The translations under genes and the position numbers were made by a program. The notes beneath the pieces are model-generated. The model was not told the origin of the DNA. It was given only the letters and a program-made list of their open reading frames with translations, and ran no database searches. A stretch of DNA of 31,729 bases from a virus (taxonomy: Duplodnaviria; Heunggongvirae; Uroviricota; Caudoviricetes), in IMG/VR virus record IMGVR_UViG_3300045988_181180. The stretch is one strand, 5' to 3'. Below are positions 1 through 31,729 of this stretch, one piece after another; positions within the stretch are counted from its first letter, which is position 1, and every line of letters begins with the position of its first letter.

Positions 1-1342
1 CATTGCTAGCGCTAGCACCACGAAGGCAGACACGAAAACCGGATGTAGCACCAGACGTATTCCAGAAATAGCTAGTCCAGTAGGTTGACTCGGATGCGCC
101 CGTAGCGGTCGGGAAGTTCTCTAGATGCTCCATCGAGAGCGTCTTGATATAGCCTTCGCCCTTGGTCGGCGAGGTGCTGTAAGCCACCATGCCATCGGTG
201 GAACCTATCGTCCACGTGCCGTAGATGGACGGTGCCACGAGATGGGTCACGGAAGTGTCCTCGTTGCAACGCACCTGCTCGTCATCCATGTGTCGCCACA
301 ATAAGCCGAAGCCATTTTTGTAGCCGAAGAAGGATGGTATCTTGGCGGTATAGACCACGGTGCCATCGTCTTTTTTGACCTCGTAGCTCGCCTCGCCGCA
401 AGCGTCGCCAAGCTCGATGCCAGCCGACATCGGCACGACAGGGCGATAGCCGTTGTAACCACCCCAATCAGGCATCTGTGTCACGCCAGCGCCGAGACCA
501 CCCTGGTAGAGACCGTTGGCATCTTTTTGGCTGTTGACGGCATCCTGGTCGTAGTGGGTGCCGAAGATGACCCCGAAGAGCACGGAGATGGCAGAGGTGT
601 GGCGCATGGTGGTGCAGAGCCAGCCTGTGCCGTTTTTGCGGGCAGCAGCACGCCAGTATTCGGTAGTCTGGTTGGTGGCAGCCTTGCCCAGCATGGTGCG
701 GTTGGTGTTATCTAACGTGGAGTCGTTGTTGCCGCCTCGGTAGTTTGTGCCCTCGTTGATGTAGCTCACCAGCTTGCCTGTGCTGCGCTCTAGCGTGGCG
801 AAGCCAGCGGCGGAGATGCTGCCCACAGGTATCTTGTAATTGTACTCGCCTGGTATCGGCGTAGGGCTGACCATCTCGTAATGGAGTCTGCCCACGGTCT
901 TGATGACCATGTACCACTCCTTGCCCCAGCCCCACTGGTAGTGCCCCTCTGAGCCATCGAGCTTGGCTGTCTCGCCGGTGGCATACTTGTGGTGGTCTTT
1001 GGAGTCGAGCTTGCGACGGGAGTGGTCATTCTTGACCAGATAACAGCCCAGACCCAGCTCCGTTGGTAGGGTCTGCAGTAACTCTAGCGAGCCCACATAA
1101 GTGGCGGCTTTAGGGGTTGCATTGTCGAGGTTCCACACTCGACCACACCAAGGATGCTGTCCCATTTGGACGGCGCTTTTGAGCGACATCTGCTCAGACC
1201 TGCCGGATTTTTTGTCGAAGACCTCGACAATCTTGTCAGTGGCGCTCATGTCTGACTGTGGGAGGTCGTCAACCTGTTGACCTCCATCGAAAGCGGCTAT
1301 GATAGCCTTGAGCTTACTCTCTTCTTCTGATGTTAATGCCAT
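1..1342 (-). CDS. Hypothetical virion/tail-associated protein, 3'-truncated by window edge (ATG at 1342)
   Basis: Hand-checked minus-strand frame from ATG 1342 to position 2 has no stop in 447 codons. It is absent from the ORF track because it has no stop in the window. Same orientation as the upstream fibre-like genes. Confidence 0.6.
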   Translation of the reverse strand, partial: MALTSEEESKLKAIIAAFDGGQQVDDLPQSDMSATDKIVEVFDKKSGRSEQMSLKSAVQMGQHPWCGRVWNLDNATPKAATYVGSLELLQTLPTELGLGCYLVKNDHSRRKLDSKDHHKYATGETAKLDGSEGHYQWGWGKEWYMVIKTVGRLHYEMVSPTPIPGEYNYKIPVGSISAAGFATLERSTGKLVSYINEGTNYRGGNNDSTLDNTNRTMLGKAATNQTTEYWRAAARKNGTGWLCTTMRHTSAISVLFGVIFGTHYDQDAVNSQKDANGLYQGGLGAGVTQMPDWGGYNGYRPVVPMSAGIELGDACGEASYEVKKDDGTVVYTAKIPSFFGYKNGFGLLWRHMDDEQVRCNEDTSVTHLVAPSIYGTWTIGSTDGMVAYSTSPTKGEGYIKTLSMEHLENFPTATGASESTYWTSYFWNTSGATSGFRVCLRGASASN

Positions 1343-1364
1343 AATAAAAATTATATTTAATCGA

Positions 1365-2129
1365 TTAAACAATGCGTAATTTATCACCAACTTTTCTAAG
1401 CTTGCCCGATGCCGACAGGCGAAGGCGAGGCTGGCGCACGGTGATGCTGACCTCTTGCCAGAGCGGTGTGTTGGCGGTGGGGATGACCCAGAACTTGGTG
1501 GTGCCCTCGCCCTTGATGATGAGGTTGCCGCTTGGGTCTGCCACGAGCGAGTCGCCCTCGGCTCGCTGGAAGAGCACGCTCTGAGGGAGGTAGCTCGGCA
1601 GGATCTGCACGGCGATGCGCAGAGCCACCTTGTTGCGTAGGCTTATCTCGGGGAGATAGGTCAGGTTCATGCGAGCTGGCGCGATGAAGCCTGTGGTTAT
1701 CTGAGCGGCGAGACCATCCATCTGCGCTATCTTGGCATCGGCTCGCTTGGATGCCGCGTCAGCCTCTGCAGCCTTGGTCTCTGCCAAGGCTGCCTGTGAT
1801 GCTGCAGCCTCGCCCTGCTCGCCAGCCGCCTTGGCTGCGCTCTGGGCGAGGTTAGCCGCCTTGTTGGCATCGTCGGCCGCACCCTGCGCTCTGACGGTCG
1901 GTGTCTTGTCGAGCCACAAGCGCCACTTGGCGTTGGTATCTGAAGGAGTCGTCGTGTTGCCATCCTCTAGGGAGGCGAAGACTCCTGACGATGTGTGAAC
2001 GATGTCGCCCTCGTCGTAGCCCTTGACGGTCTGGCCATCCTCATCTTGATAGGAGTAGCCCGACTGCCAGGTGCCCTGGTCGGTGAAGGCGACATTGCCC
2101 ACGATAATGATGTTTGTGTTATCTGCCAT
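1365..2129 (-). CDS. Hypothetical Ala-rich coiled-coil protein, possible tail fibre or appendage component
   Basis: 254-aa ORF with ATG start; central Ala/Lys/Glu-rich low-complexity segment typical of coiled-coil shafts; lies in the tail-distal operon. Confidence 0.5.
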   Translation of the reverse strand: MADNTNIIIVGNVAFTDQGTWQSGYSYQDEDGQTVKGYDEGDIVHTSSGVFASLEDGNTTTPSDTNAKWRLWLDKTPTVRAQGAADDANKAANLAQSAAKAAGEQGEAAASQAALAETKAAEADAASKRADAKIAQMDGLAAQITTGFIAPARMNLTYLPEISLRNKVALRIAVQILPSYLPQSVLFQRAEGDSLVADPSGNLIIKGEGTTKFWVIPTANTPLWQEVSITVRQPRLRLSASGKLRKVGDKLRIV

Positions 2130-2135
2130 AATGAT

Positions 2136-2999
2136 TTATACTTTAATGACTAACTTGTTTCTGCGCTTGACAACGTGTTCAGCGACATGACTGCCGTAGT
2201 CGATCATGAGGAGTTTGTTGCGCCGTTGACGGAACGCCGGATACATGGCACCGCCTCGGGCGATGACTCCTGTATCGACATAGGTGTGCTTGGAGAGATC
2301 CCACTGCCACCAGTTGCCGTTGTCGCCCATCTTGGGTGGATGGTCGTTGAGCTCCTGGGCTAGGTTGGTCTGCTTCTCGCTCTCGGTGAGGGCTGTGAGC
2401 GTATCATCGATGCGCTTGTTCTCGGCGGTGACACGACCCGCCTCGGCGGCTATGCGAGCATTTTCGGCTGTCGCTCGCTTGATCTCTGAATCCATGCGAG
2501 CTTGCTCTTGGGACTGTCGGGTCTGCTCGGCAGCTTGTCTCTTGGCCACGTTGCTCTCAATGGCAGCCTTGGAAGAGAGCGTGGCTTCGGTCGCCTGTTT
2601 GGCAGCCTCGGTCTGCGACTTGCTGGCACTGACCGCATCCTCTACCTTTTTGCGTTCGGCGGTGAGGTCAGTTGTCGCCTTGTTGACGCTAGCCGCCGCA
2701 TCGTTGGCTTTGCCAGCTGCGGTGTTGGCCTCCTCTGTCGCCTGTTTCGCCTCCTCTGTCGCCTGTTTCGCCTCCTCGATGCGGATATCCACATCTTTAG
2801 TCAAGAGTGACAGCGGTGCGATGACTTGCTTTTGCACACCGTCTTTGCTGTAGAGGGCGGGCATCGTACTGATGCCATCGAGCGAGGTGGCGAGCTCGCA
2901 AGAGAAGATGTTCTTGCTGTGCCGCTGTAGATATTCGTTGAACTTAGGTAAGAGCCGGGCGCATAGCGCCTCGAACTCTGTGTCATTCTCTATGCCCAT
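2136..2999 (-). CDS. Hypothetical coiled-coil protein with tandem EEAKQAT heptad repeat, possible fibre or appendage
   Basis: 287-aa ORF with ATG start; the repeat EEAKQATEEAKQATEEA is encoded by a 21-bp tandem DNA repeat; 7-nt gap to the next gene. Confidence 0.5.
   Translation of the reverse strand: MGIENDTEFEALCARLLPKFNEYLQRHSKNIFSCELATSLDGISTMPALYSKDGVQKQVIAPLSLLTKDVDIRIEEAKQATEEAKQATEEANTAAGKANDAAASVNKATTDLTAERKKVEDAVSASKSQTEAAKQATEATLSSKAAIESNVAKRQAAEQTRQSQEQARMDSEIKRATAENARIAAEAGRVTAENKRIDDTLTALTESEKQTNLAQELNDHPPKMGDNGNWWQWDLSKHTYVDTGVIARGGAMYPAFRQRRNKLLMIDYGSHVAEHVVKRRNKLVIKV
2728..2777. repeat. 21-bp tandem repeat, 2.4 copies, inside a coding sequence (encodes the EEAKQAT repeats)
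   Basis: GCCTCCTCTGTCGCCTGTTTC occurs at 2728..2748 and 2749..2769, followed by a partial copy. The unit is in frame (7 codons). Confidence 0.7.
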
Positions 3000-3002
3000 A
3001 GG

Positions 3003-3299
3003 CTATGATTTTAAGATGTCCTGTTTCCACTCGGCAATCTTGGCGAAGACAGCCCCTGCCTCTTCATCGCTCAGCACGGCAGTGTTGATGCGACATGAGA
3101 GGTTGGTATCCATAAAGCTGATGTTTCCAGCACCGCTCTCGGAGGCTGGTGCATCATCTTTGGACTCTGTACGTTTATAGACCTCACCGGAAAAAGAGAC
3201 CTTGTCATCTCGCTTTGTCTTGGTGAACTTGACGAAAACGCCTGTAACAACCTCAATCTCCTGGATGTCGGTTGTCGTAACTGTTGACTCTACCTTCAT
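3003..3299 (-). CDS. Hypothetical protein
   Basis: 98-aa ORF with ATG start, tightly packed in the operon (3-nt gaps on each side). Confidence 0.45.
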   Translation of the reverse strand: MKVESTVTTTDIQEIEVVTGVFVKFTKTKRDDKVSFSGEVYKRTESKDDAPASESGAGNISFMDTNLSCRINTAVLSDEEAGAVFAKIAEWKQDILKS

Positions 3300-3301
3300 A
3301 A

Positions 3302-3604
3302 TTAATCTTGCTCTATTAGTTTAACAATCTGACAATATACCCCTGGCACCAAGGAAGCCTTGGCGACCTCTTTGATCATGGTTAAGTCTTCGGTCGTACA
3401 CTCGACCTCACTTGGTTTAGTGTGCATCTGCACACTCAGGTTGTAGGCTCTCTTAAGAGACTCATCATCAGCCTTGACGCTGTTATTGCTTCCGTTGAAC
3501 AGATGAAGTCCGAGCACCTCATTCATCATCTGAGGCTGTCCGTTGCTGTCTGTCATCACCCCGCCCCTGTAGTTACGGATGGCGACCTTAAAATTTCTTT
3601 TCAT
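3302..3604 (-). CDS. Hypothetical protein
   Basis: 100-aa ORF with ATG start, 18 nt downstream of the large 1159-aa gene. Confidence 0.45.
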   Translation of the reverse strand: MKRNFKVAIRNYRGGVMTDSNGQPQMMNEVLGLHLFNGSNNSVKADDESLKRAYNLSVQMHTKPSEVECTTEDLTMIKEVAKASLVPGVYCQIVKLIEQD

Positions 3605-3622
3605 ATCTGTCTAAGTTTAAAA

Positions 3623-6600
3623 TTAATATGCGTGGTTCAGCTTGCGCGCTGTGTATTTGGTCGTGTAGTCACTCACCTTGTTGCCCATGGTTGAGTTATA
3701 GACCAGCAGGAACGTCGCACTGTCGCCCTGTCCCATCTCTATGTAATCTTTGTTGCCGCAGTTCTCATCGAGAATCAAAGGTAACTCCTCTTTGTTCCAT
3801 GCGTAGGAATCGCTTTTGTCTTTGATCTTGTTGCGCCCATAAATGAAGAAGTTTGTCGTGCCTGGCTCAGCGACCACCGTAAATGTCACGGCGAAGTTGG
3901 TAGATGAGCCACAGCCTAATGCGCTGCGCACCTCAGACAGTGTTGGCAGCGTTATGCCGCTTGACGAGACGTAGCTGTAGATGAGCCAGACGTTATTCTC
4001 AGAAATCTTGGCATAGCCATTATAGATGGTGTTTTTTGTGCTAAGCGCATATCTGCTATACTTATATCCACCTATCCATCCATTGAGTACGCCATTGCCA
4101 GCACCTGTGAAAGCAAAATTATAGGCACCGTTTTTAGCCGAGAGTATGGCTGCGATATTGTAACCAAGCCCCCACCAGTCGCTGCTGTCCTCATTTTCGA
4201 ATCGAGCCACCGCACGCTGTCCTGATGACGCTGGTAGTACGTTGCCACCGATGCCCGCAAAGCATTTATGGGTATCGTTGCGAAATATGATGTATGCATC
4301 ATTGGTAAATGGGTCGTTTGTCAGACCCGTGCCCTGGATAGTGAATCCAGCGATCTTGCCCGCCAATGCCTCCATGGAGCCATCTTTGTTGATTTTGAAA
4401 TTGCTGTTGGCCGTGACCACACCGTTAAGGTTGATTTGGTCTGCCGTGATGGTGGCAGAGGAGATGCCGTTGGCAATCATTGTCTTGATGGTAGCCTCGG
4501 ATAGAATCTTGCCATCGACACCCTCGATTTTTGTAGTCAGCGCATTGTAGTCTGCCGTCACAAGCAAGCCACCTTTGTTTTTGAGCGTGCCATCGGCATT
4601 GAATCGCTCGCTCATCAGGGCGTTGTAGTCAGCGGTGGTGATAAGATAGCTCGTATCTTTGAGCTTGCCATTGGCATCGAAACGAGCAACTGCCGAAGAC
4701 CACGAATCGGCGTTTTGACTGACCAACGATATAGTCGGACCATAATCGTTGCGTATGTCTGAGCCTACGCTGTCGGCGTGTCTCCTGGCTTCGGCAACGG
4801 AACTGTTGAGGGCATTGTAGTTGTCAGACATAGTCCCTTGCAAAGTGTTTTTGGCTGCATTCAGCTCGTCTTTTGTCGCAGCCTTGCCCACCGTGGTATT
4901 GATGCCATTGACCGTTATCTTTAACTCAGCGAGTGCCGCCTTGGTGCCGTTGGCAGTATTGGTGACGCTCTCGACACGTGCAGTGATGCTGTCGATGTCG
5001 GTGTAGATGCCAGAAATTTTCTCGTTTGTGCTATCCTGCCAGGTGTTGATGAGGTCGATGCGACCTGCCTCTATCTCTATTCTTGACGAGAGTGTTGTGT
5101 TGAGTTCGCCGTATCTCTTATCGACATATAGGCGTATTGCCTCTTTCTCAGCGTCCAGCTCGATGCCGAGCTGAGTTGTGGTACCATTGACCTTGTCGAT
5201 GTTTTGTCCCAGCAGCTTGATGTTTTTGGCCGTCTGAAGTATTTGTGTCGAGACGGTCTTGCTCAGGTTGTCGAGCGGCTCGTCGGTGATGGTGAGCAGC
5301 GCGACGTAGATGTCTCCTGTATATCGGAGCACGAAGTCGCCGGTGCCATTCCACTTGCCATTTAGCTCTACCGTCTGCCACTCTGCCGAGTATGGCACGC
5401 TGACGCTCTGGGCTGACAGGTCGTTGGTCTTGCCTTCGACAGCCTTGCAACCCTCGAAGCCAAAGGTGAGGGTGCCAGCAGTCTTGGCGTAGATGCGAGC
5501 ACTTATATATAAGGTGTCTTGCACCTCGGTGTAGTCATCGCCAGTGGTGTTCATGCCATCCTCGCCTTTTTCTGCCGATGGCTGGGTATATTCCTTGTGG
5601 GTACCGGGTTTGCGGATGAGATCATTGGCTTGTTTGATGCCGCTGTCCTGTATGTGCAGCATGTTGCGACCCTCGTTGTTGTCGATGCTCACTCGGTGGT
5701 TGCCACTCACGGTGGCGGCACCATTGACCATGACAGGTAAGCCATTGGCATCGACCCAGAACTGGGACTCGTCTGTATCGTCGATGGTCCAGCCATCAAT
5801 GAGCTGCTCATCGTTATAGCCTATCGCCGTCAGAAACTGACCGTTATGGAGGTAGTTGTTCTCCTCTGTCGCCTCGTAGGAGGTCTGTGCGAAGCGGGTG
5901 GCGAACTGGTTCTGCAGCATCTGTATTTTGGTGTCGATGCTCTCACCTGTGCGGCGGAGCACGAAGTCGCCCGTGGCGTAGAGGTTCTGCAGGAACTCAC
6001 CGAAGCCTGATAGTGCACCGAAGAGTGGATGGGTGATGCCCCGTAAGTTGCCGAGGCGACCTTTGAGCGCATTGTCTGGGTCTGTCTTGAGACCATAGAT
6101 GATGTCCATGTAGGGCGTATCGCTGCCCACAGTCATCATCTGTATGATGCCCTTGCGGTCGGGGTCGGTGAGGTTGTCGACCCTAACAAAAGTGTCTCGC
6201 TTGGTGATGAGCTGCTCTGCGGTGGCACCCTCCATCGATGAGGTGAAGTTCTTGAACTTGACCCATGCTAGCATATCCTCGCCACTGCCCTCGCTGCCCA
6301 CCTCTGTCACGATAAGCTCGTATCGCTTGGTGACATAGTGATTGTTTTCGGTGGAGGGCATGCCATTGTACTGCTGCACCATCACGTAGTCATCCTTGCG
6401 GAATGGGTTGTACATCCTGCCCTCGTGGGTGTCGAGATAGACCCTGCCTGTCTCTGGATCGTAGTGGTCAACCTCTAGCATCGCCGTGAAGATGCGGTTG
6501 TCATTCTCGCCCAAGAGTTGGGAGATAATCATCTCGAAGATGCGCATGGTACCACGCACGATGAGATTATCGAGCTCTAGACCATACCTATTCTCTTGCA

Positions 6601-7102
6601 CCCCGGCAGCGTTGGTCGTGGGGTTGTTGGCGAGTCGCCAGCCCTTGCCATCGAGGAAGCCCGAGACGAAGTCGGGAGAGCCTATGGTATCGTCAAAACG
6701 AGCAGCGCCCTTGACGTGCAGCGCACTGACTGTCGCCAAGCCCCACGCCAGGATCTCTTCGATGCAAAGCTTGTAACCCCCATTCTCTTTTGTGGCGAGG
6801 CAGAAGCCTTTTTGACCAGCCTCGGAGTAGTCATCAGTGGCGATGGAGTGGGCGATGATGTCGCCCTCTTTGGAGAAAGAAAAGAGGTTGCCTATCTTGA
6901 TGCCCTTGAGAAAGGTGATGAGCCCATGGGCTGTATCGTCGTTGATGGCGGAGAGTTTATCGTTGTCAGCAGAGGAAGCATAGTCGAGCAGGGACAGGAA
7001 GGCGTTGCCAATGCGGCTTGCCGTATTGGCGTGCTTGACTCTCTCGTCACGGATGCCCTCGAAAGCCTCTCTGATTTTGTTGATGTCTTTATTTTCTGCC
7101 AT
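3623..7102 (-). CDS. Large virion protein, putative tail fibre / host-specificity protein
   Basis: 1159-aa ORF with ATG start; Thr/Asn/Gly-rich with repetitive segments; own -7 box upstream; followed by fibre-like genes. Function is inferred from size, composition and position only. Confidence 0.55.
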   Translation of the reverse strand: MAENKDINKIREAFEGIRDERVKHANTASRIGNAFLSLLDYASSADNDKLSAINDDTAHGLITFLKGIKIGNLFSFSKEGDIIAHSIATDDYSEAGQKGFCLATKENGGYKLCIEEILAWGLATVSALHVKGAARFDDTIGSPDFVSGFLDGKGWRLANNPTTNAAGVQENRYGLELDNLIVRGTMRIFEMIISQLLGENDNRIFTAMLEVDHYDPETGRVYLDTHEGRMYNPFRKDDYVMVQQYNGMPSTENNHYVTKRYELIVTEVGSEGSGEDMLAWVKFKNFTSSMEGATAEQLITKRDTFVRVDNLTDPDRKGIIQMMTVGSDTPYMDIIYGLKTDPDNALKGRLGNLRGITHPLFGALSGFGEFLQNLYATGDFVLRRTGESIDTKIQMLQNQFATRFAQTSYEATEENNYLHNGQFLTAIGYNDEQLIDGWTIDDTDESQFWVDANGLPVMVNGAATVSGNHRVSIDNNEGRNMLHIQDSGIKQANDLIRKPGTHKEYTQPSAEKGEDGMNTTGDDYTEVQDTLYISARIYAKTAGTLTFGFEGCKAVEGKTNDLSAQSVSVPYSAEWQTVELNGKWNGTGDFVLRYTGDIYVALLTITDEPLDNLSKTVSTQILQTAKNIKLLGQNIDKVNGTTTQLGIELDAEKEAIRLYVDKRYGELNTTLSSRIEIEAGRIDLINTWQDSTNEKISGIYTDIDSITARVESVTNTANGTKAALAELKITVNGINTTVGKAATKDELNAAKNTLQGTMSDNYNALNSSVAEARRHADSVGSDIRNDYGPTISLVSQNADSWSSAVARFDANGKLKDTSYLITTADYNALMSERFNADGTLKNKGGLLVTADYNALTTKIEGVDGKILSEATIKTMIANGISSATITADQINLNGVVTANSNFKINKDGSMEALAGKIAGFTIQGTGLTNDPFTNDAYIIFRNDTHKCFAGIGGNVLPASSGQRAVARFENEDSSDWWGLGYNIAAILSAKNGAYNFAFTGAGNGVLNGWIGGYKYSRYALSTKNTIYNGYAKISENNVWLIYSYVSSSGITLPTLSEVRSALGCGSSTNFAVTFTVVAEPGTTNFFIYGRNKIKDKSDSYAWNKEELPLILDENCGNKDYIEMGQGDSATFLLVYNSTMGNKVSDYTTKYTARKLNHAY

Positions 7103-7118
7103 ATTTTTTATTTTGATG

Positions 7119-7126
7119 CAAAGATA
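7119..7126 (-). promoter_or_regulatory. Candidate Bacteroidota-type -7 promoter box (coding strand TATCTTTG)
   Basis: Plus strand reads CAAAGATA inside TGCAAAGATA, 16 nt upstream of the ATG at 7102. Confidence 0.45.
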
Positions 7127-7154
7127 GGTATGATGAGAACTATATAAAAATACG

Positions 7155-7613
7155 CTAGATCGGTGTGCCGAACATCTGCTTGAAGATGTCTGCCATCAGT
7201 CCCTGGTACTCATCGCCATAGAAGTAGCCCTCCATGTCGTTGAGCTTCATGATGGAGGCGTAGTACTTGCGATTGAACCATGGACGGCGCTGTCGTGGCT
7301 CGCCGAGGTTGTGCTTGGCACGGTACTCAGGGTCGAGGAACTCTAGGTCGCCGGGGTTGCCATGGTAATAGCCATTGCCTGTGCCCGTCTCTTGGTAGAG
7401 ACCGTAGAGCAGGAACTTGTGGGCTATCTGGCGAGAGGAACCGCCAAAGGATGTGGCTTGGACAGAGCTGAAGAGGGCACCGGTATGTCGGATGCGATAG
7501 TGGATGATTTTCTCTTTCCAGATATGCACCATCTCCTCTGCCCATCCTCGCTCGTAGGCGTAGATGTCCTCTTGTGAGACGGGTTGCTTGATGTCATTCG
7601 TTCCATTCCTCAT
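7155..7613 (-). CDS. Hypothetical morphogenesis protein
   Basis: 152-aa ORF with ATG start, overlaps the upstream gene by 20 nt. Confidence 0.5.
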   Translation of the reverse strand: MRNGTNDIKQPVSQEDIYAYERGWAEEMVHIWKEKIIHYRIRHTGALFSSVQATSFGGSSRQIAHKFLLYGLYQETGTGNGYYHGNPGDLEFLDPEYRAKHNLGEPRQRRPWFNRKYYASIMKLNDMEGYFYGDEYQGLMADIFKQMFGTPI

Positions 7614-8124
7614 AATTATACTCCAGGTCTAGTGGCTCGCTCACGTCAAGATGGAACTCGACGCCTGTGAGACCGTTGATGAAATAGGCACCTATCTCTC
7701 GGCTGTCTATCTGGTCGCTGAGGGTGTAGGTGTTATAGTTGTCTTGCCAGTTGTATTTGTCGATGACAATCTTGCTCAGGAACTGTCGGAATATCTTGCG
7801 GCAGGTGTTGAGCTTCTCTTGTCGGTCGTTCATGTCGAACTGTTTGTATCGCATGAGAATCCACACGGTATAGGTCATCACCTTGCGATAGCTGCCATCG
7901 CCGTTGATGGCGACGTTGCCCTCGTTGGTGTCGTCGATGACCACGAAGTTTTTGCTCTTCGCCATATTCTGTAGCATGCCCTCAAACGAGGCAGGGGTGC
8001 TGCAGGTGGTTGGAGTGAAGCCAAGCTCGGAGGTGAGCTTGTTTTGGCGGGTGAGGTCTCTAAAGTAAGAGAAGGCATCGAACCCCACCTGAGTGTCGGG
8101 AGTCTTAACATCTGTACTGATCAT
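7594..8124 (-). CDS. Hypothetical morphogenesis protein
   Basis: 176-aa ORF; ATGA start/stop overlap with the upstream gene at 8121..8124, indicating translational coupling. Confidence 0.5.
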   Translation of the reverse strand: MISTDVKTPDTQVGFDAFSYFRDLTRQNKLTSELGFTPTTCSTPASFEGMLQNMAKSKNFVVIDDTNEGNVAINGDGSYRKVMTYTVWILMRYKQFDMNDRQEKLNTCRKIFRQFLSKIVIDKYNWQDNYNTYTLSDQIDSREIGAYFINGLTGVEFHLDVSEPLDLEYNYEEWNE

Positions 8125-8918
8125 GATTTTTGTTTTAATCGTTTGTCTAACTCGTCAGCCTCGCGAGCCTTGGCATCCAGTTCGGTGAGTGCTCGCCATA
8201 CGTCTGAGTCTCTAATCTGCCCTTCTTTGGTGATGTCGCCGCCCGTGAGGGCACGGATCTGGGCGTTCATCGCCTCTATCATATCGTAGTCGCCATCAGC
8301 TGAAGCTGGCTTGAAGAGGTGTGGAAAACTTGTGGAAAAGTTTTGCTTGACCCACATGAACCACAGGAAGGCACCCATCACCTCGACTGGCGTACACTCG
8401 ATATGTTCGGGTGGGTTGCCCTTGGCATCGAGATAGAGGTAGCGCATCATCTCTCTGAGCGGTGCGTCGCTCGACTGGTCTGACTGCAGAAACTGCTGGA
8501 AGTAGTTGTCGGCGATGAGGTAATGTTGAAATGGGTACTCGTGCAGCTCGATGTCGGCGGCTTGGAAAAGCCCGATATGATCGAGGCGGTTGTCTGCGCC
8601 CTTGCCGTCGAATATGTAGTCGAAGGCTTGGCAGAAGTCTTGCACTTGCCATAGCTGAAGGAAGAAGCGCACAGTCTTGCCACTGTCTAGCTGGGTTTGG
8701 CAGAGCCAGCCGTCTTTTTTCTCGTTGAGCACCTCGATGCCAGCGAAGCGAGCGAAGAGGTAGGTGCGCACCTGCCACTCTTGCCACCCTTGGGTGAGGA
8801 GGTAGAGCACGTAGCGCAGCTGGTCTTGGGTGAGCTCGCCCCAGGAGTGAGGCACGTGGAGGTTGAGCGTGCCGTCAGCCAGCAAAGAAGAAGGTTGTGT
8901 CGTCAGCATTGTTTTCAT
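8121..8918 (-). CDS. Hypothetical morphogenesis protein
   Basis: 265-aa ORF with ATG start in the long structural operon. Confidence 0.5.
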   Translation of the reverse strand: MKTMLTTQPSSLLADGTLNLHVPHSWGELTQDQLRYVLYLLTQGWQEWQVRTYLFARFAGIEVLNEKKDGWLCQTQLDSGKTVRFFLQLWQVQDFCQAFDYIFDGKGADNRLDHIGLFQAADIELHEYPFQHYLIADNYFQQFLQSDQSSDAPLREMMRYLYLDAKGNPPEHIECTPVEVMGAFLWFMWVKQNFSTSFPHLFKPASADGDYDMIEAMNAQIRALTGGDITKEGQIRDSDVWRALTELDAKAREADELDKRLKQKS

Positions 8919-9720
8919 AAGCTATATTGTGGCTAGCCTTGTAGGCGGTGGAATCTCTATATTTGGCGAAGTCATCGATGTTATCGTCTATGAGGGAGAG
9001 TAGGCTGAAGAAGAGTTTGTCTCTCGCCCTGAGGTCGATGGAATCGCCGTTTTTTGTGATATGGCACCCGATGAAATCGTAGATGCGCATGATGGCGACC
9101 CGATGGGAGGTGGTCGGGAACTGAGCCTTGCGCTCCTCTTCGAGCAACTGGTCTATCTGTGCATCGGAGAGCTCTCGGCGCAGGAAGGTCTCGGCTTGGT
9201 CTATCTCGCCCTTGTGCGCCACGAGGTCATCGAAGGTAAGCTTGCCGGGGATGCCGCAGAACTTGTTGAGGATGTATGGCGACCAAATGAAGGAGCGGAT
9301 GGTGTTGAAGGCTTGCAAGCTGTCAGCCCAGCCCTCGACCTGTCGCAATCGGTTGATGACGTTGTGCTGGGCGTAGTCTCGCCTGTAGGCAAGCTCGTGC
9401 TCCATGGCATCGACACGAGCCTGTGAGGCTGGGGCGATGTTGTCGTTGGAGACCACCCCGAAGCCGTTGTCGGTCATGATGATGTCGTGGGAGTGGAGAC
9501 TATCGAGGAAGGTGGCCAGTATGACATAGTCTCTGGCGTAGCGCTGCAGGGGCGAGTCTTCGGTCGAGACCGCTTGCTCGGCATCTGCGCCCACGACGGT
9601 GGCGATAAGATCGTCAAAATGGTTCTCGAAGGATGGCTGCATCTTGGTGAAGACATCCTCGGAGGCTGCCGCCACGAATGGCAGCAGCTGCTCGAACTGG
9701 TTTATATCAATCTGTATCAT
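8875..9720 (-). CDS. Hypothetical morphogenesis protein
   Basis: 281-aa ORF with ATG start; overlaps neighbours by 44 nt and 14 nt. Confidence 0.5.
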   Translation of the reverse strand: MIQIDINQFEQLLPFVAAASEDVFTKMQPSFENHFDDLIATVVGADAEQAVSTEDSPLQRYARDYVILATFLDSLHSHDIIMTDNGFGVVSNDNIAPASQARVDAMEHELAYRRDYAQHNVINRLRQVEGWADSLQAFNTIRSFIWSPYILNKFCGIPGKLTFDDLVAHKGEIDQAETFLRRELSDAQIDQLLEEERKAQFPTTSHRVAIMRIYDFIGCHITKNGDSIDLRARDKLFFSLLSLIDDNIDDFAKYRDSTAYKASHNIAYENNADDTTFFFAG

Positions 9721-11113
9721 CTTGTTGCTTTGATTTTAGGTTGTTGGAAACTTGCTTGGCATCCTTGTTCTCGTCGAGGGTGGTGAGCATGATGAGCGGC
9801 ACGTCTGGATAGACCTTCTGCTCCCAGTGGTTGAAGTAGATGACCACCCAGTGAACGGTCTCCATGAGGTCGTGGAACGCCTTCTCTATCGACTGCTTGA
9901 GGGTGAAGAGCTCTCGCTTGTCTGAGCCAGAGTTGTTGGTTTGGCTCTTGCCCGGTGTGGCGCCCACGAGATTAGGGTGGATGTTGTCGGCATAACACTG
10001 CATGTTGTTGCTCTCGGCGATGTCGTCGCTGTAGTCACCGCCATCCTTTGAGGTGTCGATGCGCGTGATGCGCACCATCTTTACCTCTTTGCCATCAGGT
10101 GTGGTGTAATAGCCCGCTATCCAGAGCTTGCCGCTATTCTCGATGCCTGAGATGAAGGAGCGGATTTTTTCTTTCTCCTTCAGCTTGCGCTCCTTTTGCT
10201 TTGCCTTGTCGGTGATGTGCTCCTCTTGGAAGATGCCACGCCAATAGTCGTTGTGTATCTCTACGAGGTAAGGGATGGCAGCGTGGTTTTTGAGCTTTGC
10301 CATCTTGCCGATGGCGATGAGCCGGGAGATGTCGTACCACTTGTCTCGGAAGATGGCGCTGTAGTAGGGCACGGGGTAGTATTGACTGCCAGGAGTAGGG
10401 AAGCGAGTCACGATGGCGAAGACTCTGTCTTTGCACTTTGCTCCACCCGTCTGTCTGGTCAGGGTCTGTCCGCTTTGACCGTCGAGCCCCATGCGCTGCT
10501 GTAGGTCGCCCAGTGGGTCTAGCTCGTCGAGGAGTGGCAGCACCTCGATGTTGTCGGGATTGACGGCATTGCGCCAGTTGGCATAGAGCACGTATTCGGA
10601 GCGACCGTTTTTGCTCTGGGTGAACCGACAGTAGCACGCCTCTTTGTGCCGGATGCCCACGATGCGATCGCCCTTTTTGTTGAGGATGATGGCTGAGACA
10701 CAAAAGAAGAAGTACTTCATGTCTGTGATTTGCTCGAGGAAGAAGCGCGAGAGGTTGTTGTGCATCTTGAAGAGGTTGACCTCTTTGTCTTGTGTCGGAA
10801 GCTTTGTCTTGATGTCGTTGTACTGGAAGCCCATGCCGTAGCAGGTGAGCACGTTGAAGAGCTTGTTTTGCGCCATCACGCTGCTCTCGCCGATGTTTTT
10901 GATGAGCTGGTAGGGCAGCTTGTTGTCTGCCCCGAAGGGGATGTAGGTGTATCTTTGCTTGTCCACCTCTACGGAGACGGTGGGTGTGGTACCATCATCA
11001 TCGAAGATGGATGAGGACTCGACGAAGCCGCTGGTGGGCGACGAGGTCTGGTAATCGAGCACCTCGCCCATGGTGGCGTATGTGATGTCTATGTTATTGC
11101 TTTTGTCTGCCAT
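9707..11113 (-). CDS. Hypothetical virion protein, portal-size candidate
   Basis: The track ORF 9707..11284 is trimmed to the in-frame ATG at 11113 (MADKSNN...) so it no longer overlaps the upstream 86-aa gene. 469 aa with an acidic C-terminus; the portal call is inference from size and position only. Confidence 0.45.
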   Translation of the reverse strand: MADKSNNIDITYATMGEVLDYQTSSPTSGFVESSSIFDDDGTTPTVSVEVDKQRYTYIPFGADNKLPYQLIKNIGESSVMAQNKLFNVLTCYGMGFQYNDIKTKLPTQDKEVNLFKMHNNLSRFFLEQITDMKYFFFCVSAIILNKKGDRIVGIRHKEACYCRFTQSKNGRSEYVLYANWRNAVNPDNIEVLPLLDELDPLGDLQQRMGLDGQSGQTLTRQTGGAKCKDRVFAIVTRFPTPGSQYYPVPYYSAIFRDKWYDISRLIAIGKMAKLKNHAAIPYLVEIHNDYWRGIFQEEHITDKAKQKERKLKEKEKIRSFISGIENSGKLWIAGYYTTPDGKEVKMVRITRIDTSKDGGDYSDDIAESNNMQCYADNIHPNLVGATPGKSQTNNSGSDKRELFTLKQSIEKAFHDLMETVHWVVIYFNHWEQKVYPDVPLIMLTTLDENKDAKQVSNNLKSKQQDDTD

Positions 11114-11118
11114 AATCT

Positions 11119-11379
11119 TTATAAGTATATTGAATGGTCGTTGTATCTGAAGATGAAAATGTCTCTCACCTTGCGTATCTGGTGGTTGACTGGGTTGTAG
11201 AGGGTGTGGGTGCCGTTTTGCCAGGATGAGGACTTGACGAGCCATCCCCTGTACTGGATGATGGAACCATCGCCGCCCTTCCAACAGTCGATGTCAACGG
11301 GCGAGCGGTCGATGCGCGAGATGTCGAGGGCACGGCGCAGCTCGTTGATGTGTATTGCCTTGGGTGTCTTGTCTGCCAT
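11119..11379 (-). CDS. Hypothetical small protein
   Basis: 86-aa ORF with ATG start between two larger structural genes. Confidence 0.45.
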   Translation of the reverse strand: MADKTPKAIHINELRRALDISRIDRSPVDIDCWKGGDGSIIQYRGWLVKSSSWQNGTHTLYNPVNHQIRKVRDIFIFRYNDHSIYL

Positions 11380-11396
11380 ATATCTGAAGATGTTTT

Positions 11397-12458
11397 TTAG
11401 TTGAACGTATCGTCGAAGGAGTCGTCGAAGATGCGACCGCCCGTATTGTCGATGTTTTTGAACACGACATTCTGGACTCGCTGGGCATATTGGTAGCTGA
11501 AGGTGAACTCAGCCATGTCATCCAGCTCGTTGGTGCGCTCGCTCTTGGAGTCGGTGAAGGTAATCTCTTTGTCCTGTGTGTAGTCACGGAACAGATAGAT
11601 CTCATCGGAGCGCAGCAGGTCTTCGGCGAAGTGTGCCATGGACGGAGGAATAACACCTGTGTCGCCCTCGAAGGTGCGGGTCTCTTTGACGGAGTAGTTG
11701 ATCTTTTTGCCGCTGATGACGGCGCTCTTGCGCTCGAAGGTAGGTGCAATCTTCTTTTTGCCTAGGCAATAGAAGATCTCTTGGCACCCGAAGGAGTTGG
11801 TGAAGAGGAGCACCGGGTCGGCGACCGCCTCGGTATGGTCTATCTGGAAGTCTTGCACTCGCTTGCCCACGGTGACGGTGTAGGCGAAGAGGTCGCCACG
11901 GTCGGCATCGTAGTAACGGTCGGGCGAGACATCGAAGGTGGTGATGTTATTCACCGTATGGGTAGGGGTGGCATCGGCGGCGATATTGCCCTCCACGACC
12001 TTGCCGTCTTTGTAATATCGGGCTGTGACGGCGGCAGTGGTTCTGTCGGCACCTGCGGCATGGAGATATTCACGGTGTCCGAGCTGTGTGAGCTTGGCAC
12101 CATCGAGGAGGGTGAGGAAGTATTGGTCGAGGAACGACTGGCACGACATGTTGATGTCAACGGTGGCGTAGTAGGCGGTGAACTCGCACGACCAGTTGGC
12201 GACATCGCTCTCGCCATTGTGCTCGACAATCTTGATGGCGCACTTGGCGACCACGGTCGTGCGCACGGCATCGGAGATGAGCGTGCCGAGGTCGTAGATG
12301 GTGATGGTGCCAGCCACTGGGTAGTAAGTCTCGCTGAGCAGCTCTTCGCCCTCGCAGGTTATGGTAACGGTAGCGCGCTCGCCACCTATCTTGAAGGAGA
12401 AGGAGTCGAGCGCACTGGTGAACAATGGCGAAGATGGTTGGTTGGTAACTGTAATCAT
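11397..12458 (-). CDS. Hypothetical virion protein, first gene of the morphogenesis operon
   Basis: 353-aa ORF with ATG start; -7 box TATCTTTG 23 nt upstream; a terminator hairpin lies just upstream of that promoter. Confidence 0.55.
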   Translation of the reverse strand: MITVTNQPSSPLFTSALDSFSFKIGGERATVTITCEGEELLSETYYPVAGTITIYDLGTLISDAVRTTVVAKCAIKIVEHNGESDVANWSCEFTAYYATVDINMSCQSFLDQYFLTLLDGAKLTQLGHREYLHAAGADRTTAAVTARYYKDGKVVEGNIAADATPTHTVNNITTFDVSPDRYYDADRGDLFAYTVTVGKRVQDFQIDHTEAVADPVLLFTNSFGCQEIFYCLGKKKIAPTFERKSAVISGKKINYSVKETRTFEGDTGVIPPSMAHFAEDLLRSDEIYLFRDYTQDKEITFTDSKSERTNELDDMAEFTFSYQYAQRVQNVVFKNIDNTGGRIFDDSFDDTFN

Positions 12459-12481
12459 ATCAATGTCTCATTAAAACGATG

Positions 12482-12489
12482 CAAAGATA
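12482..12489 (-). promoter_or_regulatory. Candidate -7 promoter box (TATCTTTG) for the morphogenesis operon
   Basis: Plus strand GCAAAGATA, 23 nt upstream of the ATG at 12458 and immediately downstream of a terminator hairpin. Confidence 0.5.
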
Positions 12490-12513
12490 GGAAGGAAGGG
12501 GAGAAAATAAAAA

Positions 12514-12542
12514 TACCTGATTGTCATCACGACAACCAGGTA
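12514..12542 (-). terminator. Intrinsic-type terminator after accessory operon A
   Basis: Stem TACCTG-a-TTGTC / GACAA-c-CAGGTA (11 bp with one mismatch, 5-nt loop), followed on the minus strand by TTTTTATTTTCTCC (12501..12513). Confidence 0.5.
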
Positions 12543-12635
12543 TCGACTCATGGAGCTGACCACGCCTTGTTAAGCCTAAGGCTCCATTCCGAGACTGTTT
12601 TATGTTGTAAATGAAAAAAAATGTGCTTGTCTTGC

Positions 12636-12947
12636 TTACTCTTCGGGCTGTGCGCAGTTGATTATCCAGACGAGTCTGCCACCCTCGACAGACTTCATCT
12701 TGAAGCCGTGCTCGACCATGTACTCGGTGATGACGGGGATGGGAGCGACGACCATGCCGCTGATGGCCTCTTGTATATCTTTGGAGGATAGGAAGTCAAC
12801 GCATTGGCTGTATGGGTCATCGCCCGGTGTGTCGCCCTCGAAGTAAGCGTCGAGCGCCATGCGCACATAGTCGATCTTGCTCTCTTGCTCTGACTGTTGC
12901 TGCTCGTCGCTGTTAGCACTGAAGCCCATCACACGCATACGTTTCAT
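12636..12947 (-). CDS. Hypothetical acidic small protein (accessory operon A, gene 3)
   Basis: 103-aa ORF; ATGA overlap with the upstream gene at 12944..12947. Confidence 0.45.
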   Translation of the reverse strand: MKRMRVMGFSANSDEQQQSEQESKIDYVRMALDAYFEGDTPGDDPYSQCVDFLSSKDIQEAISGMVVAPIPVITEYMVEHGFKMKSVEGGRLVWIINCAQPEE

Positions 12948-13213
12948 GCCTCACCTCCTTTCGTCTCCAGTGCTATGTTGATGGTCTTGAAGAGCTTGCT
13001 CATGTGGTCGAAGTTGTTGAGCATGAGTAGCACTTTGTCGGCACCGCCTAGGTCTTCGACACAGTTGGTCACCACCTCGTCTGAGATAAGCACCTTTTTG
13101 ACTTGCTCTAGGTACTCGATGAAGTAGCTGAGCTGGTTGACATCCATCATTTCTACGAGCGCATTCCAGACCTCTGCTGTCATGTGCATATTTGTTGCGT
13201 TGTTTGTGTTCAT
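12944..13213 (-). CDS. Hypothetical small protein (accessory operon A, gene 2)
   Basis: 89-aa ORF; ATGA overlap with the upstream gene at 13210..13213. Confidence 0.45.
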   Translation of the reverse strand: MNTNNATNMHMTAEVWNALVEMMDVNQLSYFIEYLEQVKKVLISDEVVTNCVEDLGGADKVLLMLNNFDHMSKLFKTINIALETKGGEA

Positions 13214-13575
13214 GCTACGACTCCTCCCATCAGATAACCACCAAAGAAAACCACTGCCATGAAGGCTGCAAAGCCTAGTGTGGCCTTGACCACCTCGCCG
13301 TAGGTCACGCTCTCGTCGCAGAGTGCGGTGAAGGTCTCGCTCTTGGTCTTGGCGAGCTTCTTGATTTCACACTTGAGGGTATTGATACCCTCCTCTACGC
13401 TGATGCCTGCAGGTCTCACCTGCGCATCACTAATTAAAATTGAATTCTGCATAATTGCCATCTTATAACCATTATAGACCGACCTTGATGTATAAATACA
13501 ATGGTGGCGGTCACATTCACCGTTGGTTATAAGATGGTAGCTTTCCCAGCGAAGGGCAAGTATCTTACGGATCAT
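13210..13575 (-). CDS. Hypothetical small protein with a C-terminal hydrophobic helix (accessory operon A, gene 1)
   Basis: 121-aa ORF ending in ...ATLGFAAFMAVVFFGGYLMGGVVA, a probable tail-anchored transmembrane segment. An alternative in-frame ATG at 13461 would give 83 aa. Confidence 0.45.
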   Translation of the reverse strand: MIRKILALRWESYHLITNGECDRHHCIYTSRSVYNGYKMAIMQNSILISDAQVRPAGISVEEGINTLKCEIKKLAKTKSETFTALCDESVTYGEVVKATLGFAAFMAVVFFGGYLMGGVVA

Positions 13576-13599
13576 GCAACCGCCATATTGAAAAGACCT

Positions 13600-13619
13600 T
13601 TTTCCCGCTGCCGGGAAAA
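13600..13619. terminator. Hairpin between accessory operons B and A (possible bidirectional terminator)
   Basis: 8-bp perfect stem TTTTCCCG / CGGGAAAA with a 4-nt loop; flanking sequence is only moderately T-rich. Confidence 0.4.
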
Positions 13620-13854
13620 TGATACTTTATAGGCATAAAAAAAGCCCACGGCGTGAAGCCTAGGCGAAACAGTCGCCATCGCTGAGTAGATTACTACTAT
13701 CTTATAACCGATGGCAAAAGTACGAAGAATAATTGGAACCGCCAAAAAAAAAGCGAGAAATTTTGAAATAAATGACTTTTTTATGTTTTAGAGCATAAAA
13801 CAAGGGGGTGAGGAACGAAAAAGCCCCGGATGCTCACGCACCCGAGGCTGACAG

Positions 13855-14247
13855 TTATTTTTGGAAATAAACTTTTAAAGGGATTGAATTCTCCACATTG
13901 CCAATTTTGAAAGAGAACTGATAGTTGCCCTCTGCAGGGAACTGGAGGTCGGAGAACTCAAAGATGAAGTTGCTGAAGAGAAACTCATCTGAAGGGTGTG
14001 GCTCAATCTTGGAATTGATGGGCTGGCCAAGAATCATCTTGCCAGTGCTCATCTCTGTAACCTCTGCCGAGAACTCTTGCTGAAGTTTGCTTTCCTCGCT
14101 GTTCATCTTAACTCTCGCTACCATGAAGAGGTTGTTCTTAGGCAGCGGTGCTTTTCTTACCACATAGTGGTCAAAAGTGCCCACGATGGTAAGTTTGCCG
14201 TCATTATCTTGTGCAAAGTCACACAATGCAAGAATATCTATGTTCAT
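13855..14247 (-). CDS. Hypothetical small protein (accessory operon B, gene 3)
   Basis: 130-aa ORF; 4-nt overlap with the upstream gene; lower GC than the structural genes by eye. Confidence 0.5.
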   Translation of the reverse strand: MNIDILALCDFAQDNDGKLTIVGTFDHYVVRKAPLPKNNLFMVARVKMNSEESKLQQEFSAEVTEMSTGKMILGQPINSKIEPHPSDEFLFSNFIFEFSDLQFPAEGNYQFSFKIGNVENSIPLKVYFQK

Positions 14248-14684
14248 TTTATATGTCCTTTAATGTTAGACTCGATAGCCGAGTGTTTGAAAAGTTTTTT
14301 ATAATTGTCGAATGAATATTTGAGTTTGCTCACCGTGCGCTTGTTTGTGCTCACTAGGTTGGCTCCATGTCTGCCAGAGATGCCTTCCTTGGTATTGAAC
14401 TTCAGAGAATTTCTTTTGGAGTCAACCCAAAGCCTGATGGCATCGCCTTGTATCTTGTCACCCACATTGCCATGGACGTTGAGATCTTCTCGTATTTTCT
14501 TGTCCTCTTCGTTGAGCTCAAGAGCTTCGGTGATTTCTACGGAACTATTTCGGTCTAGTTCGTATAATGTCATCTTTTTGCCCGTGATAGGTTCCTCTTT
14601 GAGTCCCTTCCACTCAGCCCTTCTGGCAATGACATCAGCTTTTTTGCCCTCTATGATTTCACCTTCTTTGATATATATAGCCAT
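14244..14684 (-). CDS. Hypothetical Lys-rich small protein (accessory operon B, gene 2)
   Basis: 146-aa ORF; its start overlaps the stop of the upstream gene at 14684. Confidence 0.5.
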   Translation of the reverse strand: MAIYIKEGEIIEGKKADVIARRAEWKGLKEEPITGKKMTLYELDRNSSVEITEALELNEEDKKIREDLNVHGNVGDKIQGDAIRLWVDSKRNSLKFNTKEGISGRHGANLVSTNKRTVSKLKYSFDNYKKLFKHSAIESNIKGHIK

Positions 14685-15112
14685 TATTGGATACTTTTTT
14701 GCATTGATTTTTCACTGAAAGAGAATACCTCAGCCATATCATCAGGCGAGGTGATGCTCATGAGCGATGGGCTGACCTCAAGAGCCACCTCAATGTCTTC
14801 AATGGAAGCATCTTTATCTTGTTTGATGATGTACTTATCCTCATGCTCTTCAATCTCTTTATCAAACTCTTCTTCGGTAATATTGCCGTCAAGCATTTCG
14901 CAATATAGTTTGAAGTAGTTGCGCTCACGTGTGCGGTTGTTAACGGCACGAGTCATCAACTCCTTGAGTCTGTCGGCAGTACTAATGTTGAAAAAGTTAG
15001 CCTTATTGGTAACACCAGCGAATGCAACCTTGCCAGTACCTTTGTCTTGTATAGCCACAACAGGGCTGCCATCAGTTTGGTATGTTGTATATATAGTCGT
15101 TGTATTGCTCAT
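14684..15112 (-). CDS. Hypothetical small protein (accessory operon B, gene 1)
   Basis: 142-aa ORF with ATG start; -7 box TATCTTTG at 15143..15150, 30 nt upstream, and a TTTG about 20 nt further upstream. Confidence 0.5.
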   Translation of the reverse strand: MSNTTTIYTTYQTDGSPVVAIQDKGTGKVAFAGVTNKANFFNISTADRLKELMTRAVNNRTRERNYFKLYCEMLDGNITEEEFDKEIEEHEDKYIIKQDKDASIEDIEVALEVSPSLMSITSPDDMAEVFSFSEKSMQKSIQ

Positions 15113-15142
15113 AATTCACATCCTGTTTATATTAACACGGTG

Positions 15143-15150
15143 CAAAGATA
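15143..15150 (-). promoter_or_regulatory. Candidate -7 promoter box (TATCTTTG) for accessory operon B
   Basis: Plus strand TGCAAAGATA, 30 nt upstream of the ATG at 15112; a TTTG on the coding strand lies about 20 nt further upstream (plus-strand CAAA at 15171..15174). Confidence 0.5.
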
Positions 15151-15299
15151 CGGTTATTTTTTGTAAATCGCAAATTTAATGATAAATTTAACAACAAAAA
15201 TTGCAATAAAGATTGGAAAATGGTATATAAAGAATGCTCGACCGCTTTTTGGCTCTTGCCAGACGCTTTCGCCGCAGGCGAAAATTTTTGGAAAATGAG

Positions 15300-15321
15300 G
15301 GGGAAGGTTTTAGCCTTCCCC
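15300..15321 (-). terminator. Hairpin terminator downstream of the radC-like gene
   Basis: 8-bp perfect stem GGGGAAGG / CCTTCCCC with a 6-nt loop, 20 nt after the stop; T-rich on the minus strand afterwards. A second hairpin at 15267..15284 is followed by TTTTT on the plus strand. Confidence 0.5.
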
Positions 15322-15340
15322 TTACCTTATTATATATATA

Positions 15341-16024
15341 TTATAGCTTTCCTTTGTCGTGGTAGCTGTAGAAGCCATCCTCAGCCAAGATGATATGGTC
15401 CATCAAGAAAAGTCTCATCACCTCGCACGCCTTGGCTATCTTCTGCGTGAGCATATCGTCCGCCTTGCTCGGCTGCGTGCTGTTCGATGGGTGGTTGTGT
15501 GCCACGGCGATGATGGTTGCATTGTTGAGCACGGCTTCTTTCATTATCAGTCGAACGTCCACCGCTGTCTCGGTGATGCCTCCCTCGCTGAGCTTGGTGC
15601 ACTTTATCAGCCTAAAGTTTTGGTTCATCAGCACTACCCAAAAGCCCTCTGTCTCATTGCAGCCTATCATTGGGCGAAGATAGTTGTAGAGTGCCAGGCT
15701 GCTGCCTAGGTCGGTGTTTCTCGCTACCTTTTCCATTTGGTAGCGTCTGCCTAGCTCGATGGCTGCCTGTAGGGCTATCGCCTTGCAGTCTCCAATTCCT
15801 GGTACCACTTCCAGGTCTTCTATTCTCGCCTTGCCGATGTTGCGAAGCGAGTTGCCCATGATGTTATAAATCTGTCGTGCCTGCTCTTGGCTGTCCTTGG
15901 TACCTGCCCCTCTGTTGATTACCAAAGAAATCAAGTCAACGTTGGTAAGGGTGTCGAAACCTTGGTTATAGGCTCTGTACTGCGGTCTCTCCTCCATACA
16001 AAGATTGTTATAATTTTGTCTCAT
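15341..16024 (-). CDS. radC: RadC-like JAB/MPN-domain protein, full length with N-terminal helix-hairpin-helix
   Basis: 227 aa. Contains the family signature IAVAHNHPSNSTQPSKADDMLTQKI (HNHPS..PS..D) and an upstream HhH-like VPGIGDCKAIALQAAIELGRR. A hairpin terminator follows at 15300..15321. Confidence 0.8.
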   Translation of the reverse strand: MRQNYNNLCMEERPQYRAYNQGFDTLTNVDLISLVINRGAGTKDSQEQARQIYNIMGNSLRNIGKARIEDLEVVPGIGDCKAIALQAAIELGRRYQMEKVARNTDLGSSLALYNYLRPMIGCNETEGFWVVLMNQNFRLIKCTKLSEGGITETAVDVRLIMKEAVLNNATIIAVAHNHPSNSTQPSKADDMLTQKIAKACEVMRLFLMDHIILAEDGFYSYHDKGKL

Positions 16025-16039
16025 ATCTTTTGTTATTTG

Positions 16040-16564
16040 TTAGTTATACATTCTCTTTGTTCTCGCTAGGAACATCGCTCCCATCACTTGTGCGCCACAT
16101 TCGGCTAGCTCGTTGGCGAACTCTCGGGCGGTCGCTCCGCTCGTCACCACGTCGTCGAAGATGATGACTTTCTTTCCGCTGAAGTACTCTCTATCGAGTG
16201 CCACTCTGTAGTCGAAGCTCTCACACACTCTGTCTGTGCTGAAGTGCTTGGCTGTGCGCTCTCCATAGATGGAAATGTGCTCGTTTCCGTTCTGTACCTT
16301 TGCGCCTTGGCTCACCTTTTGGGCGAAGCGAGAAAAGCGCTTGGTGTACTTCTTTGAGTTGGCTGCTGGAGCGCAAACCATCACGAAGTCGCTGGCTTTG
16401 TCGCCATAGGTGTTGACGAAAGAGCTGACCACCATATCGGCAGCTGCGTCTGTCGCCCACTGCTTTCCATCCTTGAAGGCAAAGATGAAGTTTCTCACTT
16501 GCTCTGCTTGTGCTGAGCGGTCGAAACGCTTGGAGCTGTACTCGTAATAATTGAAAGTTTTCAT
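16040..16564 (-). CDS. Type I phosphoribosyltransferase-domain protein (ComF-like PRTase, lacks the ComF zinc-finger N-terminus)
   Basis: 174 aa with the PRPP-binding motif KKVIIFDDVVTSGATAREF near the C-terminus; 15 nt upstream of the radC-like gene on the same strand. Confidence 0.65.
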   Translation of the reverse strand: MKTFNYYEYSSKRFDRSAQAEQVRNFIFAFKDGKQWATDAAADMVVSSFVNTYGDKASDFVMVCAPAANSKKYTKRFSRFAQKVSQGAKVQNGNEHISIYGERTAKHFSTDRVCESFDYRVALDREYFSGKKVIIFDDVVTSGATAREFANELAECGAQVMGAMFLARTKRMYN

Positions 16565-17462
16565 ACGCTTAAAATTTTTATTCTAGCCAGAGGGAGGAAG
16601 GAGCTTTTTTATTTGAACTCGTCTTTGCCTGCCCGTCTGAGAGTTTTTTTTATTCTGTCCGTCGGTCGTTTTTGTCGCTTTTTACGGTGCGATGCAGACG
16701 AGCGGAGAAGAGGTATGAAAGCCAAGGAATTTTGCAAAAAGTTTATGGAAAACCGTCATCTCTGATTGCGGAAGGCTGCCGAAAAGTTTTTGGAAAATAG
16801 ATTTATCGGTACTTGGTGCATGCCGTCCGCCGTACCTTTGCACCCGAAAAAGAGATAATGACCGATGGATAACCGATAAAGGGAAAAGCTCTCGGACAGG
16901 AAAAGCGGGCAAAGAAAAGGCTCTGCCTTACCTTGGTGGTTAAGCCTTAGCGACGTTTGAGCGCCATCACGGTCACCACCGCTTGAAAATTCGCAAATTT
17001 TAACCCTAGCGTATGAAATGAAAGATGGAAAATTTGCGTCATCAAAAACACCATGTTTTTCAGACTTCAGGAGGAAAAACATACCTTGGAGCGATGAAAT
17101 CGCAGCATTTGGCAGGCTTCGACCCCGAGGTTGAAGATGCCAAATGTGTCGTTTTACGACAGGTTTTCCACACCCACGGATTGGAAAACCCCGATTTTAT
17201 CGTGGTTTTAGGGATTCAAAGGGAAAATAATTCCCCTTTGTCGGCGATAGCACCCCCCACCGCCCTACGCCCGAGCGCGCCTTCCGCCCCCTTGGAAAAG
17301 ACGGAATATGTAAAAGACCGTTAACGTTTTTGTAGGAATGTAAAAAGCCAAAAGGCACGAAAAAAGGGAACACGCTTCGCAGCGCACTCCCCTTATCGGC
17401 GGTCAAGCAAGAATGCCAGCCACCTAACTTATATAAGAATCGTACTATCTAAAGAAATCAAA

Positions 17463-19064
17463 CTATAGCATGGAACCCGTGGCGATGTAGCCATCAGCCT
17501 GAGGGTATTTCTCCATGCCAATCATGAGCGTGTCGTAGGCATCGGAGCCATCGGTGCGAGCCTCCAACTTATCCTCCTCGGTCTCAGCCAGCTTCTCGCC
17601 TCGCTTATCCTTCTTGCCGTTGTAGACCCCGGCCAGGCGGATGGAGATGAGCAGGTCTTCGTTGTTCTCGCTGTTGATCATCGAGCGATGCTCAGCCTTG
17701 CCGAGGAACATGCGGTTGAGCAGAAGCATCTTTTCGAGATGTCCCATCGGGTTGCCCAGATAGACCTCGTTGACATACCAGCCATGGTCGGTGAGGTAGT
17801 CGGTGATGAAGGTATGGAAGTCATCGTTCATCAGGGCGTAGTTGTTGCCCACGAAGGTGGAGTCGTAGTAGAAGTTGACCTCTTTGCACCGATGGTACTC
17901 ATAGTACTGCATGAACTTGTCGAGCAGGGCTGGCAGCTTCTCCTCATACTTCACGAAGATGCTCTTGAGGCAGCGTGCCTCGCCCCGCAGGTTGTCTTGT
18001 CCGACGGCTATCCAGTTGATGAGGGCGTTGGCATCGAAGGCGATGCAGAGCGGACGGTCGGGGTCAACGTCGGCATCCATTCTGGAATCTACATGCTTGA
18101 GCTTGTCGATGTCGTAGCCCAAGCCATCGAGGTAGGCGAGGTTGGGCGCCGTGTATAGGTTGGCATCCCTGAGGTTGGAGTAGAAGCCATCGAGCGAGAT
18201 GGAAGGTCGCTTGCACATGATGGAGGTCTGGAAGGTGAGGGCAGGGAGGTCTCGCTTCATCTGCTTGATGAACTCCATGCCGAGCACCTCGATGTTATAG
18301 ACCGATGAGTACTCTTTATAGAAGAGTGCCTTGGAGCGCAGTTGCGCCAGGAGCTGACCAATCTCTCGGAGTCGGCGCTGGGCATAGCCTGAGACATGGC
18401 CCGAGGTCTTGATGCGGTTGCGTATGTCATACTCCTCTACCACGAGCGAGGCGATGGCGTCGATGAGCTGCTGGTCGCAGTCTTTCTTGTAGTTGAGGAA
18501 CCAGGAGCCCTTCTTGGTCACGGGCATATCAGAGGTGATGAGCATGCCATGGTGGTAGTAGTGCTGGCCGAAGAGGTTGACGTTGCCTCGATTGGCAGGG
18601 AAGGTCTCGTCTTTGAGCTGTTCGAAGTTGATGAACTTCGCCTCGTCGATGTCGAGGTAGTCGAGCGAGAGGGAGTTGGAGGTACCCTTGCGGTCTTGCG
18701 AGATGATGGTACCGATGGAGCCGTTATAGAATGAGATGGTGTTCTCCCAGTTGCTGGGCGGTATGACCGGGTCGGGCCATCCCAGTTTTTTGGGAGGCTT
18801 GACCCCGATGAGATAATGCTTGCCCCGGTGGAAGCCCCATCGCTCCCAGTGCTGAAGCATCGACGGTATGGTGTTGGTGAGGCATCGCTTGGTGTTGGCG
18901 GATACGAAGCCGCCGTTGCTGCCAGGCATGCGCTGCATGTTGCGCAGGTTGAAGGTGGCGTGGAGAATGCTCTTGCCGATGCCTCGACCGCCCACGACCA
19001 CGTTGTCGCGGGCGGAGATGAGGTTGACCTCCATCTGGGCTGGGTTGAGATATTGATCTATCAT
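17463..19064 (-). CDS. Terminase large subunit
   Basis: 533 aa; Walker A VVVGGRGIGKSIL near the N-terminus and Walker B-like LDYLDIDEA; ATGA overlap with the upstream gene. Confidence 0.8.
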   Translation of the reverse strand: MIDQYLNPAQMEVNLISARDNVVVGGRGIGKSILHATFNLRNMQRMPGSNGGFVSANTKRCLTNTIPSMLQHWERWGFHRGKHYLIGVKPPKKLGWPDPVIPPSNWENTISFYNGSIGTIISQDRKGTSNSLSLDYLDIDEAKFINFEQLKDETFPANRGNVNLFGQHYYHHGMLITSDMPVTKKGSWFLNYKKDCDQQLIDAIASLVVEEYDIRNRIKTSGHVSGYAQRRLREIGQLLAQLRSKALFYKEYSSVYNIEVLGMEFIKQMKRDLPALTFQTSIMCKRPSISLDGFYSNLRDANLYTAPNLAYLDGLGYDIDKLKHVDSRMDADVDPDRPLCIAFDANALINWIAVGQDNLRGEARCLKSIFVKYEEKLPALLDKFMQYYEYHRCKEVNFYYDSTFVGNNYALMNDDFHTFITDYLTDHGWYVNEVYLGNPMGHLEKMLLLNRMFLGKAEHRSMINSENNEDLLISIRLAGVYNGKKDKRGEKLAETEEDKLEARTDGSDAYDTLMIGMEKYPQADGYIATGSML

Positions 19065-19690
19065 AGTGCTTTGTCCTCCTTGACTTCTTCTGTAGGTGTA
19101 TATTCCAAGAGCTGTTCGTCGTAGTCCTCGGCCTCGATCTTGACGAGATCCATGGAGTTGTCGGTGTATTTCTTGACGAGCTTCTTGATGGTCTGCATCA
19201 CGTTAGGGATGCGCTTGAGACCCAAGTGTCGTGGGTCGGTGGTAGGGATGAAGACCTGAGGCTGTATCTGGTCGTAGCCGTTGTCGGTAGGATCCTCTTT
19301 GTCGAGCAGGTGATATTTGCCGTATGCAGCTGCGGCGGCAGCCATGGCTCGGGCATCGCCCATGGAGTCGGCCTTGTCGTAGGTGCGCTGTATCATCTGG
19401 TCGAAGCGATAGCGGGCGAAGTCTTTTGACACTTTTTGCAGGTTGCCCAATATGAGCTTGATGAGGTGCAGGTCGTTGTAAGCCATCATGCGCTGCACCT
19501 TGTAGTCGTGCATATCTTTATAGACCAGCTCTTGGTCGCTCTTGCGAGGGTTGATGAGCCACCAGGCATAGAGGGCACGGATGCGCAAAATGCGGTCGCG
19601 CACTGGGGCGGGCACATTTTGCGCATCCATCTCTTCGGGTGTGCGGTCCATCAGTTCGATGATGGCATCGATGTTGGCGGGTTCTCTCAT
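19061..19690 (-). CDS. Hypothetical protein, terminase small subunit candidate
   Basis: 209-aa ORF translationally coupled (ATGA) to both neighbours and directly upstream of the large terminase. Function is inferred from position only. Confidence 0.45.
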   Translation of the reverse strand: MREPANIDAIIELMDRTPEEMDAQNVPAPVRDRILRIRALYAWWLINPRKSDQELVYKDMHDYKVQRMMAYNDLHLIKLILGNLQKVSKDFARYRFDQMIQRTYDKADSMGDARAMAAAAAAYGKYHLLDKEDPTDNGYDQIQPQVFIPTTDPRHLGLKRIPNVMQTIKKLVKKYTDNSMDLVKIEAEDYDEQLLEYTPTEEVKEDKAL

Positions 19691-19968
19691 ATTCTAATCT
19701 CCTCTAACATTTGGTTCAGATATTCGTGTGTGCGCTGCACCGCCTGTGGCGAGCCAGCCGCAGCCAGGTCTAGCTCGTTTTTGCGTATCTGCTGGCGCAC
19801 CGTCGCCATGCCCAAGTAATAGACACGGTGAAGCTCGGAGTCGGGCTTCAGTATCTCGTCACGCAGATCGTCCTCGCTAATATCCAAAAGGACGGACATC
19901 TCGGATATCGGAGTCAACGTCTCCGCGAAGTCTTGCACTTTTTTGAGTAATTCCTGAGAAATTTCCAT
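19687..19968 (-). CDS. Hypothetical small protein
   Basis: 93-aa ORF with ATG start; ATGA overlap with the downstream gene; 92-nt out-of-frame overlap with the upstream 191-aa ORF. Confidence 0.4.
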   Translation of the reverse strand: MEISQELLKKVQDFAETLTPISEMSVLLDISEDDLRDEILKPDSELHRVYYLGMATVRQQIRKNELDLAAAGSPQAVQRTHEYLNQMLEEIRI

Positions 19969-20452
19969 TGATTCTTAAGCTTTGAGTGTCACAATGAAGG
20001 GTATATCCGCCGAAGAGGTCGGCGAAGACCTGCGGGTCGGTGGTGATGATGGTTGACTCGTCACGGCTGCCGTAGGTCTGGTTTTGCGAGGTGACGACCG
20101 ACACGACGTGCTGGTCGTTGCGGAAGAGTGTCACCTTGGAGTGGTTTTGCCCCAGGAACACATCGTCGAAGCAGGTCTGCATCATGCGCCACAGCTGCAC
20201 GGTCTTTTTGCTCGCCTTGACATCGAGCAGCATCGTTGCCGACAGGATGCTGCCCGACTGGCGCATCAGGCGGAAGCCTCGCAGGAACTCCTCGGAGGTG
20301 GAGTAGGAAGACACCCACACATCTGCAGGGCCTATCTGGGAGAGAATCCACTTGATGAGACCGAGGGTGTGGAGGTGCCGCCCGAAGTAGGCTTGCGTCT
20401 GGGCATCGGCGATAGGACGGAGCAGGTCACTGACCTTGACCTTGGTCGGCAT
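19877..20452 (-). CDS. Hypothetical protein
   Basis: 191-aa ORF with ATG start; overlaps the upstream gene by 26 nt. Confidence 0.45.
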   Translation of the reverse strand: MPTKVKVSDLLRPIADAQTQAYFGRHLHTLGLIKWILSQIGPADVWVSSYSTSEEFLRGFRLMRQSGSILSATMLLDVKASKKTVQLWRMMQTCFDDVFLGQNHSKVTLFRNDQHVVSVVTSQNQTYGSRDESTIITTDPQVFADLFGGYTLHCDTQSLRINGNFSGITQKSARLRGDVDSDIRDVRPFGY

Positions 20453-21170
20453 TGGCGGCTAGCTTAGCCTTGGCTACACGGTCACGGTCGGCATTGGTAA
20501 CCTGGTATGAGTCGTAGGTGAGCATGTCGGCACGATAGCGCTTGTCGAGGTCGGAGAGTATCTTGAGAAGCTCGTATCGGTCGCATGGCTCAAGGCGCTC
20601 CATCGTCTTGAGCGTCTCGAAGGTCGATTTAATCTGCTTGTATCGCTTGGCGTTGGCATCCCAGAGAGCGGCAACCTCGGCAGGAAGGAACTCATGGTCG
20701 CTGCGCTTGCCCTTGCGGATGACCGCCACGCCATCGCTCTCGGAGGAAGGCAGCTCGGCATCATCGGTCGAGCCATCATCGTCGATGGAATCGGCATTTT
20801 TTGCGATTTCATTGCCATTTTCGTCGGTTTCATCGGTCTTTTTGGTCGTTTTCTCGGTCGTATCGGTCGTTTCTTCGGTCGTTGCCACAGGTACGCCCTC
20901 ACTGATGATGGCTTGCGCCTCTGGTATGACGATGGCATCCATCTGCTTGACCTCTTCGATGGTCATGCCATCGAGACGAATCTTCAGGAACTTATTCAGC
21001 TCATACTCGATGTTGGTGCGATAAACCTGTGGCTGTCGGGTGGCACGGAAATGGTAGAAGCGATTGCGGTTGAGACGGAAGAGCATGTCTGCGCCCTTGA
21101 TGATGTCAGCGTCGCTCTCGTGCTTGGCATTGAGCCACGCCTGTATCTGTTTGGTGAATTGATGATCCAT
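20427..21170 (-). CDS. Hypothetical protein with an acidic Thr/Asp/Glu-rich central region
   Basis: The track ORF 20427..21302 is trimmed to the ATG at 21170 (MDHQFTKQ...) because the longer form would run through the upstream terminator hairpin and overlap the preceding gene. Confidence 0.45.
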   Translation of the reverse strand: MDHQFTKQIQAWLNAKHESDADIIKGADMLFRLNRNRFYHFRATRQPQVYRTNIEYELNKFLKIRLDGMTIEEVKQMDAIVIPEAQAIISEGVPVATTEETTDTTEKTTKKTDETDENGNEIAKNADSIDDDGSTDDAELPSSESDGVAVIRKGKRSDHEFLPAEVAALWDANAKRYKQIKSTFETLKTMERLEPCDRYELLKILSDLDKRYRADMLTYDSYQVTNADRDRVAKAKLAANADQGQGQ

Positions 21171-21201
21171 ATATAAGAATGTTTTTGATGAAAAGAACAA
21201 A

Positions 21202-21230
21202 GGTGGCTCAGGCACGAAGCGAGAGCCACC
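21202..21230 (-). terminator. Intrinsic-type terminator after the head operon
   Basis: 8-bp perfect stem GGTGGCTC / GAGCCACC with a 13-nt loop, followed on the minus strand by the T-rich TTTGTTCTTTTC. Confidence 0.55.
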
Positions 21231-21286
21231 TAAGCTTTGAAGTTTAAACCGTATGTAGTTATGCAAAAATTTGGGCAAATGAACGT

Positions 21287-21883
21287 TTATGCCGCCTCCC
21301 ATACAGAGCCATCGGAACCCTTGATGTCTCCGGACTCAGTCTCGATCTTGCCAGGATAGAACGGTGTAGGGCAGAAGTCTGTCGCCTCGGTGTTGACGGT
21401 CGTGGTGCAAGCATCGGTCACGCCGCTGCCTGATGCCTGGCTGACGGTAATCTTAGGTGCGAATGCCTCGCAGCCGATGAGACGGGCACGACCCTTGCGG
21501 TCTTGCACCATCATGATGAGCTCGTCGTTGATAGCCATGGTAGCGAAGCCACTGATGTCCTCGTCGGTACCACCCACCACGAACTCGCCTTTGTTGAGGA
21601 ACGTAGCGGAAGGTGCCTCGCCCTGAGTCTCTGCAGTAAAATTGCTCTTGGCATCTACGAGGTCGAGACTGTGCCACTTGGCATCGCTCGCCAAGGTGAA
21701 GTCGCCTGTATATTGAGCCAGCTTAGCTGGGTCTGTGGTCTCGTCAGTTGCCGCTGGCAATGTTGGCCAAGTCAGAATCTGACTCTTCAAGATGAAGAAA
21801 ACACGAGGGCGAACGCCTGGGGCTATGCGAGCCCCAGGACATTTCTTAACTGATTTATATAAATCTTTTGTATTACAAGCCAT
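21287..21883 (-). CDS. Hypothetical head-associated protein (decoration or minor capsid candidate)
   Basis: 198-aa ORF 34 nt downstream of the putative capsid gene; followed by a strong hairpin terminator at 21202..21230. Confidence 0.45.
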   Translation of the reverse strand: MACNTKDLYKSVKKCPGARIAPGVRPRVFFILKSQILTWPTLPAATDETTDPAKLAQYTGDFTLASDAKWHSLDLVDAKSNFTAETQGEAPSATFLNKGEFVVGGTDEDISGFATMAINDELIMMVQDRKGRARLIGCEAFAPKITVSQASGSGVTDACTTTVNTEATDFCPTPFYPGKIETESGDIKGSDGSVWEAA

Positions 21884-21916
21884 AATTTTATCTCCTATAT
21901 ATAATAAGGTGAAACT

Positions 21917-23026
21917 TTACTCCTTGCCCTCAGCTCCGGTATCGTCTGCAGAAGAATTCTTCTGCTCTGCATCGCTAGCTGTGTTGCTGCTTGCAGGATC
22001 AGCACCTGAACCCTTTGTGATGAGCGATGTGGTACCATCGTTTGTGATGAACAGGGCTCGTTCTTTATTGATGCTCTCGTACTGGCAACCTAAGAACTTG
22101 GTGGCGATGAAGTCGAGCTTCCAAGGGTGGTACTTTTCTACGCTGATCTTCTCCTCGTCGCTGTTGTTTGCCTCGTTGACACCCACGAGCATATTGTTGC
22201 GAGTGGTGAGCTGGAAGAACGGAGCGTTCTTCTTGTTGATGAGTGGTACCATCTCAACGTTGTCGAAACCCTCGACGGTGTTGTGGTTGTAACCGGTATT
22301 GTATGGCACATTGCCAAACTTATTGAGGTAGTTGCGGTTGTAGAGATTGATGAACGCCTGTGGAACGTAGAGATAAAGCTTCTCTTCGCCAATCAGTTCT
22401 TCGTCAGCCTCCTCGCAAATGGCCTGTGCGAAGTCAACGGCGTTATCGCTGCTGATATTCTTACCACTGCCCAAAATATCTGAAACTTTGATGAGGTTGC
22501 CGAGGTCTCGAGACAGCTTGCCATTAGTCAACTCAGTCTTGGCGATGGTATCGAAACCATTGAAGAGGTCTTTTGAGCCTTTGCCCTCGTCGTTGCGCAC
22601 GGCATCGAAGAGGTGGAGGTTGAGGTTCTTGCCCAGCTTGAGCGCCAAGAGCTGCAGCACCTGAAGGGTGATTGGCACGTTCTTAAGCGCTTCGCCATTC
22701 ATGGCGTTGGCCCCCCAAATGGTGGAATAAACTGAGTTCGGGGAGAACTTGATGTCAACGTTGCCGAGGAACACCTGCAAAGTGCGAGGTGTAATCTTTA
22801 CGCCACCATCGCCCACGCGGTTCTCGTCGTATGGACCAAACTCTGCGTTGCCGAGCAACTCGCCCACGGTCTCTGAAACTCTGATGCCCGGGCGCAGGGT
22901 CATGTACTTGAGTGACTGAGCCAAGCCTTTGGTAGGCATCGTAATCAACTTCGAACGGTAAGTTTTCGCAGTGTTCTGCAGCTGTACATCGACATCTACA
23001 GGCACAATGAATTTATTATCTGCCAT
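21917..23026 (-). CDS. Putative major capsid protein
   Basis: The track start at 23035 is a TTG; the first ATG is at 23026, 1 nt after the protease stop. 369 aa, immediately downstream of the prohead protease. The call rests on size and position only. Confidence 0.5.
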   Translation of the reverse strand: MADNKFIVPVDVDVQLQNTAKTYRSKLITMPTKGLAQSLKYMTLRPGIRVSETVGELLGNAEFGPYDENRVGDGGVKITPRTLQVFLGNVDIKFSPNSVYSTIWGANAMNGEALKNVPITLQVLQLLALKLGKNLNLHLFDAVRNDEGKGSKDLFNGFDTIAKTELTNGKLSRDLGNLIKVSDILGSGKNISSDNAVDFAQAICEEADEELIGEEKLYLYVPQAFINLYNRNYLNKFGNVPYNTGYNHNTVEGFDNVEMVPLINKKNAPFFQLTTRNNMLVGVNEANNSDEEKISVEKYHPWKLDFIATKFLGCQYESINKERALFITNDGTTSLITKGSGADPASSNTASDAEQKNSSADDTGAEGKE

Positions 23027-23027
23027 A

Positions 23028-24053
23028 TTATGCAAACTGATTTAAAACATCCAACACTTGATCTGAGCAGAAATCCTCGACCTTGGTGTCATCGACAGCA
23101 GTGTGCGTGTCGCCACCAGGCTCTCCCTCCAGATCCTTCACTTTATCCTTCAGGTCATCTCTCTCCTTTTCGAGATTCTTGACCTTAGTCTCTAACTCCT
23201 TCTTCTCGTCCTTGACCTTCTGAAGCTCTGTGTCTTTGTCGGTCACGGCCTTGGAGTCGGCAGCGATCTTATCCTCCAGTTTCTGCATCTGCTCCTGTGA
23301 GATTGTGCAGTTCTTTGCGGAATCTTCTGCCTCAATGCCCTCGATATTGAGGACATTGTTGATGTGAGTCCATTTTTTGATCATATTAATAATTTTATTT
23401 TGTGATTTATCTTTGCCGAATAATCGGTCGATGATGCTTGGCTTTTTATCATACCAGGAGTTAACAACCTCTGGGAGAACAGGAAGGTTGTTGTACTTGA
23501 TGAAGTCTTGCGTCTGCTCGGTGATGTCGGCAGGCTTGCCATCCATGGCTTCATCGACGAGACCCAGTTCGATGCACTCATCGACGGTGTGCCACATCGC
23601 TTCGGACATCACCTTGACGATGTCCTCGTGCTTCTTGCCCGAGCGATCGCAGTAAACGTTGGCGATGATGTTGTCGATTTTCTGCTGGTTCTCTTGCTGT
23701 TTTTGAAGTTGCTCGATGAGCGAGCCTATCTGCTCCTCGTTGAGCGCAGACCACACAAACTGCTCGGTAGAGCACTTGTGTACCAGGAGCAAGCTATATT
23801 TGCTCATGCGAATCTTGCTGGCACCCATCGCACAGATGGTGGCAGCAGAGGCAGAGAAGCCCGCCTGGAAGTCAACGGTCACGTCGCCATGGGACTTGAA
23901 CATCTGACAGATGGCGAGACCTGCGGAGACCTCGCCACCCAAGGAGTCGATGGCAACATCGACGTGCTTATCTTTGTTGGCCTTAAGAACATCGCGAACC
24001 ATGAGCTTGGTCCACGAGCCAATATATCCTGTGATAGAAATTTGGTACTTCAT
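23028..24053 (-). CDS. ClpP-family prohead protease with C-terminal coiled-coil (scaffold-like) extension
   Basis: 341 aa. N-terminal half has ClpP-like motifs (IDSLGGEVSAGLAICQ and FSASAATICAMGA); C-terminal third is a charged heptad-rich coiled coil. -7 box 23 nt upstream. Confidence 0.7.
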   Translation of the reverse strand: MKYQISITGYIGSWTKLMVRDVLKANKDKHVDVAIDSLGGEVSAGLAICQMFKSHGDVTVDFQAGFSASAATICAMGASKIRMSKYSLLLVHKCSTEQFVWSALNEEQIGSLIEQLQKQQENQQKIDNIIANVYCDRSGKKHEDIVKVMSEAMWHTVDECIELGLVDEAMDGKPADITEQTQDFIKYNNLPVLPEVVNSWYDKKPSIIDRLFGKDKSQNKIINMIKKWTHINNVLNIEGIEAEDSAKNCTISQEQMQKLEDKIAADSKAVTDKDTELQKVKDEKKELETKVKNLEKERDDLKDKVKDLEGEPGGDTHTAVDDTKVEDFCSDQVLDVLNQFA

Positions 24054-24087
24054 ATATCTTTGCGATTTTTACGGCGCAAAGATATAT
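24052..24087. promoter_or_regulatory. 36-bp palindromic element: perfect 13-bp inverted repeat ATATATCTTTGCG / CGCAAAGATATAT with a 10-bp spacer, overlapping the protease start
   Basis: Left arm 24052..24064 is the exact reverse complement of right arm 24075..24087. Each arm contains a TATCTTTG -7 box in opposite orientation; the left arm overlaps the start codon. Confidence 0.6.
24077..24084 (-). promoter_or_regulatory. Candidate -7 promoter box (TATCTTTG) for the head operon, inside a 13-bp inverted repeat
   Basis: Plus strand CGCAAAGATA, 23 nt upstream of the protease ATG at 24053. Confidence 0.5.
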
Positions 24088-24113
24088 AATAATGTATAAG
24101 GATAAAAAAACTT

Positions 24114-24533
24114 TTATTGGATGATTTGGAGCGGTTTTATCACGTCAGACCATGTCACGGTATAAGTGATGAGCGATGAGTCTGTGTGTGAGCTTGGCAT
24201 ATTTTCGGTGCGAGTGAGCACCGGGAAGGGACGCTGGTCTCTGCCCAGAAGATAGGCGCACCCATCGGCGGTAGTCACCTTGTAGGCGAGCGGGTGAACC
24301 TCTGAGTCTATCTGCTCGCTCGACTTGAAGGTGAGCTTTGAAGTGAAAATGCGAACCTTGGACTCAATTTTGTCGGTGATTTCACAACTCGACGGCATTT
24401 TGCACTTTATCTGCTGGAAGACTGCACTTGCAGGAATGATGCAAAGATTTTTGGCTGGGAAGATGACAGCCTTGAGGTCATCGGCTCTCACGACCTCAAT
24501 CTTGATGATGTTTTTGATGTATGACATAAGCAT
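24114..24533 (-). CDS. Hypothetical protein
   Basis: 139-aa ORF with ATG start (alternative ATG at 24527). Confidence 0.45.
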   Translation of the reverse strand: MLMSYIKNIIKIEVVRADDLKAVIFPAKNLCIIPASAVFQQIKCKMPSSCEITDKIESKVRIFTSKLTFKSSEQIDSEVHPLAYKVTTADGCAYLLGRDQRPFPVLTRTENMPSSHTDSSLITYTVTWSDVIKPLQIIQ

Positions 24534-24612
24534 GAAAATTTATCTTTTTGTTTGGAATCGACGGATATTTCGGTTTTGTTCGGAGTTGTTTGCAGAGACG
24601 GAAAAATTTGTA

Positions 24613-25197
24613 TTAATCTTTGCTAAATCTTGTTGTAGATGTTAAATTTACGCCTCTTTTTGCGTGTTGATCACGCATTCTGTAGAAACATTGGCGTACG
24701 GTATCCTCGTAATCGATGCCAATGCCATGCTGTTCGCACCATGCCGAAATGAGCGATGAAAGCTTGCATGAGCGGTCGGCGATGTCTTTGAGCGAAGCCC
24801 AGAGATCCATCTTGAAGAGGTCGGAAATCATCTCTTTGACGGCACGTCTGGCACGTGGCCCGAGGTAGTTGAACTCTCGCACAGGCTTAGCCTTGGAGTC
24901 AGGCAGCTCGATGGCAAGATACTCTTCGGGATGGGTGAGCCATCGGCTCTGCTCGAACTCCTCGTCGTGGAAGGTATGCTTGACACTTTGGTGCAGTTGG
25001 CTGGCATCAGCCTGCTGCATCTCTTGGATGTTCTCTTGGTCGATAGGCGATAGGTTGACAACGGGAGGTCTGCTGGTGAACTTGCGGAGCACAGCCACCT
25101 CGTTGCCGATGGCAGGGAAGACCACTGGGTTGCCATAAGCTCGGTAAGCCCATTGTCTGATGTGGGTAGGAACTTTGATGTAAACAATTGGATTCAT
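24613..25197 (-). CDS. Hypothetical protein, first gene after the iteron region
   Basis: The track start at 25209 is a TTG; the ATG at 25197 sits 20 nt downstream of the -7 box at 25218..25225, matching the spacing seen at the other promoters. Confidence 0.45.
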   Translation of the reverse strand: MNPIVYIKVPTHIRQWAYRAYGNPVVFPAIGNEVAVLRKFTSRPPVVNLSPIDQENIQEMQQADASQLHQSVKHTFHDEEFEQSRWLTHPEEYLAIELPDSKAKPVREFNYLGPRARRAVKEMISDLFKMDLWASLKDIADRSCKLSSLISAWCEQHGIGIDYEDTVRQCFYRMRDQHAKRGVNLTSTTRFSKD

Positions 25198-25217
25198 ATA
25201 GCTATGCAATTTTCGTG

Positions 25218-25225
25218 CAAAGATA
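25218..25225 (-). promoter_or_regulatory. Candidate -7 promoter box (TATCTTTG)
   Basis: Plus strand TGCAAAGATA, 20 nt upstream of the ATG at 25197. Confidence 0.45.
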
Positions 25226-25340
25226 CAAAGAAAATTTGAAATAACTAACGATAATCGGTAAAAACTAACTTTTATCAGTAAATTTGGTGTGATATAATTT
25301 CGTCCGAAAAGTTTGTATTTTTGTATCGTACAAACAAGGC

Positions 25341-25590
25341 TCTGTAACTAGCTGATAATCAATACTATTTTTGTGATACAATTTTCTGATACAGAAATTG
25401 TAACTCTTTAGCTTTTGTAACTTGGGGTTTTGTCGAGGTCGAAGACCTGTAGGAGAAGGGGCTTGTTACAAACTTGAAAAACTTTGTAACCGAGTTGTAA
25501 CGCAACTTTGTAAACATCGGCATGGCGGCTTAACTCACTCTTTTTTAGTTATTTACCTCTTTTGCTAACATTATGTTACAGAGTTACAAA
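25341..25590. repeat. Iteron-like cluster of the octamer TTTGTAAC (4 perfect and 5 one-mismatch copies, both orientations); candidate origin or regulator-binding array
   Basis: Perfect copies at 25414..25421 (+), 25465..25472 (-), 25483..25490 (+), 25583..25590 (-). One-mismatch copies at 25341..25348, 25397..25404, 25494..25501, 25507..25514 and 25575..25582. A given 8-mer is expected about 0.008 times in 250 bp on both strands. Confidence 0.65.
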
Positions 25591-25686
25591 GGATTTGTAT
25601 AAAATAAAAGAAAGGGGTGTGGGGAAAACGATGGCACGGGGCGTGAAGGAGGTTAGAAAAGGCCCATCGAGACACCCAGGACACCC

Positions 25687-25700
25687 CCATTGGCCAATGG
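25687..25700. repeat. Perfect 14-bp palindrome CCATTGGCCAATGG
   Basis: Self-complementary 14-mer in the GC-rich part of the noncoding region between the iterons and the primase terminator. Confidence 0.6.
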
Positions 25701-25741
25701 AGGGGTAGCGAGACGAAACATCGCCCATGGCAACGAAAAAA

Positions 25742-25770
25742 GGGAGCGACGGCCAATGCGCATCGCTCCC
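25742..25770 (-). terminator. Intrinsic-type terminator downstream of the primase-helicase gene
   Basis: 8-bp perfect stem GGGAGCGA / TCGCTCCC with a 13-nt loop, followed on the minus strand by TTTTTT (plus-strand A-run 25736..25741). Confidence 0.55.
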
Positions 25771-25951
25771 TCGTAACATGGGAAAAGAATTATAAATCAG
25801 CAAAAATCTGCCTATGAAATCAGCCCTCGTCTGCTTGCAAAAATAGTGAAAAATTGCTTGAAAATTTAGCCGAAAATATTTGCATAATTCAGATATTTTT
25901 TGTACCTTTGCACTATAACTTGGGGCTATCTATTCTATTATATATGGATGG

Positions 25952-28906
25952 CTAGAAAGGTTTATCACTATCTTTATCTACCTTGCTCCAGTCAATGGTA
26001 GATTGATATTCACCCCCAGCTGCAGGGACATCAGCCTTGGCAGCTTGTTTATCCTCTTTTTTATCATCACTCTTCTTGCTTCGGAGATAGATCATCTCGA
26101 CAGGGCTGCCGTCTGGGTTAGCTGGATCGCGTCTGATGATGCGGTGCTGGCTGTTGCAGAGATCAGCTGGGTTCAGCTCTTGGATGTATGGACACAGCTC
26201 GACGAAGGCTCTGAGCTTTTTGGTGAAGCTCTGTGTGGTCGCCTTGTTGATGCCTGAGAACTGCTTGAAGTCATTGAACGCACGCTCTCTCACGATAAAT
26301 GTATCGAGTCGCTCGCTCTCTTCTGAGAAGTAGGATGCAGCCCAGTCTTCGAAGTTGACACCCATGTCGGCCTTGAACTTGCGCTTGATGATGTTATCCA
26401 TCGGTGGCATGATCTTGATAGGTTCGCCAGCCAAGGAGAGATAGAAACGACAGCACTGCAGGAAAAAGTTGATGTCAGCATTCCACTCATCCTCAGTGTA
26501 TGTCTTTGAGAAGAGATCTTCGTCGAAGTCATCACGGATGCTTCGGGTCTCTTGGTAATCATTCTCCTCTGTGCGCTGATGGTAATAGTCGGAGAACACC
26601 ATATAGAGCAGTCTCGCCTCTGAGGAAGGGTCGAAGTCTGCCGGCACGTAGTTGGTGGTGAAGGCAATCTTCGGGCTATCCTCGAAAGGAATTGTGAAGC
26701 TCTGGTTGTTCTTTGGGTTGACTGTCATATCTGAAGTAATGTTATCGTAAAATAAACCTGTGTTGAGATAGCGGTCACAGTCATCGAGGAGCAGCATCTG
26801 GGTGTGCTGTGTCACCTGATCGAAGACGTGTGGGTTGTCCATCAGCTTAGGGTTGCGTCCGGAAAGCTTGACTGTTTTCATCAGCAGTGAAAGCGTCTTG
26901 AAGAAGAAACTCTTACCGGAACGGCCGTTGCACTCGTTGTTTTCACCAATCTTGTTGTCCATCGCCATCGGAGCCCAAGCCCTGGATGGTGCCTTGTAAT
27001 GATGGAGCATGTAGCCGAAGGTGAAAATCTTGTTTATCAAGTTCTGCTTTTGCTCTTGTATCTCGTTGTCGGCAAGCCCTTCGCCAGCGATGTCGAAGAG
27101 GTGTGCCTTGTGGTATGCCTCTTTCTCCTCGATGCTCTTGTCCTCAAAAGCATACTCTAGCTCTTTGCGCCAGTAGGTGCGAGAGGCGTTGATGAGATAG
27201 CCGAAGAAGTGGGACTTCACGTTCTTGACCTCGATGTCGAACTTCGGCCTGCCATCCTCGTCGATGGTTCGTGTGATGGAGAACATGTCATCCAACTTCT
27301 TGAAGTTGTGGTTGATGACATTCTCTTGCCAAACATAGTTTTTGAGCGAGCTGCCCTCACGCTGGTACTCGTTTAGTCCATCTTTGGTGACCTCGACGCT
27401 GACACGAGGGAAGAAGAACAACTGCGAGTGGTTGGTGTAGCTGGTGAAGTCTAGCGTAATCTCTTGGAGCGAGTCGAGCGCCGATGCCGACAGCTTTGGC
27501 GTGTTGAGCACCAAGTTAAGGATGTCACGCTTCTCAGCTCTCTCGATGACCCATTGGCGGCAGAACTCACGGATGTCTCTCGTGGTGATGAGCTTGACGA
27601 TGTTGCCCGTGATGCGAACATATTTGGTGATGGTCGAGTTGTCATCGTGCAAGGTATAGAAACCATTGAGACGAAGAAAATTGTAGAGGCACGCCGTGTC
27701 GATGTAGTGGTCCCAGGTGTTAGCCTTTTTGTTGAGCTTGCTCACCCAAAATCGGGCTGGCATCGCCAGTGTCATGAGGTTGCGGAAGTCTTTGCGAGTA
27801 TTGCGCAGCTCCATCCAGTCTCGCAGGTCTTTGCGCCCCTTGCCACGGTTGTCGTGGTAGGTGCGAAGCCAAGAAGGCAACCATATCGTATGGATGTCGA
27901 TGAAGCGCAGGGCAAGCTCTGTGCCCTTGGCGATGCCCGTCTCGTCGATGTCGGGTATATTGTAGAGCACCTCGACATACTTCATAATCTCTCGGTACTC
28001 CTCGTCGCTGAGCTTGTAGGTCTCGGAGTTGAACCATAACGGGTTGTAGCCCATGGAACGGCAGCAGAGACTGTCACGCTCGCCACTGCAGATGAAAGCC
28101 TCGGGAAGTTTCTTCTCCTTGTAAGGCTTGGACTCGTCTGTGTTGGTCTTGTTGTACTCAGCCTCTTCACGGCGGTTGAACTCGTGATAGGCAGCCTTCA
28201 GCTCAGCTAGGCCATTGATGTATTGCTTAGGCTTGATGCCGTCTGGGGTGTAAGAGAATCGCCACTGCTTTTGGTAGTTGAGAGGCTCATATATCTTGTA
28301 GAACTTAACCTCAGGCTTGTCGCCTTCAGCTGGGCGAACCAAGCACTCACGCATAAAGATAGGGTAGTGCTCGTTGCTGTGCTTAATCTTGACCTTGCGG
28401 TCTTTGACGTATCCTATCCACTTGGCGGAATGCCAGTTGAGTGCATCGACGTGCTCTTGCTTGACGTTTGGACCCAGTACCTTCAGTTCATCCTCGGTGA
28501 ACTTCTCGTTCAGCTCGAAAGGTCTGGTACCATCTTTCTCGTTGATGGTGGCATCACGCTCTGTGAATGTAGGCTTGTTGACCTCTTTTTTGAGTTCATC
28601 GCTAACGTTGTATTCGGAAGCCAGTCTCAGGATGGCATCAGGAAAGCGGTCGATGCACTTCTCTCTCATGTAGAGGTCGATAGGTGACTCGGCAGAGCCG
28701 TCGCCGCCGAAGTCAGTCACTCGCCAGCAGTCTTTGAACTTTTTGAGACTGCAGGAAGGTGTTTTCTCATTGCGGATGGCAAAGTGCTTTTTAGGCGTGC
28801 CAGTCGTGCAATATTTCTGGACGCATTCTTTTGCGTCCGGGTATAGTGAGATGATGATGTCGAGACCATCATCTGTAGCTTGATAAATTTGTTCTGCTTT
28901 GATCAT
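25952..28906 (-). CDS. Putative replicative primase-helicase (P4/D5-like, SF3-type P-loop NTPase)
   Basis: The track start at 28936 is a TTG; the first ATG at 28906 gives 984 aa. Walker A ECNGRSGKSFFFKTL and Walker B-like MLLLDDCD in the C-terminal half. -7 box TAATTTTG 27 nt upstream; hairpin plus T-tract terminator downstream. Confidence 0.6.
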   Translation of the reverse strand: MIKAEQIYQATDDGLDIIISLYPDAKECVQKYCTTGTPKKHFAIRNEKTPSCSLKKFKDCWRVTDFGGDGSAESPIDLYMREKCIDRFPDAILRLASEYNVSDELKKEVNKPTFTERDATINEKDGTRPFELNEKFTEDELKVLGPNVKQEHVDALNWHSAKWIGYVKDRKVKIKHSNEHYPIFMRECLVRPAEGDKPEVKFYKIYEPLNYQKQWRFSYTPDGIKPKQYINGLAELKAAYHEFNRREEAEYNKTNTDESKPYKEKKLPEAFICSGERDSLCCRSMGYNPLWFNSETYKLSDEEYREIMKYVEVLYNIPDIDETGIAKGTELALRFIDIHTIWLPSWLRTYHDNRGKGRKDLRDWMELRNTRKDFRNLMTLAMPARFWVSKLNKKANTWDHYIDTACLYNFLRLNGFYTLHDDNSTITKYVRITGNIVKLITTRDIREFCRQWVIERAEKRDILNLVLNTPKLSASALDSLQEITLDFTSYTNHSQLFFFPRVSVEVTKDGLNEYQREGSSLKNYVWQENVINHNFKKLDDMFSITRTIDEDGRPKFDIEVKNVKSHFFGYLINASRTYWRKELEYAFEDKSIEEKEAYHKAHLFDIAGEGLADNEIQEQKQNLINKIFTFGYMLHHYKAPSRAWAPMAMDNKIGENNECNGRSGKSFFFKTLSLLMKTVKLSGRNPKLMDNPHVFDQVTQHTQMLLLDDCDRYLNTGLFYDNITSDMTVNPKNNQSFTIPFEDSPKIAFTTNYVPADFDPSSEARLLYMVFSDYYHQRTEENDYQETRSIRDDFDEDLFSKTYTEDEWNADINFFLQCCRFYLSLAGEPIKIMPPMDNIIKRKFKADMGVNFEDWAASYFSEESERLDTFIVRERAFNDFKQFSGINKATTQSFTKKLRAFVELCPYIQELNPADLCNSQHRIIRRDPANPDGSPVEMIYLRSKKSDDKKEDKQAAKADVPAAGGEYQSTIDWSKVDKDSDKPF

Positions 28907-28933
28907 AATTCTTTTCCATTGTAAATTTTCTTG

Positions 28934-28941
28934 CAAAATTA
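28934..28941 (-). promoter_or_regulatory. Candidate -7 promoter box (TAATTTTG) for the primase-helicase gene
   Basis: Plus strand CAAAATTA, 27 nt upstream of the ATG at 28906. Confidence 0.4.
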
Positions 28942-29074
28942 TTGCAAGGCGAGTTCAAAACAAAATACTTATTTTTTGTCGCATAGAGCCTTTGGCTCAT
29001 ACTCGACGTATCTGTGGAGAGGGTGGCAGTATCTGCCATTGATGCAGTTGCTGCCATCCTCGCACTTTTGGCAT

Positions 29075-29386
29075 TTAATCGGTGGCATCGACTTTTATAT
29101 CAAAAGTGTCGTTGTGTAGCAACATCTTGGTATGAACATAAATTGGTTTTTGTTCATCCTCATCCCATCCAACCTCTCGGAAGTCTCTGCCATCGATATA
29201 GCATTCGGTGGCGTATCCTTTGTCGGTCCACTCTACGATATGGTCTTTGTCGAACTCGTCTCTTGCTGGCACTGTAGCCAGAACACGAGTGCCAAACTTG
29301 CTGTAGCTAATCTCGTGTATAGTGACGTTAGGGTATTTCTCGATGATTGCCTCCTCGATAGATTTTGTCTTAGTCTTCTTTTTCAT
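29075..29386 (-). CDS. Hypothetical early protein
   Basis: 103-aa ORF with ATG start in the early operon; overlaps the upstream gene by 17 nt. Confidence 0.45.
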   Translation of the reverse strand: MKKKTKTKSIEEAIIEKYPNVTIHEISYSKFGTRVLATVPARDEFDKDHIVEWTDKGYATECYIDGRDFREVGWDEDEQKPIYVHTKMLLHNDTFDIKVDATD

Positions 29387-29576
29387 TGTTCTTCATTCTG
29401 AATTTAACAATACCTGCCACGATGCCGTCTTCTTGGTCATCGTAGAACATATTTAAATCTGTTGTGCCCTTATGGAGTGTACCATAGGACACGTCAACGG
29501 CAACGCTGGCATCCTCGAAATCTTTGAGGATGGCTTGAAGCTGTTTGCTGTTGCATCTGACTGTCATTTTTCCCAT
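29370..29576 (-). CDS. Hypothetical early protein
   Basis: 68-aa ORF with ATG start; 13-nt overlap with the upstream gene. Confidence 0.4.
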   Translation of the reverse strand: MGKMTVRCNSKQLQAILKDFEDASVAVDVSYGTLHKGTTDLNMFYDDQEDGIVAGIVKFRMKNNEKED

Positions 29577-29782
29577 GATCCATCATTGATAATTTGCTCG
29601 ATGACCTCTCTGTCGATGGCACGCCAAGTATTGGTGCGCATCTTATTGTAGATGGTGTTCTGGCTCATCTCTAGCTTTAGCTGCAGTGTGGCCATGAACT
29701 TGCTTCTCTTTTTGCGTGGTATCTCATTATACCATGCGAGGATGATATTTTCATCATCATTTTTTTTGTTTTTTTCTTGCAT
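29564..29782 (-). CDS. Small basic protein, possible Cro/Xis-like DNA-binding protein; first gene of the early operon
   Basis: 72-aa ORF with ATG start, divergent from the HTH regulator gene; -7 box TAACTTTG 28 nt upstream. DNA-binding role is inferred from the basic composition and position. Confidence 0.45.
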   Translation of the reverse strand: MQEKNKKNDDENIILAWYNEIPRKKRSKFMATLQLKLEMSQNTIYNKMRTNTWRAIDREVIEQIINDGSWEK

Positions 29783-29799
29783 ATTCCAATATTTATTAT

Positions 29800-29807
29800 T
29801 AATTTTG
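29800..29807 (+). promoter_or_regulatory. Candidate -7 promoter box (TAATTTTG) for the HTH regulator gene
   Basis: Only TAnnTTTG match in the divergent intergenic region on the plus strand; 96 nt upstream of the ATG at 29904, so it would imply a long leader. Confidence 0.3.
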
Positions 29808-29810
29808 TTG

Positions 29811-29818
29811 CAAAGTTA
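29811..29818 (-). promoter_or_regulatory. Candidate -7 promoter box (TAACTTTG) for the early operon
   Basis: Plus strand CAAAGTTA, 28 nt upstream of the ATG at 29782; back to back with a plus-strand box at 29800..29807. Confidence 0.45.
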
Positions 29819-29903
29819 GTAATAAAAATCGGAAAATACTAACGAAAGTAAGTAAAAACACCTATGATAATAGGTTAAATATTATTAATTAAATTAGATA
29901 ATT

Positions 29904-30281
29904 ATGTTTAATGGTCAGATAATCAGAAAGTTAATGTCGGATGCTGGCTTAACTAAAAAAGAGTTTGAAAGACGTATGTTCGGTAGTAAATCGACCGACC
30001 TCAACCATTTGGAAAAAGCGAAGAATCTTCGCAGTGACACTCTCGAACGTCTGCGTGAGGTGTTGAAGTGCTCTATGGATGACTTCTTTACAGCACCCTC
30101 ATGGGCTGAGAACGGAAAGGGGACAGTCGTAGGCTCTAACAATGTGCTGTCAACAGTAGCCATCGGCAACGAAGTGATGGAAGCCCAATATCTCAAGGAG
30201 TTGCTCTTGGAGAAGGACAAACGCATCAGCACTTTGGAAAATTATATCAAGCTTCTGGAGACTAACTTAAATAAGGACTAA
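29904..30281 (+). CDS. HTH (XRE/Cro-CI-like) transcriptional regulator with C-terminal coiled coil; repressor candidate
   Basis: 125 aa. N-terminal segment SKSTDLNHLEKAKNLRSDTLERLREVLKCSMDDFF resembles XRE-type HTH domains. Only plus-strand gene of the element and divergent from the early operon. Confidence 0.6.
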   Translation: MFNGQIIRKLMSDAGLTKKEFERRMFGSKSTDLNHLEKAKNLRSDTLERLREVLKCSMDDFFTAPSWAENGKGTVVGSNNVLSTVAIGNEVMEAQYLKELLLEKDKRISTLENYIKLLETNLNKD

Positions 30282-30494
30282 TACGAAACATAATTCGTAA
30301 GATGAATCCTTATATATAATAAGGTGTATAAAATATATCGTATAATCTCAGCAGTGATATCCAACTCGTTAGTCTTGCCGCCGCAACAATGCAAATCGGG
30401 TAGAAAGTTGTTCTTCAACATTCTATCCGATATTTTTTTTATCCCTTTATTTATAATTTAACACTAAATATTTGCATATATCGAATAAAACAAC

Positions 30495-30502
30495 TAATTT
30501 TG
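30495..30502 (+). promoter_or_regulatory. Candidate -7 promoter box (TAATTTTG) for the TetR-family gene
   Basis: TAATTTTG 49 nt upstream of the ATG at 30552. Confidence 0.3.
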
Positions 30503-30551
30503 CACACAGATATTTTTATGTGCAATCATTTTAATTAGGAGGGACTTCAAT

Positions 30552-31148
30552 ATGTCAATTTCCAAAACAAGACAAAAGTTAGTAGATGTTGCTCGACAAC
30601 TGTTTGCTAAGAACGGTATAGCTAATACCACTATGAATGATATTGCTGTAGCTTCTGGTAAGGGTCGCCGTACGCTCTATACGTATTTTAGCAGAAAAGA
30701 AGATGTCTATTATGCTGTGATAGAATCAGAGTTGGATCGTTTGTCTGAGAAACTCGATGAAGTTGCCTCTTGCAAAATGCGTCCTCAAGATAAAATCATT
30801 GAGCTTATTTATACACATCTCAGTATGATTAAGGAAACTGTAGTTCGTAATGGTAATTTGCGAGCTGAGTTTTTCCGTAATATCTGGATGGTAGAGAAGG
30901 CTCGCAAGAATTTTGATGAGGATGAAATTGAGATTCTGAGAAAGATTTATTCTGAAGGAAAGGAAGACGGTGAGTTTGACATTGATAATGTTGATCTCGT
31001 TGCAGATATTACTCATTATTGTATCAAGGGCTTGGAAGTACCATTCATCTATGGACGCCTGGGACATGGACTGAATGTGCAATCAAGCAGACCTCTTGTT
31101 GCTAAGGTAGTATATGGTGCCTTAGGTAAATCTGGATTGAAATTGTAA
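30552..31148 (+). CDS. TetR/AcrR-family transcriptional regulator
   Basis: 198 aa. N-terminal TetR-type HTH signature (RQKLVDVARQLFAKNGIANTTMNDIAVASGKGRRTLYTYF). AGGAGG sits 9 nt upstream of the ATG; AT-rich. Confidence 0.85.
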   Translation: MSISKTRQKLVDVARQLFAKNGIANTTMNDIAVASGKGRRTLYTYFSRKEDVYYAVIESELDRLSEKLDEVASCKMRPQDKIIELIYTHLSMIKETVVRNGNLRAEFFRNIWMVEKARKNFDEDEIEILRKIYSEGKEDGEFDIDNVDLVADITHYCIKGLEVPFIYGRLGHGLNVQSSRPLVAKVVYGALGKSGLKL

Positions 31149-31178
31149 TTTATTGATTATTAATTAAATATAAAAGAA

Positions 31179-31729
31179 ATGGGATTATTAAGTGGTAAGA
31201 CAGCACTTGTTACAGGTGCTGCACGCGGCATCGGTAAGGCTGTCGCAATGAAATTTGCATCTGAAGGTGCTAATATCGCATTCACTGACCTCGTACTCAA
31301 CGACGATATGGCTGCTGGTTTGGAAGCTACTCGTAAGGAGATTGAGGCTCTTGGCGTAACATGTCGTGCTTACGCTGGTAATGCTGCTGATTTCGAGGAG
31401 ACAGAGAAGACTGTGAAGCAGATTCATGCAGATTTCGGTTCTATCGACATTCTCGTTAACAATGCTGGTATCACTAAGGACGGTTTGATGCTTCGTATGA
31501 CAGAGGCTCAGTGGGATGCTGTTTTGAACGTTAACTTGAAGTCTGCTTTCAACTTTATCCACGCTTGCTCTCCAGTCATGCTCCGTCAGCGCAGTGGTTC
31601 TATCATCAATATGGCTTCTGTTGTTGGTGTTCATGGTAACGCTGGTCAGTGCAACTATGCTGCTTCTAAGGCTGGTATGATTGCTTTGGCTAAGTCTATT
31701 GCTCAGGAGTTGGGTCCTAAGGGTGTACG
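31179..31729 (+). CDS. fabG: 3-oxoacyl-[acyl-carrier-protein] reductase FabG (SDR family), 3'-truncated by window edge
   Basis: Hand-translated from ATG 31179 with no stop to the window end. Shows TGAARGIGKA (Rossmann), NNAG and the catalytic YAASK motif. Not in the ORF track because it lacks a stop. Confidence 0.9.
   Translation, partial: MGLLSGKTALVTGAARGIGKAVAMKFASEGANIAFTDLVLNDDMAAGLEATRKEIEALGVTCRAYAGNAADFEETEKTVKQIHADFGSIDILVNNAGITKDGLMLRMTEAQWDAVLNVNLKSAFNFIHACSPVMLRQRSGSIINMASVVGVHGNAGQCNYAASKAGMIALAKSIAQELGPKGV

Follow-up and report, generated by a model that had tools for sequence, protein, structure and literature searches.

Primary-sigma promoters of the Bacteroidota, described for Bacteroides fragilis, combine a -33 TTTG with a -7 TAnnTTTG element (the sigma-ABfr consensus), and genome-wide maps are available for B. 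thetaiotaomicron (PMC7366714), Flavobacterium psychrophilum (PMC9723704), and Segatella copri (10.1101/2024.04.05.588293). The consensus is present at 81% of the primary TSSs of B. thetaiotaomicron (PMC7366714), and the -7 box spans positions -12 to -5 relative to the TSS in F. psychrophilum (PMC9723704). For S. copri, a dRNA-seq preprint reported an extended -7 box ending in CA at >70% of primary TSSs, a -33 box at only ~15% of promoters, and no clear RBS (10.1101/2024.04.05.588293). Among phage promoters, P_BfP1E6 from a B. fragilis phage has been used as a strong, constitutive element for engineering Bacteroides (PMC11554821).

The sites described here lie in a 31,729-nucleotide stretch of viral DNA (IMGVR_UViG_3300045988_181180), referred to below as the window. 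They share with the Bacteroidota sigma-A promoters the same octamer, the CA extension seen in S. copri, similarly short distances to the start codons, at several sites a T-rich or TTTG element 19–20 nt upstream, and genes that mostly lack Shine-Dalgarno (SD) sequences. Unlike the sigma-A -33 TTTG, several window promoters have a TTTTT fused to a terminator T-tract, and the start sites, which are mapped in the known systems, are predicted here from sequence. By description, P_BfP1E6 is likewise a phage promoter working with the host transcription machinery in Bacteroidales, but it belongs to an unrelated phage of another host genus. The window sites are new, ordinary instances of a known promoter type, and no new principle is involved because the promoter type, the CA extension, and the missing SD sequences are already documented for the host. 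They yield a promoter and terminator map, now checked, of an S. copri prophage family that is common and uncharacterised, and show that the operon structure of gut phage contigs and the phylum of their hosts can be predicted with the host TAnnTTTGCA box.

The window comprises most of a temperate phage integrated beside the TetR and fabG genes of Segatella (Prevotella) copri. It ends in these two S. copri genes, with the phage/host junction at ~30370 and homology to the empty site beginning at 30371. The TetR is 99% identical to that of S. copri HDD05, and related prophages in gut metagenomes are flanked by the same TetR. The Bacteroidota host that an earlier note on this DNA had deduced from promoter motifs is therefore shown directly by the flanking genes. 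Megablast of 25 kb against GenBank phages returned a single weak 364-nt match, leaving no annotated GenBank phage relative to rely on, and most phage proteins have no recognisable family in Pfam or PHROGs. Scans for sigma-70 hexamers were disregarded as irrelevant for this host.

Five boxes reading CAAAGATA on the plus strand, i.e. TATCTTTG on the gene strand, were found at 7119, 12482, 15143, 24077, and 25218, where the earlier note had placed them, with gaps of 16, 23, 30, 23, and 20 nt to the ATGs at 7102, 12458, 15112, 24053, and 25197, respectively. The next base is C in all five and CA follows in four, and all conform to TATCTTTGC. The box at 7119–7126 (minus strand, followed by CA) precedes a 1159-aa gene (predicted TSS ~7114) and is retained upstream of the orthologous genes in 25 of 27 distinct sequences, and that at 12482–12489 (minus, CA), upstream of a 353-aa gene (predicted TSS ~12477), is retained in all 32 orthologues. 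A 142-aa gene follows the box at 15143–15150 (minus, CA), which is retained in 13/13 orthologues, scores 28.3 bits with a PWM trained on Prevotellaceae host promoters only, and has a -33 TTTG within TAAATTTG at 15171–15178, 20 nt upstream. The box of the ClpP-like head protease gene (24077–24084, minus, CG; predicted TSS ~24072) is retained in 18/18 orthologues, and that of a 194-aa gene (25218–25225, minus, CA; 29.8 bits) in 28/28, as TATCTTTG every time. The variants proposed upstream of the primase gene and the early operon were found as well: TAATTTTGCA at 28934–28941 (box TAATTTTG, minus, CA) lies 27 nt upstream of the primase ATG and is retained in 18 of 19 orthologues, and TAACTTTGCA at 29811–29818 (box TAACTTTG, minus, CA; 26.4 bits, 16/16 orthologues) lies 28 nt upstream of the early-operon ATG at 29782. 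The longest primase ORF begins at a TTG within the 28934–28941 box; the real ATG is at 28906.

All seven boxes listed earlier are therefore real, but the list missed conserved boxes at 13715 and 25838 on the minus strand and at 16833, 25316, 25903, and 29800 on the plus strand. The box TACTTTTG at 13715–13722 (CC; 24.7 bits with the host-trained PWM) lies 139 nt upstream of the ATG at 13575 and is retained in 55 of 56 distinct homologous stretches, with a variable inner pair. Downstream of the conserved box TATTTTTG at 25838–25845 (CA), a hairpin and a T6 run are located at a distance of ~65–100 nt, making this a candidate for a short transcript. The strongest host-like promoter in the window (34.1 bits) is the box TACCTTTG at 25903–25910 (CA), which faces the primase gene at its 3' end, is retained in 23/23 relatives, and shares its exact -33 sequence, ATATTTGCAT, with the host TetR promoter. 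The box TAATTTTG at 29800–29807 (TT; 27.6 bits), retained in 22/22 relatives, lies 96 nt upstream of a Cro/C1-type repressor gene (29904–30281). Another copy of TACCTTTG, at 16833–16840 (CA), is retained in 8/8 homologous stretches with a variable inner pair and lies within an ORF-free region (16565–17462); no credible ORF was found near it. Gene-strand boxes are absent from this long gap and from that at 11285–11396, which speaks against the promoter reading given below. Rfam searches of the whole window, and again of 16500–17500, gave nothing meaningful; with RNAalifold, 16975–17462 showed a strong stability z-score and no clear covariation term. The host's own promoter, upstream of the S. 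copri TetR gene, has the box TAATTTTG at 30495–30502 (plus, CA) and provides, within the same window, an internal check on the CA extension. A -33 TTTG is present at the right spacing (~19–20 nt upstream) at 15143, 13715, 28934, 25903, and 30495, whereas a T-run replaces it at 7119, 12482, and 24077.

We consider it highly probable that these real and conserved boxes are ordinary host-type (S. copri) promoters at the operon starts of the prophage and not a class special to the phage. The octamer on the gene strand, found in 12 intergenic sense boxes that include the seven listed earlier, fits the Bacteroidota primary-sigma -7 consensus, as had been proposed, and the TATCTTTGC boxes and their variants would then be -7 elements (TAnnTTTG, -12 to -5) recognised by host RNA polymerase carrying the primary sigma factor. 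The boxes are all on the gene strand, in short gaps between genes, and transcription would start ~5 nt past the G, giving leaders of ~12–26 nt for the five TATCTTTG promoters, 23–24 nt for the primase gene and the early operon, and ~135 nt for the 13715 promoter. Together with intrinsic terminators, the boxes would delimit nine or more leftward units in the prophage (the early operon, the primase gene, the short 25838 unit, the 25197 unit, the head/packaging genes from 24053, and units beginning at 15112, 13575, 12458, and 7102) besides a few rightward transcripts. The earlier partition into discrete transcription units agrees with this arrangement of boxes and terminators, although the unit boundaries themselves are predicted. 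The trailing CA and the frequent TC simply reflect the box form preferred by the host. A conserved T-rich block 27 nt upstream occupies the -33 position at four promoters; at 12482, as in many other gut phages, the T-tract of a terminator abutting the promoter supplies this block. A point against the explanation is that constitutive host-type promoters by themselves leave the temporal control of the late genes unaccounted for.

More distinctive is the T-rich block, GT(A/T)TTTT(T/G), which is invariant and starts exactly 27 nt upstream of the boxes at 7119, 12482, 24077, and 28934, as GTATTTTTAT at 7144–7153 (in the -33 region, with no upstream hairpin), GTATTTTTAT at 12516–12507, GTTTTTTTAT at 24102–24111, and GTATTTTGTT at 28959–28968, respectively, all on the minus strand. 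At 12482, the block is the T-tract of an intrinsic terminator (12507–12544, minus; hairpin at 12544–12512) and occupies the -33 position of the promoter. This terminator has a GC-rich hairpin, a T-run, and pairing that has been maintained in evolution: 7 of the 11 pairs have changed in a compensatory manner, pairing is intact in 97% of cells, and 0/500 shuffles reach the covariation score. Terminators sit just upstream of promoters here. A terminator-like hairpin of 12 pairs with a T-run (13822–13849, minus) would end the unit begun at 15143, and a two-way terminator-like hairpin (15300–15321) is located after a RadC-like gene, upstream of the 15143 promoter. Such terminator–promoter cassettes are possible compact insulating parts for Bacteroidota engineering and a possible late-operon marker.

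It is conceivable, though we think it unlikely, that the morphogenesis promoters (24077, 12482, 7119, and perhaps 28934) form a phage-specific subclass defined by the -27 block rather than by the GC flank, the block being either a special -33 element or the site at which a late activator of the phage acts. The block is fully invariant across relatives (1.8–2.0 bits per position) while the spacer varies, GTATTTT[TG] on the gene strand is confined to these sites and always at -27, two promoters retain the block without a hairpin, and few host promoters have the block (3 of 213, P = 0.002). In loci picked by protein homology, which are not independent, TATTTTTAT precedes the box at a spacing of 17 in 24 of 31 distinct family contexts versus none of three host contexts; the family members themselves are non-independent samples, a point against this reading. 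Moreover, in 59 of 95 distinct IMG/VR contexts among the matches listed, which give neither a frequency nor a spacing preference, a strong hairpin ends at the block's G and has the block as its T-tract, and the hairpin at 12482 covaries. Double duty as a terminator tail and a T-rich -33 element accounts for much of the conservation of the block. The T-run also sits where the host -33 TTTG sits, and no activator was identified within the window using Pfam and PHROGs. The block is enriched over host promoters but largely explained as a terminator T-tract. We regard as similarly doubtful the idea that late-operon starts here and in other gut Bacteroidota phages are composite cassettes made up of a hairpin, TATTTTTAT, exactly 17 nt, and TAnnTTTGC, in which the T block would have turned into a fixed -33 element that was kept despite loss of the hairpin (7119 and 24077). 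If true, these cassettes would make up a promoter subclass typical of phages, on which a late regulator might act.

Opposed boxes are found at two of the predicted promoters. The 29800–29807 (plus) and 29811–29818 (minus) boxes form a palindrome, TAAYTTTG-N3-CAAAGTTA, and the product of the nearby repressor gene contains an HTH_26 domain. Two operator-like palindromes, ACTTACTTTCGTTAGT at 29838–29853 and ACCTATTATCATAGGT at 29860–29875 (together 29838–29875), cover the early promoter at its -33 region, and two operator-like 16-bp palindromes (25243–25279), one imperfect at 25243–25258 and the other ACTGATAAAAGTTAGT at 25264–25279, lie upstream of the 25218 box. As in lambdoid immunity regions, the repressor gene (Cro/C1-type HTH) is divergent from the early operon, and the paired 16-bp palindromes over the early -33 region, found again at a second early promoter (25218), would correspond to the lambdoid operators over promoters. 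Unlike lambdoid regions, the elements here are of the Bacteroidota type, with two -7 boxes 3 bp apart on opposite strands. At the head protease gene, an inverted copy of the 24077 box (24055–24062, plus) belongs to a 12-bp inverted repeat, TATATCTTTGCG-N10-CGCAAAGATATA (24051–24088), that ends at the ATG. We rejected this repeat as a regulated RNA structure because its covariation is too weak for such a claim.

We consider it quite unlikely that some of the boxes, instead of or besides being promoters, act as half-sites within protein-binding palindromes or as hairpin arms in RNA. Both inverted repeats, at 29800–29818 and 24051–24088, are present in relatives, and at 24077 a change from TATC to TAAC is matched by one from GATA to GTTA in several variants, with 92.9% of cells paired in seven variants. 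However, only a single pair covaries there, 22/500 shuffles reach the score, and only 9 of 19 relatives still have a box in place of the 24055 plus-strand copy. Opposite-strand boxes constitute an inverted repeat by definition, the 29800 and 29811 boxes each face a gene, and such a repeat is absent from the other promoters in the window.

The bases flanking the octamer had been taken by the earlier note as a sign of an element-specific promoter class, i.e. of TATCTTTGC promoters read differently from host promoters. This is not supported and very improbable. In 120 clusters of Prevotellaceae gene-upstream boxes, C directly follows the box in 62% (75% unweighted) and A takes the second position in 61–72%, as against ~30% and 25%, respectively, for boxes inside genes, so that the trailing C or CA is the host norm; the host TetR promoter in the window itself reads TAATTTTGCA, with CA. 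TC is the joint commonest inner pair of host boxes (17%). It is over-represented in the element (5 of 12 intergenic sense boxes, P = 0.036 against the host), and the 25218 promoter is invariably TATCTTTG in its 28 relatives. Across ~60 related prophages, however, orthologous sites keep the six fixed bases and leave the inner pair free to vary, and at a single orthologous promoter the pair switches among TC, AC, TT, CT, and AT. No sigma factor, RNA polymerase, or activator was recognised using Pfam and PHROGs in the window; as most ORFs are unassigned and the prophage extends leftward beyond the window, a phage-encoded regulator or sigma factor may nevertheless exist. Both the TC pair and the GC(A) flank are host-typical, and neither is absent from host promoters.

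Motif enumeration upstream of and inside genes gave the outcome expected for promoters. In the whole window, TATCTTTG was observed 11 times versus 1.26 expected and TAnnTTTG 35 times versus 12.8. On the intergenic sense strand (3 kb), TAnnTTTG occurs 12 times versus 1.7 expected when the intergenic DNA itself is shuffled, and with a trailing C 11 times versus 0.44. Counts within CDSs are at the level of chance as judged by codon shuffles (4 versus 2.9 for sense and 13 versus 9.4 for antisense), and the density is 28-fold greater in intergenic sense than in CDS sense (P = 7e-10). TTTGCA is within the top five over-represented intergenic hexamers, and the top 15 window matches of the host-trained PWM include 14 intergenic sites, among them all seven boxes of the earlier note. 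That the boxes are chance matches, as AT-rich intergenic DNA and the mild, unconserved excess of TATCTTTG antisense within genes might suggest, has a practically negligible probability and is refuted by the shuffles, none of 2000 of which reached 12, and by conservation of the sites while their flanks diverge. These five intragenic antisense copies (4654, 10950, 12776, 23408, and 23969; 1.3 expected) were also considered as antisense promoters and rejected because they are not kept in relatives.

The statement that most genes lack SD sequences is roughly right: SD-like pairing is absent in 24 of 33 genes and present in 9 of 33, compared with 19% of random 18-mers. It does not extend to five genes, which have strong SD-like sequences.

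The octamer TATCTTTG, a form of the -7 box TAnnTTTG, occurs in 11 copies on both strands against 1.26 expected. Its five gene-strand copies are located 16, 23, 30, 23, and 20 nt upstream of the ATGs at 7102, 12458, 15112, 24053, and 25197, respectively, and are followed by C in all five cases and by CA in four. The early-operon ATG (29782) is preceded by TAACTTTGCA at 28 nt and the primase ATG (28906) by TAATTTTGCA at 27 nt; the longest primase ORF starts at a TTG within the TAATTTTGCA box. When the box is placed at -12 to -5 relative to the transcription start (PMC9723704), the leaders of the five TATCTTTG promoters would be 12-26 nt long, much as in Bacteroides, where leaders are short (mode, 23 nt; PMC7366714).

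In total, 12 TAnnTTTG boxes were found on the intergenic sense strand (3.0 kb), whereas dinucleotide shuffles of the same DNA gave 1.7 and none of 2000 reached 12; with the trailing C, the numbers were 11 and 0.44. Within genes, the counts were close to those expected from codon shuffles (sense, 4 vs 2.9; antisense, 13 vs 9.4), and box density was 28-fold higher on the intergenic than on the CDS sense strand (P=7e-10). The motif is therefore not equally frequent inside coding regions, and the boxes reported upstream of start codons in the earlier note are real and non-random. In an unguided count, TTTGCA was among the top five over-represented intergenic hexamers. The top hexamer on the intergenic gene strand was TTTTCC (16 vs 1.5 expected). 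Antisense TATCTTTG inside genes was also in excess (5 vs 1.3 expected, P about 0.015); these copies are kept in near-identical relatives only and are best read as chance.

No close relative was found among GenBank phages. In IMG/VR, related elements number about 60, at 75-100% protein identity. When each promoter was anchored on its downstream protein and distinct upstream sequences from these relatives were compared, a box recurred at the matching position in 25/27, 32/32, 13/13, 18/18, 28/28, 18/19, and 16/16 sequences. The six fixed bases are invariant and the inner pair varies among TC, AC, TT, CT, and AT, as expected of a TAnnTTTG element rather than of a longer specific word. Conserved boxes absent from the earlier list were identified at 13715 (minus strand; 55/56) and 25838 (minus strand; same conservation test) and, on the plus strand, at 16833 (8/8), 25316 (38/38), 25903 (23/23), and 29800 (22/22).

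Almost every long ORF is on the minus strand, between 1 and 29782. The recognisable phage genes are those for a ClpP-type head maturation protease (23028-24053, minus), a weakly matching large terminase (17463-19064), an 1159-aa tail-type protein (3623-7102, minus), and a large primase-like protein. A Cro/C1 HTH gene (29904-30281, plus) diverges from the first minus-strand operon, and at the right end a TetR regulator gene (30552-31148) is followed by one for a fabG-type reductase (31164 onward). The TetR protein is 99% identical to that of Segatella copri HDD05, its remaining matches being from Segatella or Prevotella; its exact sequence is widespread across gut metagenomes, with related prophages at the same place in some contigs. 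Homology to unoccupied S. copri sites (e.g. HDD05) begins at 30371, placing the right prophage-host junction at 30370/30371. The phage genes, the TetR flank, and the empty-site homology together identify the element as a prophage of S. copri, and the flank directly confirms the Bacteroidota host proposed from the promoters. Breaks about 1.5 kb upstream of TetR recur in many metagenome contigs, which fits a polymorphic insertion.

The proposal that the GC flank marks an element-specific promoter class proved wrong. Prevotellaceae host loci totalling about 1.2 Mb served as the reference. Here, C follows 75% of the boxes situated no more than 120 nt upstream of genes, and A comes next in 72% (62 and 61%, respectively, when weighted over 120 sequence clusters), compared with about 30 and 25% for in-gene boxes. 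TC is the joint commonest inner pair there (17%), its excess among the intergenic sense boxes (5/12) is marginal (P=0.036), and the host TetR promoter inside the window is itself TAATTTTGCA. An S. copri dRNA-seq preprint (10.1101/2024.04.05.588293) reported a -7 box, printed 'TAnnTTTCA', at >70% of primary transcription start sites and a -33 box at 15%, without a clear ribosome-binding site. With a PWM trained on host sites only, 14 of the 15 best window matches were intergenic, including all boxes of the earlier note. On these data, TATCTTTGCA is the modal box of the host. The boxes add ordinary examples to a promoter type already known, and the main interpretation, Bacteroidota host-type promoters partitioning a prophage, is upheld.

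A more distinctive feature than the GC flank is a T block, GT(A/T)TTTT(T/G), which starts exactly 27 nt before the boxes at 7119, 12482, 24077, and 28934. GTATTTT(T/G) was found nowhere else on the gene strand; the block is invariant across relatives, in which the spacer varies, and is rare in host promoters (3/213, P=0.002). In IMG/VR, GTATTTTTAT-N17-TAnnTTTGC was found at at least 43 sites upstream of genes unrelated to the window, which encode, among the matches listed, small holin-like membrane proteins and tape-measure-like proteins. Because the G of the block marks the exact end of a strong hairpin in 59 of 95 distinct contexts among the matches listed, the block appears to be a terminator T-tract fused to the next promoter at the -33 position. 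At 7119 and 24077, it persists without a hairpin, so that a role as a phage-typical -33 or activator element is possible but unproven. Terminator-promoter cassettes at a series of IMG/VR loci (L204-L323) consist of a hairpin, TATTTTTAT, 17 nt, and TAnnTTTGC. Downstream of them lie genes for holin-like proteins of about 80 aa (MQRNTKDW...) and for tape-measure-like proteins, and at these genes the phage contigs show no similarity to the window.

Strong terminator-like hairpins at 13849-13822 and 12544-12512 (both minus) and a two-way one at 15300-15321 support the partition into transcription units, which outnumber those first proposed. The hairpin at 12512-12544 shows compensatory changes in 7 of 11 pairs with 97% pairing, and none of 500 shuffles was as good. 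Shine-Dalgarno-like pairing is absent from 24 of 33 genes; the other nine (9/33) can be set against 19% for random 18-mers. In five genes (12636-12950, 12944-13216, 17463-19080, 19061-19706, and 21287-21900) the Shine-Dalgarno-like sequence is strong, e.g. AAGGAGGTGAGGC upstream of the ATG at 12947, although the host reportedly has no consensus ribosome-binding site.

Together with an inverted copy at 24055, the 24077 box makes up a 12-bp repeat ending at the ATG; pairing is kept in 92.9% of cells, but no more than a single pair covaries. Boxes 29800 (plus) and 29811 (minus), 3 bp apart, point toward the repressor gene and toward the early operon, respectively. Two regions only, one upstream of the early promoter (29838-29875) and one upstream of the 25218 promoter (25243-25279), carry paired 16-bp palindromes (ACTNA-N6-TNAGT). 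The sequence of these palindromes changes together with repressor type in relatives, as operators would, and they probably serve the HTH_26 repressor as operators.

Among the promoters of the window, the most host-like is that at 25903-25910 (plus), whose -33 region matches the one of the host TetR promoter exactly. It is directed into the primase gene at its 3' end and may therefore yield an antisense RNA or cause transcriptional interference. Downstream of box 25838 (minus) come a GC hairpin (GGGAGCGA...TCGCTCCC) and T6 (about 25735-25770). The stretch 25735-25845 (minus) lacks a convincing ORF and is a candidate for encoding a small phage RNA, about 95 nt long. The roughly 900 nt after the terminase-like gene (16565-17462), which adjoin a PRTase-domain gene (16040-16564) and a RadC/JAB gene (15341-16024), have no credible ORF and no Rfam match, are conserved at 70-99% in all relatives, and contain box 16833 and many perfect local hairpins (z about -4.4 on both strands); it may function as a structured RNA or as a site for packaging or replication. 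Finally, an ORF-free stretch adjoining the primase gene (25330-25600), with box 25316 at its edge, carries about ten GTTACA/TGTAAC copies in both orientations, which look like the iterons of a replication origin.

Follow-up and report, generated by a model that had tools for sequence, protein, structure and literature searches.

A PRTase–RadC gene pair in a variable cargo hotspot of a gut Segatella phage lies behind a conserved hairpin that looks like a single-strand promoter

What are the genes that separate the large terminase gene (terL) from the next virion genes of this phage, and how might they be expressed? The window that we analysed is a 31,729-nt stretch of viral DNA (IMGVR_UViG_3300045988_181180). 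Its TerL matches annotated TerL proteins of Bacteroidota and Microcystis phages by tblastn and is 92–100% identical in 56 IMG/VR relatives; the source is a gut Segatella/Prevotella phage, and looks like a temperate phage of Segatella (Prevotella) copri. An initial annotation had described the interval as an accessory island that separates TerL from the virion genes expected after it, although virion genes are also found upstream of TerL (e.g. a head protease at 23028–24053). The eight ORFs that it listed are all present at the coordinates it gave, on the minus strand (Table 1). Overlaps of 1–4 nt between start and stop codons join s142/s146/DUF6941 and s121/s89/s103, terminator-like hairpins lie 3′ of RadC, DUF6941 and s103, and Bacteroidota -7 boxes lie 5′ of s142, s121 and v353; the overlaps within the two small-protein operons and the boxes and hairpins around them had been described before.

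Table 1 Features between TerL and the v353 gene (positions in the window).
Feature	Position	Strand	Description or basis
TerL	17463..19064	-	matches PHROG 2 (terminase large subunit); bounds the hotspot upstream
Backbone noncoding segment	16984..17462	-	local hairpin cluster, conserved core TACATATTCCG...GCGYAGGGCGGTG
Strong intrinsic-terminator-like hairpin and U-run	17358..17394 (approximate)	-	directly after TerL; MFE fold
PRTase+RadC leader	16565..16983	-	left part of cassette A; blastn
Second terminator-like hairpin	16908..16927	-	upstream of the long hairpin; terminator scan
Long imperfect hairpin, core stem	16657..16868	+ (PRTase template strand)	fold and covariation
Bacteroidota -7 box TACCTTTG	16833..16840	+	gene-distal hairpin arm; its middle 6 nt lie within a 6x7 internal loop
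Predicted transcription start	16676..16682	-	inferred; assumes single-strand promoter activity of the hairpin
A8 run (T8 on template strand)	16644..16651	-	just outside the hairpin base
PRTase	16040..16564	-	174 aa, ComF-like, intact PRPP loop VIIFDDVVTSGAT
RadC	15341..16024	-	full length: UPF0758_N/HhH N-terminal domain and JAB domain, HNHPSx6SxxD
Terminator-like hairpin closing cassette A	15300..15321	-	terminator scan
Module B promoter, two ordinary -7 boxes TAAATTTG, TATCTTTG	15143..15178	-	gene-strand
s142	14684-15112	-	module B, translationally coupled
s146	14244-14684	-	module B, translationally coupled
DUF6941	13855-14247	-	module B; PF22091 match 6e-21
Module B terminator	13822..13849	-	12-bp stem and T-run
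s121 -7 box	13715-13722	-	gene-strand box
s121	13210..13575	-	small protein, hydrophobic C-terminus
s89 and s103	12636..13213	-	small genes of the backbone, immediately before v353
Terminator-like hairpin 3′ of s103	12512-12544		

Comparison of the neighbourhoods of related phages revealed interchangeable cargo between TerL and the next virion genes, in keeping with the variability suspected earlier: the interval is a variable cargo hotspot. Among 54 complete close relatives, 23 carry both PRTase+RadC (cassette A) and the s142/s146/DUF6941 triad (module B), 10 carry only the pair, 6 only the triad and 15 neither. Because all four combinations occur, the island is not one system, and the PRTase, RadC and three small proteins that had been taken for a single combination are two units that come and go independently. 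The best explanation is that the hotspot holds at least three units, namely cassette A, module B and the backbone genes s121, s89 and s103. Like the defence hotspots of P2 and P4, it is a fixed site between conserved genes that receives interchangeable cassettes, each with a promoter and a terminator of its own and lower G+C; unlike in those hotspots, no cassette here matches a complete PADLOC defence system. The low G+C attributed to the whole island is real but uneven, at 0.42 for module B, 0.45–0.46 for the noncoding parts and 0.50–0.51, the window mean, for PRTase and RadC (flanks: TerL 0.56, v353 0.56).

The three genes of module B always occur together, independently of cassette A, and the same triad adjoins lysis genes and an integrase in another prophage (L127) and precedes ClpP in a further one (L130); with a promoter and a terminator to itself, module B is a mobile moron distinct from cassette A. 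Its last protein is an exception to the statement that the small proteins lack recognisable motifs, as it matches Pfam DUF6941. An AF2 model of s146 (pLDDT 84) had no PDB or BFVD match, and the structure model of DUF6941 is Ig-like at low confidence. The second small-protein operon, previously counted as cargo, is mostly backbone. The s89 and s103 genes (segment G+C 0.52) occupy the same place in nearly all relatives with identities that follow those of the virion genes. Members of the s103 family (cluster 1) stand before v353 even in phages whose TerL is 52% identical; both genes are phage backbone, not cargo. The s121 gene, which is near-universal in relatives while varying in sequence and position, and whose DNA matches gut phage MT835559 at 77%, is best explained as a backbone gene too.

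As the initial annotation had it, the first protein of cassette A has a PRTase domain (Pfam Pribosyltran PF00156, 4.5e-7, above cut-off) and the second is a full-length RadC (PF04002, 1.2e-35; PF20582, UPF0758_N, 7e-12; NCBIfam NF000642, 1.1e-51). It was also right that the combination corresponds to no named system, in that PADLOC returned single-protein matches alone, of the PRTase to ShosT (1.6e-9) and PsyrT (9e-9), along with a weak one to PRTase_III-A. The best curated match of the PRTase is NCBIfam ComF (1.6e-7), at 31.5 bits against a cut-off of 233.6 bits. On inspection the PRTase contains just three cysteines, no two of them in a CxxC arrangement, and hence lacks a ComFC-type N-terminal zinc finger. 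F136, D137, D138 and T141 are invariant down to 34% identity (alignment A4), only its PRPP loop resembles that of the solved ShosT (E ~0.01), and the N-terminal pyrophosphatase domain of ShosT is missing. RadC begins 15 nt downstream of PRTase; in relatives no gap separates the genes, which abut or overlap by one base. In the window the pair is flanked by TerL upstream and module B downstream, with no reverse transcriptase gene beside it.

In all phage lineages found (TerL 27–100% and PRTase 30–100% identical), the PRTase and RadC genes lie next to each other or overlap, and they directly follow TerL in Bacteroidales phages whose TerL is just 27–58% identical. They are a tight pair positioned after TerL, and this synteny across deep divergence, together with their near-average G+C, argues against the view of them as sporadic horizontal cargo. 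Cassette A, hairpin included, is missing from 21 of the 54 otherwise near-identical phages (a loss in ~40% of close relatives), and is thus dispensable. No PRTase-only locus was found except L062, which has a C-terminally truncated PRTase and a RadC fragment; RadC-only loci are present but few, and the argument from missing PRTase-only loci rests on these few. In-frame deletions in metagenomes always spare the JAB domain. Such anchoring to TerL, which holds down to 27% TerL identity, also sets the pair apart from sporadic morons like module B.

In conjugative elements the same PRTase clade is partnered not by RadC but by a YpsA/DprA-like SLOG protein (weak DprA match), with SSB, Toprim, TraG and ArdC as neighbours, which is the architecture of ShosTA. 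Chromosomal ComF-like genes were found separately (L085, L086). Cassette A resembles ShosTA and PsyrTA in being a two-gene operon with the PRTase first, in its intact PRPP-binding DD loop, in the ShosT and PsyrT profile matches, in the SLOG partners of its conjugative relatives and in drawing its partner from a competence-type, ssDNA-linked protein set. It differs in that the partner is RadC (HhH and JAB) rather than DprA/SLOG, in that the 174-aa PRTase has no pyrophosphatase or RecQ domain, and in that a phage carries the pair, beside TerL. ComFC, DprA and RadC are competence proteins that are all linked to incoming ssDNA, and the ComF match, the full-length RadC and the DprA-like alternative partner recall this set; the ComF score is however far under cut-off, the zinc finger is missing, and the context is a mobile element, not chromosomal competence. 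In ShosT, toxicity depends on PRPP binding and on the DD motif, while its partner ShosA binds ssDNA and resembles DprA (PMC11961720, PMC12961424). For the PRTase and RadC domains in polyvalent proteins of phages and conjugative elements, a role during DNA entry has been suggested, and solo forms were noted in phages (PMC5512222). Invasive elements use the same two domain families in both cases, but here these are separate genes in a fixed pair with a dedicated hairpin, and neither the pairing nor the hairpin is described in Iyer et al. 2017 (PMC5512222). The biochemistry of RadC is, according to the literature, not established (PMC11981726, PMC5512222).

The 900-bp noncoding stretch between TerL and PRTase (16565–17462) contains no convincing ORF, as had been noted, but it is more than spacer and holds the most unusual feature of the locus. 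Its 898 nt comprise ~480 nt of backbone and ~420 nt tied to PRTase+RadC. We rejected a 99-aa plus-strand ORF (17025–17324) as a gene, there being no codon periodicity across 49 variants, and no tRNA or Rfam family matched in the gap (Rfam threshold E<=10). The backbone segment is 69–95% identical in all close relatives whatever their cargo, shows no codon periodicity, folds with z ~ -3.9 on either strand and keeps its core in phages with TerL ~56–58% identical (alignment A5); its terminator-like hairpin has, in the MFE fold, a 14-bp stem (GGGGAGUGCGCU/AGCGUGUUCCCU) followed by U6. The remaining leader was found by blastn in every PRTase+RadC locus and, in full, in none of the complete loci that lack the pair. 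Two loci without PRTase, L052 and L004, still carry ~100 and ~50 nt from its start (query up to 586 and 532).

Within the leader lies a conserved, covariation-supported hairpin of ~200–300 nt, of which we found no description in the literature searched. The MFE is -109 kcal/mol (z -4.6) for the plus strand versus -73 (z -1.1) for the minus strand. In alignment A3 (21 sequences, with slid partners and 500 shuffles as controls), 96% of cells are paired versus 46–55% with slid partners, 13 pairs are changed on both sides versus 3–6, and none of the 500 shuffles reached the observed values. G-U wobble asymmetry (56 versus 12) favours folding of the plus (template) strand, an excess just ~2–3 times that predicted from composition and drawn from related sequences. 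An nhmmer profile of the hairpin matches 33/33 loci with the pair and 0/21 without it, and its nucleotides are more conserved than coding sequence. Analogous hairpins occur in families that cannot be aligned with it (z -4 to -10). After the A8 run at its base, which is invariant in alignments A2 and A3, come a short hairpin, AAAAGCTCC, AGAATAAAA and then the ATG, an order that recurs in the conjugative elements and in Bacteroides phages whose PRTase is ~30% identical. This hairpin design is also found 5′ of unrelated genes, in the DUF2958 operon of a conjugative element.

Three other operons provide an internal control with ordinary gene-strand -7 boxes, whereas the 898-nt gap before PRTase has none. 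At 20/20 loci TAnnTTTG is located on the gene-distal arm of the template strand, 253–291 nt from the PRTase ATG, while 0/20 have a gene-strand box; these loci amount to ~7 sequence lineages, two conjugative elements among them, and by chance 0.027 boxes would be expected per slot. A -33 element is weak or variable, being CTTG at a distance of 17 nt in the window but TTTG at 13 nt in family 2, and the stretch between CTTG and the -7 box forms the best-covarying helices, 8–10. The predicted start falls within an invariant block, GTAAAAAGCGA, and pairs with the site ~7 nt downstream of the box (A3 columns 125–129 with 326–330). In L080, a conjugative element with several hairpin copies, the box is largely base-paired. 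One of these copies has its box facing a minus-strand restriction-modification gene. In duplex DNA, the same plus-strand box could drive a divergent plus-strand transcript.

Hairpins of ~300 nt that rebuild promoter boxes and are active only as ssDNA fall into several classes without sequence homology (PMC11541004, PMC12672017). The geometry here is that of these Frpo/ssi single-strand promoters from the leading regions of F, ColIb-P9 and pESBL: an imperfect ~200–300-nt hairpin directly upstream of an operon that lacks a duplex promoter, boxes rebuilt in the template-strand stem with mismatches at the box nearest the start (PMC11541004, PMC12672017), several copies per conjugative element (as in L080), and SSB and anti-restriction genes among the neighbours. 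The differences are the Bacteroidota host, with a TAnnTTTG box rather than sigma-70 -35/-10 elements, and the setting, since in the window and at least six phage lineages the hairpin lies in a tailed dsDNA phage beside TerL; the likeness drawn here is one of geometry. The hairpin thus looks like a promoter that fires only when the DNA is single-stranded and, given its Frpo/ssi design, the operon should be silent in duplex DNA. To our knowledge, tailed dsDNA phages have no ssDNA transfer stage and no obligatory ssDNA entry stage, which counts against this reading.

We favour, with confidence and doubt about evenly balanced, a cargo hotspot that contains an ssDNA-gated, ShosTA-like PRTase–RadC module and, separately, module B. 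Cassette A is an operon of a PRPP-binding, ComF-like PRTase followed by RadC, with no ordinary promoter and with two terminators that insulate it from the TerL operon. When the template strand becomes single-stranded and folds, the distal arm would supply the non-template promoter strand for transcription into PRTase–RadC, which would stay silent in duplex DNA. By analogy with ShosTA and PsyrTA, the PRTase may then use up PRPP or make an aberrant nucleotide, and RadC (the SLOG protein in conjugative elements), as a DNA- or nucleotide-processing partner, may neutralise or complete that reaction.

The pair could instead be a prophage ShosTA-like toxin-antitoxin or abortive-infection module expressed in the lysogen, the hairpin being a conjugative relic or a generic regulatory palindrome. 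This would suit the ShosT and PsyrT HMM matches, the conjugative PRTase+SLOG pairs, the occurrence of RadC-only but no intact PRTase-only loci, the sparing of JAB, the frequent loss of the cassette and the toxin-antitoxin-like cargo of relatives (HicA, DUF4160/DUF2442), a kind of neighbour that had been anticipated. We nonetheless consider it unlikely, as hairpin, box and stems are kept by compensatory changes in mutually non-alignable phage-only lineages, no gene-strand -7 box is available to express the pair in a lysogen, and the post-TerL position is fixed to 27% TerL identity. Quite unlikely, in our judgement, is that the hairpin acts as RNA, whether as a long structured 5′ leader of read-through transcripts, a cis-antisense or divergent RNA that begins at the plus-strand -7 box and controls PRTase, or a PRTase ligand; variants include type I/III toxin-antitoxin-like control of PRTase translation or stability and a retron msDNA-like ligand. 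RNA made from ~7 nt past the box would hold just the last 25–40 nt of one arm and so lack the whole hairpin, which would leave unexplained why pairing between the promoter spacer and the other arm is conserved. Two terminators also stand before the hairpin in the sense direction, no reverse transcriptase gene adjoins the pair, Rfam gave no match at E<=10, and a divergent transcript has no consistent target across phages and conjugative elements. Covariation is, however, equally compatible with RNA, the canonical plus-strand -7 box would work in duplex DNA, and wobble asymmetry favours plus-strand folding. Structured nucleic acid controls retron III-A PRTase effectors (PMC12746101), to which the weak PRTase_III-A match may be added, and PyrR-type PRTases bind RNA (cited in PMC5512222).

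The fixed synteny with packaging genes, the near-average G+C and the ComF match would also accord with a housekeeping role in nucleotide salvage or DNA processing for replication or packaging, the hairpin being an sso/ssi-like origin or priming site and only secondarily a promoter. ComF, RadC and DprA are ssDNA-handling competence proteins, which we count on this side. The hairpin would then serve lagging-strand synthesis in rolling-circle replication, and Frpo does prime DNA synthesis too (PMC12672017). But near-identical phages do without cassette and hairpin in 21 of 54 cases, the hairpin is never found without the pair in complete close relatives, and its design before the DUF2958 operon speaks more for a promoter than for a phage origin, making this role very unlikely. 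That PRTase, RadC and the adjacent small proteins form one composite accessory system, as first proposed, is hardly credible: the units do adjoin on one strand, both in the window and in 23/54 relatives, but each comes and goes without the other and has a promoter and terminator of its own, and other prophages carry the triad elsewhere.

If cassette A is the ssDNA-gated PRTase–RadC module that we favour, its likely role would be in conflict or establishment when ssDNA is exposed. Single-strand promoters have until now been known in conjugative plasmids but not in tailed phages.

The interval between the large terminase gene (TerL) and the virion genes had been read in the initial annotation as a single accessory island of AT-rich cargo. 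Every ORF placed there is present on the minus strand where it was placed, with start/stop overlaps of 1–4 nt within each trio of small genes, terminator-like hairpins lie 3′ of RadC, of DUF6941 and of s103, and gene-strand −7 boxes occur 30–150 nt upstream of the s142 and s121 operons, as well as of the operon of v353, the next virion-side gene past s103. The relatives of TerL are Bacteroidota phages. Mapping of the window proteins onto 72 IMG/VR loci retrieved via TerL established that the island is a mosaic rather than a single system. Specifically, among 54 complete close relatives 15 carry neither unit, six only the triad s142-s146-DUF6941, ten only PRTase and RadC, and 23 both, so that the pair and the triad come and go separately; in other relatives unrelated cassettes occupy the same interval, and the block is thus variable between related phages. 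In a Segatella copri MAG (L073) the genes are arranged as in the window and the PRTase is identical. The low G+C ascribed to the island holds for the triad (0.42) and the noncoding gap (0.45–0.46) and fails for PRTase (0.51) and RadC (0.50), which sit at the window mean; the TerL and v353 flanks are at 0.56. Two more low-G+C stretches (0.37–0.43) were found. One has several clustered −7-box matches on both strands of an intergenic region, a candidate for divergent phage promoters. Genes for a Cro/C1-type HTH protein and a TetR-family regulator lie in the other, at the right-hand end, which may be a lysogeny-control end or a host junction.

Coordinates of features in the window and in relatives (L080, a Phocaeicola conjugative element; L127, another Prevotella prophage; L121, L125 and L135, Bacteroides phages)
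Location	Feature	Coordinates	Strand
Window	TerL	17463-19064	-
Window	Noncoding gap, 898 nt	16565-17462	
Window	Gap segment past TerL, 480 nt	16984-17462	-
Window	Leader before PRTase, 420 nt	16565-16983	
Window	Terminator in gap	~17358-17394	
Window	Rejected 99-aa ORF	17025-17324	+
Window	Terminator in gap	16908-16927	
Window	−7 box in hairpin	16833-16840	+
Window	Predicted transcription start	~16676-16682	
Window	PRTase	16040-16564	-
Window	RadC	15341-16024	-
Window	Triad s142-s146-DUF6941	13855-15112	-
Window	DUF6941 gene	13855-14247	-
Window	s121 region	13223-13586	
Window	Low-G+C stretch	24500-26000	
Window	−7-box matches	25279-25366	+
Window	−7-box matches	25845-25878	-
Window	Low-G+C stretch	29000-31729	
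Window	Cro/C1-type HTH protein	29904-30281	
Window	TetR-family regulator	30552-31148	
L080	Long hairpin	3560-3983	
L080	Long hairpin, same orientation	7500-7943	
L127	Triad or reverse transcriptase region	530-1843	
L127	Triad or reverse transcriptase region	4573-5839	
L125	Slot immediately past RadC	7404-8093	
L135	Slot immediately past RadC	8347-8976	
L121	Slot immediately past RadC	7340-7900	

The small proteins had been described as free of recognisable motifs, which stands for s142, s146, s121, s89 and s103 (zero matches in the PADLOC, PHROGs and NCBIfam profile libraries) and not for the third triad protein (Pfam DUF6941, 6e-21). The triad recurs as a unit at other prophage sites, between lysis genes and integrase and ahead of ClpP. 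In L127 it follows holin and amidase genes and precedes the integrase, with a reverse transcriptase gene, possibly of a diversity-generating retroelement, a few genes upstream. In the second trio, nearly every relative has s89 and s103 immediately upstream of v353, with a divergence that follows that of the virion genes, the s103 family keeping this position even where TerL identity is 52%. Judged by position and divergence pattern, s89 and s103 are backbone rather than the cargo they were taken for. s121 is nearly universal among the relatives, yet variable. Its region is the sole part of 11–20 kb with a GenBank phage nucleotide match (77%, human gut phage MT835559); that region apart, the phage family of the window is absent from cultured-phage records.

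Profile searches confirmed both members of the PRTase-RadC pair. The PRTase domain exceeds the Pfam cut-off (PF00156, 4.5e-7), and RadC is full length (PF04002 1.2e-35, PF20582 7e-12, NCBIfam RadC 1e-51), with a UPF0758 N-terminal HhH-type domain and the JAB pattern E...HxHx7Sx2D, carried as HNHPSNSTQPSKAD; its TIGR00608 score of 152.9 bits exceeds the cut-off of 133.85, and its NF000642 score of 175.5 bits falls just under that of 180. The two genes abut or overlap and follow TerL after a gap of 0.5–1.6 kb (~0.5 kb in the family with 52% TerL identity, 0.75–1.1 kb in most others), a synteny kept at TerL identities to the window of 52–58% and 27–28% and in Bacteroides phages with a PRTase identity of only ~30%. 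Cargo past the pair varies among phages (holin, DUF4160/DUF2442, HicA, DUF5053). In three Bacteroides phages the slot immediately past RadC holds DUF4160/DUF2442, a HicA toxin with its partner, or a holin, and the hotspot in those phages therefore starts after RadC. Among the loci mapped, PRTase occurs without an intact RadC only in L062, where a C-terminally truncated PRTase stands beside a RadC fragment, and RadC occurs alone at two loci. Five metagenomic proteins (P0026, P0043, P0047, P0050 and P0075) have PRTase fused to RadC by differing in-frame deletions that all keep the JAB domain and in one case remove the PRPP loop; given these differences we discarded the fusions as Rosetta-stone evidence, and they may reflect recurrent PRTase decay or assembly variants. 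The lack of intact PRTase-only loci, the existence of RadC-only loci and the sparing of JAB are indirect hints that PRTase may be toxic alone, with RadC neutralising it, and that the pair may protect against phages.

The PRTase is matched by the PADLOC models of ShosT (1.6e-9, residues 9–171) and PsyrT (9e-9), and its PRPP loop FDDxxT, or FDD(V/L)xT, is invariant down to 34% PRTase identity, so that the PRPP-binding DD motif is intact; against solved ShosT structures the PRPP loop alone aligns (E 0.009). In ShosTA, both the DD motif and the ability to bind PRPP are needed for toxicity; the antitoxin, a DprA-like protein, works via ssDNA binding and RecA (PMC11961720, PMC12961424). E. coli ShosT is a protein of 424 aa in which an N-terminal pyrophosphatase/hydrolase domain is fused to PRTase (PMC11961720), whereas the window protein, at 174 aa, is a PRTase domain only, and its partner is RadC rather than a DprA-like (DNA_processg_A/SLOG) antitoxin. 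A SLOG partner was found only in two conjugative-element relatives, L080 and L136: in these elements of Phocaeicola-like genomes the gene after a PRTase of the same clade (34–35% identity) encodes a YpsA-SLOG protein that matches DprA weakly, which is the ShosTA order, and the neighbours are SSB, Toprim primase, TraG and ArdC. RadC thus occupies in phages the place held by the SLOG/DprA-like protein in conjugative elements. ComF is the best NCBIfam match of PRTase, yet the TIGR00201 score of 31.5 bits is far under the cut-off of 233.55, and the protein has no CxxC pairs and hence no N-terminal Cys4 zinc finger of the ComF/ComFC kind. The match to the PRTase effector of type III-A retrons is weak (PADLOC PRTase_III-A, 2.4e-4), and, unlike in those systems, no reverse transcriptase gene is adjacent: the pair is flanked by TerL upstream and the triad downstream, and the gap holds no RT-sized ORF.

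The gap between TerL and PRTase has two parts. The segment past TerL is present in all close relatives, whatever the cargo. It contains a local hairpin cluster (z ~−3.9 on both strands) and a core, TACATATTCCG...GCGYAGGGCGGTG, conserved in phages with TerL only ~56–58% identical. Candidate roles for the segment are in packaging, in regulation or as a small RNA. The leader before PRTase occurs only where PRTase and RadC do, two relatives without PRTase (L052 and L004) keeping its first ~100 and ~50 nt, and is conserved in nucleotide-level blocks between phages with a PRTase identity of only ~50%. Two terminators in the gap set PRTase apart from the TerL operon. As candidate genes we discarded a 99-aa plus-strand ORF, which recurs at variable length in many relatives and is probably not a gene because its 49 variants have no codon periodicity or third-position bias, and minus-strand ORFs of 108–119 aa, whose lengths differ by locus and which likewise have no codon periodicity. 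Rfam 15 gave no match at the gathering threshold in the whole window and, at E ≤ 10 across 15200–17500, just two chance-level matches (E 4.6 and 5.7) near 15217–15378, outside the hairpin described below; a tRNA/tmRNA search found none.

The leader holds a long imperfect inverted repeat whose plus strand in the window folds at −109 kcal/mol (z −4.6), the gene strand folding at only −73 kcal/mol (z −1.1). A profile of this hairpin matches all 33 loci that have the pair and none of the 21 that lack it. In the consensus stem of 21 distinct sequences 96% of cells are paired, as against 46–55% with the partners slid, 13 pairs have changed on both sides (3–6 in slid controls), and none of 500 shuffles matched the observed pairing values. 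Equivalent hairpins (z −4 to −10) occur in families not alignable to it, namely the phages with 52% TerL identity, two Bacteroides phage groups and the conjugative elements. Would-be G·T wobbles, counted as mismatches in Watson-Crick-only folds, favour the plus strand by 56 to 12, composition alone predicting roughly 1.5–2 to 1. In sliding windows of raw DNA folding energy, a measure governed mainly by G+C, the hairpins do not stand out.

Bacteroidota, the dominant gut phylum, have promoters unlike the sigma-70 type, with a −7 box of TAnnTTTG established from Bacteroides and Flavobacterium, and a sigma-70 scan was uninformative for this Bacteroidota-type host. The gap contains no −7 box on the gene strand; its single copy, TACCTTTG, is on the other strand, within the hairpin. 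At 20 of 20 loci, spanning about seven sequence lineages, a box TAnnTT[TC]G lies on the gene-distal arm of the antisense (template) strand and never on the gene strand, 253–291 nt from the PRTase ATG, against a background expectation of 0.027 boxes per such slot. In the consensus structure its central six bases fall within a 6x7 internal loop, and the 17 nt that separate an invariant CTTG from the box form helices 8–10, which carry much of the covariation. The spacer is base-paired, and candidate −33 elements vary, being a CTTG 17 nt away or a TTTG 13 nt away. Were the template strand to fold, its distal arm, read 5′ to 3′, would serve as a non-template strand aimed at PRTase, and RNA polymerase would enter PRTase-RadC only in that folded state; in duplex DNA the same box would face away from the pair. 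The predicted start falls inside an invariant GTAAAAAGCGA block that is followed by an invariant A8 run. The absence of a gene-strand box and the two upstream terminators hint at transcription that would depend on ssDNA and not on dsDNA.

This arrangement has the design of the Frpo/ssi elements, hairpins of ~300 nt that come in several classes sharing no sequence homology, rebuild promoter boxes and are active as ssDNA and not as dsDNA (PMC11541004, PMC12672017). Like them, the cassette has, in every lineage examined, a large imperfect hairpin directly upstream, beyond chance by z, covariation and slide controls, with the host −7 box rebuilt in the stem of the template strand and oriented at the downstream genes; unlike them, the window hairpin lies in a tailed-phage genome, after TerL. 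A conjugative setting of the Frpo/ssi type is plausibly met only in L080 and L136, with their TraG, ArdC, SSB and Toprim genes, where we located no oriT or relaxase and the leading-region position is accordingly putative. L080 carries two paralogous long hairpins, with SSB between them; one precedes a DUF2958/DUF1281_C operon, the other PRTase-SLOG, and both have the same template-strand TACCTTTG box and a T8 run. This pair suggests a family of such hairpins in Bacteroidales conjugative elements, and the paralogous copies, together with the two terminators before PRTase, fit the Frpo/ssi design.

Several other readings of the hairpin bear consideration. The cassette could be a plain prophage TA or defence module with a vestigial hairpin, but compensatory changes uphold the stem in several phage-only lineages, which weakens this reading. 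Likewise weakened is an RNA-level regulator or a divergent promoter, as a transcript begun at the box would not include the hairpin; a sense-strand 5′-leader RNA structure was downgraded as the main reading given its z of −1.1 and wobbles that favour the other strand. A further rival is a replication or priming element. The main biological difficulty for a single-strand promoter is that no ssDNA entry step is known for tailed dsDNA phages. The locus might become single-stranded when host nucleases or helicases resect or unwind injected DNA, in rolling-circle intermediates, or through exposure of a lagging strand. Modularity, synteny, the hairpin with its covariation, the placement of the box and the lack of a gene-strand −7 box before PRTase are observed; ssDNA-dependent transcription, PRTase activity or toxicity and the part played by RadC are inferred. 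The best-supported reading, which we judge an even call, is that the cassette is a ShosTA-like PRTase with a DNA/nucleotide-processing partner, its expression gated by a single-strand promoter. Somewhat less probable, and offered tentatively, is the broader proposal that Bacteroidota have their own class of ssDNA promoters, hairpins showing TAnnTTTG from the template strand, long kept by dsDNA tailed phages of Prevotella and Bacteroides to gate PRTase-RadC.

Searches of the literature on RadC and PRTase systems, Frpo-like promoters in Bacteroides and phage ssDNA promoters found no description of these elements. The known kind is Frpo/ssi; what would be new is its Bacteroidota version, unexpectedly in tailed phages, and a form of the PRTase-SLOG theme of ShosTA/PsyrTA with RadC as the partner, neither being described in Rfam or the literature searched. 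The cassette map shows which genes to clone together and which apart, and through the swap between PRTase-RadC and PRTase-SLOG the RadC proteins, whose biochemistry has been a puzzle for decades, are linked to an enzyme dependent on PRPP and to ShosTA/PsyrTA logic, which makes this enigmatic family accessible to a tractable assay. If the hairpin works as a single-strand promoter, Frpo-type regulation would reach Bacteroidota and be shared by tailed phages, and a long hairpin that has an A8–9 run and, within an internal loop, TAnnTTTG on the template strand would be a compact sequence signature by which to find genes for early steps or entry in mobile elements of Bacteroidales. It would also raise the questions of when phage DNA is single-stranded and how the phage responds. 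Should the broader proposal be true, these phages would either go through a stage at which the locus is single-stranded or actively detect such a state, for example when host nucleases or helicases resect injected DNA or in rolling-circle intermediates. Their response would be an enzyme pair that depends on PRPP, and the whole would be a genetic switch, triggered by damage or entry, of a kind not described for phages.

Follow-up and report, generated by a model that had tools for sequence, protein, structure and literature searches.

The Frpo and ssi elements of conjugative plasmids are reportedly, since the work of Masai and Arai in 1997, known as single-stranded-DNA promoters. Recognition of N4 phage early promoters requires that one of the DNA strands extrude a hairpin, and the attC sites of integrons, which adjoin mobile gene cassettes, fold strand-specifically, on the template (bottom) strand. 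On the side of DNA packaging, the cos region of lambda has the layout cosQ-cosN-cosB, and the cohesive ends of lambda, P2 and HK97 are typically G/C-rich and about 16 nt long. The Frpo/ssi promoters lie in the leading regions of conjugative plasmids (Samuel et al. 2024, PMC11541004). Anti-defence genes are expressed from them ahead of synthesis of the complementary strand. For Polaribacter phage Leef_1 (Helgolandviridae), PhageTerm predicted "Cos 3'" ends (PMC8776804), a prediction left unverified by the authors.

The locus studied here may bring together elements that resemble both kinds of system. The window is the whole stretch of 31,729 nucleotides of the viral record IMGVR_UViG_3300045988_181180, a Segatella/Prevotella prophage, and the gap of about 900 bases (16565-17462) that follows its large terminase gene (TerL) is non-coding. 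We think that this gap is composed of four conserved non-coding modules, as a mosaic rather than a single element, and we would give a probability of roughly 0.6 to the whole four-module explanation, including both a cos site and a single-strand promoter.

Coding potential and constraint of the gap

The window was aligned with 18 relatives (81-99% identity), and variable columns were counted per codon phase. The neighbouring genes are strongly periodic (69/35/352 for TerL, where the third-position signal is strong, 34/30/97 for the PRTase gene and 62/36/157 for the RadC gene). The phases are flat in all parts of the gap: 31/35/35 in 17462-17241, 32/35/29 in 17240-16986 and 44/42/39 in 16985-16565. 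Indels in the gap are mostly of 1, 2 or 4 nt, many of them not multiples of three. The view of the preliminary description that the gap holds no convincing ORF is therefore confirmed, and its suggestion of a decayed gene is rejected on these same data. That the gap is a frameshifted gene, or that it hides a small unannotated one, strikes us as having next to no chance of being right, even if the two candidate ORFs (99 aa, 17025..17324, plus strand; 108/119 aa, 16756..17115, minus strand) recur in the closest relatives. Both vanish in the group with 82% identity, the frame of the 119-aa ORF is without periodicity (45/48/45), and in distant relatives conserved motifs shift frame relative to one another, including those within the 99-aa ORF.

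Variability in the gap is about half that of synonymous sites, so that the alignment across related phages proposed earlier as a check reveals constraint, with hairpin structure kept. In the hairpin-leader about 30% of columns are variable, against 56-69% at synonymous sites. The excess of TGGAAAA (5 copies for 0.27 expected) and GGAAAA (9 for 1.25) is genuine (P<2e-4). The link that had been drawn between a 12-mer of the gap and positions 25902-25913 dissolves into a chance-level match (E=1.6), and the box within the 12-mer at 25902-25913 lies outside any hairpin. Comparison of the gap with the rest of the window for long repeats or a DGR-like TR/VR pair gave chance 11-13-mers only. A blastn search of the gap against INPHARED returned a single match of 126 nt, on an unannotated faecal phage scaffold which proved to carry a homologue of the rod hairpin described below. 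An Rfam family, a tRNA and a pseudogene were each considered and rejected as identities for the gap, given zero Rfam and ARAGORN matches, flat phases and indels that are not multiples of three.

Terminator, candidate cos site and hairpin array

The features on the TerL side of the gap are the following.

17463..19064, minus strand: large terminase (TerL), context gene, a 533-aa ORF whose stop codon bounds the gap
17360..17392, minus strand: intrinsic terminator for TerL transcription, with a 14-bp stem and then T6
17302..17313, no strand assigned: conserved cosQ-like box CGGAATATGTAA (TTACATATTCCG in gene direction), 31-33 nt from the putative cleavage motif
17271..17301, no strand assigned: spacer, fixed in length (31-33 nt) but not in sequence, its centre semi-conserved (GGCAATTGCC / CGACTTGCC / GCGCCTTCC)
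17253..17270, no strand assigned: candidate cohesive-end sequence CCCCCCACCGCCCTACGC (GCGTAGGGCGGTGGGGGG in gene direction), with a predicted minus-strand nick between 17269 and 17268
16986..17252, plus strand: conserved hairpin array, which always accompanies the candidate cos motif
17217-17240, 17185-17209, 17162-17190, 17148-17160 and 17117-17136, plus strand: individual folds of the array
17164-17171, plus strand: motif TTTTCCAC, conserved across lineages

TerL itself gives a weak match to phrog_2, and its tblastn matches are Microcystis, Porphyromonas and Bacteroides phage proteins annotated as large terminase subunits. An HNH nuclease adjoining the terminase was considered and rejected, as the neighbouring protein of 191 aa looks PLD-like. 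The stem of the terminator contains G.T wobbles that pair on the minus strand only, the plus-strand stem being broken; the minus-strand fold of 17355-17400 has -9.3 kcal/mol (DNA parameters), and relatives have an equivalent hairpin and T-run, with altered stem bases, after TerL. A simple terminator scan did not list 17360-17392. Transcription of the head and packaging genes would stop at this terminator, 70-100 nt past TerL.

Beyond the terminator lies a bipartite motif, which in gene direction (minus strand, 17313-17253) reads TTACATATTCCG, 31-33 nt, GCGTAGGGCRGTGGGG, and which would be the signal recognised by the terminase. We consider 17253-17313 a likely cos site with a 3' overhang of about 16 nt, the position of the nick and the overhang being predicted from sequence comparison. 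CGG(A/T)ATATG is invariant in 24 diverse loci, and the box stands at a spacer of 31-33 nt in 119 of 125 distinct sequences. Scanning viral loci with a 16-mer pattern gave 120 loci, 114 of them homologous (they carry the wider element). A TerL homologue (51-97% identity) is present in 87 of the 114, and in each of these 87, though they were found through the DNA motif alone, the motif, always in one orientation, follows the 3' end of TerL, with the 16-mer read on the strand opposite to TerL (87/87). The distance from the end of TerL to the 16-mer ranges from 128 to 3539 nt and is bimodal (under 300 nt in 42 loci, over 1200 nt in 41); loci with the larger distance have a cassette inserted. In 26 of the 27 loci that lack TerL, the sequence on the TerL side is shorter than 2.5 kb. 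The position of the element relative to PRTase-RadC varies, and it is always between TerL and the tail genes.

Two metagenomic assemblies bear on the nick. A contig of 41,942 bp (ERZ1034723 NODE-129) ends with ...TTCGGGC| right before GTAGGGCAGTGGGGGG, i.e. GGGC|GTAGGG. In another contig (L211), which is chimeric, unrelated sequence begins after ...GGGCGTAG, 4 nt beyond the point where NODE-129 ends; its foreign tail of 49 nt had no match among the other sequences compared. These are one contig end and one chimera, and assembly breaks may arise in other ways. The IMG/VR contigs of the phage under study are proviral and continue through the site. A search, via the next gene, for contigs starting on the hairpin side of cos found two truncated ones, neither of which begins at the motif. 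The linear record of Ingeline_1 ends 132 nt past TerL.

The closest parallel is Leef_1, whose TerL belongs to the same family (27% identity, E 3e-37) and is the last gene of its record. This record ends 83 nt past the TerL stop with CATATT-N34-CGTAGGCCACGGCGTTGT (its final letters are ...TTTCGTAGGCCACGGCGTTGT), so that TTTTCATATTATC stands 34 nt ahead of CGTAGG; the layout CATATT-N34-CGTAGG compares with CATATT-N35-CGTAGG in the phage studied here. The resemblance has its limits, since the sequence in common is confined to CGTAGG and CATATT and the ends of Leef_1 are a software prediction; moreover, Leef_1 is without hairpin array or cassette, and its gp01 begins 104 nt from the start of the record. 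Of the phages in which we looked past TerL for the CATATT/CGTAGG layout, those of Microcystis, Flavobacterium, Bacteroides BT-TP2 and Porphyromonas lack it; Leef alone has it. As in lambda, HK97 and P2, the site adjoins a terminase gene and consists of a short G/C-rich sequence conserved within a terminase family, and as in lambda a second box is found tens of bp away on the last-packaged side (cosQ-like), with a structured region opposite (a cosB-like candidate). Unlike in these phages, the site is downstream of TerL rather than upstream of a small-subunit gene, the probable overhang is a 3' one of about 16 nt, the accessory nuclease is PLD-like instead of HNH, and sequence similarity is absent.

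It is thus the conservation of a bipartite motif at the TerL 3' end, taken together with the Leef layout and the contig that ends at the motif, that leads us to read it as cos; of the "pac or cos-type packaging site" first suggested for the gap as a whole, this is what stands, and for 17253-17313. A conserved position beside TerL would suit any terminase recognition site, and one may ask if the motif is instead a pac or other headful signal, or even a late-gene regulatory site, without cohesive ends. We find this improbable, because a contig of near-genome length terminates exactly at the motif, because a relative of the same TerL family has predicted Cos 3' ends at an equivalent bipartite layout, and because the G/C-richness of the motif and its length of about 16 nt are those of typical cohesive ends. 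With a cos site, staggered nicks would leave a G-rich 3' overhang of about 16 nt from G|GTAGGG (predicted GTAGGGCGGTGGGGGG), the second nick falling about 16-17 nt from the first, near 17252/17253, and the virion chromosome would have the hairpin side, followed by the tail genes, at its start and TerL at its end. If this assignment is true, it fixes the genome ends and the packaging signal for a large group of uncultivated human-gut Prevotella/Segatella phages. The 16-mer finds more than 100 related viral contigs, and could serve in genome completion, in spotting satellites that borrow the signal, and in vector design.

All close relatives have the array, whether or not they carry the cassette, and it is conserved in phages that have no rod promoter; array and rod are separable modules. 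Across 39 representative loci the hairpins are analogous and their sequences different, and mismatches in the array helices are more often plus-strand G.T (35) than A.C (7). The hairpins first noticed at 17117-17136, 17148-17160 and 17162-17190 do fold as described; the 9-bp stem of the last one also folds, but one subgroup of close relatives lacks it and retains no more than TTTTCCAC. From its position, the array may be a cosB-like region, a terminator or insulator, or a single-stranded-DNA structure; being on the tail-gene side, it may act as a terminase-binding (cosB-like) region or an insulator. Together with the array, the CATATT box and TTYCCAC are candidate cosQ or cosB elements, and proteins of 209 and 93 aa are candidates for the small terminase. 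A replication origin, marked by the DnaA box TTTTCCACA, had also been a conceivable reading, and the conservation of 17164-17171 across lineages would agree with it. We regard it as very improbable, given that what is conserved is a core, TTYCCAC, with varying flanks (CCACG, CCACT, CCGC, CCAT), and not the 9-mer, that this box is single rather than part of a cluster, and that an AT-rich unwinding element and nearby replication genes are absent.

The rod hairpin and its embedded promoter

The remaining part of the gap, and the genes beside it, comprise the following.

16566..16963, plus strand: rod-like imperfect hairpin of about 400 nt, arms of about 170 bp, on the 5' side of the PRTase-RadC cassette
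16813..16840, plus strand: Bacteroidota-type promoter in the 3' arm of the rod, TTG (16813-16815), N17, TACCTTTG (16833-16840)
16040-16564, minus strand: PRTase (Pfam PF00156)
15341-16024, minus strand: RadC/JAB (Pfam PF04002)

The rod is stable on the plus strand only, which is the template strand of the cassette. With RNA parameters the plus strand folds at -160.7 kcal/mol (z -7.6) and the minus strand at -111.9 (z -1.5); with DNA parameters the values are -68.9 (z -4.9) and -48.4 (z -0.6). The rod matches itself in reverse complement (nhmmer), and 32 of 32 homologues, from several lineages, fold better on the strand of the rod; in one group (L058) the two strands fold nearly equally well. 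RNAalifold gave no consensus for 11 diverse homologues, which have diverged too far for a column-wise alignment of their arms, and we have therefore relied on per-sequence folds and on a close alignment of 30 relatives. In this alignment 84% of cells are paired (43-47% when slid), both partners have changed in six pairs, and in about 20 pairs G-C or A-U has turned into G.U; helix mismatches favour plus-strand G.U (74 vs 24). As for rods elsewhere, blastn of 16562-16972 against PLSDB (72,556 plasmids) had no match, nor did blastn of the L119 rod homologue against INPHARED. Among Bacteroidales plasmids with ArdC, pMMCAT leaves no intergenic room upstream of this gene for a rod-like hairpin, and a Segatella hominis plasmid has no comparable rod there.

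The promoter has in duplex DNA an unexpected orientation, as it reads towards the base of the stem and away from the PRTase gene. Its TTG, TA and TTTGC are invariant in 11 diverse homologues (where the spacer varies) and in the 30 close relatives, and the -7-like box that had been picked out at 16833-16840 is thus substantiated, with TA and TTTG conserved and the two bases between them variable. It is the only TAnnTTTG of the gap on the plus strand, and the minus strand has none; of the 35 boxes in the window, it alone sits in a long strand-asymmetric hairpin. The -33 element lies within an invariant 6-bp helix, the -7 box straddles a 4/5-nt internal loop, and the gene-proximal side consistently lacks a second copy of the -7 box. 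The PRTase-RadC operon, like the ArdC operons of the homologues, is encoded on the complementary strand and begins at the base of the 5' arm or inside this base. We recognised no promoter of the cassette's own, and the cassette (15341..16564, minus strand) may be driven by the rod hairpin or be linked to it. The "regulatory leader for the PRTase-radC operon" proposed earlier is therefore retained for 16565-16985, in a form that was not foreseen, with a promoter on the opposite strand inside a 400-nt hairpin.

The architecture of the rod, which is conserved, matches the Frpo layout of plasmids: one strand forms an extended, imperfectly paired hairpin a few hundred nt in length, the hexamers of a host promoter are found in its stem, the hairpin strand templates the downstream genes, and these are anti-restriction or leading-region genes (ArdC, RadC; the plasmid islands also have toxin-antitoxin genes and methylases). 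The two differ in that the rod is in a tailed dsDNA prophage beside a candidate cos site rather than beside oriT, that its promoter is of the Bacteroidota -33/-7 type and not -35/-10, and that sequence homology is absent. The N4 hairpins have stems of 5-7 bp and are used by the virion RNA polymerase, whereas the stem here has about 170 bp and motifs of the host sigma-A type. As with attC, the template strand folds beside mobile cassettes; attC sites, however, are 60-140 nt long, with R/L boxes and an IntI integrase, none of which occurs here, and the rod has a promoter embedded in it.

From the geometry we infer that the promoter may fire from single-stranded DNA. The leader belongs to the mobile cassette, and its gene-distal arm bears all the elements of a host promoter, TTG-N17-TAnnTTTG; the plus strand, once single-stranded and folded, would make this promoter double-stranded and pointing down the stem, and the contiguous plus strand would then template PRTase-RadC. 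Our tentative generalisation, which we advance as a possibility somewhat short of an even chance, is that temperate tailed phages of Bacteroidota (Prevotella/Segatella and others) have portable anti-defence cassettes beside cos, driven by a Frpo-like promoter active on single-stranded DNA only. If this is true, expression of the cassette would be coupled to a single-stranded state of the DNA (candidates being end resection at entry, replication intermediates and nuclease attack), and the promoter would be the first of its kind outside conjugative elements and the first on the Bacteroidota -33/-7 type. It would also define a promoter architecture for Bacteroidota, with ArdC/RadC/PRTase cassettes moving between phage lineages, and it raises a testable question, namely whether phage counter-defence expression is coupled to single-stranded DNA. 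Two points complicate the idea: tailed phages inject duplex DNA, so there is no known step that exposes the plus strand as a single strand, and the cassette is found on either side of cos, so a simple model of resection from one end misfits some lineages.

The promoter is canonical for Bacteroidota and conserved, and it could simply work in duplex DNA, firing rightwards to give a transcript, non-coding or antisense, that stops within the hairpin array (the T-tract hairpin 17185-17212 could terminate it), with the cassette expressed by read-through or from an unrecognised promoter, and the palindrome being a relic of an inverted duplication or a platform for protein binding. An inverted duplication would explain why, in L119-type loci, the distal arm resembles the opening stretch (about 100 nt) of the first gene. 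We nevertheless think this explanation rather unlikely. A relic or a duplex binding site predicts no asymmetry between G.T and A.C, and the compensatory and wobble changes keep the pairing of one strand, in 32/32 homologues; the leader varies in only about half the proportion of columns found at synonymous sites; the -7 box copy is consistently missing near the genes; and the array that would end the transcript is conserved even where the rod promoter is absent.

The asymmetry of mismatches in both array and rod, the rod z-score of -7.6 with RNA parameters and the GNRA-like plus-strand loops of some hairpins beside the 16-mer might speak for a plus-strand transcript, a large structured non-coding RNA that runs across the hairpins and is antisense to the flanking genes. 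This, too, had been put forward in the preliminary description, and we now hold it to be a poor prospect, though the plus strand does fold best. Rfam covariance models gave no match in the window at the gathering score and none in 16400-17600 even at E<=10, and ARAGORN found no tRNA or tmRNA. The sole conserved plus-strand promoter is inside the 3' arm of the rod, so that its transcript would lack the 5' arm and cannot hold both; a TAnnTTTG at 16295, inside the PRTase gene, which would be a candidate start for an RNA spanning the rod, is not conserved; the cassette genes to the left differ between lineages, which makes a common upstream promoter unlikely; and array and rod are separable.

A Frpo-like leader that belongs to a mobile cassette remains the reading we prefer, and the distribution of the cassette can be described in this light. 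The rod travels with PRTase-RadC here and with ArdC cassettes elsewhere, the content across loci being ArdC/PRTase/RadC/MutS-I; PADLOC gives ShosT (1.6e-9) and PsyrT (9e-9) on the cassette of the window. Cassette and leader are missing together from many close relatives, and in a distant group the cassette is on the other side of cos. Relatives without the cassette have an ordinary minus-strand TAnnTTTG box ahead of their next gene, and the next gene of the window has ordinary boxes at 15143 and 15171.

Modular organisation of the intergenic region

The region at 16565-17462, around which every gene lies on the minus strand, most likely holds a terminator for TerL, a cos site, a block of hairpins linked to cos, and a promoter that is embedded in a hairpin and belongs to a mobile, anti-defence-like cassette:

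15341..16024 (-), RadC/JAB protein, following PRTase
16040..16564 (-), phosphoribosyltransferase (PRTase), following the gap
16566-16963 (+), "rod" hairpin with arms of ~170 bp, travelling with the cassette
16833-16840 (+), TAnnTTTG box in the 3' arm of the rod, the sole such box in the gap
17255-17270, 16-mer CCCCACYGCCCTACGC, common to close and distant groups
17302-17313, second box CGG(A/T)ATATGTAA, common to close and distant groups
17392-17360 (-), terminator hairpin (14-bp stem, then T6) between TerL and cos
17463..19064 (-), TerL (large terminase, 533 aa), preceding the gap

MAGs of Segatella copri and Prevotella carry TerL relatives, as do 72 IMG/VR loci and 76 metagenome loci, and on this basis the element is a prophage of gut Prevotellaceae.

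The preliminary description found no convincing ORF here, and this is borne out once the window is aligned to 18 relatives (81-99% identity) and variable columns are counted by codon phase: these are 69/35/352 in TerL, 34/30/97 in PRTase and 62/36/157 in RadC, versus flat counts across the parts of the gap (31/35/35, 32/35/29 and 44/42/39). Indels of 1, 2 and 4 nt are numerous in the gap, its recurrent 99-aa and 119-aa ORFs are missing from the 82%-identity group, and its conserved motifs change frame in distant relatives. Since only 30-45% of gap columns vary, versus 56-69% at third codon positions, the region is non-coding but constrained: it is a real feature, with no gene. The proposal of a structured RNA found no match in Rfam (covariance models) or with ARAGORN.

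The part at 16986-17462 is kept in all close relatives, and phages devoid of PRTase-RadC have other sequence left of ~16985 (~17090 in one subgroup). In the distant group, whose TerL is 52% identical, some 180 nt forming the core of this conserved part are located downstream of RadC, not upstream of PRTase. The replaceable left part and the relocated core thus make the gap a set of separable units.

Folding agrees with the three hairpins described earlier, and the repeat excess is real (5 TGGAAAA versus 0.27 expected, 9 GGAAAA versus 1.25), whereas the 12-mer shared with 25902 is a chance-level match. The TGGAAAA excess is largely accounted for by structures, because the 3' arm, rich in purines (GGAAAA), forms G.T pairs with a T-rich 5' arm, the complement of which gives a 5' UTR rich in A. 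The 17162/17190 stem accounts for two copies, one per arm; that at 17293 falls in the cos spacer, whose sequence varies, and lacks conservation.

A candidate cos site and its surroundings

The terminator was absent from the output of a simple terminator scan; relatives retain the hairpin despite altered stem bases, and its G.T wobbles pair on the minus strand only. Beyond it lies the 16-mer, matched by at least 120 loci in a pattern scan of IMG/VR, a selection by DNA motif in which no protein was used. The second box is found at a fixed 31-33 nt in 114 of those listed, with a spacer of varying sequence and with hairpins on the other side of the 16-mer. Among these listed matches, 87 of 114 carry a TerL homologue, and in 87/87 the 16-mer is on the strand opposite TerL, 128-3539 nt from its end. 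This distance is bimodal (<300 nt in 42 loci, >1200 nt in 41), the latter 41 having an inserted cassette; 26 of the 27 listed loci lacking TerL have less than 2.5 kb of DNA on the TerL side. The order, in gene direction, is TerL stop, terminator, TTACATATTCCG, N31-33, GCGTAGGGCRGTGGGG, hairpins, next gene. A 16-mer variant, CCCCACCGCCCTGCGC (A to G), exists in loci L029, L035, L039, L040, L045 and L049, so the exact-pattern scan undercounts carriers.

Among cultured phages with a related TerL, Polaribacter phage Leef_1 has this gene in last position, and its record stops 83 nt beyond it, at ...TTTTCATATTATC-N-TTTCGTAGGCCACGGCGTTGT; the CATATT-CGTAGG distance is 34 nt there and 35 nt in the window. 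The "Cos 3'" ends of Leef_1 are a PhageTerm prediction, not verified experimentally by its authors (PMC8776804). The linear deposit of Cellulophaga phage Ingeline_1 likewise stops at a G/C-rich junction, 132 nt past its TerL. A 41,942-bp metagenome contig (about genome length) stops at ...GGCTTCGGGC, exactly before GTAGGGCAGTGGGGGG, an end that trimming of a 3' overhang during library preparation would give; in a second contig, unrelated sequence begins after ...GGGCGTAG. We therefore consider 17253-17313 to be probably the cos core (roughly 0.7). The earlier suggestion of a pac or cos-type packaging site is retained for this segment, on the strength of the link to TerL, the Leef_1 layout and the contig end; the rest of the gap belongs to other modules. 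Cos sites are commonplace elements, and the novelty here would lie in the phage group.

Next to cos, at 16986-17252, several hairpins are present in every lineage, with differing sequences and a constant layout, including a long stem with internal AAAAC/GTTTT and the motif TTYCCAC. Single mismatches in these helices are G.T rather than A.C on the plus strand (35 versus 7; ~20 versus 6 without the close group), implying that it is the strand opposite the genes on which the structures are read. The array may act as a binding region of cosB type, may be a terminator/insulator where cargo genes run the opposite way (as they do in some relatives), or may have a role connected with ssDNA.

In the distant group, a palindrome, GGCAATTGCC, flanks the CATATT box (CGGWATATGTAA) on both sides (L058-L073 and many of loci L074-L193); that lineage may use it as an operator or binding site of its own. 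Upstream of TerL, a 191-aa protein (19877-20452, -) has a PLD-like HxK...D / SQN motif, instead of being the HNH protein first considered, and may assist cleavage at cos as an accessory nuclease. Further ORFs follow at 19687-19968 (-) and 19061-19690 (-), and the order PLD-like, ~93 aa, ~209 aa, TerL recurs in Flavobacterium, Bacteroides BT-TP2 and Porphyromonas phages (the counterpart in Flavobacterium laban6-1, gp33, is PF13091).

The rod hairpin and its promoter

The rod matches its own reverse complement (nhmmer), and it folds better on the plus strand than on the minus, both with RNA parameters (-160.7 kcal/mol, z -7.6, versus -111.9, z -1.5) and with DNA parameters (-68.9, z -4.9, versus -48.4, z -0.6). 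Searches with nhmmer also located it ahead of PRTase homologues of 183 aa from another phage lineage, and its centre ahead of other operons. The plus-strand equivalent folds at least as well as the other strand in 32/32 homologues, whose helix mismatches are 74 G.T versus 24 A.C. Among 30 close relatives, 84% of cells are paired (43-47% in slid controls), 6 pairs are altered on both sides and ~20 are switched between G-C/A-U and G.U.

Within the rod, TTG, TA and TTTGC are invariant around a variable 17-nt spacer in 11 diverse homologues, and TTG-N17-TAnnTTTG corresponds to the -33/-7 promoter pattern of Bacteroidota. In the 30 close relatives the -33 element lies within an invariant 6-bp helix and the -7 box across a small internal loop. 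The window has 35 TAnnTTTG boxes (12.8 expected), with several minus-strand genes preceded by one, and only that at 16833-16840 is inside a long strand-asymmetric hairpin. The cassette's own (minus) strand has no such box in the gap; cassette-less relatives have an ordinary minus-strand box at the corresponding place.

The idea of a regulatory leader for the PRTase-radC operon thus survives in part: the rod and its conserved promoter travel with the cassette, but in duplex DNA this promoter, being on the opposite strand, is directed away from PRTase. If the plus strand were folded, the promoter would point along the stem towards its base, with the plus strand running on uninterrupted as the PRTase-RadC template. 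A plus-strand RNA containing both arms of the rod is unlikely: the one promoter that is conserved sits within the rod, the TAnnTTTG box at 16295 in PRTase lacks conservation, and different lineages have different genes on the left. For the single-strand reading, we know of no ssDNA stage in any tailed phage, and the cassette occurs on either side of cos; candidate steps that would expose the plus strand are end resection, replication intermediates and cruciform extrusion. The layout in the folded plus strand is the one that Frpo/ssi single-strand promoters show in the leading regions of plasmids (PMC11541004). By blastn, the rod matched nothing in PLSDB, and an L119 homologue of it matched nothing in INPHARED. 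The promoter architecture of the rod, a candidate variant of known single-strand promoters, merits experiment.

The unannotated faecal phage scaffold MT836929.1 has a rod homologue with a TACCTTTG box and a partial second copy ~1 kb off (4960-5133 and 6019-6120), so a genome can hold more than one copy of the element. The window contains another long intergenic region (25210-25951, ~740 nt), with six TAnnTTTG boxes on both strands; that at 25903, within the shared 12-mer, is outside any long hairpin. Ordinary minus-strand boxes at 15143-15150 and 15171-15178 lie just upstream of a 142-aa gene (14684-15112), which gives the genes on the tail side a conventional promoter of their own, past the cassette.

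Genes linked to the leader

The PRTase matches the PADLOC models ShosT (1.6e-9) and PsyrT (9e-9). Operons behind homologous leaders encode ArdC (PF08401 plus zincin peptidase), PRTase, RadC and a MutS-domain-I protein, and ArdC- and RadC-type genes are known from plasmid leading regions; on this comparison, the linked genes fit an Frpo/ssi-like picture. Together with PRTase-RadC they look like a mobile anti-restriction island.

In other lineages (loci L119, L100, L123, L171 and L077), genes downstream of the same leader encode a conserved 74-aa protein (MT..VQTS..YEVEADS..DITYIEVY), an ~85-aa protein, ArdC, PRTase or a MutS-domain-I-only protein. In the cultured Flavobacterium phages 6H (4215-6278) and laban6-1 (5232-6311), an island on the opposite strand directly after TerL carries ArdC-N/ssDNA-binding, DUF932, N6-methylase and SymE genes, another anti-defence-like island by the terminase end.

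Follow-up and report, generated by a model that had tools for sequence, protein, structure and literature searches.

A promoter-embedded inverted repeat that may gate translation of the prohead protease gene in a Bacteroidota prophage

The stretch of DNA analysed here (the window, 31,729 nt, IMG/VR record IMGVR_UViG_3300045988_181180) comes from a prophage-like temperate phage of a gut bacterium belonging to the Bacteroidota. A scan of genome contigs for relatives returned two loci, one of them in a Segatella copri MAG, while a blastn search of the INPHARED phages with positions 23000-25300 gave no match. The genes around the inverted repeat described below all lie on the minus strand. The ORF at 23028..24053 (-) encodes a ClpP-related head maturation protease, as judged from matches to PHROG (1.5e-29), Pfam CLP_protease (4e-14) and NCBIfam Clp_rel_HeadMat (2e-25), and the C-terminal part of the protein is coiled-coil, possibly a scaffold domain. 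Its ATG is at 24053-24051, and this start codon can be regarded as fixed because the N-terminus is conserved in homologues down to approximately 30% identity. The downstream gene (21917..23026, -) codes for a 369-aa putative capsid protein; searches against PHROG, Pfam, NCBIfam and PDB sequences gave no matches and the single-sequence AlphaFold model (pLDDT 31.7) was of no use. Since the ATG of the 369-aa gene lies 1 nt past the protease stop (TAATATG), its translation is probably coupled to that of the protease.

Upstream of the protease, across a gap of 60 nt, lies a gene for a 139-aa protein (24114..24533, -), itself preceded by a gene for a 194-aa protein (24613..25197, -; MNPIVYIKVP...), which is the first gene of the upstream transcription unit. 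Family searches with these two proteins and with the 994-aa upstream protein gave no informative matches. In all lineages, distant relatives included, the 194-aa and 139-aa genes keep their synteny with the protease. They could be head genes in their own right, in which case an early-versus-late logic for the two transcription units would lose force. The scan for terminator-like sites found none between the 139-aa gene and the protease ATG (24054-24533), and transcripts of the 139-aa gene would run into the hairpin discussed below.

The inverted repeat has its arms at 24052-24064 (ATATATCTTTGCG) and 24075-24087 (CGCAAAGATATAT). A repeat search together with inspection of the sequence showed these to be 13 nt each and 100% complementary, in agreement with an earlier sequence-only reading of this DNA, which had described exact reverse complements 10 bp apart. 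That reading had further called the element a 36-bp perfect palindrome; the arms are indeed perfect and the whole measures 36 bp, but the 10-nt spacer is asymmetric, so that in strict terms the element is an interrupted inverted repeat rather than a palindrome running through without a break. Read in gene orientation it is TTATATATCTTTGCG-CCGTAAAAAT-CGCAAAGATATATG, that is, a 5′ arm (24075..24087, -; ATATATCTTTGCG in this orientation), from which the RNA stem extends to 24089, a 10-nt loop (24065..24074, -; CCGTAAAAAT) that is variable among relatives, and a 3′ arm (24050..24064, -) consisting of CGCAAAGATATAT plus G and A, which covers the entire AUG in the RNA fold. At the level of DNA the arm at 24052-24064 overlaps the A and T of the protease ATG and the opposite arm carries the -7 box of the head operon, a placement that had been correctly recognised. 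It is the only perfect inverted repeat in the 31.7-kb window that combines arms of 13 nt or longer with a spacer no longer than 20 nt; 300 dinucleotide-preserving shuffles give a mean expectation of 0.010 per window. The element does not resemble an intrinsic terminator, as an AT-rich stem precedes GAAGUACC, in place of the combination of a GC-rich stem and U tract, and a scan for sigma-70 promoters and terminators found nothing at the repeat.

Both arms contain TATCTTTG, which matches the Bacteroidota -7 consensus TAnnTTTG, so that two opposed -7 boxes are indeed present, at 24084-24077 (-), inside the arm 24087-24075, and at 24055..24062 (+). The minus-strand box belongs to the promoter of the protease and head operon; it is kept in 104 of 105 close relatives and is also conserved in distant lineages. 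At the position of the -33 element lies GTTTTTT (GTHTTTT; 24105..24111, -), ending in TTTT rather than TTTG, with its G located 27 nt upstream of the T of the -7 box. [quoted passage not shown] The protease promoter is similar to this in its exact match to TAnnTTTG, its AT-rich spacer and a distance from box to ATG in line with a modal 5′ UTR of about 23 nt, but differs in possessing GT(C/A/T)TTTT at a rigid distance upstream. The G of this element is found 27 (+/-1) nt before the -7 box in 20 of 20 protease promoters, covering 30-100% protein identity, and the element is missing from the neighbouring, early-type promoters two genes upstream of the protease, which suggests that GTHTTTT may mark a phage-specific promoter class rather than a generic -33 box. 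Promoters of this type (GTHTTTT-N20-TAnnTTTG, class A) occur as four exact sites in the window, with none expected, preceding the 994-aa gene, the protease, a 353-aa gene and a 1159-aa gene. As the -7 element of Bacteroides promoters is centred at -7 and their modal 5′ UTR is 23 nt (PMC7366714), transcription from the protease promoter is expected to start at approximately 24073, 4 nt past the G of the box and within the loop of the repeat.

The promoter of the 194-aa gene (25218..25264, -) is of a different kind. Its -7 box (TATCTTTG, 25225-25218) is preceded by TTTTTAC-N6-TCGTTAGT (25264-25244), an arrangement (class B) that it shares with the leftward promoter of the immunity region. Across relatives the two copies of the motif change together, in step with the Cro/CI-type protein, from CGTTAGT to TATTAGT and then to C(C/A)T(A/T)AG(T/G). 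Because this motif is shared with the immunity region and co-varies with the Cro/CI-type protein, the upstream promoter appears to be early-type and differently regulated, and we infer that it is under immunity-type control and belongs to a regulatory class other than that of the protease promoter.

Folding of the read-through leader, a check that the sequence-only reading had proposed, predicts a 15-bp stem of -16.7 kcal/mol (z -4.5) that buries the AUG, a fold equalled by none of 200 shuffles. The stem is composed of 13 Watson-Crick pairs, one G.U pair (the G of the AUG with U) and one U-A pair, and both the MFE and the centroid structures still contain it when 240 nt of sequence are folded. 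An RNA starting at 24073, which by its geometry has its 5′ end inside the loop and is without the 5′ arm, is predicted to be unstructured (-2.7 kcal/mol). Opening of positions -3 to +6 has a predicted cost of 8.55 kcal/mol in the read-through RNA versus 2.63 kcal/mol in the RNA from the protease's own promoter; with the upstream sequence shuffled the cost is 3.59 +/- 1.40 kcal/mol, and 0 of 100 shuffles reach 8.55. The AUG is predicted to be closed for any 5′ end at or before 24088 and open for any 5′ end at or after 24084, so that the precise point of initiation has no bearing on its opening in the shorter transcript.

Close relatives of the locus were collected from IMG/VR (at least 538 protease loci, 80 being listed per scan), metagenomes and genomes, giving 105 loci with 79-100% protein identity. 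Pairing of the arms is 13/13 in 10 of these, 12/13 in one and 11/13 in 93, and hence at least 11/13 in 104 of the 105. The arms are conserved much better than the intervening loop, which varies freely in sequence and measures 11 nt in 89 loci but 10 nt in the other 16, and RNAalifold applied to the close relatives recovers the same stem independently. It should be mentioned that the 5′ arm is constrained by promoter function in any case. Covariation within this clade is weak, and neither proves nor disproves pairing: 88.5% of cells are paired and there is just one doubly changed pair, T-A in the group of the window and A-T in others, at a position that is mismatched (A.C or U.C) in other relatives. 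This double change could reflect templated quasi-palindrome correction rather than selection.

Such observations bear on the possibility that the repeat has no function of its own, the 5′ arm being simply promoter and the 3′ arm a drifting leader whose complementarity arose from templated quasi-palindrome mutation or from a local duplication in inverted orientation. This is considered unlikely. It would agree with the small number of loci with perfect arms, most having 11/13, and with the single-sided pair changes, which outnumber the compensated ones in the close clade, but it does not account for the far better conservation of the arms than of the loop. Imperfect pairing may also suffice, as one 11/13 variant (L015) is still strongly occluded, with an opening cost of 8.50 kcal/mol (p = 0.01), although two others are weaker (L005, 5.35 kcal/mol, p = 0.09; L016, 3.97 kcal/mol, p = 0.17).

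Palindromic operators placed over promoters are well known, for example those of the TetR/QacR or Cro/CI type, and the sequence-only reading had seen in the repeat an operator for a dimeric regulator. Accordingly, a dimeric or dimer-of-dimers protein could bind both 13-bp half-sites and repress the head promoter, for instance in the lysogen. Like such operators, the repeat spans core promoter and start site, the stretch of -7 box, start site and leader being typical for repressor sites; the arms are perfectly symmetric and the repeat is far above chance. Moreover, a promoter with good core elements in a prophage needs some silencing, a Cro/C1-type HTH protein is encoded in the window (29904-30281), and the symmetric change from T-A to A-T would fit co-evolution of half-sites equally. 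Unlike these operators, the repeat has half-sites whose centres lie 23 bp from each other, and neither a cognate regulator nor a second site was found: no other intergenic copy of the half-site within 2 mismatches exists in the 31.7 kb, the one additional copy lying inside a coding region, and the half-site is absent from the other three class A promoters (28941, 12489, 7126). Symmetric half-sites at a fixed spacing are also not what the relatives display, since in 93 of 105 the half-sites differ at 2 positions, with the changes mostly in the leader arm, and the spacer is either 10 or 11 nt. With no positive support emerging for it, an operator is judged quite improbable.

Two candidate regulators were considered and rejected. 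The Cro/C1-type protein diverges together with the phage, but its apparent motif (TCGTTAGT-like), the one co-varying with it, is absent from the arms. A TetR gene is situated at the end of the window and is 99-100% identical across contigs that share only about 82% identity in their phage genes, including phages in which the arms differ; it does not co-vary with the arms and in relatives it lies at or beyond the contig ends. Owing to this near-identity across divergent phages and its position at contig ends, the TetR gene is probably host flanking DNA.

The mirrored -7 box on the plus strand had been suggested to drive an antisense transcript into the upstream gene, and face-to-face promoters of this kind might also interfere with the sense promoter. 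The match to TAnnTTTG is exact, and the immunity region of the same phage has real-looking opposed -7 boxes at 29800-29807 (+) and 29818-29811 (-), each facing a gene. The mirrored box is, however, destroyed (CTTAG) in 72 of the 105 close relatives, and the plus strand has neither TTTG at -33 nor the GTHTTTT found in the sense protease promoters. The sole downstream ORF on this strand is a mechanical one with a TTG start (24325-24645), antisense to the 139-aa gene, and the covariance models of Rfam 15 gave no match at E <= 1 across 23500-26000. Antisense transcription from this point is therefore very unlikely, and the mirrored box is probably nothing other than the complement of the 3′ arm.

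More distant protease loci (30-72% identity) were gathered, among the matches listed, regardless of their upstream sequence, and similar leaders were collapsed, resulting in 31 independent protease lineages. Occlusion was scored where the cost of opening the read-through RNA exceeded that of at least 98% of upstream shuffles while the own transcript was open. By this measure the AUG is predicted to be occluded solely in the read-through RNA in nine of the 31 lineages (the window clade, L116, L169, L174, the L176 clade, L194, L278, L274, and L277), with unrelated arm sequences. Two of these, L278 (TAATATTGCAAT...TTGCAATATG) and L277 (ATGCCTAACATTG...CAATTGTTAGGTATG), repeat the layout of the window exactly, the 5′ arm falling over the -7 box and the 3′ arm over the first two letters of the ATG. 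Members of the L176 clade retain the arms GGCAUAG/CUAUGCC even though the loop has expanded from 12 nt to 47 nt in L186, a change compatible with pairing in RNA but not with a protein site whose geometry is fixed. The same applies to the lineages taken together, as complementarity is preserved with unrelated arms, in different registers and through this change of loop, as expected for RNA pairing but not for a conserved protein site.

As controls, 24 leaders of other promoter-proximal starts from the same loci were used, of which one reached the shuffle criterion. The difference between the read-through and own-promoter RNAs lies above that of all 24 controls in 9 of 31 lineages (Fisher p = 0.003), and in a Mann-Whitney comparison of protease with control leaders this promoter-dependent difference gave p = 0.018, the raw read-through cost being only marginally distinct between the two sets (p = 0.07). 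Such recurrence of one architecture with unrelated sequences argues against a repeat devoid of function, although the two thirds of lineages without significant structure are in keeping with one. Among the 22 lineages that remain, two give borderline values, L296 (p = 0.04) and L180 (p = 0.06). Occlusion of the AUG is not universal, since 20 of 31 lineages show none beyond that of shuffles.

The distant lineages are also informative as regards a role in RNA processing or stability, in which the stem would undergo RNase III-type cleavage or act as a protective hairpin, separating the protease cistron from the upstream RNA. A perfect duplex of 13-15 bp between cistrons would be compatible with this. 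Usual RNase III substrates, however, are duplexes of around 20 bp, longer than the present stem, and in every positive lineage the 3′ arm sits on the AUG and not elsewhere in the spacer. A protective 5′ hairpin would in addition need both arms in the transcript from the protease's own promoter, which does not have both. Processing is thus regarded as highly improbable.

Hiding of the start codon by a hairpin in read-through transcripts, as first put forward from the sequence, is the best-supported reading, the predicted fold being strong, specific to the 5′-extended RNA, kept in relatives and recurrent with unrelated arms. The repeat may accordingly be a translational gate embedded in a promoter, of the type known from genes e and soc of phage T4, in a host that does not use Shine-Dalgarno sequences, a proposal to which we attach moderate confidence, near the midpoint of the scale. 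The protease would have its own sigma-ABfr-type promoter (GTTTTTT, 20 nt, TATCTTTG), the -7 box of which would double as the 5′ arm of the hairpin, with the 3′ arm covering the protease AUG. RNA from the promoter near 25225, carrying the 194-aa and 139-aa genes, would read through the 60-nt gap, and with both arms present it would form the 15-bp stem over the AUG. The protease would then not be translated from this RNA, because the ribosomes of the host make no use of Shine-Dalgarno sequences and need a start region free of structure, and the 369-aa gene would likewise be silenced on it since its start lies 1 nt after the protease stop. RNA from the protease's own promoter would start in the loop (~24073) without the 5′ arm, leaving the AUG open. 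We infer the start site, the upstream read-through, the early-versus-late timing of the promoters and the effect on translation, and it is because every step beyond sequence and prediction is of this nature that confidence is set at this level. As regards the host, two reports describe Bacteroidia ribosomes as working without Shine-Dalgarno pairing, with initiation tuned by mRNA structure (PMC6847099, PMC7797042).

In phage T4, the longer early transcripts of gene e form an inhibitory helix that cuts lysozyme synthesis 100-fold, and in the case of e, soc, 49, and I-TevI the 5′ strand of the helix harbours the late promoters, such that late transcripts are without this strand and are translated (PMC3014915). 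The protease locus shares with these genes a hairpin predicted to sequester the AUG in the 5′-extended transcripts from an upstream promoter, as well as, by motif and geometry, a promoter of the gene's own within the 5′ strand, which its own transcripts lack. Both settings are those of a phage gene with a late, structural or lytic function, and as in the T4 system the arrangement is present in some relatives and missing in others. Unlike T4, the phage here is temperate and a prophage, with a Bacteroidota host (Segatella copri MAG match), and its promoter is of the sigma-ABfr type with -7 and -33 elements in place of the gp55 late promoter TATAAATA. There is also no Shine-Dalgarno sequence to hide, the stem covering the AUG itself, and the gated gene is a prohead protease, with the next gene probably coupled to it; in addition, the present case is a computational prediction. 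The literature searched contained no description of such hairpins in Bacteroidota phages, and while the principle is known, its setting in a Bacteroidota prophage with a sigma-ABfr-type promoter, SD-less initiation and a prohead protease appears to be undescribed there.

A broader proposal can be advanced more tentatively, and with somewhat less than even confidence. Across a broad group of Bacteroidota siphophages, the GTmTTTT-N20-TAnnTTTG promoter preceding the ClpP-type prohead protease may repeatedly have become one strand of an AUG-masking hairpin, resulting in an isoform-specific switch that would enforce late expression of head genes in SD-less hosts, with the upstream promoter of the masked isoform under the control of the immunity repressor. 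Gene regulation in Bacteroidota phages is almost unmapped. Accessibility of the start codon should be an unusually strong lever of control in Bacteroidota hosts, because these initiate translation without Shine-Dalgarno pairing. If true, the gate would provide a simple rule readable from sequence (complementarity between the -7 box and the region of the start codon), reveal by what means abundant prophages of the gut silence head genes on read-through RNA and carry the principle of T4 genes e and soc over to a different phylum and type of promoter. Synthetic biology in Bacteroides and Segatella would then also gain a compact, promoter-dependent translational insulator. Two by-products of the analysis, the GTmTTTT-N20-TAnnTTTG class of promoters with its rigid spacing and the operator motifs co-varying with the Cro/CI-like protein, may match or exceed the palindrome in practical value, for example in phage annotation.

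Four large genes of the window are preceded by a promoter layout with fixed spacing, GT(C/A/T)TTTT-N20-TAnnTTTG (class A), in which the second element is the Bacteroidota -7 box. These sites, all on the minus strand and identified by motif match, lie ahead of the genes for a 994-aa protein (28934-28968), the ClpP-related head maturation protease (24077-24111), a 353-aa protein (12482-12516) and a 1159-aa protein (7119-7153), a count of four against an expectation of zero for the window. Outside the window, the layout was examined in loci of related phages (L112-L116, L169-L196, and L257-L336), and the protease gene was found to be preceded by it in 20 of 20 lineages, with protein identity as low as 30%. 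It was not found at the neighboring early-type promoters. The layout may be the mark of a phage-specific, perhaps late, promoter class.

Two of these promoters possess additional features. For the 353-aa gene (12458-12516, minus strand), the AUG is predicted to be occluded only in RNA reading through from upstream, its opening costing 6.26 kcal/mol in that RNA vs. 2.30 kcal/mol in RNA from its own promoter (p = 0.02); the GATA immediately 5′ of the ATG pairs with a TATC from the -7 box. In the promoter of the 994-aa gene (28934-28960, minus strand), the -7 box is overlapped by a 7-nt inverted repeat, CTTGCAA-TAATT-TTGCAAG.

The promoter of the 194-aa gene, first in the upstream transcription unit, and the leftward promoter of the immunity region have the sequence TTTTTAC-N6-TCGTTAGT in common (25244-25264 and 29838-29858, minus strand, sequence match). 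Comparison of loci L225-L256 from related phages with their matching protease loci showed that, from one phage lineage to another, a repeated motif of the TTAGT type changes in parallel at both promoters and in step with the Cro/C1-type HTH protein. Both sites are likely to be repressor operators. The immunity region also has two opposed -7 boxes at 29800-29818, TAATTTTG-TTG-CAAAGTTA, the plus-strand box directed toward the Cro/C1-type gene and the minus-strand box toward the leftward operon; judged from its sequence, this is the layout of an overlapping divergent switch.

The TetR-family gene (30552-31148, plus strand) is 99-100% identical among contigs whose phage genes share only about 82% identity, and is positioned at or past the ends of IMG/VR contigs. 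This gene probably belongs to the host, in which case the prophage would end near 30300-30550.

A stretch of 740 bp (25210-25951) is without genes. It has a -7 box (25845-25838) followed some 100 nt on by a strong terminator-like hairpin (about 25770-25735, GGGAGCGA...TCGCTCCC plus a T run), which together could specify a small RNA, as well as numerous GTTACAA/TTGTAAC repeats (about 25300-25600) that look like iterons. Two further inverted repeats are also strong, a perfect one of 14 nt (13458-13471/13524-13537, arms 52 nt apart) and one of 21 nt in the region of a 209-aa ORF (19579-19628, arms 86% complementary, 8 nt apart). Between the tail genes and the terminase region (15341-16564, minus strand) lie genes with a RadC-like JAB domain and a phosphoribosyltransferase domain, these being cargo or accessory genes within the structural region.

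Follow-up and report, generated by a model that had tools for sequence, protein, structure and literature searches.

Interlocked −7 boxes and candidate dyad operators in the predicted immunity region of a common Segatella copri prophage

Introduction

What controls two divergent transcription units whose first genes are only 121 nt apart, one encoding a helix-turn-helix (HTH) regulator and the other leading the early operon of a tailed phage? The question is raised by a stretch of 31,729 nucleotides (IMG/VR record IMGVR_UViG_3300045988_181180, hereafter the window), in which a spacer at 29783-29903 lies between a 72-aa open reading frame (29564-29782, minus strand) and a 125-aa open reading frame (29904-30281, plus strand). 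A preliminary description saw in this spacer back-to-back promoters of a CI/Cro-type switch. In phage lambda about 80 bp lie between the two start sites, and the promoters are distinct. In symmetry-driven bidirectional promoters of Escherichia coli and in tetA/tetR of Tn10, opposite-strand elements share a short symmetric segment, and polymerase sites that overlap give rise to divergent transcripts.

In the literature searched, no account of the operators or of the promoter arrangement of a Bacteroidota phage lysogeny switch was found, and current literature classifies the repressors by domain content only. NTD-only CI-like HTH repressors at the prophage end have been reported for 429 Bacteroidota prophages (bioRxiv 10.64898/2026.06.25.734096). 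That study describes no promoters or operators and includes one Prevotella isolate only; NTD-only CI-like prophages of B. thetaiotaomicron Bt_806 showed no mitomycin C induction (bioRxiv 10.64898/2026.06.25.734096). The locus analyzed here is the control region, shared by the first lytic gene and a probable repressor gene, of a very common prophage of Segatella (Prevotella) copri, which is among the most abundant human gut bacteria. The kind of element is ordinary; its construction is unusual and Bacteroidota-specific.

Prophage context and the two divergent genes

The prophage is a temperate tailed phage of about 44 kb whose integration site is a tRNA-Met gene in a host of Segatella copri type. 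The two ends of contig 3300045988_187506 (43.9 kb) encode, respectively, an HTH protein 100% identical to that of the window and a tyrosine integrase; the integrase is found some 14 kb to the left of the window, at the far prophage end, and its counterpart in relative L019 has a Pfam Phage_integrase match. That no integrase is visible, as noted earlier, holds for the window but not for the element. The right prophage border is marked by a duplicated att site:

30371..30387, no strand: attR core, a fragment of the tRNA-Met 3' end (att duplication)

The same 12-17 nt recur at the other prophage end, where they close the 3' side of an intact tRNA-Met(CAT) that adjoins the integrase (L182-L184). 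In L180 and L019, relatives with a circularly permuted order, they stand between the HTH gene and int. A whole tRNA was sought in the window and none is present. Right of the prophage follow host genes (TetR, SDR, RluA, TamB, BamA). Tyrosine integrase, att duplication and host flanks together identify an integrated temperate phage.

The gene set is complete (terminase, protease, tail genes, amidase, integrase). All called genes in the window's prophage part are on the minus strand except the HTH gene, which is the sole gene not in the lytic direction and, as first described, the element's single plus-strand gene there. The early operon runs from the 72-aa gene (p72) through a 68-aa and a 103-aa gene to a 984-aa putative primase-helicase. 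The latter label comes from motifs judged by eye; the protein has no match in Pfam, NCBIfam or PDB and solely hits PHROG 28855, function unknown.

Thousands of assemblies have a prophage of this family at the tRNA-Met/TetR locus. The collection lists 8,684 blocks for one HTH variant and 487 for that of the window, and the diverse lineages common to this one site imply repeated integration. Contigs with a circularly permuted HTH-attP-int junction occur in relatives at 77-81% HTH identity. Integration-dependent immunity of the mycobacteriophage BPs type was rejected because the att site lies outside the repressor gene: the core begins 90 nt after the HTH stop codon (30279-30281), and the circular-form relative L180 encodes the same 125-aa HTH length. 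Read-through from HTH to int in the circular form was judged unlikely, given a hairpin and T-run between the att core and int on the phage arm.

The two genes flanking the spacer are:

29904..30281, plus strand: 125-aa XRE-type HTH protein with leucine-zipper tail, candidate prophage repressor (Pfam, PHROG, AF2)
29564..29782, minus strand: p72 (72 aa), heads the leftward early operon, candidate for a small HTH protein of Cro/MOR type

The earlier reading of the 125-aa protein as XRE-like with a coiled-coil tail is supported on both counts. The protein matches Pfam HTH_26 (Cro/C1-type; E = 1.8e-6, 28.5 bits, gathering cut-off 22) and PHROG 3 'transcriptional repressor' (8.6e-5). Its AF2 model has a five-helix fold (helices 6-13, 18-26, 34-37, 44-54 and 58-61), a low-confidence linker (65-87) and a long helix (90-124), in which the sequence itself shows heptad positions L97, L101, I108, L111, I115, L118 and L122. 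Pfam and NCBIfam gave no match to a peptidase domain, the C-terminus being one long helix. For a regulator without an S24 peptidase domain a lambda-like RecA/mitomycin C response is not to be assumed. The model of p72 has four helices, with weak lambda-repressor and XRE similarity. For this protein, nothing was found in Pfam, PHROGs or NCBIfam, a word-based homologue search gave close relatives only, and no sequence match to solved structures reached significance.

A double −7 box in crossed order

The core of the spacer consists of the following features:

29800..29807, plus strand: −7 box TAATTTTG, putative rightward promoter of the HTH gene, predicted start 29812
29811..29818, minus strand: −7 box TAACTTTG (plus strand reads CAAAGTTA), putative leftward early promoter, predicted start 29806
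29800..29818, no strand: 19-bp near-palindrome, the two boxes plus a 3-bp TTG (29808-29810), interdigitated promoter core
29783..29806, minus strand: predicted 24-nt 5' UTR of the p72 mRNA from start 29806 (C at −1, A at +1)

Direct reading confirms that the boxes TAATTTTG and TAACTTTG are 3 bp apart and near-palindromic, as the preliminary description had it. Both are exact matches to TAnnTTTG, the Bacteroidota sigma-A −7 consensus; a sigma-70 promoter scan is uninformative for Bacteroidota. The window has 35 copies of TAnnTTTG where shuffles have 12.8 ± 3.6; most of the intergenic ones closely precede a gene start and show the extension to TTTGCA. The minus box fits this extended form (TAnnTTTGCA), as do the phage's other gene-proximal promoters, whereas the plus box lacks the extension. 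The composite TAnnTTTG-N3-CAAAnnTA, expected 0.02 times per window with one mismatch allowed, has one exact copy (29800-29818) and one single-mismatch copy (7108-7126). The plus box is the sole plus-strand TAnnTTTG in the spacer, and no other is present in any lineage. A second plus-strand promoter near 29890-29897 (TAAATTAG) was considered and dropped, this sequence not being conserved in relatives. On direct reading, neither promoter has more than a 3-of-4 match to a TTTG-like −33 element: the leftward one has TTAG at the right spacing, inside candidate operator O-A (see below), and the rightward one CTTG at 29776-29779. The −33 element of the phylum is reported as weakly conserved or undetectable (PMC7366714).

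The sigma-A −7 box occupies positions −12 to −5 from the start (PMC9723704). Extrapolating from box positions in other Bacteroidota places the starts at 29812 (plus) and 29806 (minus), so that the predicted starts are 6 bp apart and the transcripts would diverge. With the published box position, a face-to-face layout with overlapping transcripts is not expected. Since the plus box lies on the 72-aa side and the minus box on the HTH side, the predicted promoters are interdigitated; "back-to-back" was therefore an inexact term for this overlapping, not lambda-like, arrangement. Each box falls inside the first 7 nt of the opposite predicted transcript and the melted regions would coincide, so probably only one polymerase is engaged at once. 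The predicted p72 leader of 24 nt compares with a commonest 5' UTR of 23 nt in B. thetaiotaomicron and a typical leader length of 23-32 nt (PMC7366714); the HTH leader from 29812 would measure 92 nt.

Conservation was assessed in relatives found by protein similarity, not by motif, which gave 57 distinct upstream regions with HTH identities from 100% to 25%. Both boxes with the exact 3-bp spacing are kept in 54 of the 57. In the plus box, 56 of 57 retain TA and TTTG, while the middle two bases vary (AT, AC, TC, TA, AA). The minus box is kept in 54 of 57 distinct relatives and has a single mismatch in two further ones; the spacer is invariant in length and variable in its triplet (TTG, CTG, ACG). 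In an intergenic alignment of 11 lineages, the double box together with the adjoining upstream TTATTATTA forms the longest near-invariant run. At a second leftward promoter, where there is no rightward gene, TA and G of the mirrored sequence are lost in the window and in five other lineages. By this comparison the plus box is kept specifically at the HTH/p72 spacer.

The 3-bp spacer is no general Bacteroidota rule: an IMG/VR scan for TATCTTTG-N0-12-CAAAGATA showed no enrichment of it, with N=3 in 4 of 120 loci, N=0 in 23 and N=4 in 17. About one third of the 120 loci with the exact 19-bp pattern lie inside long ORFs and are thus probably chance matches. The crossed-box arrangement is inherited within the phage family.

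Candidate operators

The likely operators, judging by sequence, are two 16-bp dyads over the −33 region of the leftward promoter and not the 19-bp palindrome. The best candidate dyads (29838-29875, 25244-25279) are mostly outside the segment 29790..29830, which was put forward earlier for an EMSA of the HTH protein. The candidates and the second leftward promoter are:

29838..29853, no strand: candidate operator O-A, ACTAAC-GAAA-GTAAGT (matrix top match; pattern search)
29860..29875, no strand: candidate operator O-B, ACCTAT-GATA-ATAGGT (weaker match, 12.1 bits; 22 bp centre-to-centre from O-A)
25218..25225, minus strand: −7 box TATCTTTG of the second leftward promoter (start of a 194-aa gene 20 nt downstream)
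25244..25279, no strand: second candidate operator pair, ACTAACGATAATCGGT (25244-25259) and ACTAACTTTTATCAGT (25264-25279) (matrix)
30283..30298, no strand: possible distal operator, ACGAAA-CATA-ATTCGT, tentative, 2 nt past the HTH stop codon

The operator matrix was built from other lineages alone, the window's lineage being excluded. With it, O-A scores 19.5 bits, the best match in the whole window, against a 95th percentile of shuffle maxima of 16.9. The second- and third-best matches are the sites at 25244-25279 (19.0 and 17.5 bits), both also above this percentile. Relative to the leftward predicted start, O-A has its centre at about −39.5 and O-B at about −61.5; relative to the rightward one, the centre of O-A is at about +33.5. 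The second pair has the same layout as O-A/O-B, with centres at about −38.5 and −58.5, and in both cases the distance from a leftward −7 box to the pair upstream of it is 18-19 bp. The 194-aa gene behind the second promoter heads the head, tail and lysis genes. At the end of the HTH gene, the distal site and a weaker neighbour (30261-30276) score 10.3 and 13.7 bits, neither individually significant; a dyad-like element likewise follows the HTH stop in several relatives, e.g. ACGAACGAAGGTTAGT in L180.

Dyad symmetry is maintained across lineages and exceeds all 500 shuffles and all slid controls. The halves of O-B change jointly between lineages (ACCTAT/ATAGGT, ACGTAT/ATACGT, ACTAATA/TATTAGT), and lineage-specific half-sites are common to both promoters (ACTGACGAACGTCAGT in L023, ACTAAT...ATTAGT in L013). 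Distant subfamilies repeat the inverted-repeat words of their leader directly over the second promoter's −7 box, a placement that, as far as sequence goes, reads as repressor geometry.

In a handful of lineages, operator variation follows the HTH protein and not p72. L023 has altered operators and an altered predicted HTH recognition region (SSASD vs SKSTD) with an unchanged p72 helix; the window and L105 differ strongly in the p72 helix and have operators and HTH recognition region in common.

Discussion

We read the locus as a genuine immunity region of a temperate phage, nearest in plan to CI/MOR of TP901-1; the functions of its parts, like the start sites, binding partners, sign of regulation and promoter competition, are what we infer. 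Of the proposed CI/Cro-type switch, the boundary between a lysogeny-side regulator and a lytic operon in a temperate phage stands, while the lambda promoter/operator layout does not. We consider it probable, if by no means certain, that the region combines interlocked promoters, an HTH repressor, dyad operators and p72 as a counter-regulator. The rightward box would start the HTH mRNA near 29812 and the leftward box the early-operon mRNA near 29806. The 125-aa protein would dimerise via its leucine zipper and bind 16-bp dyads of the form ACTAAY-N4-RTTAGT, pairs of which would cover the −33 regions of the early (29838-29853, 29860-29875) and the structural/lysis promoter (25244-25279). Binding would shut both lytic promoters and, by removing the competing polymerase, would favour the repressor's own promoter; as the dyads lie inside its own leader, high occupancy could also dampen repressor synthesis. 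p72 is the candidate counter-regulator, either Cro-like or like the TP901-1 antirepressor MOR.

A further-reaching idea, which we put forward tentatively and regard as rather unlikely to be correct, is that the interlocked −7 boxes are themselves the bistable element. Repression from the −33 side would then switch on the repressor's own promoter with no polymerase-activating contact, the 3-bp spacer being kept across a large family of Bacteroidota temperate phages in which repressors have diverged to 25% and operator words have been fully replaced.

Some observations count against the main reading. The dyad centres lie near −40 and −60, positions also typical of activators; both leftward promoters have a weak −33 element, the TTAG within the dyad, as might be expected if they depended on an activator; and O-B reaches only 12.1 bits. 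A dyad-bound protein, either the HTH protein or an early protein such as p72, might activate both leftward promoters, with the HTH protein not acting as a maintenance repressor. The centres at about −39.5/−61.5 (early) and −38.5/−58.5 (second) do resemble class II/class I positions, and weak −33 elements agree with this. Yet no other gene faces away from the lytic direction as a repressor, the operators co-vary with the HTH protein instead of p72, and in distant subfamilies the words overlap the second-promoter −7 box, where they would block polymerase rather than recruit it. The HTH gene also sits at the prophage end, the usual place of the repressor in Bacteroidales (bioRxiv 10.64898/2026.06.25.734096). 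We hold activation to be an unlikely account of the dyads.

The dyads could instead act as RNA, forming small hairpins in the 92-nt HTH leader that set mRNA stability or translation. Compared with shuffles, this leader has a more stable predicted fold (−16.8 kcal/mol, z = −2.98) in which both dyads form hairpins, and the changes on both sides of the dyads preserve pairing; distant subfamilies have a 14-17-bp stem with plus-strand G-U pairs and A-U, G-U and G-C variants at one position. The same dyads and half-sites, however, stand at the second leftward promoter, where neither a rightward promoter nor a rightward gene is conserved, and in distant subfamilies the dyad words recur on its −7 box. 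Moreover, there is no Rfam match, and a predicted long-range closing stem lacks covariation support. Hairpins as the sole explanation were set aside because of the dyads at the second promoter, and we hold the RNA reading to be quite unlikely, although an RNA role and operator function could coexist.

It is very unlikely, too, that the leftward box is the sole promoter. In that case the plus box would be a side effect of palindromic constraints or of an A-rich leader, or would belong to a palindrome bound by a protein, and the HTH gene would be transcribed otherwise. The missing TTTGCA extension, T-rich runs mirrored at other leftward promoters (7108-7126, 25207-25214) and a leader longer than the typical 23-32 nt would suit this, but the TA-TTTG spacing is kept in 56/57 here and lost at the mirrored position of other promoters, no lineage offers another plus-strand TAnnTTTG in the spacer, and nothing upstream in the prophage is transcribed rightwards. 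That the prophage is a fixed, non-inducible remnant whose module provides superinfection immunity or silencing and no decision has an equally slim chance: its presence at one tRNA-Met/TetR locus in thousands of assemblies (8,684 and 487 blocks for two variants) and the missing peptidase domain for an SOS response are offset by the full gene set, repeated integration of diverse lineages, the circularly permuted HTH-attP-int contigs and a relative isolated as a plaque-forming, inducible phage.

This relative is Bacteroides phage BT-TP2/BT-TP1 (PQ571279), an experimentally inducible, plaque-forming temperate phage whose gene plan agrees with that of the prophage studied here, with an integrase, a Cro/C1-type regulator facing a small HTH gene, further small genes and a replication protein of about 970 aa that is 67% identical in DNA to that of the window. 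Unlike the window, BT-TP2 has a 67-nt regulator spacer without the 19-bp double box, and its integrase adjoins the regulator rather than standing across attP. BT-TP2 also carries a retroelement, which is absent from the called genes of the prophage studied here.

In TP901-1 CI an N-terminal HTH is followed by a flexible linker and by a helical region for dimerisation, and a RecA-cleavable peptidase is absent (PMC7250872). The HTH-linker-helical plan without peptidase is the likeness to CI/MOR of TP901-1 (and of S. aureus phi13), a match of architecture alone; no sequence relationship of the window's proteins to TP901-1 CI/MOR was detected. A 72-aa HTH-type protein, here a candidate one, as the first gene of the divergent lytic operon is a further likeness (PMC7250872), as are palindromic operators for dimers including a distal site, here candidates and, for the distal one, tentative. 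In contrast, the TP901-1 promoters are of sigma-70 type and back-to-back around the central operator OR, whereas here the −7 boxes interlock, two dyads lie on one side and none between the starts, unlike the three-operator layout, and a second candidate operator pair stands at a separate late-gene promoter. The repressor has 125 aa here against 180 aa in TP901-1, without an extra multimerisation domain. The 125-aa protein also fits the NTD-only CI-like class, to which it was matched by description.

With lambda CI/Cro the locus has in common the divergence of repressor gene and first lytic gene, an XRE/lambda-type HTH, adjacent dyads about two helical turns apart that overlap the upstream element of the lytic promoter, and a repressor occupancy predicted to favour its own promoter. 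Unlike in lambda, there is no tripartite operator between the starts, which are predicted 6 bp apart, and the dyads lie at 29838-29875, in the repressor's own leader; there is no S24 (LexA-like) autocleavage domain, and self-stimulation would come from relief of promoter competition and not from sigma contact. The TAnnTTTG boxes differ from the E. coli bidirectional and Tn10 promoters in standing side by side, in crossed order and with a fixed 3-bp spacer.

The analysis offers a testable map of two predicted starts, four to six candidate operators with a consensus, a candidate for a repressor that is not SOS-cleavable and a candidate counter-regulator, and opens experiments on prophage silencing and inducers. 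Different immunity types could supply compact orthogonal repressor-operator pairs for Bacteroidota genetic tools. Promoter competition, if true, would be a simple alternative to lambda-mode repressor self-activation.

As a minor observation, the T-run of the plus box could partly reflect the A-rich start of the leftward leader (compare 7108-7126 and 25207-25214).

Results and Discussion

Promoters of the switch region

The stretch between the leftward early operon and the HTH regulator is where a temperate phage has its genetic switch. The preliminary description, which saw here a resemblance to a CI/Cro-type lysis-lysogeny switch, was correct in outline. The flanking reading frames, of 72 aa (p72, first gene of the operon; 29564-29782, - strand) and 125 aa (the HTH protein, a candidate repressor; 29904-30281, + strand), are as it described them, and so are two promoter boxes, 3 bp apart, that form a near-palindrome:

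29800-29807, + strand: rightward -7 box, TAATTTTG, read directly from the sequence
29811-29818, - strand: leftward -7 box, TAACTTTG, the reverse complement of + strand CAAAGTTA

Across the core the + strand runs TTATTAT, TAATTTTG, TTG, CAAAGTTA, GTAATAA. In Bacteroidota the main sigma factor has TAnnTTTG as its -7 element; the window holds 35 copies of this motif, compared with 12.8 +/- 3.6 in shuffled sequences, and TAnnTTTGCA is the longer form common to copies preceding genes. The composite TAnnTTTG-N3-CAAAnnTA, expected 0.02 times per window with one mismatch tolerated, has a single exact copy, at 29800-29818. Because the leftward box carries the TTTGCA extension, absent from the rightward box, the lytic (leftward) promoter is suggested to be intrinsically stronger than the rightward one. 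The double box has another near-copy, TTATTTTGATGCAAAGATA at 7108-7126, which precedes the gene for a 1159-aa tail protein; its leftward half is complete and its rightward half has lost TA.

Relatives were gathered by protein similarity and the motif was not used as a criterion; six lineages came from exact-protein look-ups, and a profile made from ten HTH proteins added another 69 IMG/VR loci. Among 57 distinct upstream regions, 54 have the composite with exactly three bases between the boxes, and their HTH identity ranges from 100% to 25%. Of the other three, two show a single mismatch, in the leftward box, and the third is a weak hit that is unrelated. Both the free two positions of each box (AT, AC, TC, TA, AA) and the central triplet (TTG, CTG, ACG) vary among relatives, and therefore the constraint lies on the promoter consensus and its spacing, not on one given palindrome. 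When 11 lineages are aligned, no near-invariant stretch of the spacer is longer than the box core with the adjoining upstream TTATTATTA. A direct repeat, ATTATTAAYT, flanks the regulatory region at 29794-29803 and 29882-29891, nearly invariant across lineages in both copies; one copy is in the p72 leader, a little upstream of the rightward box, the other in an A/U-rich stretch before the HTH start codon, and the repeat may be related to translation initiation.

A spacing of 3 bp between paired boxes is not a general rule across Bacteroidota. The 19-bp pattern also occurs between divergent small regulator-like genes of several unrelated Bacteroidota phage families (L042, L046, L051, L059, L072, L108, L113, L139, L057, L071, L067, L101, L121 and L137), loci that were located with the pattern itself, so that their frequency is not informative. 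Their proteins are unrelated to the window's HTH protein by BLAST, although some are themselves HTH-like; in one example a 143-150-aa protein stands opposite a basic 76-99-aa protein, and no more than 8-15 nt separate their starts from the motif.

The sigma-A box of Flavobacterium occupies positions -12 to -5 (PMC9723704). Extrapolating this position, we infer starts at 29812 from the + box and at 29806 from the - box, each an A with C before it, so that the transcripts would diverge without overlap. With these predicted starts, each -7 box falls within the first 7 nt of the other transcript, and the -33 region of each promoter is transcribed DNA of the other. The arrangement, first reported as back-to-back, is best described as overlapping, interdigitated divergent promoters and not as a lambda- or TP901-1-type back-to-back pair; by the predicted geometry, two polymerases could not form open complexes simultaneously at the double box. 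By prediction, p72 has a leader of 24 nt and the HTH gene one of 92 nt; judged against Bacteroides, where the commonest length is 23 nt and the median 32 nt (PMC7366714), the former would be typical and the latter long.

Candidate operators and their likely ligand

The preliminary description had pointed to 29790-29830 as the segment for the HTH protein to bind. The best candidate dyads lie elsewhere, at 29838-29875 and 25244-25279, as scored with a weight matrix made from other lineages only:

29838-29853: O-A, 16-bp dyad ACTAAC-GAAA-GTAAGT, 19.5 bits, rank 1 in the window
29860-29875: O-B, 16-bp dyad ACCTAT-GATA-ATAGGT, 12.1 bits, rank 6 in the window
25264-25279: dyad of the second pair, 19.0 bits, rank 2 in the window
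25244-25259: dyad of the second pair, 17.5 bits, rank 3 in the window
30283-30298: dyad-like element 2 nt past the HTH stop codon, conserved in position in relatives, alone not significant

O-A and both dyads of the second pair exceed the 95th percentile of shuffle maxima (16.9 bits); O-B is below it. O-A and O-B, 22 bp apart centre-to-centre, lie downstream of the rightward box, that is, upstream of the leftward box. O-A starts 19 bp upstream of the early -7 box, and the second pair stands 18 bp upstream of the -7 box (25218-25225) of a second leftward promoter, which serves a 194-aa gene at the head of the protease, capsid, tail and lysis genes. The element at 30283-30298 might be a distal looping site.

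Half-sites in relatives are lineage-specific, yet alike at both promoters of one phage (ACTGACGAACGTCAGT at both in lineage L023, ACTAAT...ATTAGT at both in L013). Dyad complementarity holds in 84.8% of cells against 77.9% in shuffles, a level reached by none of 500 shuffles, and two-sided changes, including double changes in five pairs, preserve the symmetry. In subfamilies at 25-32% HTH identity the leader has a longer inverted repeat of quite different words, which reappear atop the -7 box of their own second promoter. The matching of half-sites across both promoters, the preserved symmetry and the recurrence of words on distant -7 boxes together argue for the dyads as candidate protein operators of lineage-specific ("immunity") specificity, and for one protein that would control both lytic-direction promoters. 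In distant subfamilies (L096, L233-L261, L228-L232, L253-L259) a 9-17-bp stem follows the double box, with + strand G-U pairs and with A-U, G-U and G-C variants at one position, and then a conserved GGATTT(T)AAC, which in one of them is also found within the stem loop.

The 125-aa protein, proposed earlier to be XRE-like with a coiled-coil tail, bears out both features: it matches Pfam HTH_26 (E = 1.8e-6) and PHROG repressor family 3, and in its AF2 model an HTH domain of five helices is joined by a disordered linker to a helix (90-124) whose hydrophobic residues L97, L101, I108, L111, I115, L118 and L122 form a leucine-zipper heptad. A dimer held together by the zipper would fit a 16-bp dyad whose half-sites are spaced by one helical turn. 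Across lineages, in a small sample, the operator candidates co-vary with the HTH protein and not with p72. L023 has changed operators together with a changed predicted HTH recognition segment (GSSASD versus GSKSTD), and its p72 helix is identical to that of L105 and L013; the window and L105 differ strongly in p72 helix 3 and have operators and HTH recognition segment in common. This is supporting evidence, from a sample too small for proof, that the HTH protein rather than p72 is the likely binder.

It is possible that the dyads also act as RNA in the HTH leader, as an added layer, in keeping with the leader fold (-16.8 kcal/mol, z = -2.98) and the + strand G-U pairs of the distant subfamilies; such a role leaves the dyads at the second promoter unexplained. 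A protein that activates the leftward promoters from the dyads would fit site positions near -40 and -60 and the weak -33 elements, but the element would then be without a repressor, and the sites of the distant subfamilies overlap the -7 box, at odds with activation. The rightward box could be incidental, which is hard to square with the fact that it is conserved here but has decayed where other promoters have the mirrored position: the second leftward promoter has no rightward gene and serves as an internal control, and its mirrored sequence in the window, CAATTTTC, has lost the critical rightward-box bases, while five other lineages have T-runs without TA.

Proposed switch and known systems

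We infer a switch based on repression by the HTH protein. Dimerised through its zipper, the protein would sit on O-A and O-B in the lysogen, covering about -32 to -70 of the early promoter, whose sole -33-like element, TTAG, lies within O-A; it would also bind the equivalent pair at the late-gene promoter, and both lytic promoters would be silent. Because the two -7 boxes interlock, exclusion of the leftward polymerase would free the rightward promoter, and the repressor would indirectly boost its own synthesis. High occupancy might also limit that synthesis, since the repressor transcript includes the dyads, at +27 to +64. Leftward firing would make p72 first, a candidate counter-regulator, either Cro-like (DNA-binding) or MOR-like (repressor-binding).

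The repressor has no S24 domain, and RecA-stimulated self-cleavage is therefore not expected. A 2026 preprint (bioRxiv 10.64898/2026.06.25.734096) reports that NTD-only repressors are common among Bacteroidales prophages (429 prophages) and that, in a single strain, B. thetaiotaomicron Bt_806, mitomycin C had no effect on the NTD-only prophages. A response to that drug, the induction signal expected at first, should not be presumed here.

The region is a variation on a well-known kind of system and not a new kind. Unlike lambda, it has neither the peptidase domain nor a tripartite operator between separate promoters. The closest plan is the CI/MOR switch of TP901-1, with an HTH-linker-helical repressor without peptidase, a 72-aa HTH protein first in the lytic operon and operators bound by dimers, one of them distal (PMC7250872). 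The likeness is one of architecture, with no detectable sequence relationship. TP901-1 has promoters back-to-back about a central operator, whereas here the promoters are interlocked and of Bacteroidota type, both candidate operators lie on one side, and a second candidate pair stands at the late promoter. Interest is moderate, owing to the importance of the host and the conserved interlocked-promoter design; this is the first detailed operator and promoter map, as predicted from sequence, for such a prophage family.

Prophage context

Most of a prophage lies in the window. Large - strand genes match phage terminase, head-maturation protease and tail-associated PHROG families. The closest isolated phage is Bacteroides phage BT-TP2 (67% DNA identity in the replication gene), which is temperate; its near-identical twin BT-TP1 has been obtained by induction of B. 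thetaiotaomicron (PMC12694917). Contigs with the exact 125-aa protein run rightward into host TetR, short-chain dehydrogenase, RluA, TamB and BamA genes; the locus also harbours a homologue of 64% identity, which NCBI names as a Segatella copri protein and which 8,684 collection blocks list.

No integrase had been seen in the window, and it does lie outside; the element nevertheless has one. IMG/VR contig 3300045988_187506 (43.9 kb) encodes at one end the window's HTH protein, at 100% identity, and at the other a tyrosine integrase, adjoining tail and lysis genes 100% identical to those left of the window. An intact tRNA-Met(CAT) gene lies upstream of the integrase (L182, 1022-1097), the two being at the far prophage end, ~14 kb left of the window start. 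Because window positions 30371-30387 duplicate its last 12-17 nt, they mark attR, the window holding only the duplicated tRNA 3' fragment; the prophage is integrated at the 3' end of the tRNA-Met(CAT) gene. In L180 (9371-11161) and L019 (6001-7785), at 77-81% HTH identity, HTH gene, att core and int are contiguous, as expected if excised or circular phage genomes had been assembled; the family may thus still be active.

The early operon had been said to lead to a primase-helicase. The 984-aa protein in question (25952-28906, - strand) shows by eye a Walker-A-like GRSGKS and Toprim-like acidic motifs, but has no match in Pfam, NCBIfam or PDB sequences; its sole match is PHROG 28855, of unknown function. 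Its family adjoins the switch in all relatives, BT-TP2 gp6 included. Just downstream of this putative primase-helicase gene, in a non-coding gap (25210-25950), six of the window's ten copies of TTGTAAC (2.15 expected window-wide) cluster in both orientations at 25398-25589, perhaps as replication-origin iterons. A separate TAATTTTG box (30495-30502) belongs to the host TetR gene (30552-31148) and is overlapped by an inverted repeat, TTGCACA-N12-TGTGCAA (30500-30525), that is probably the TetR auto-operator.
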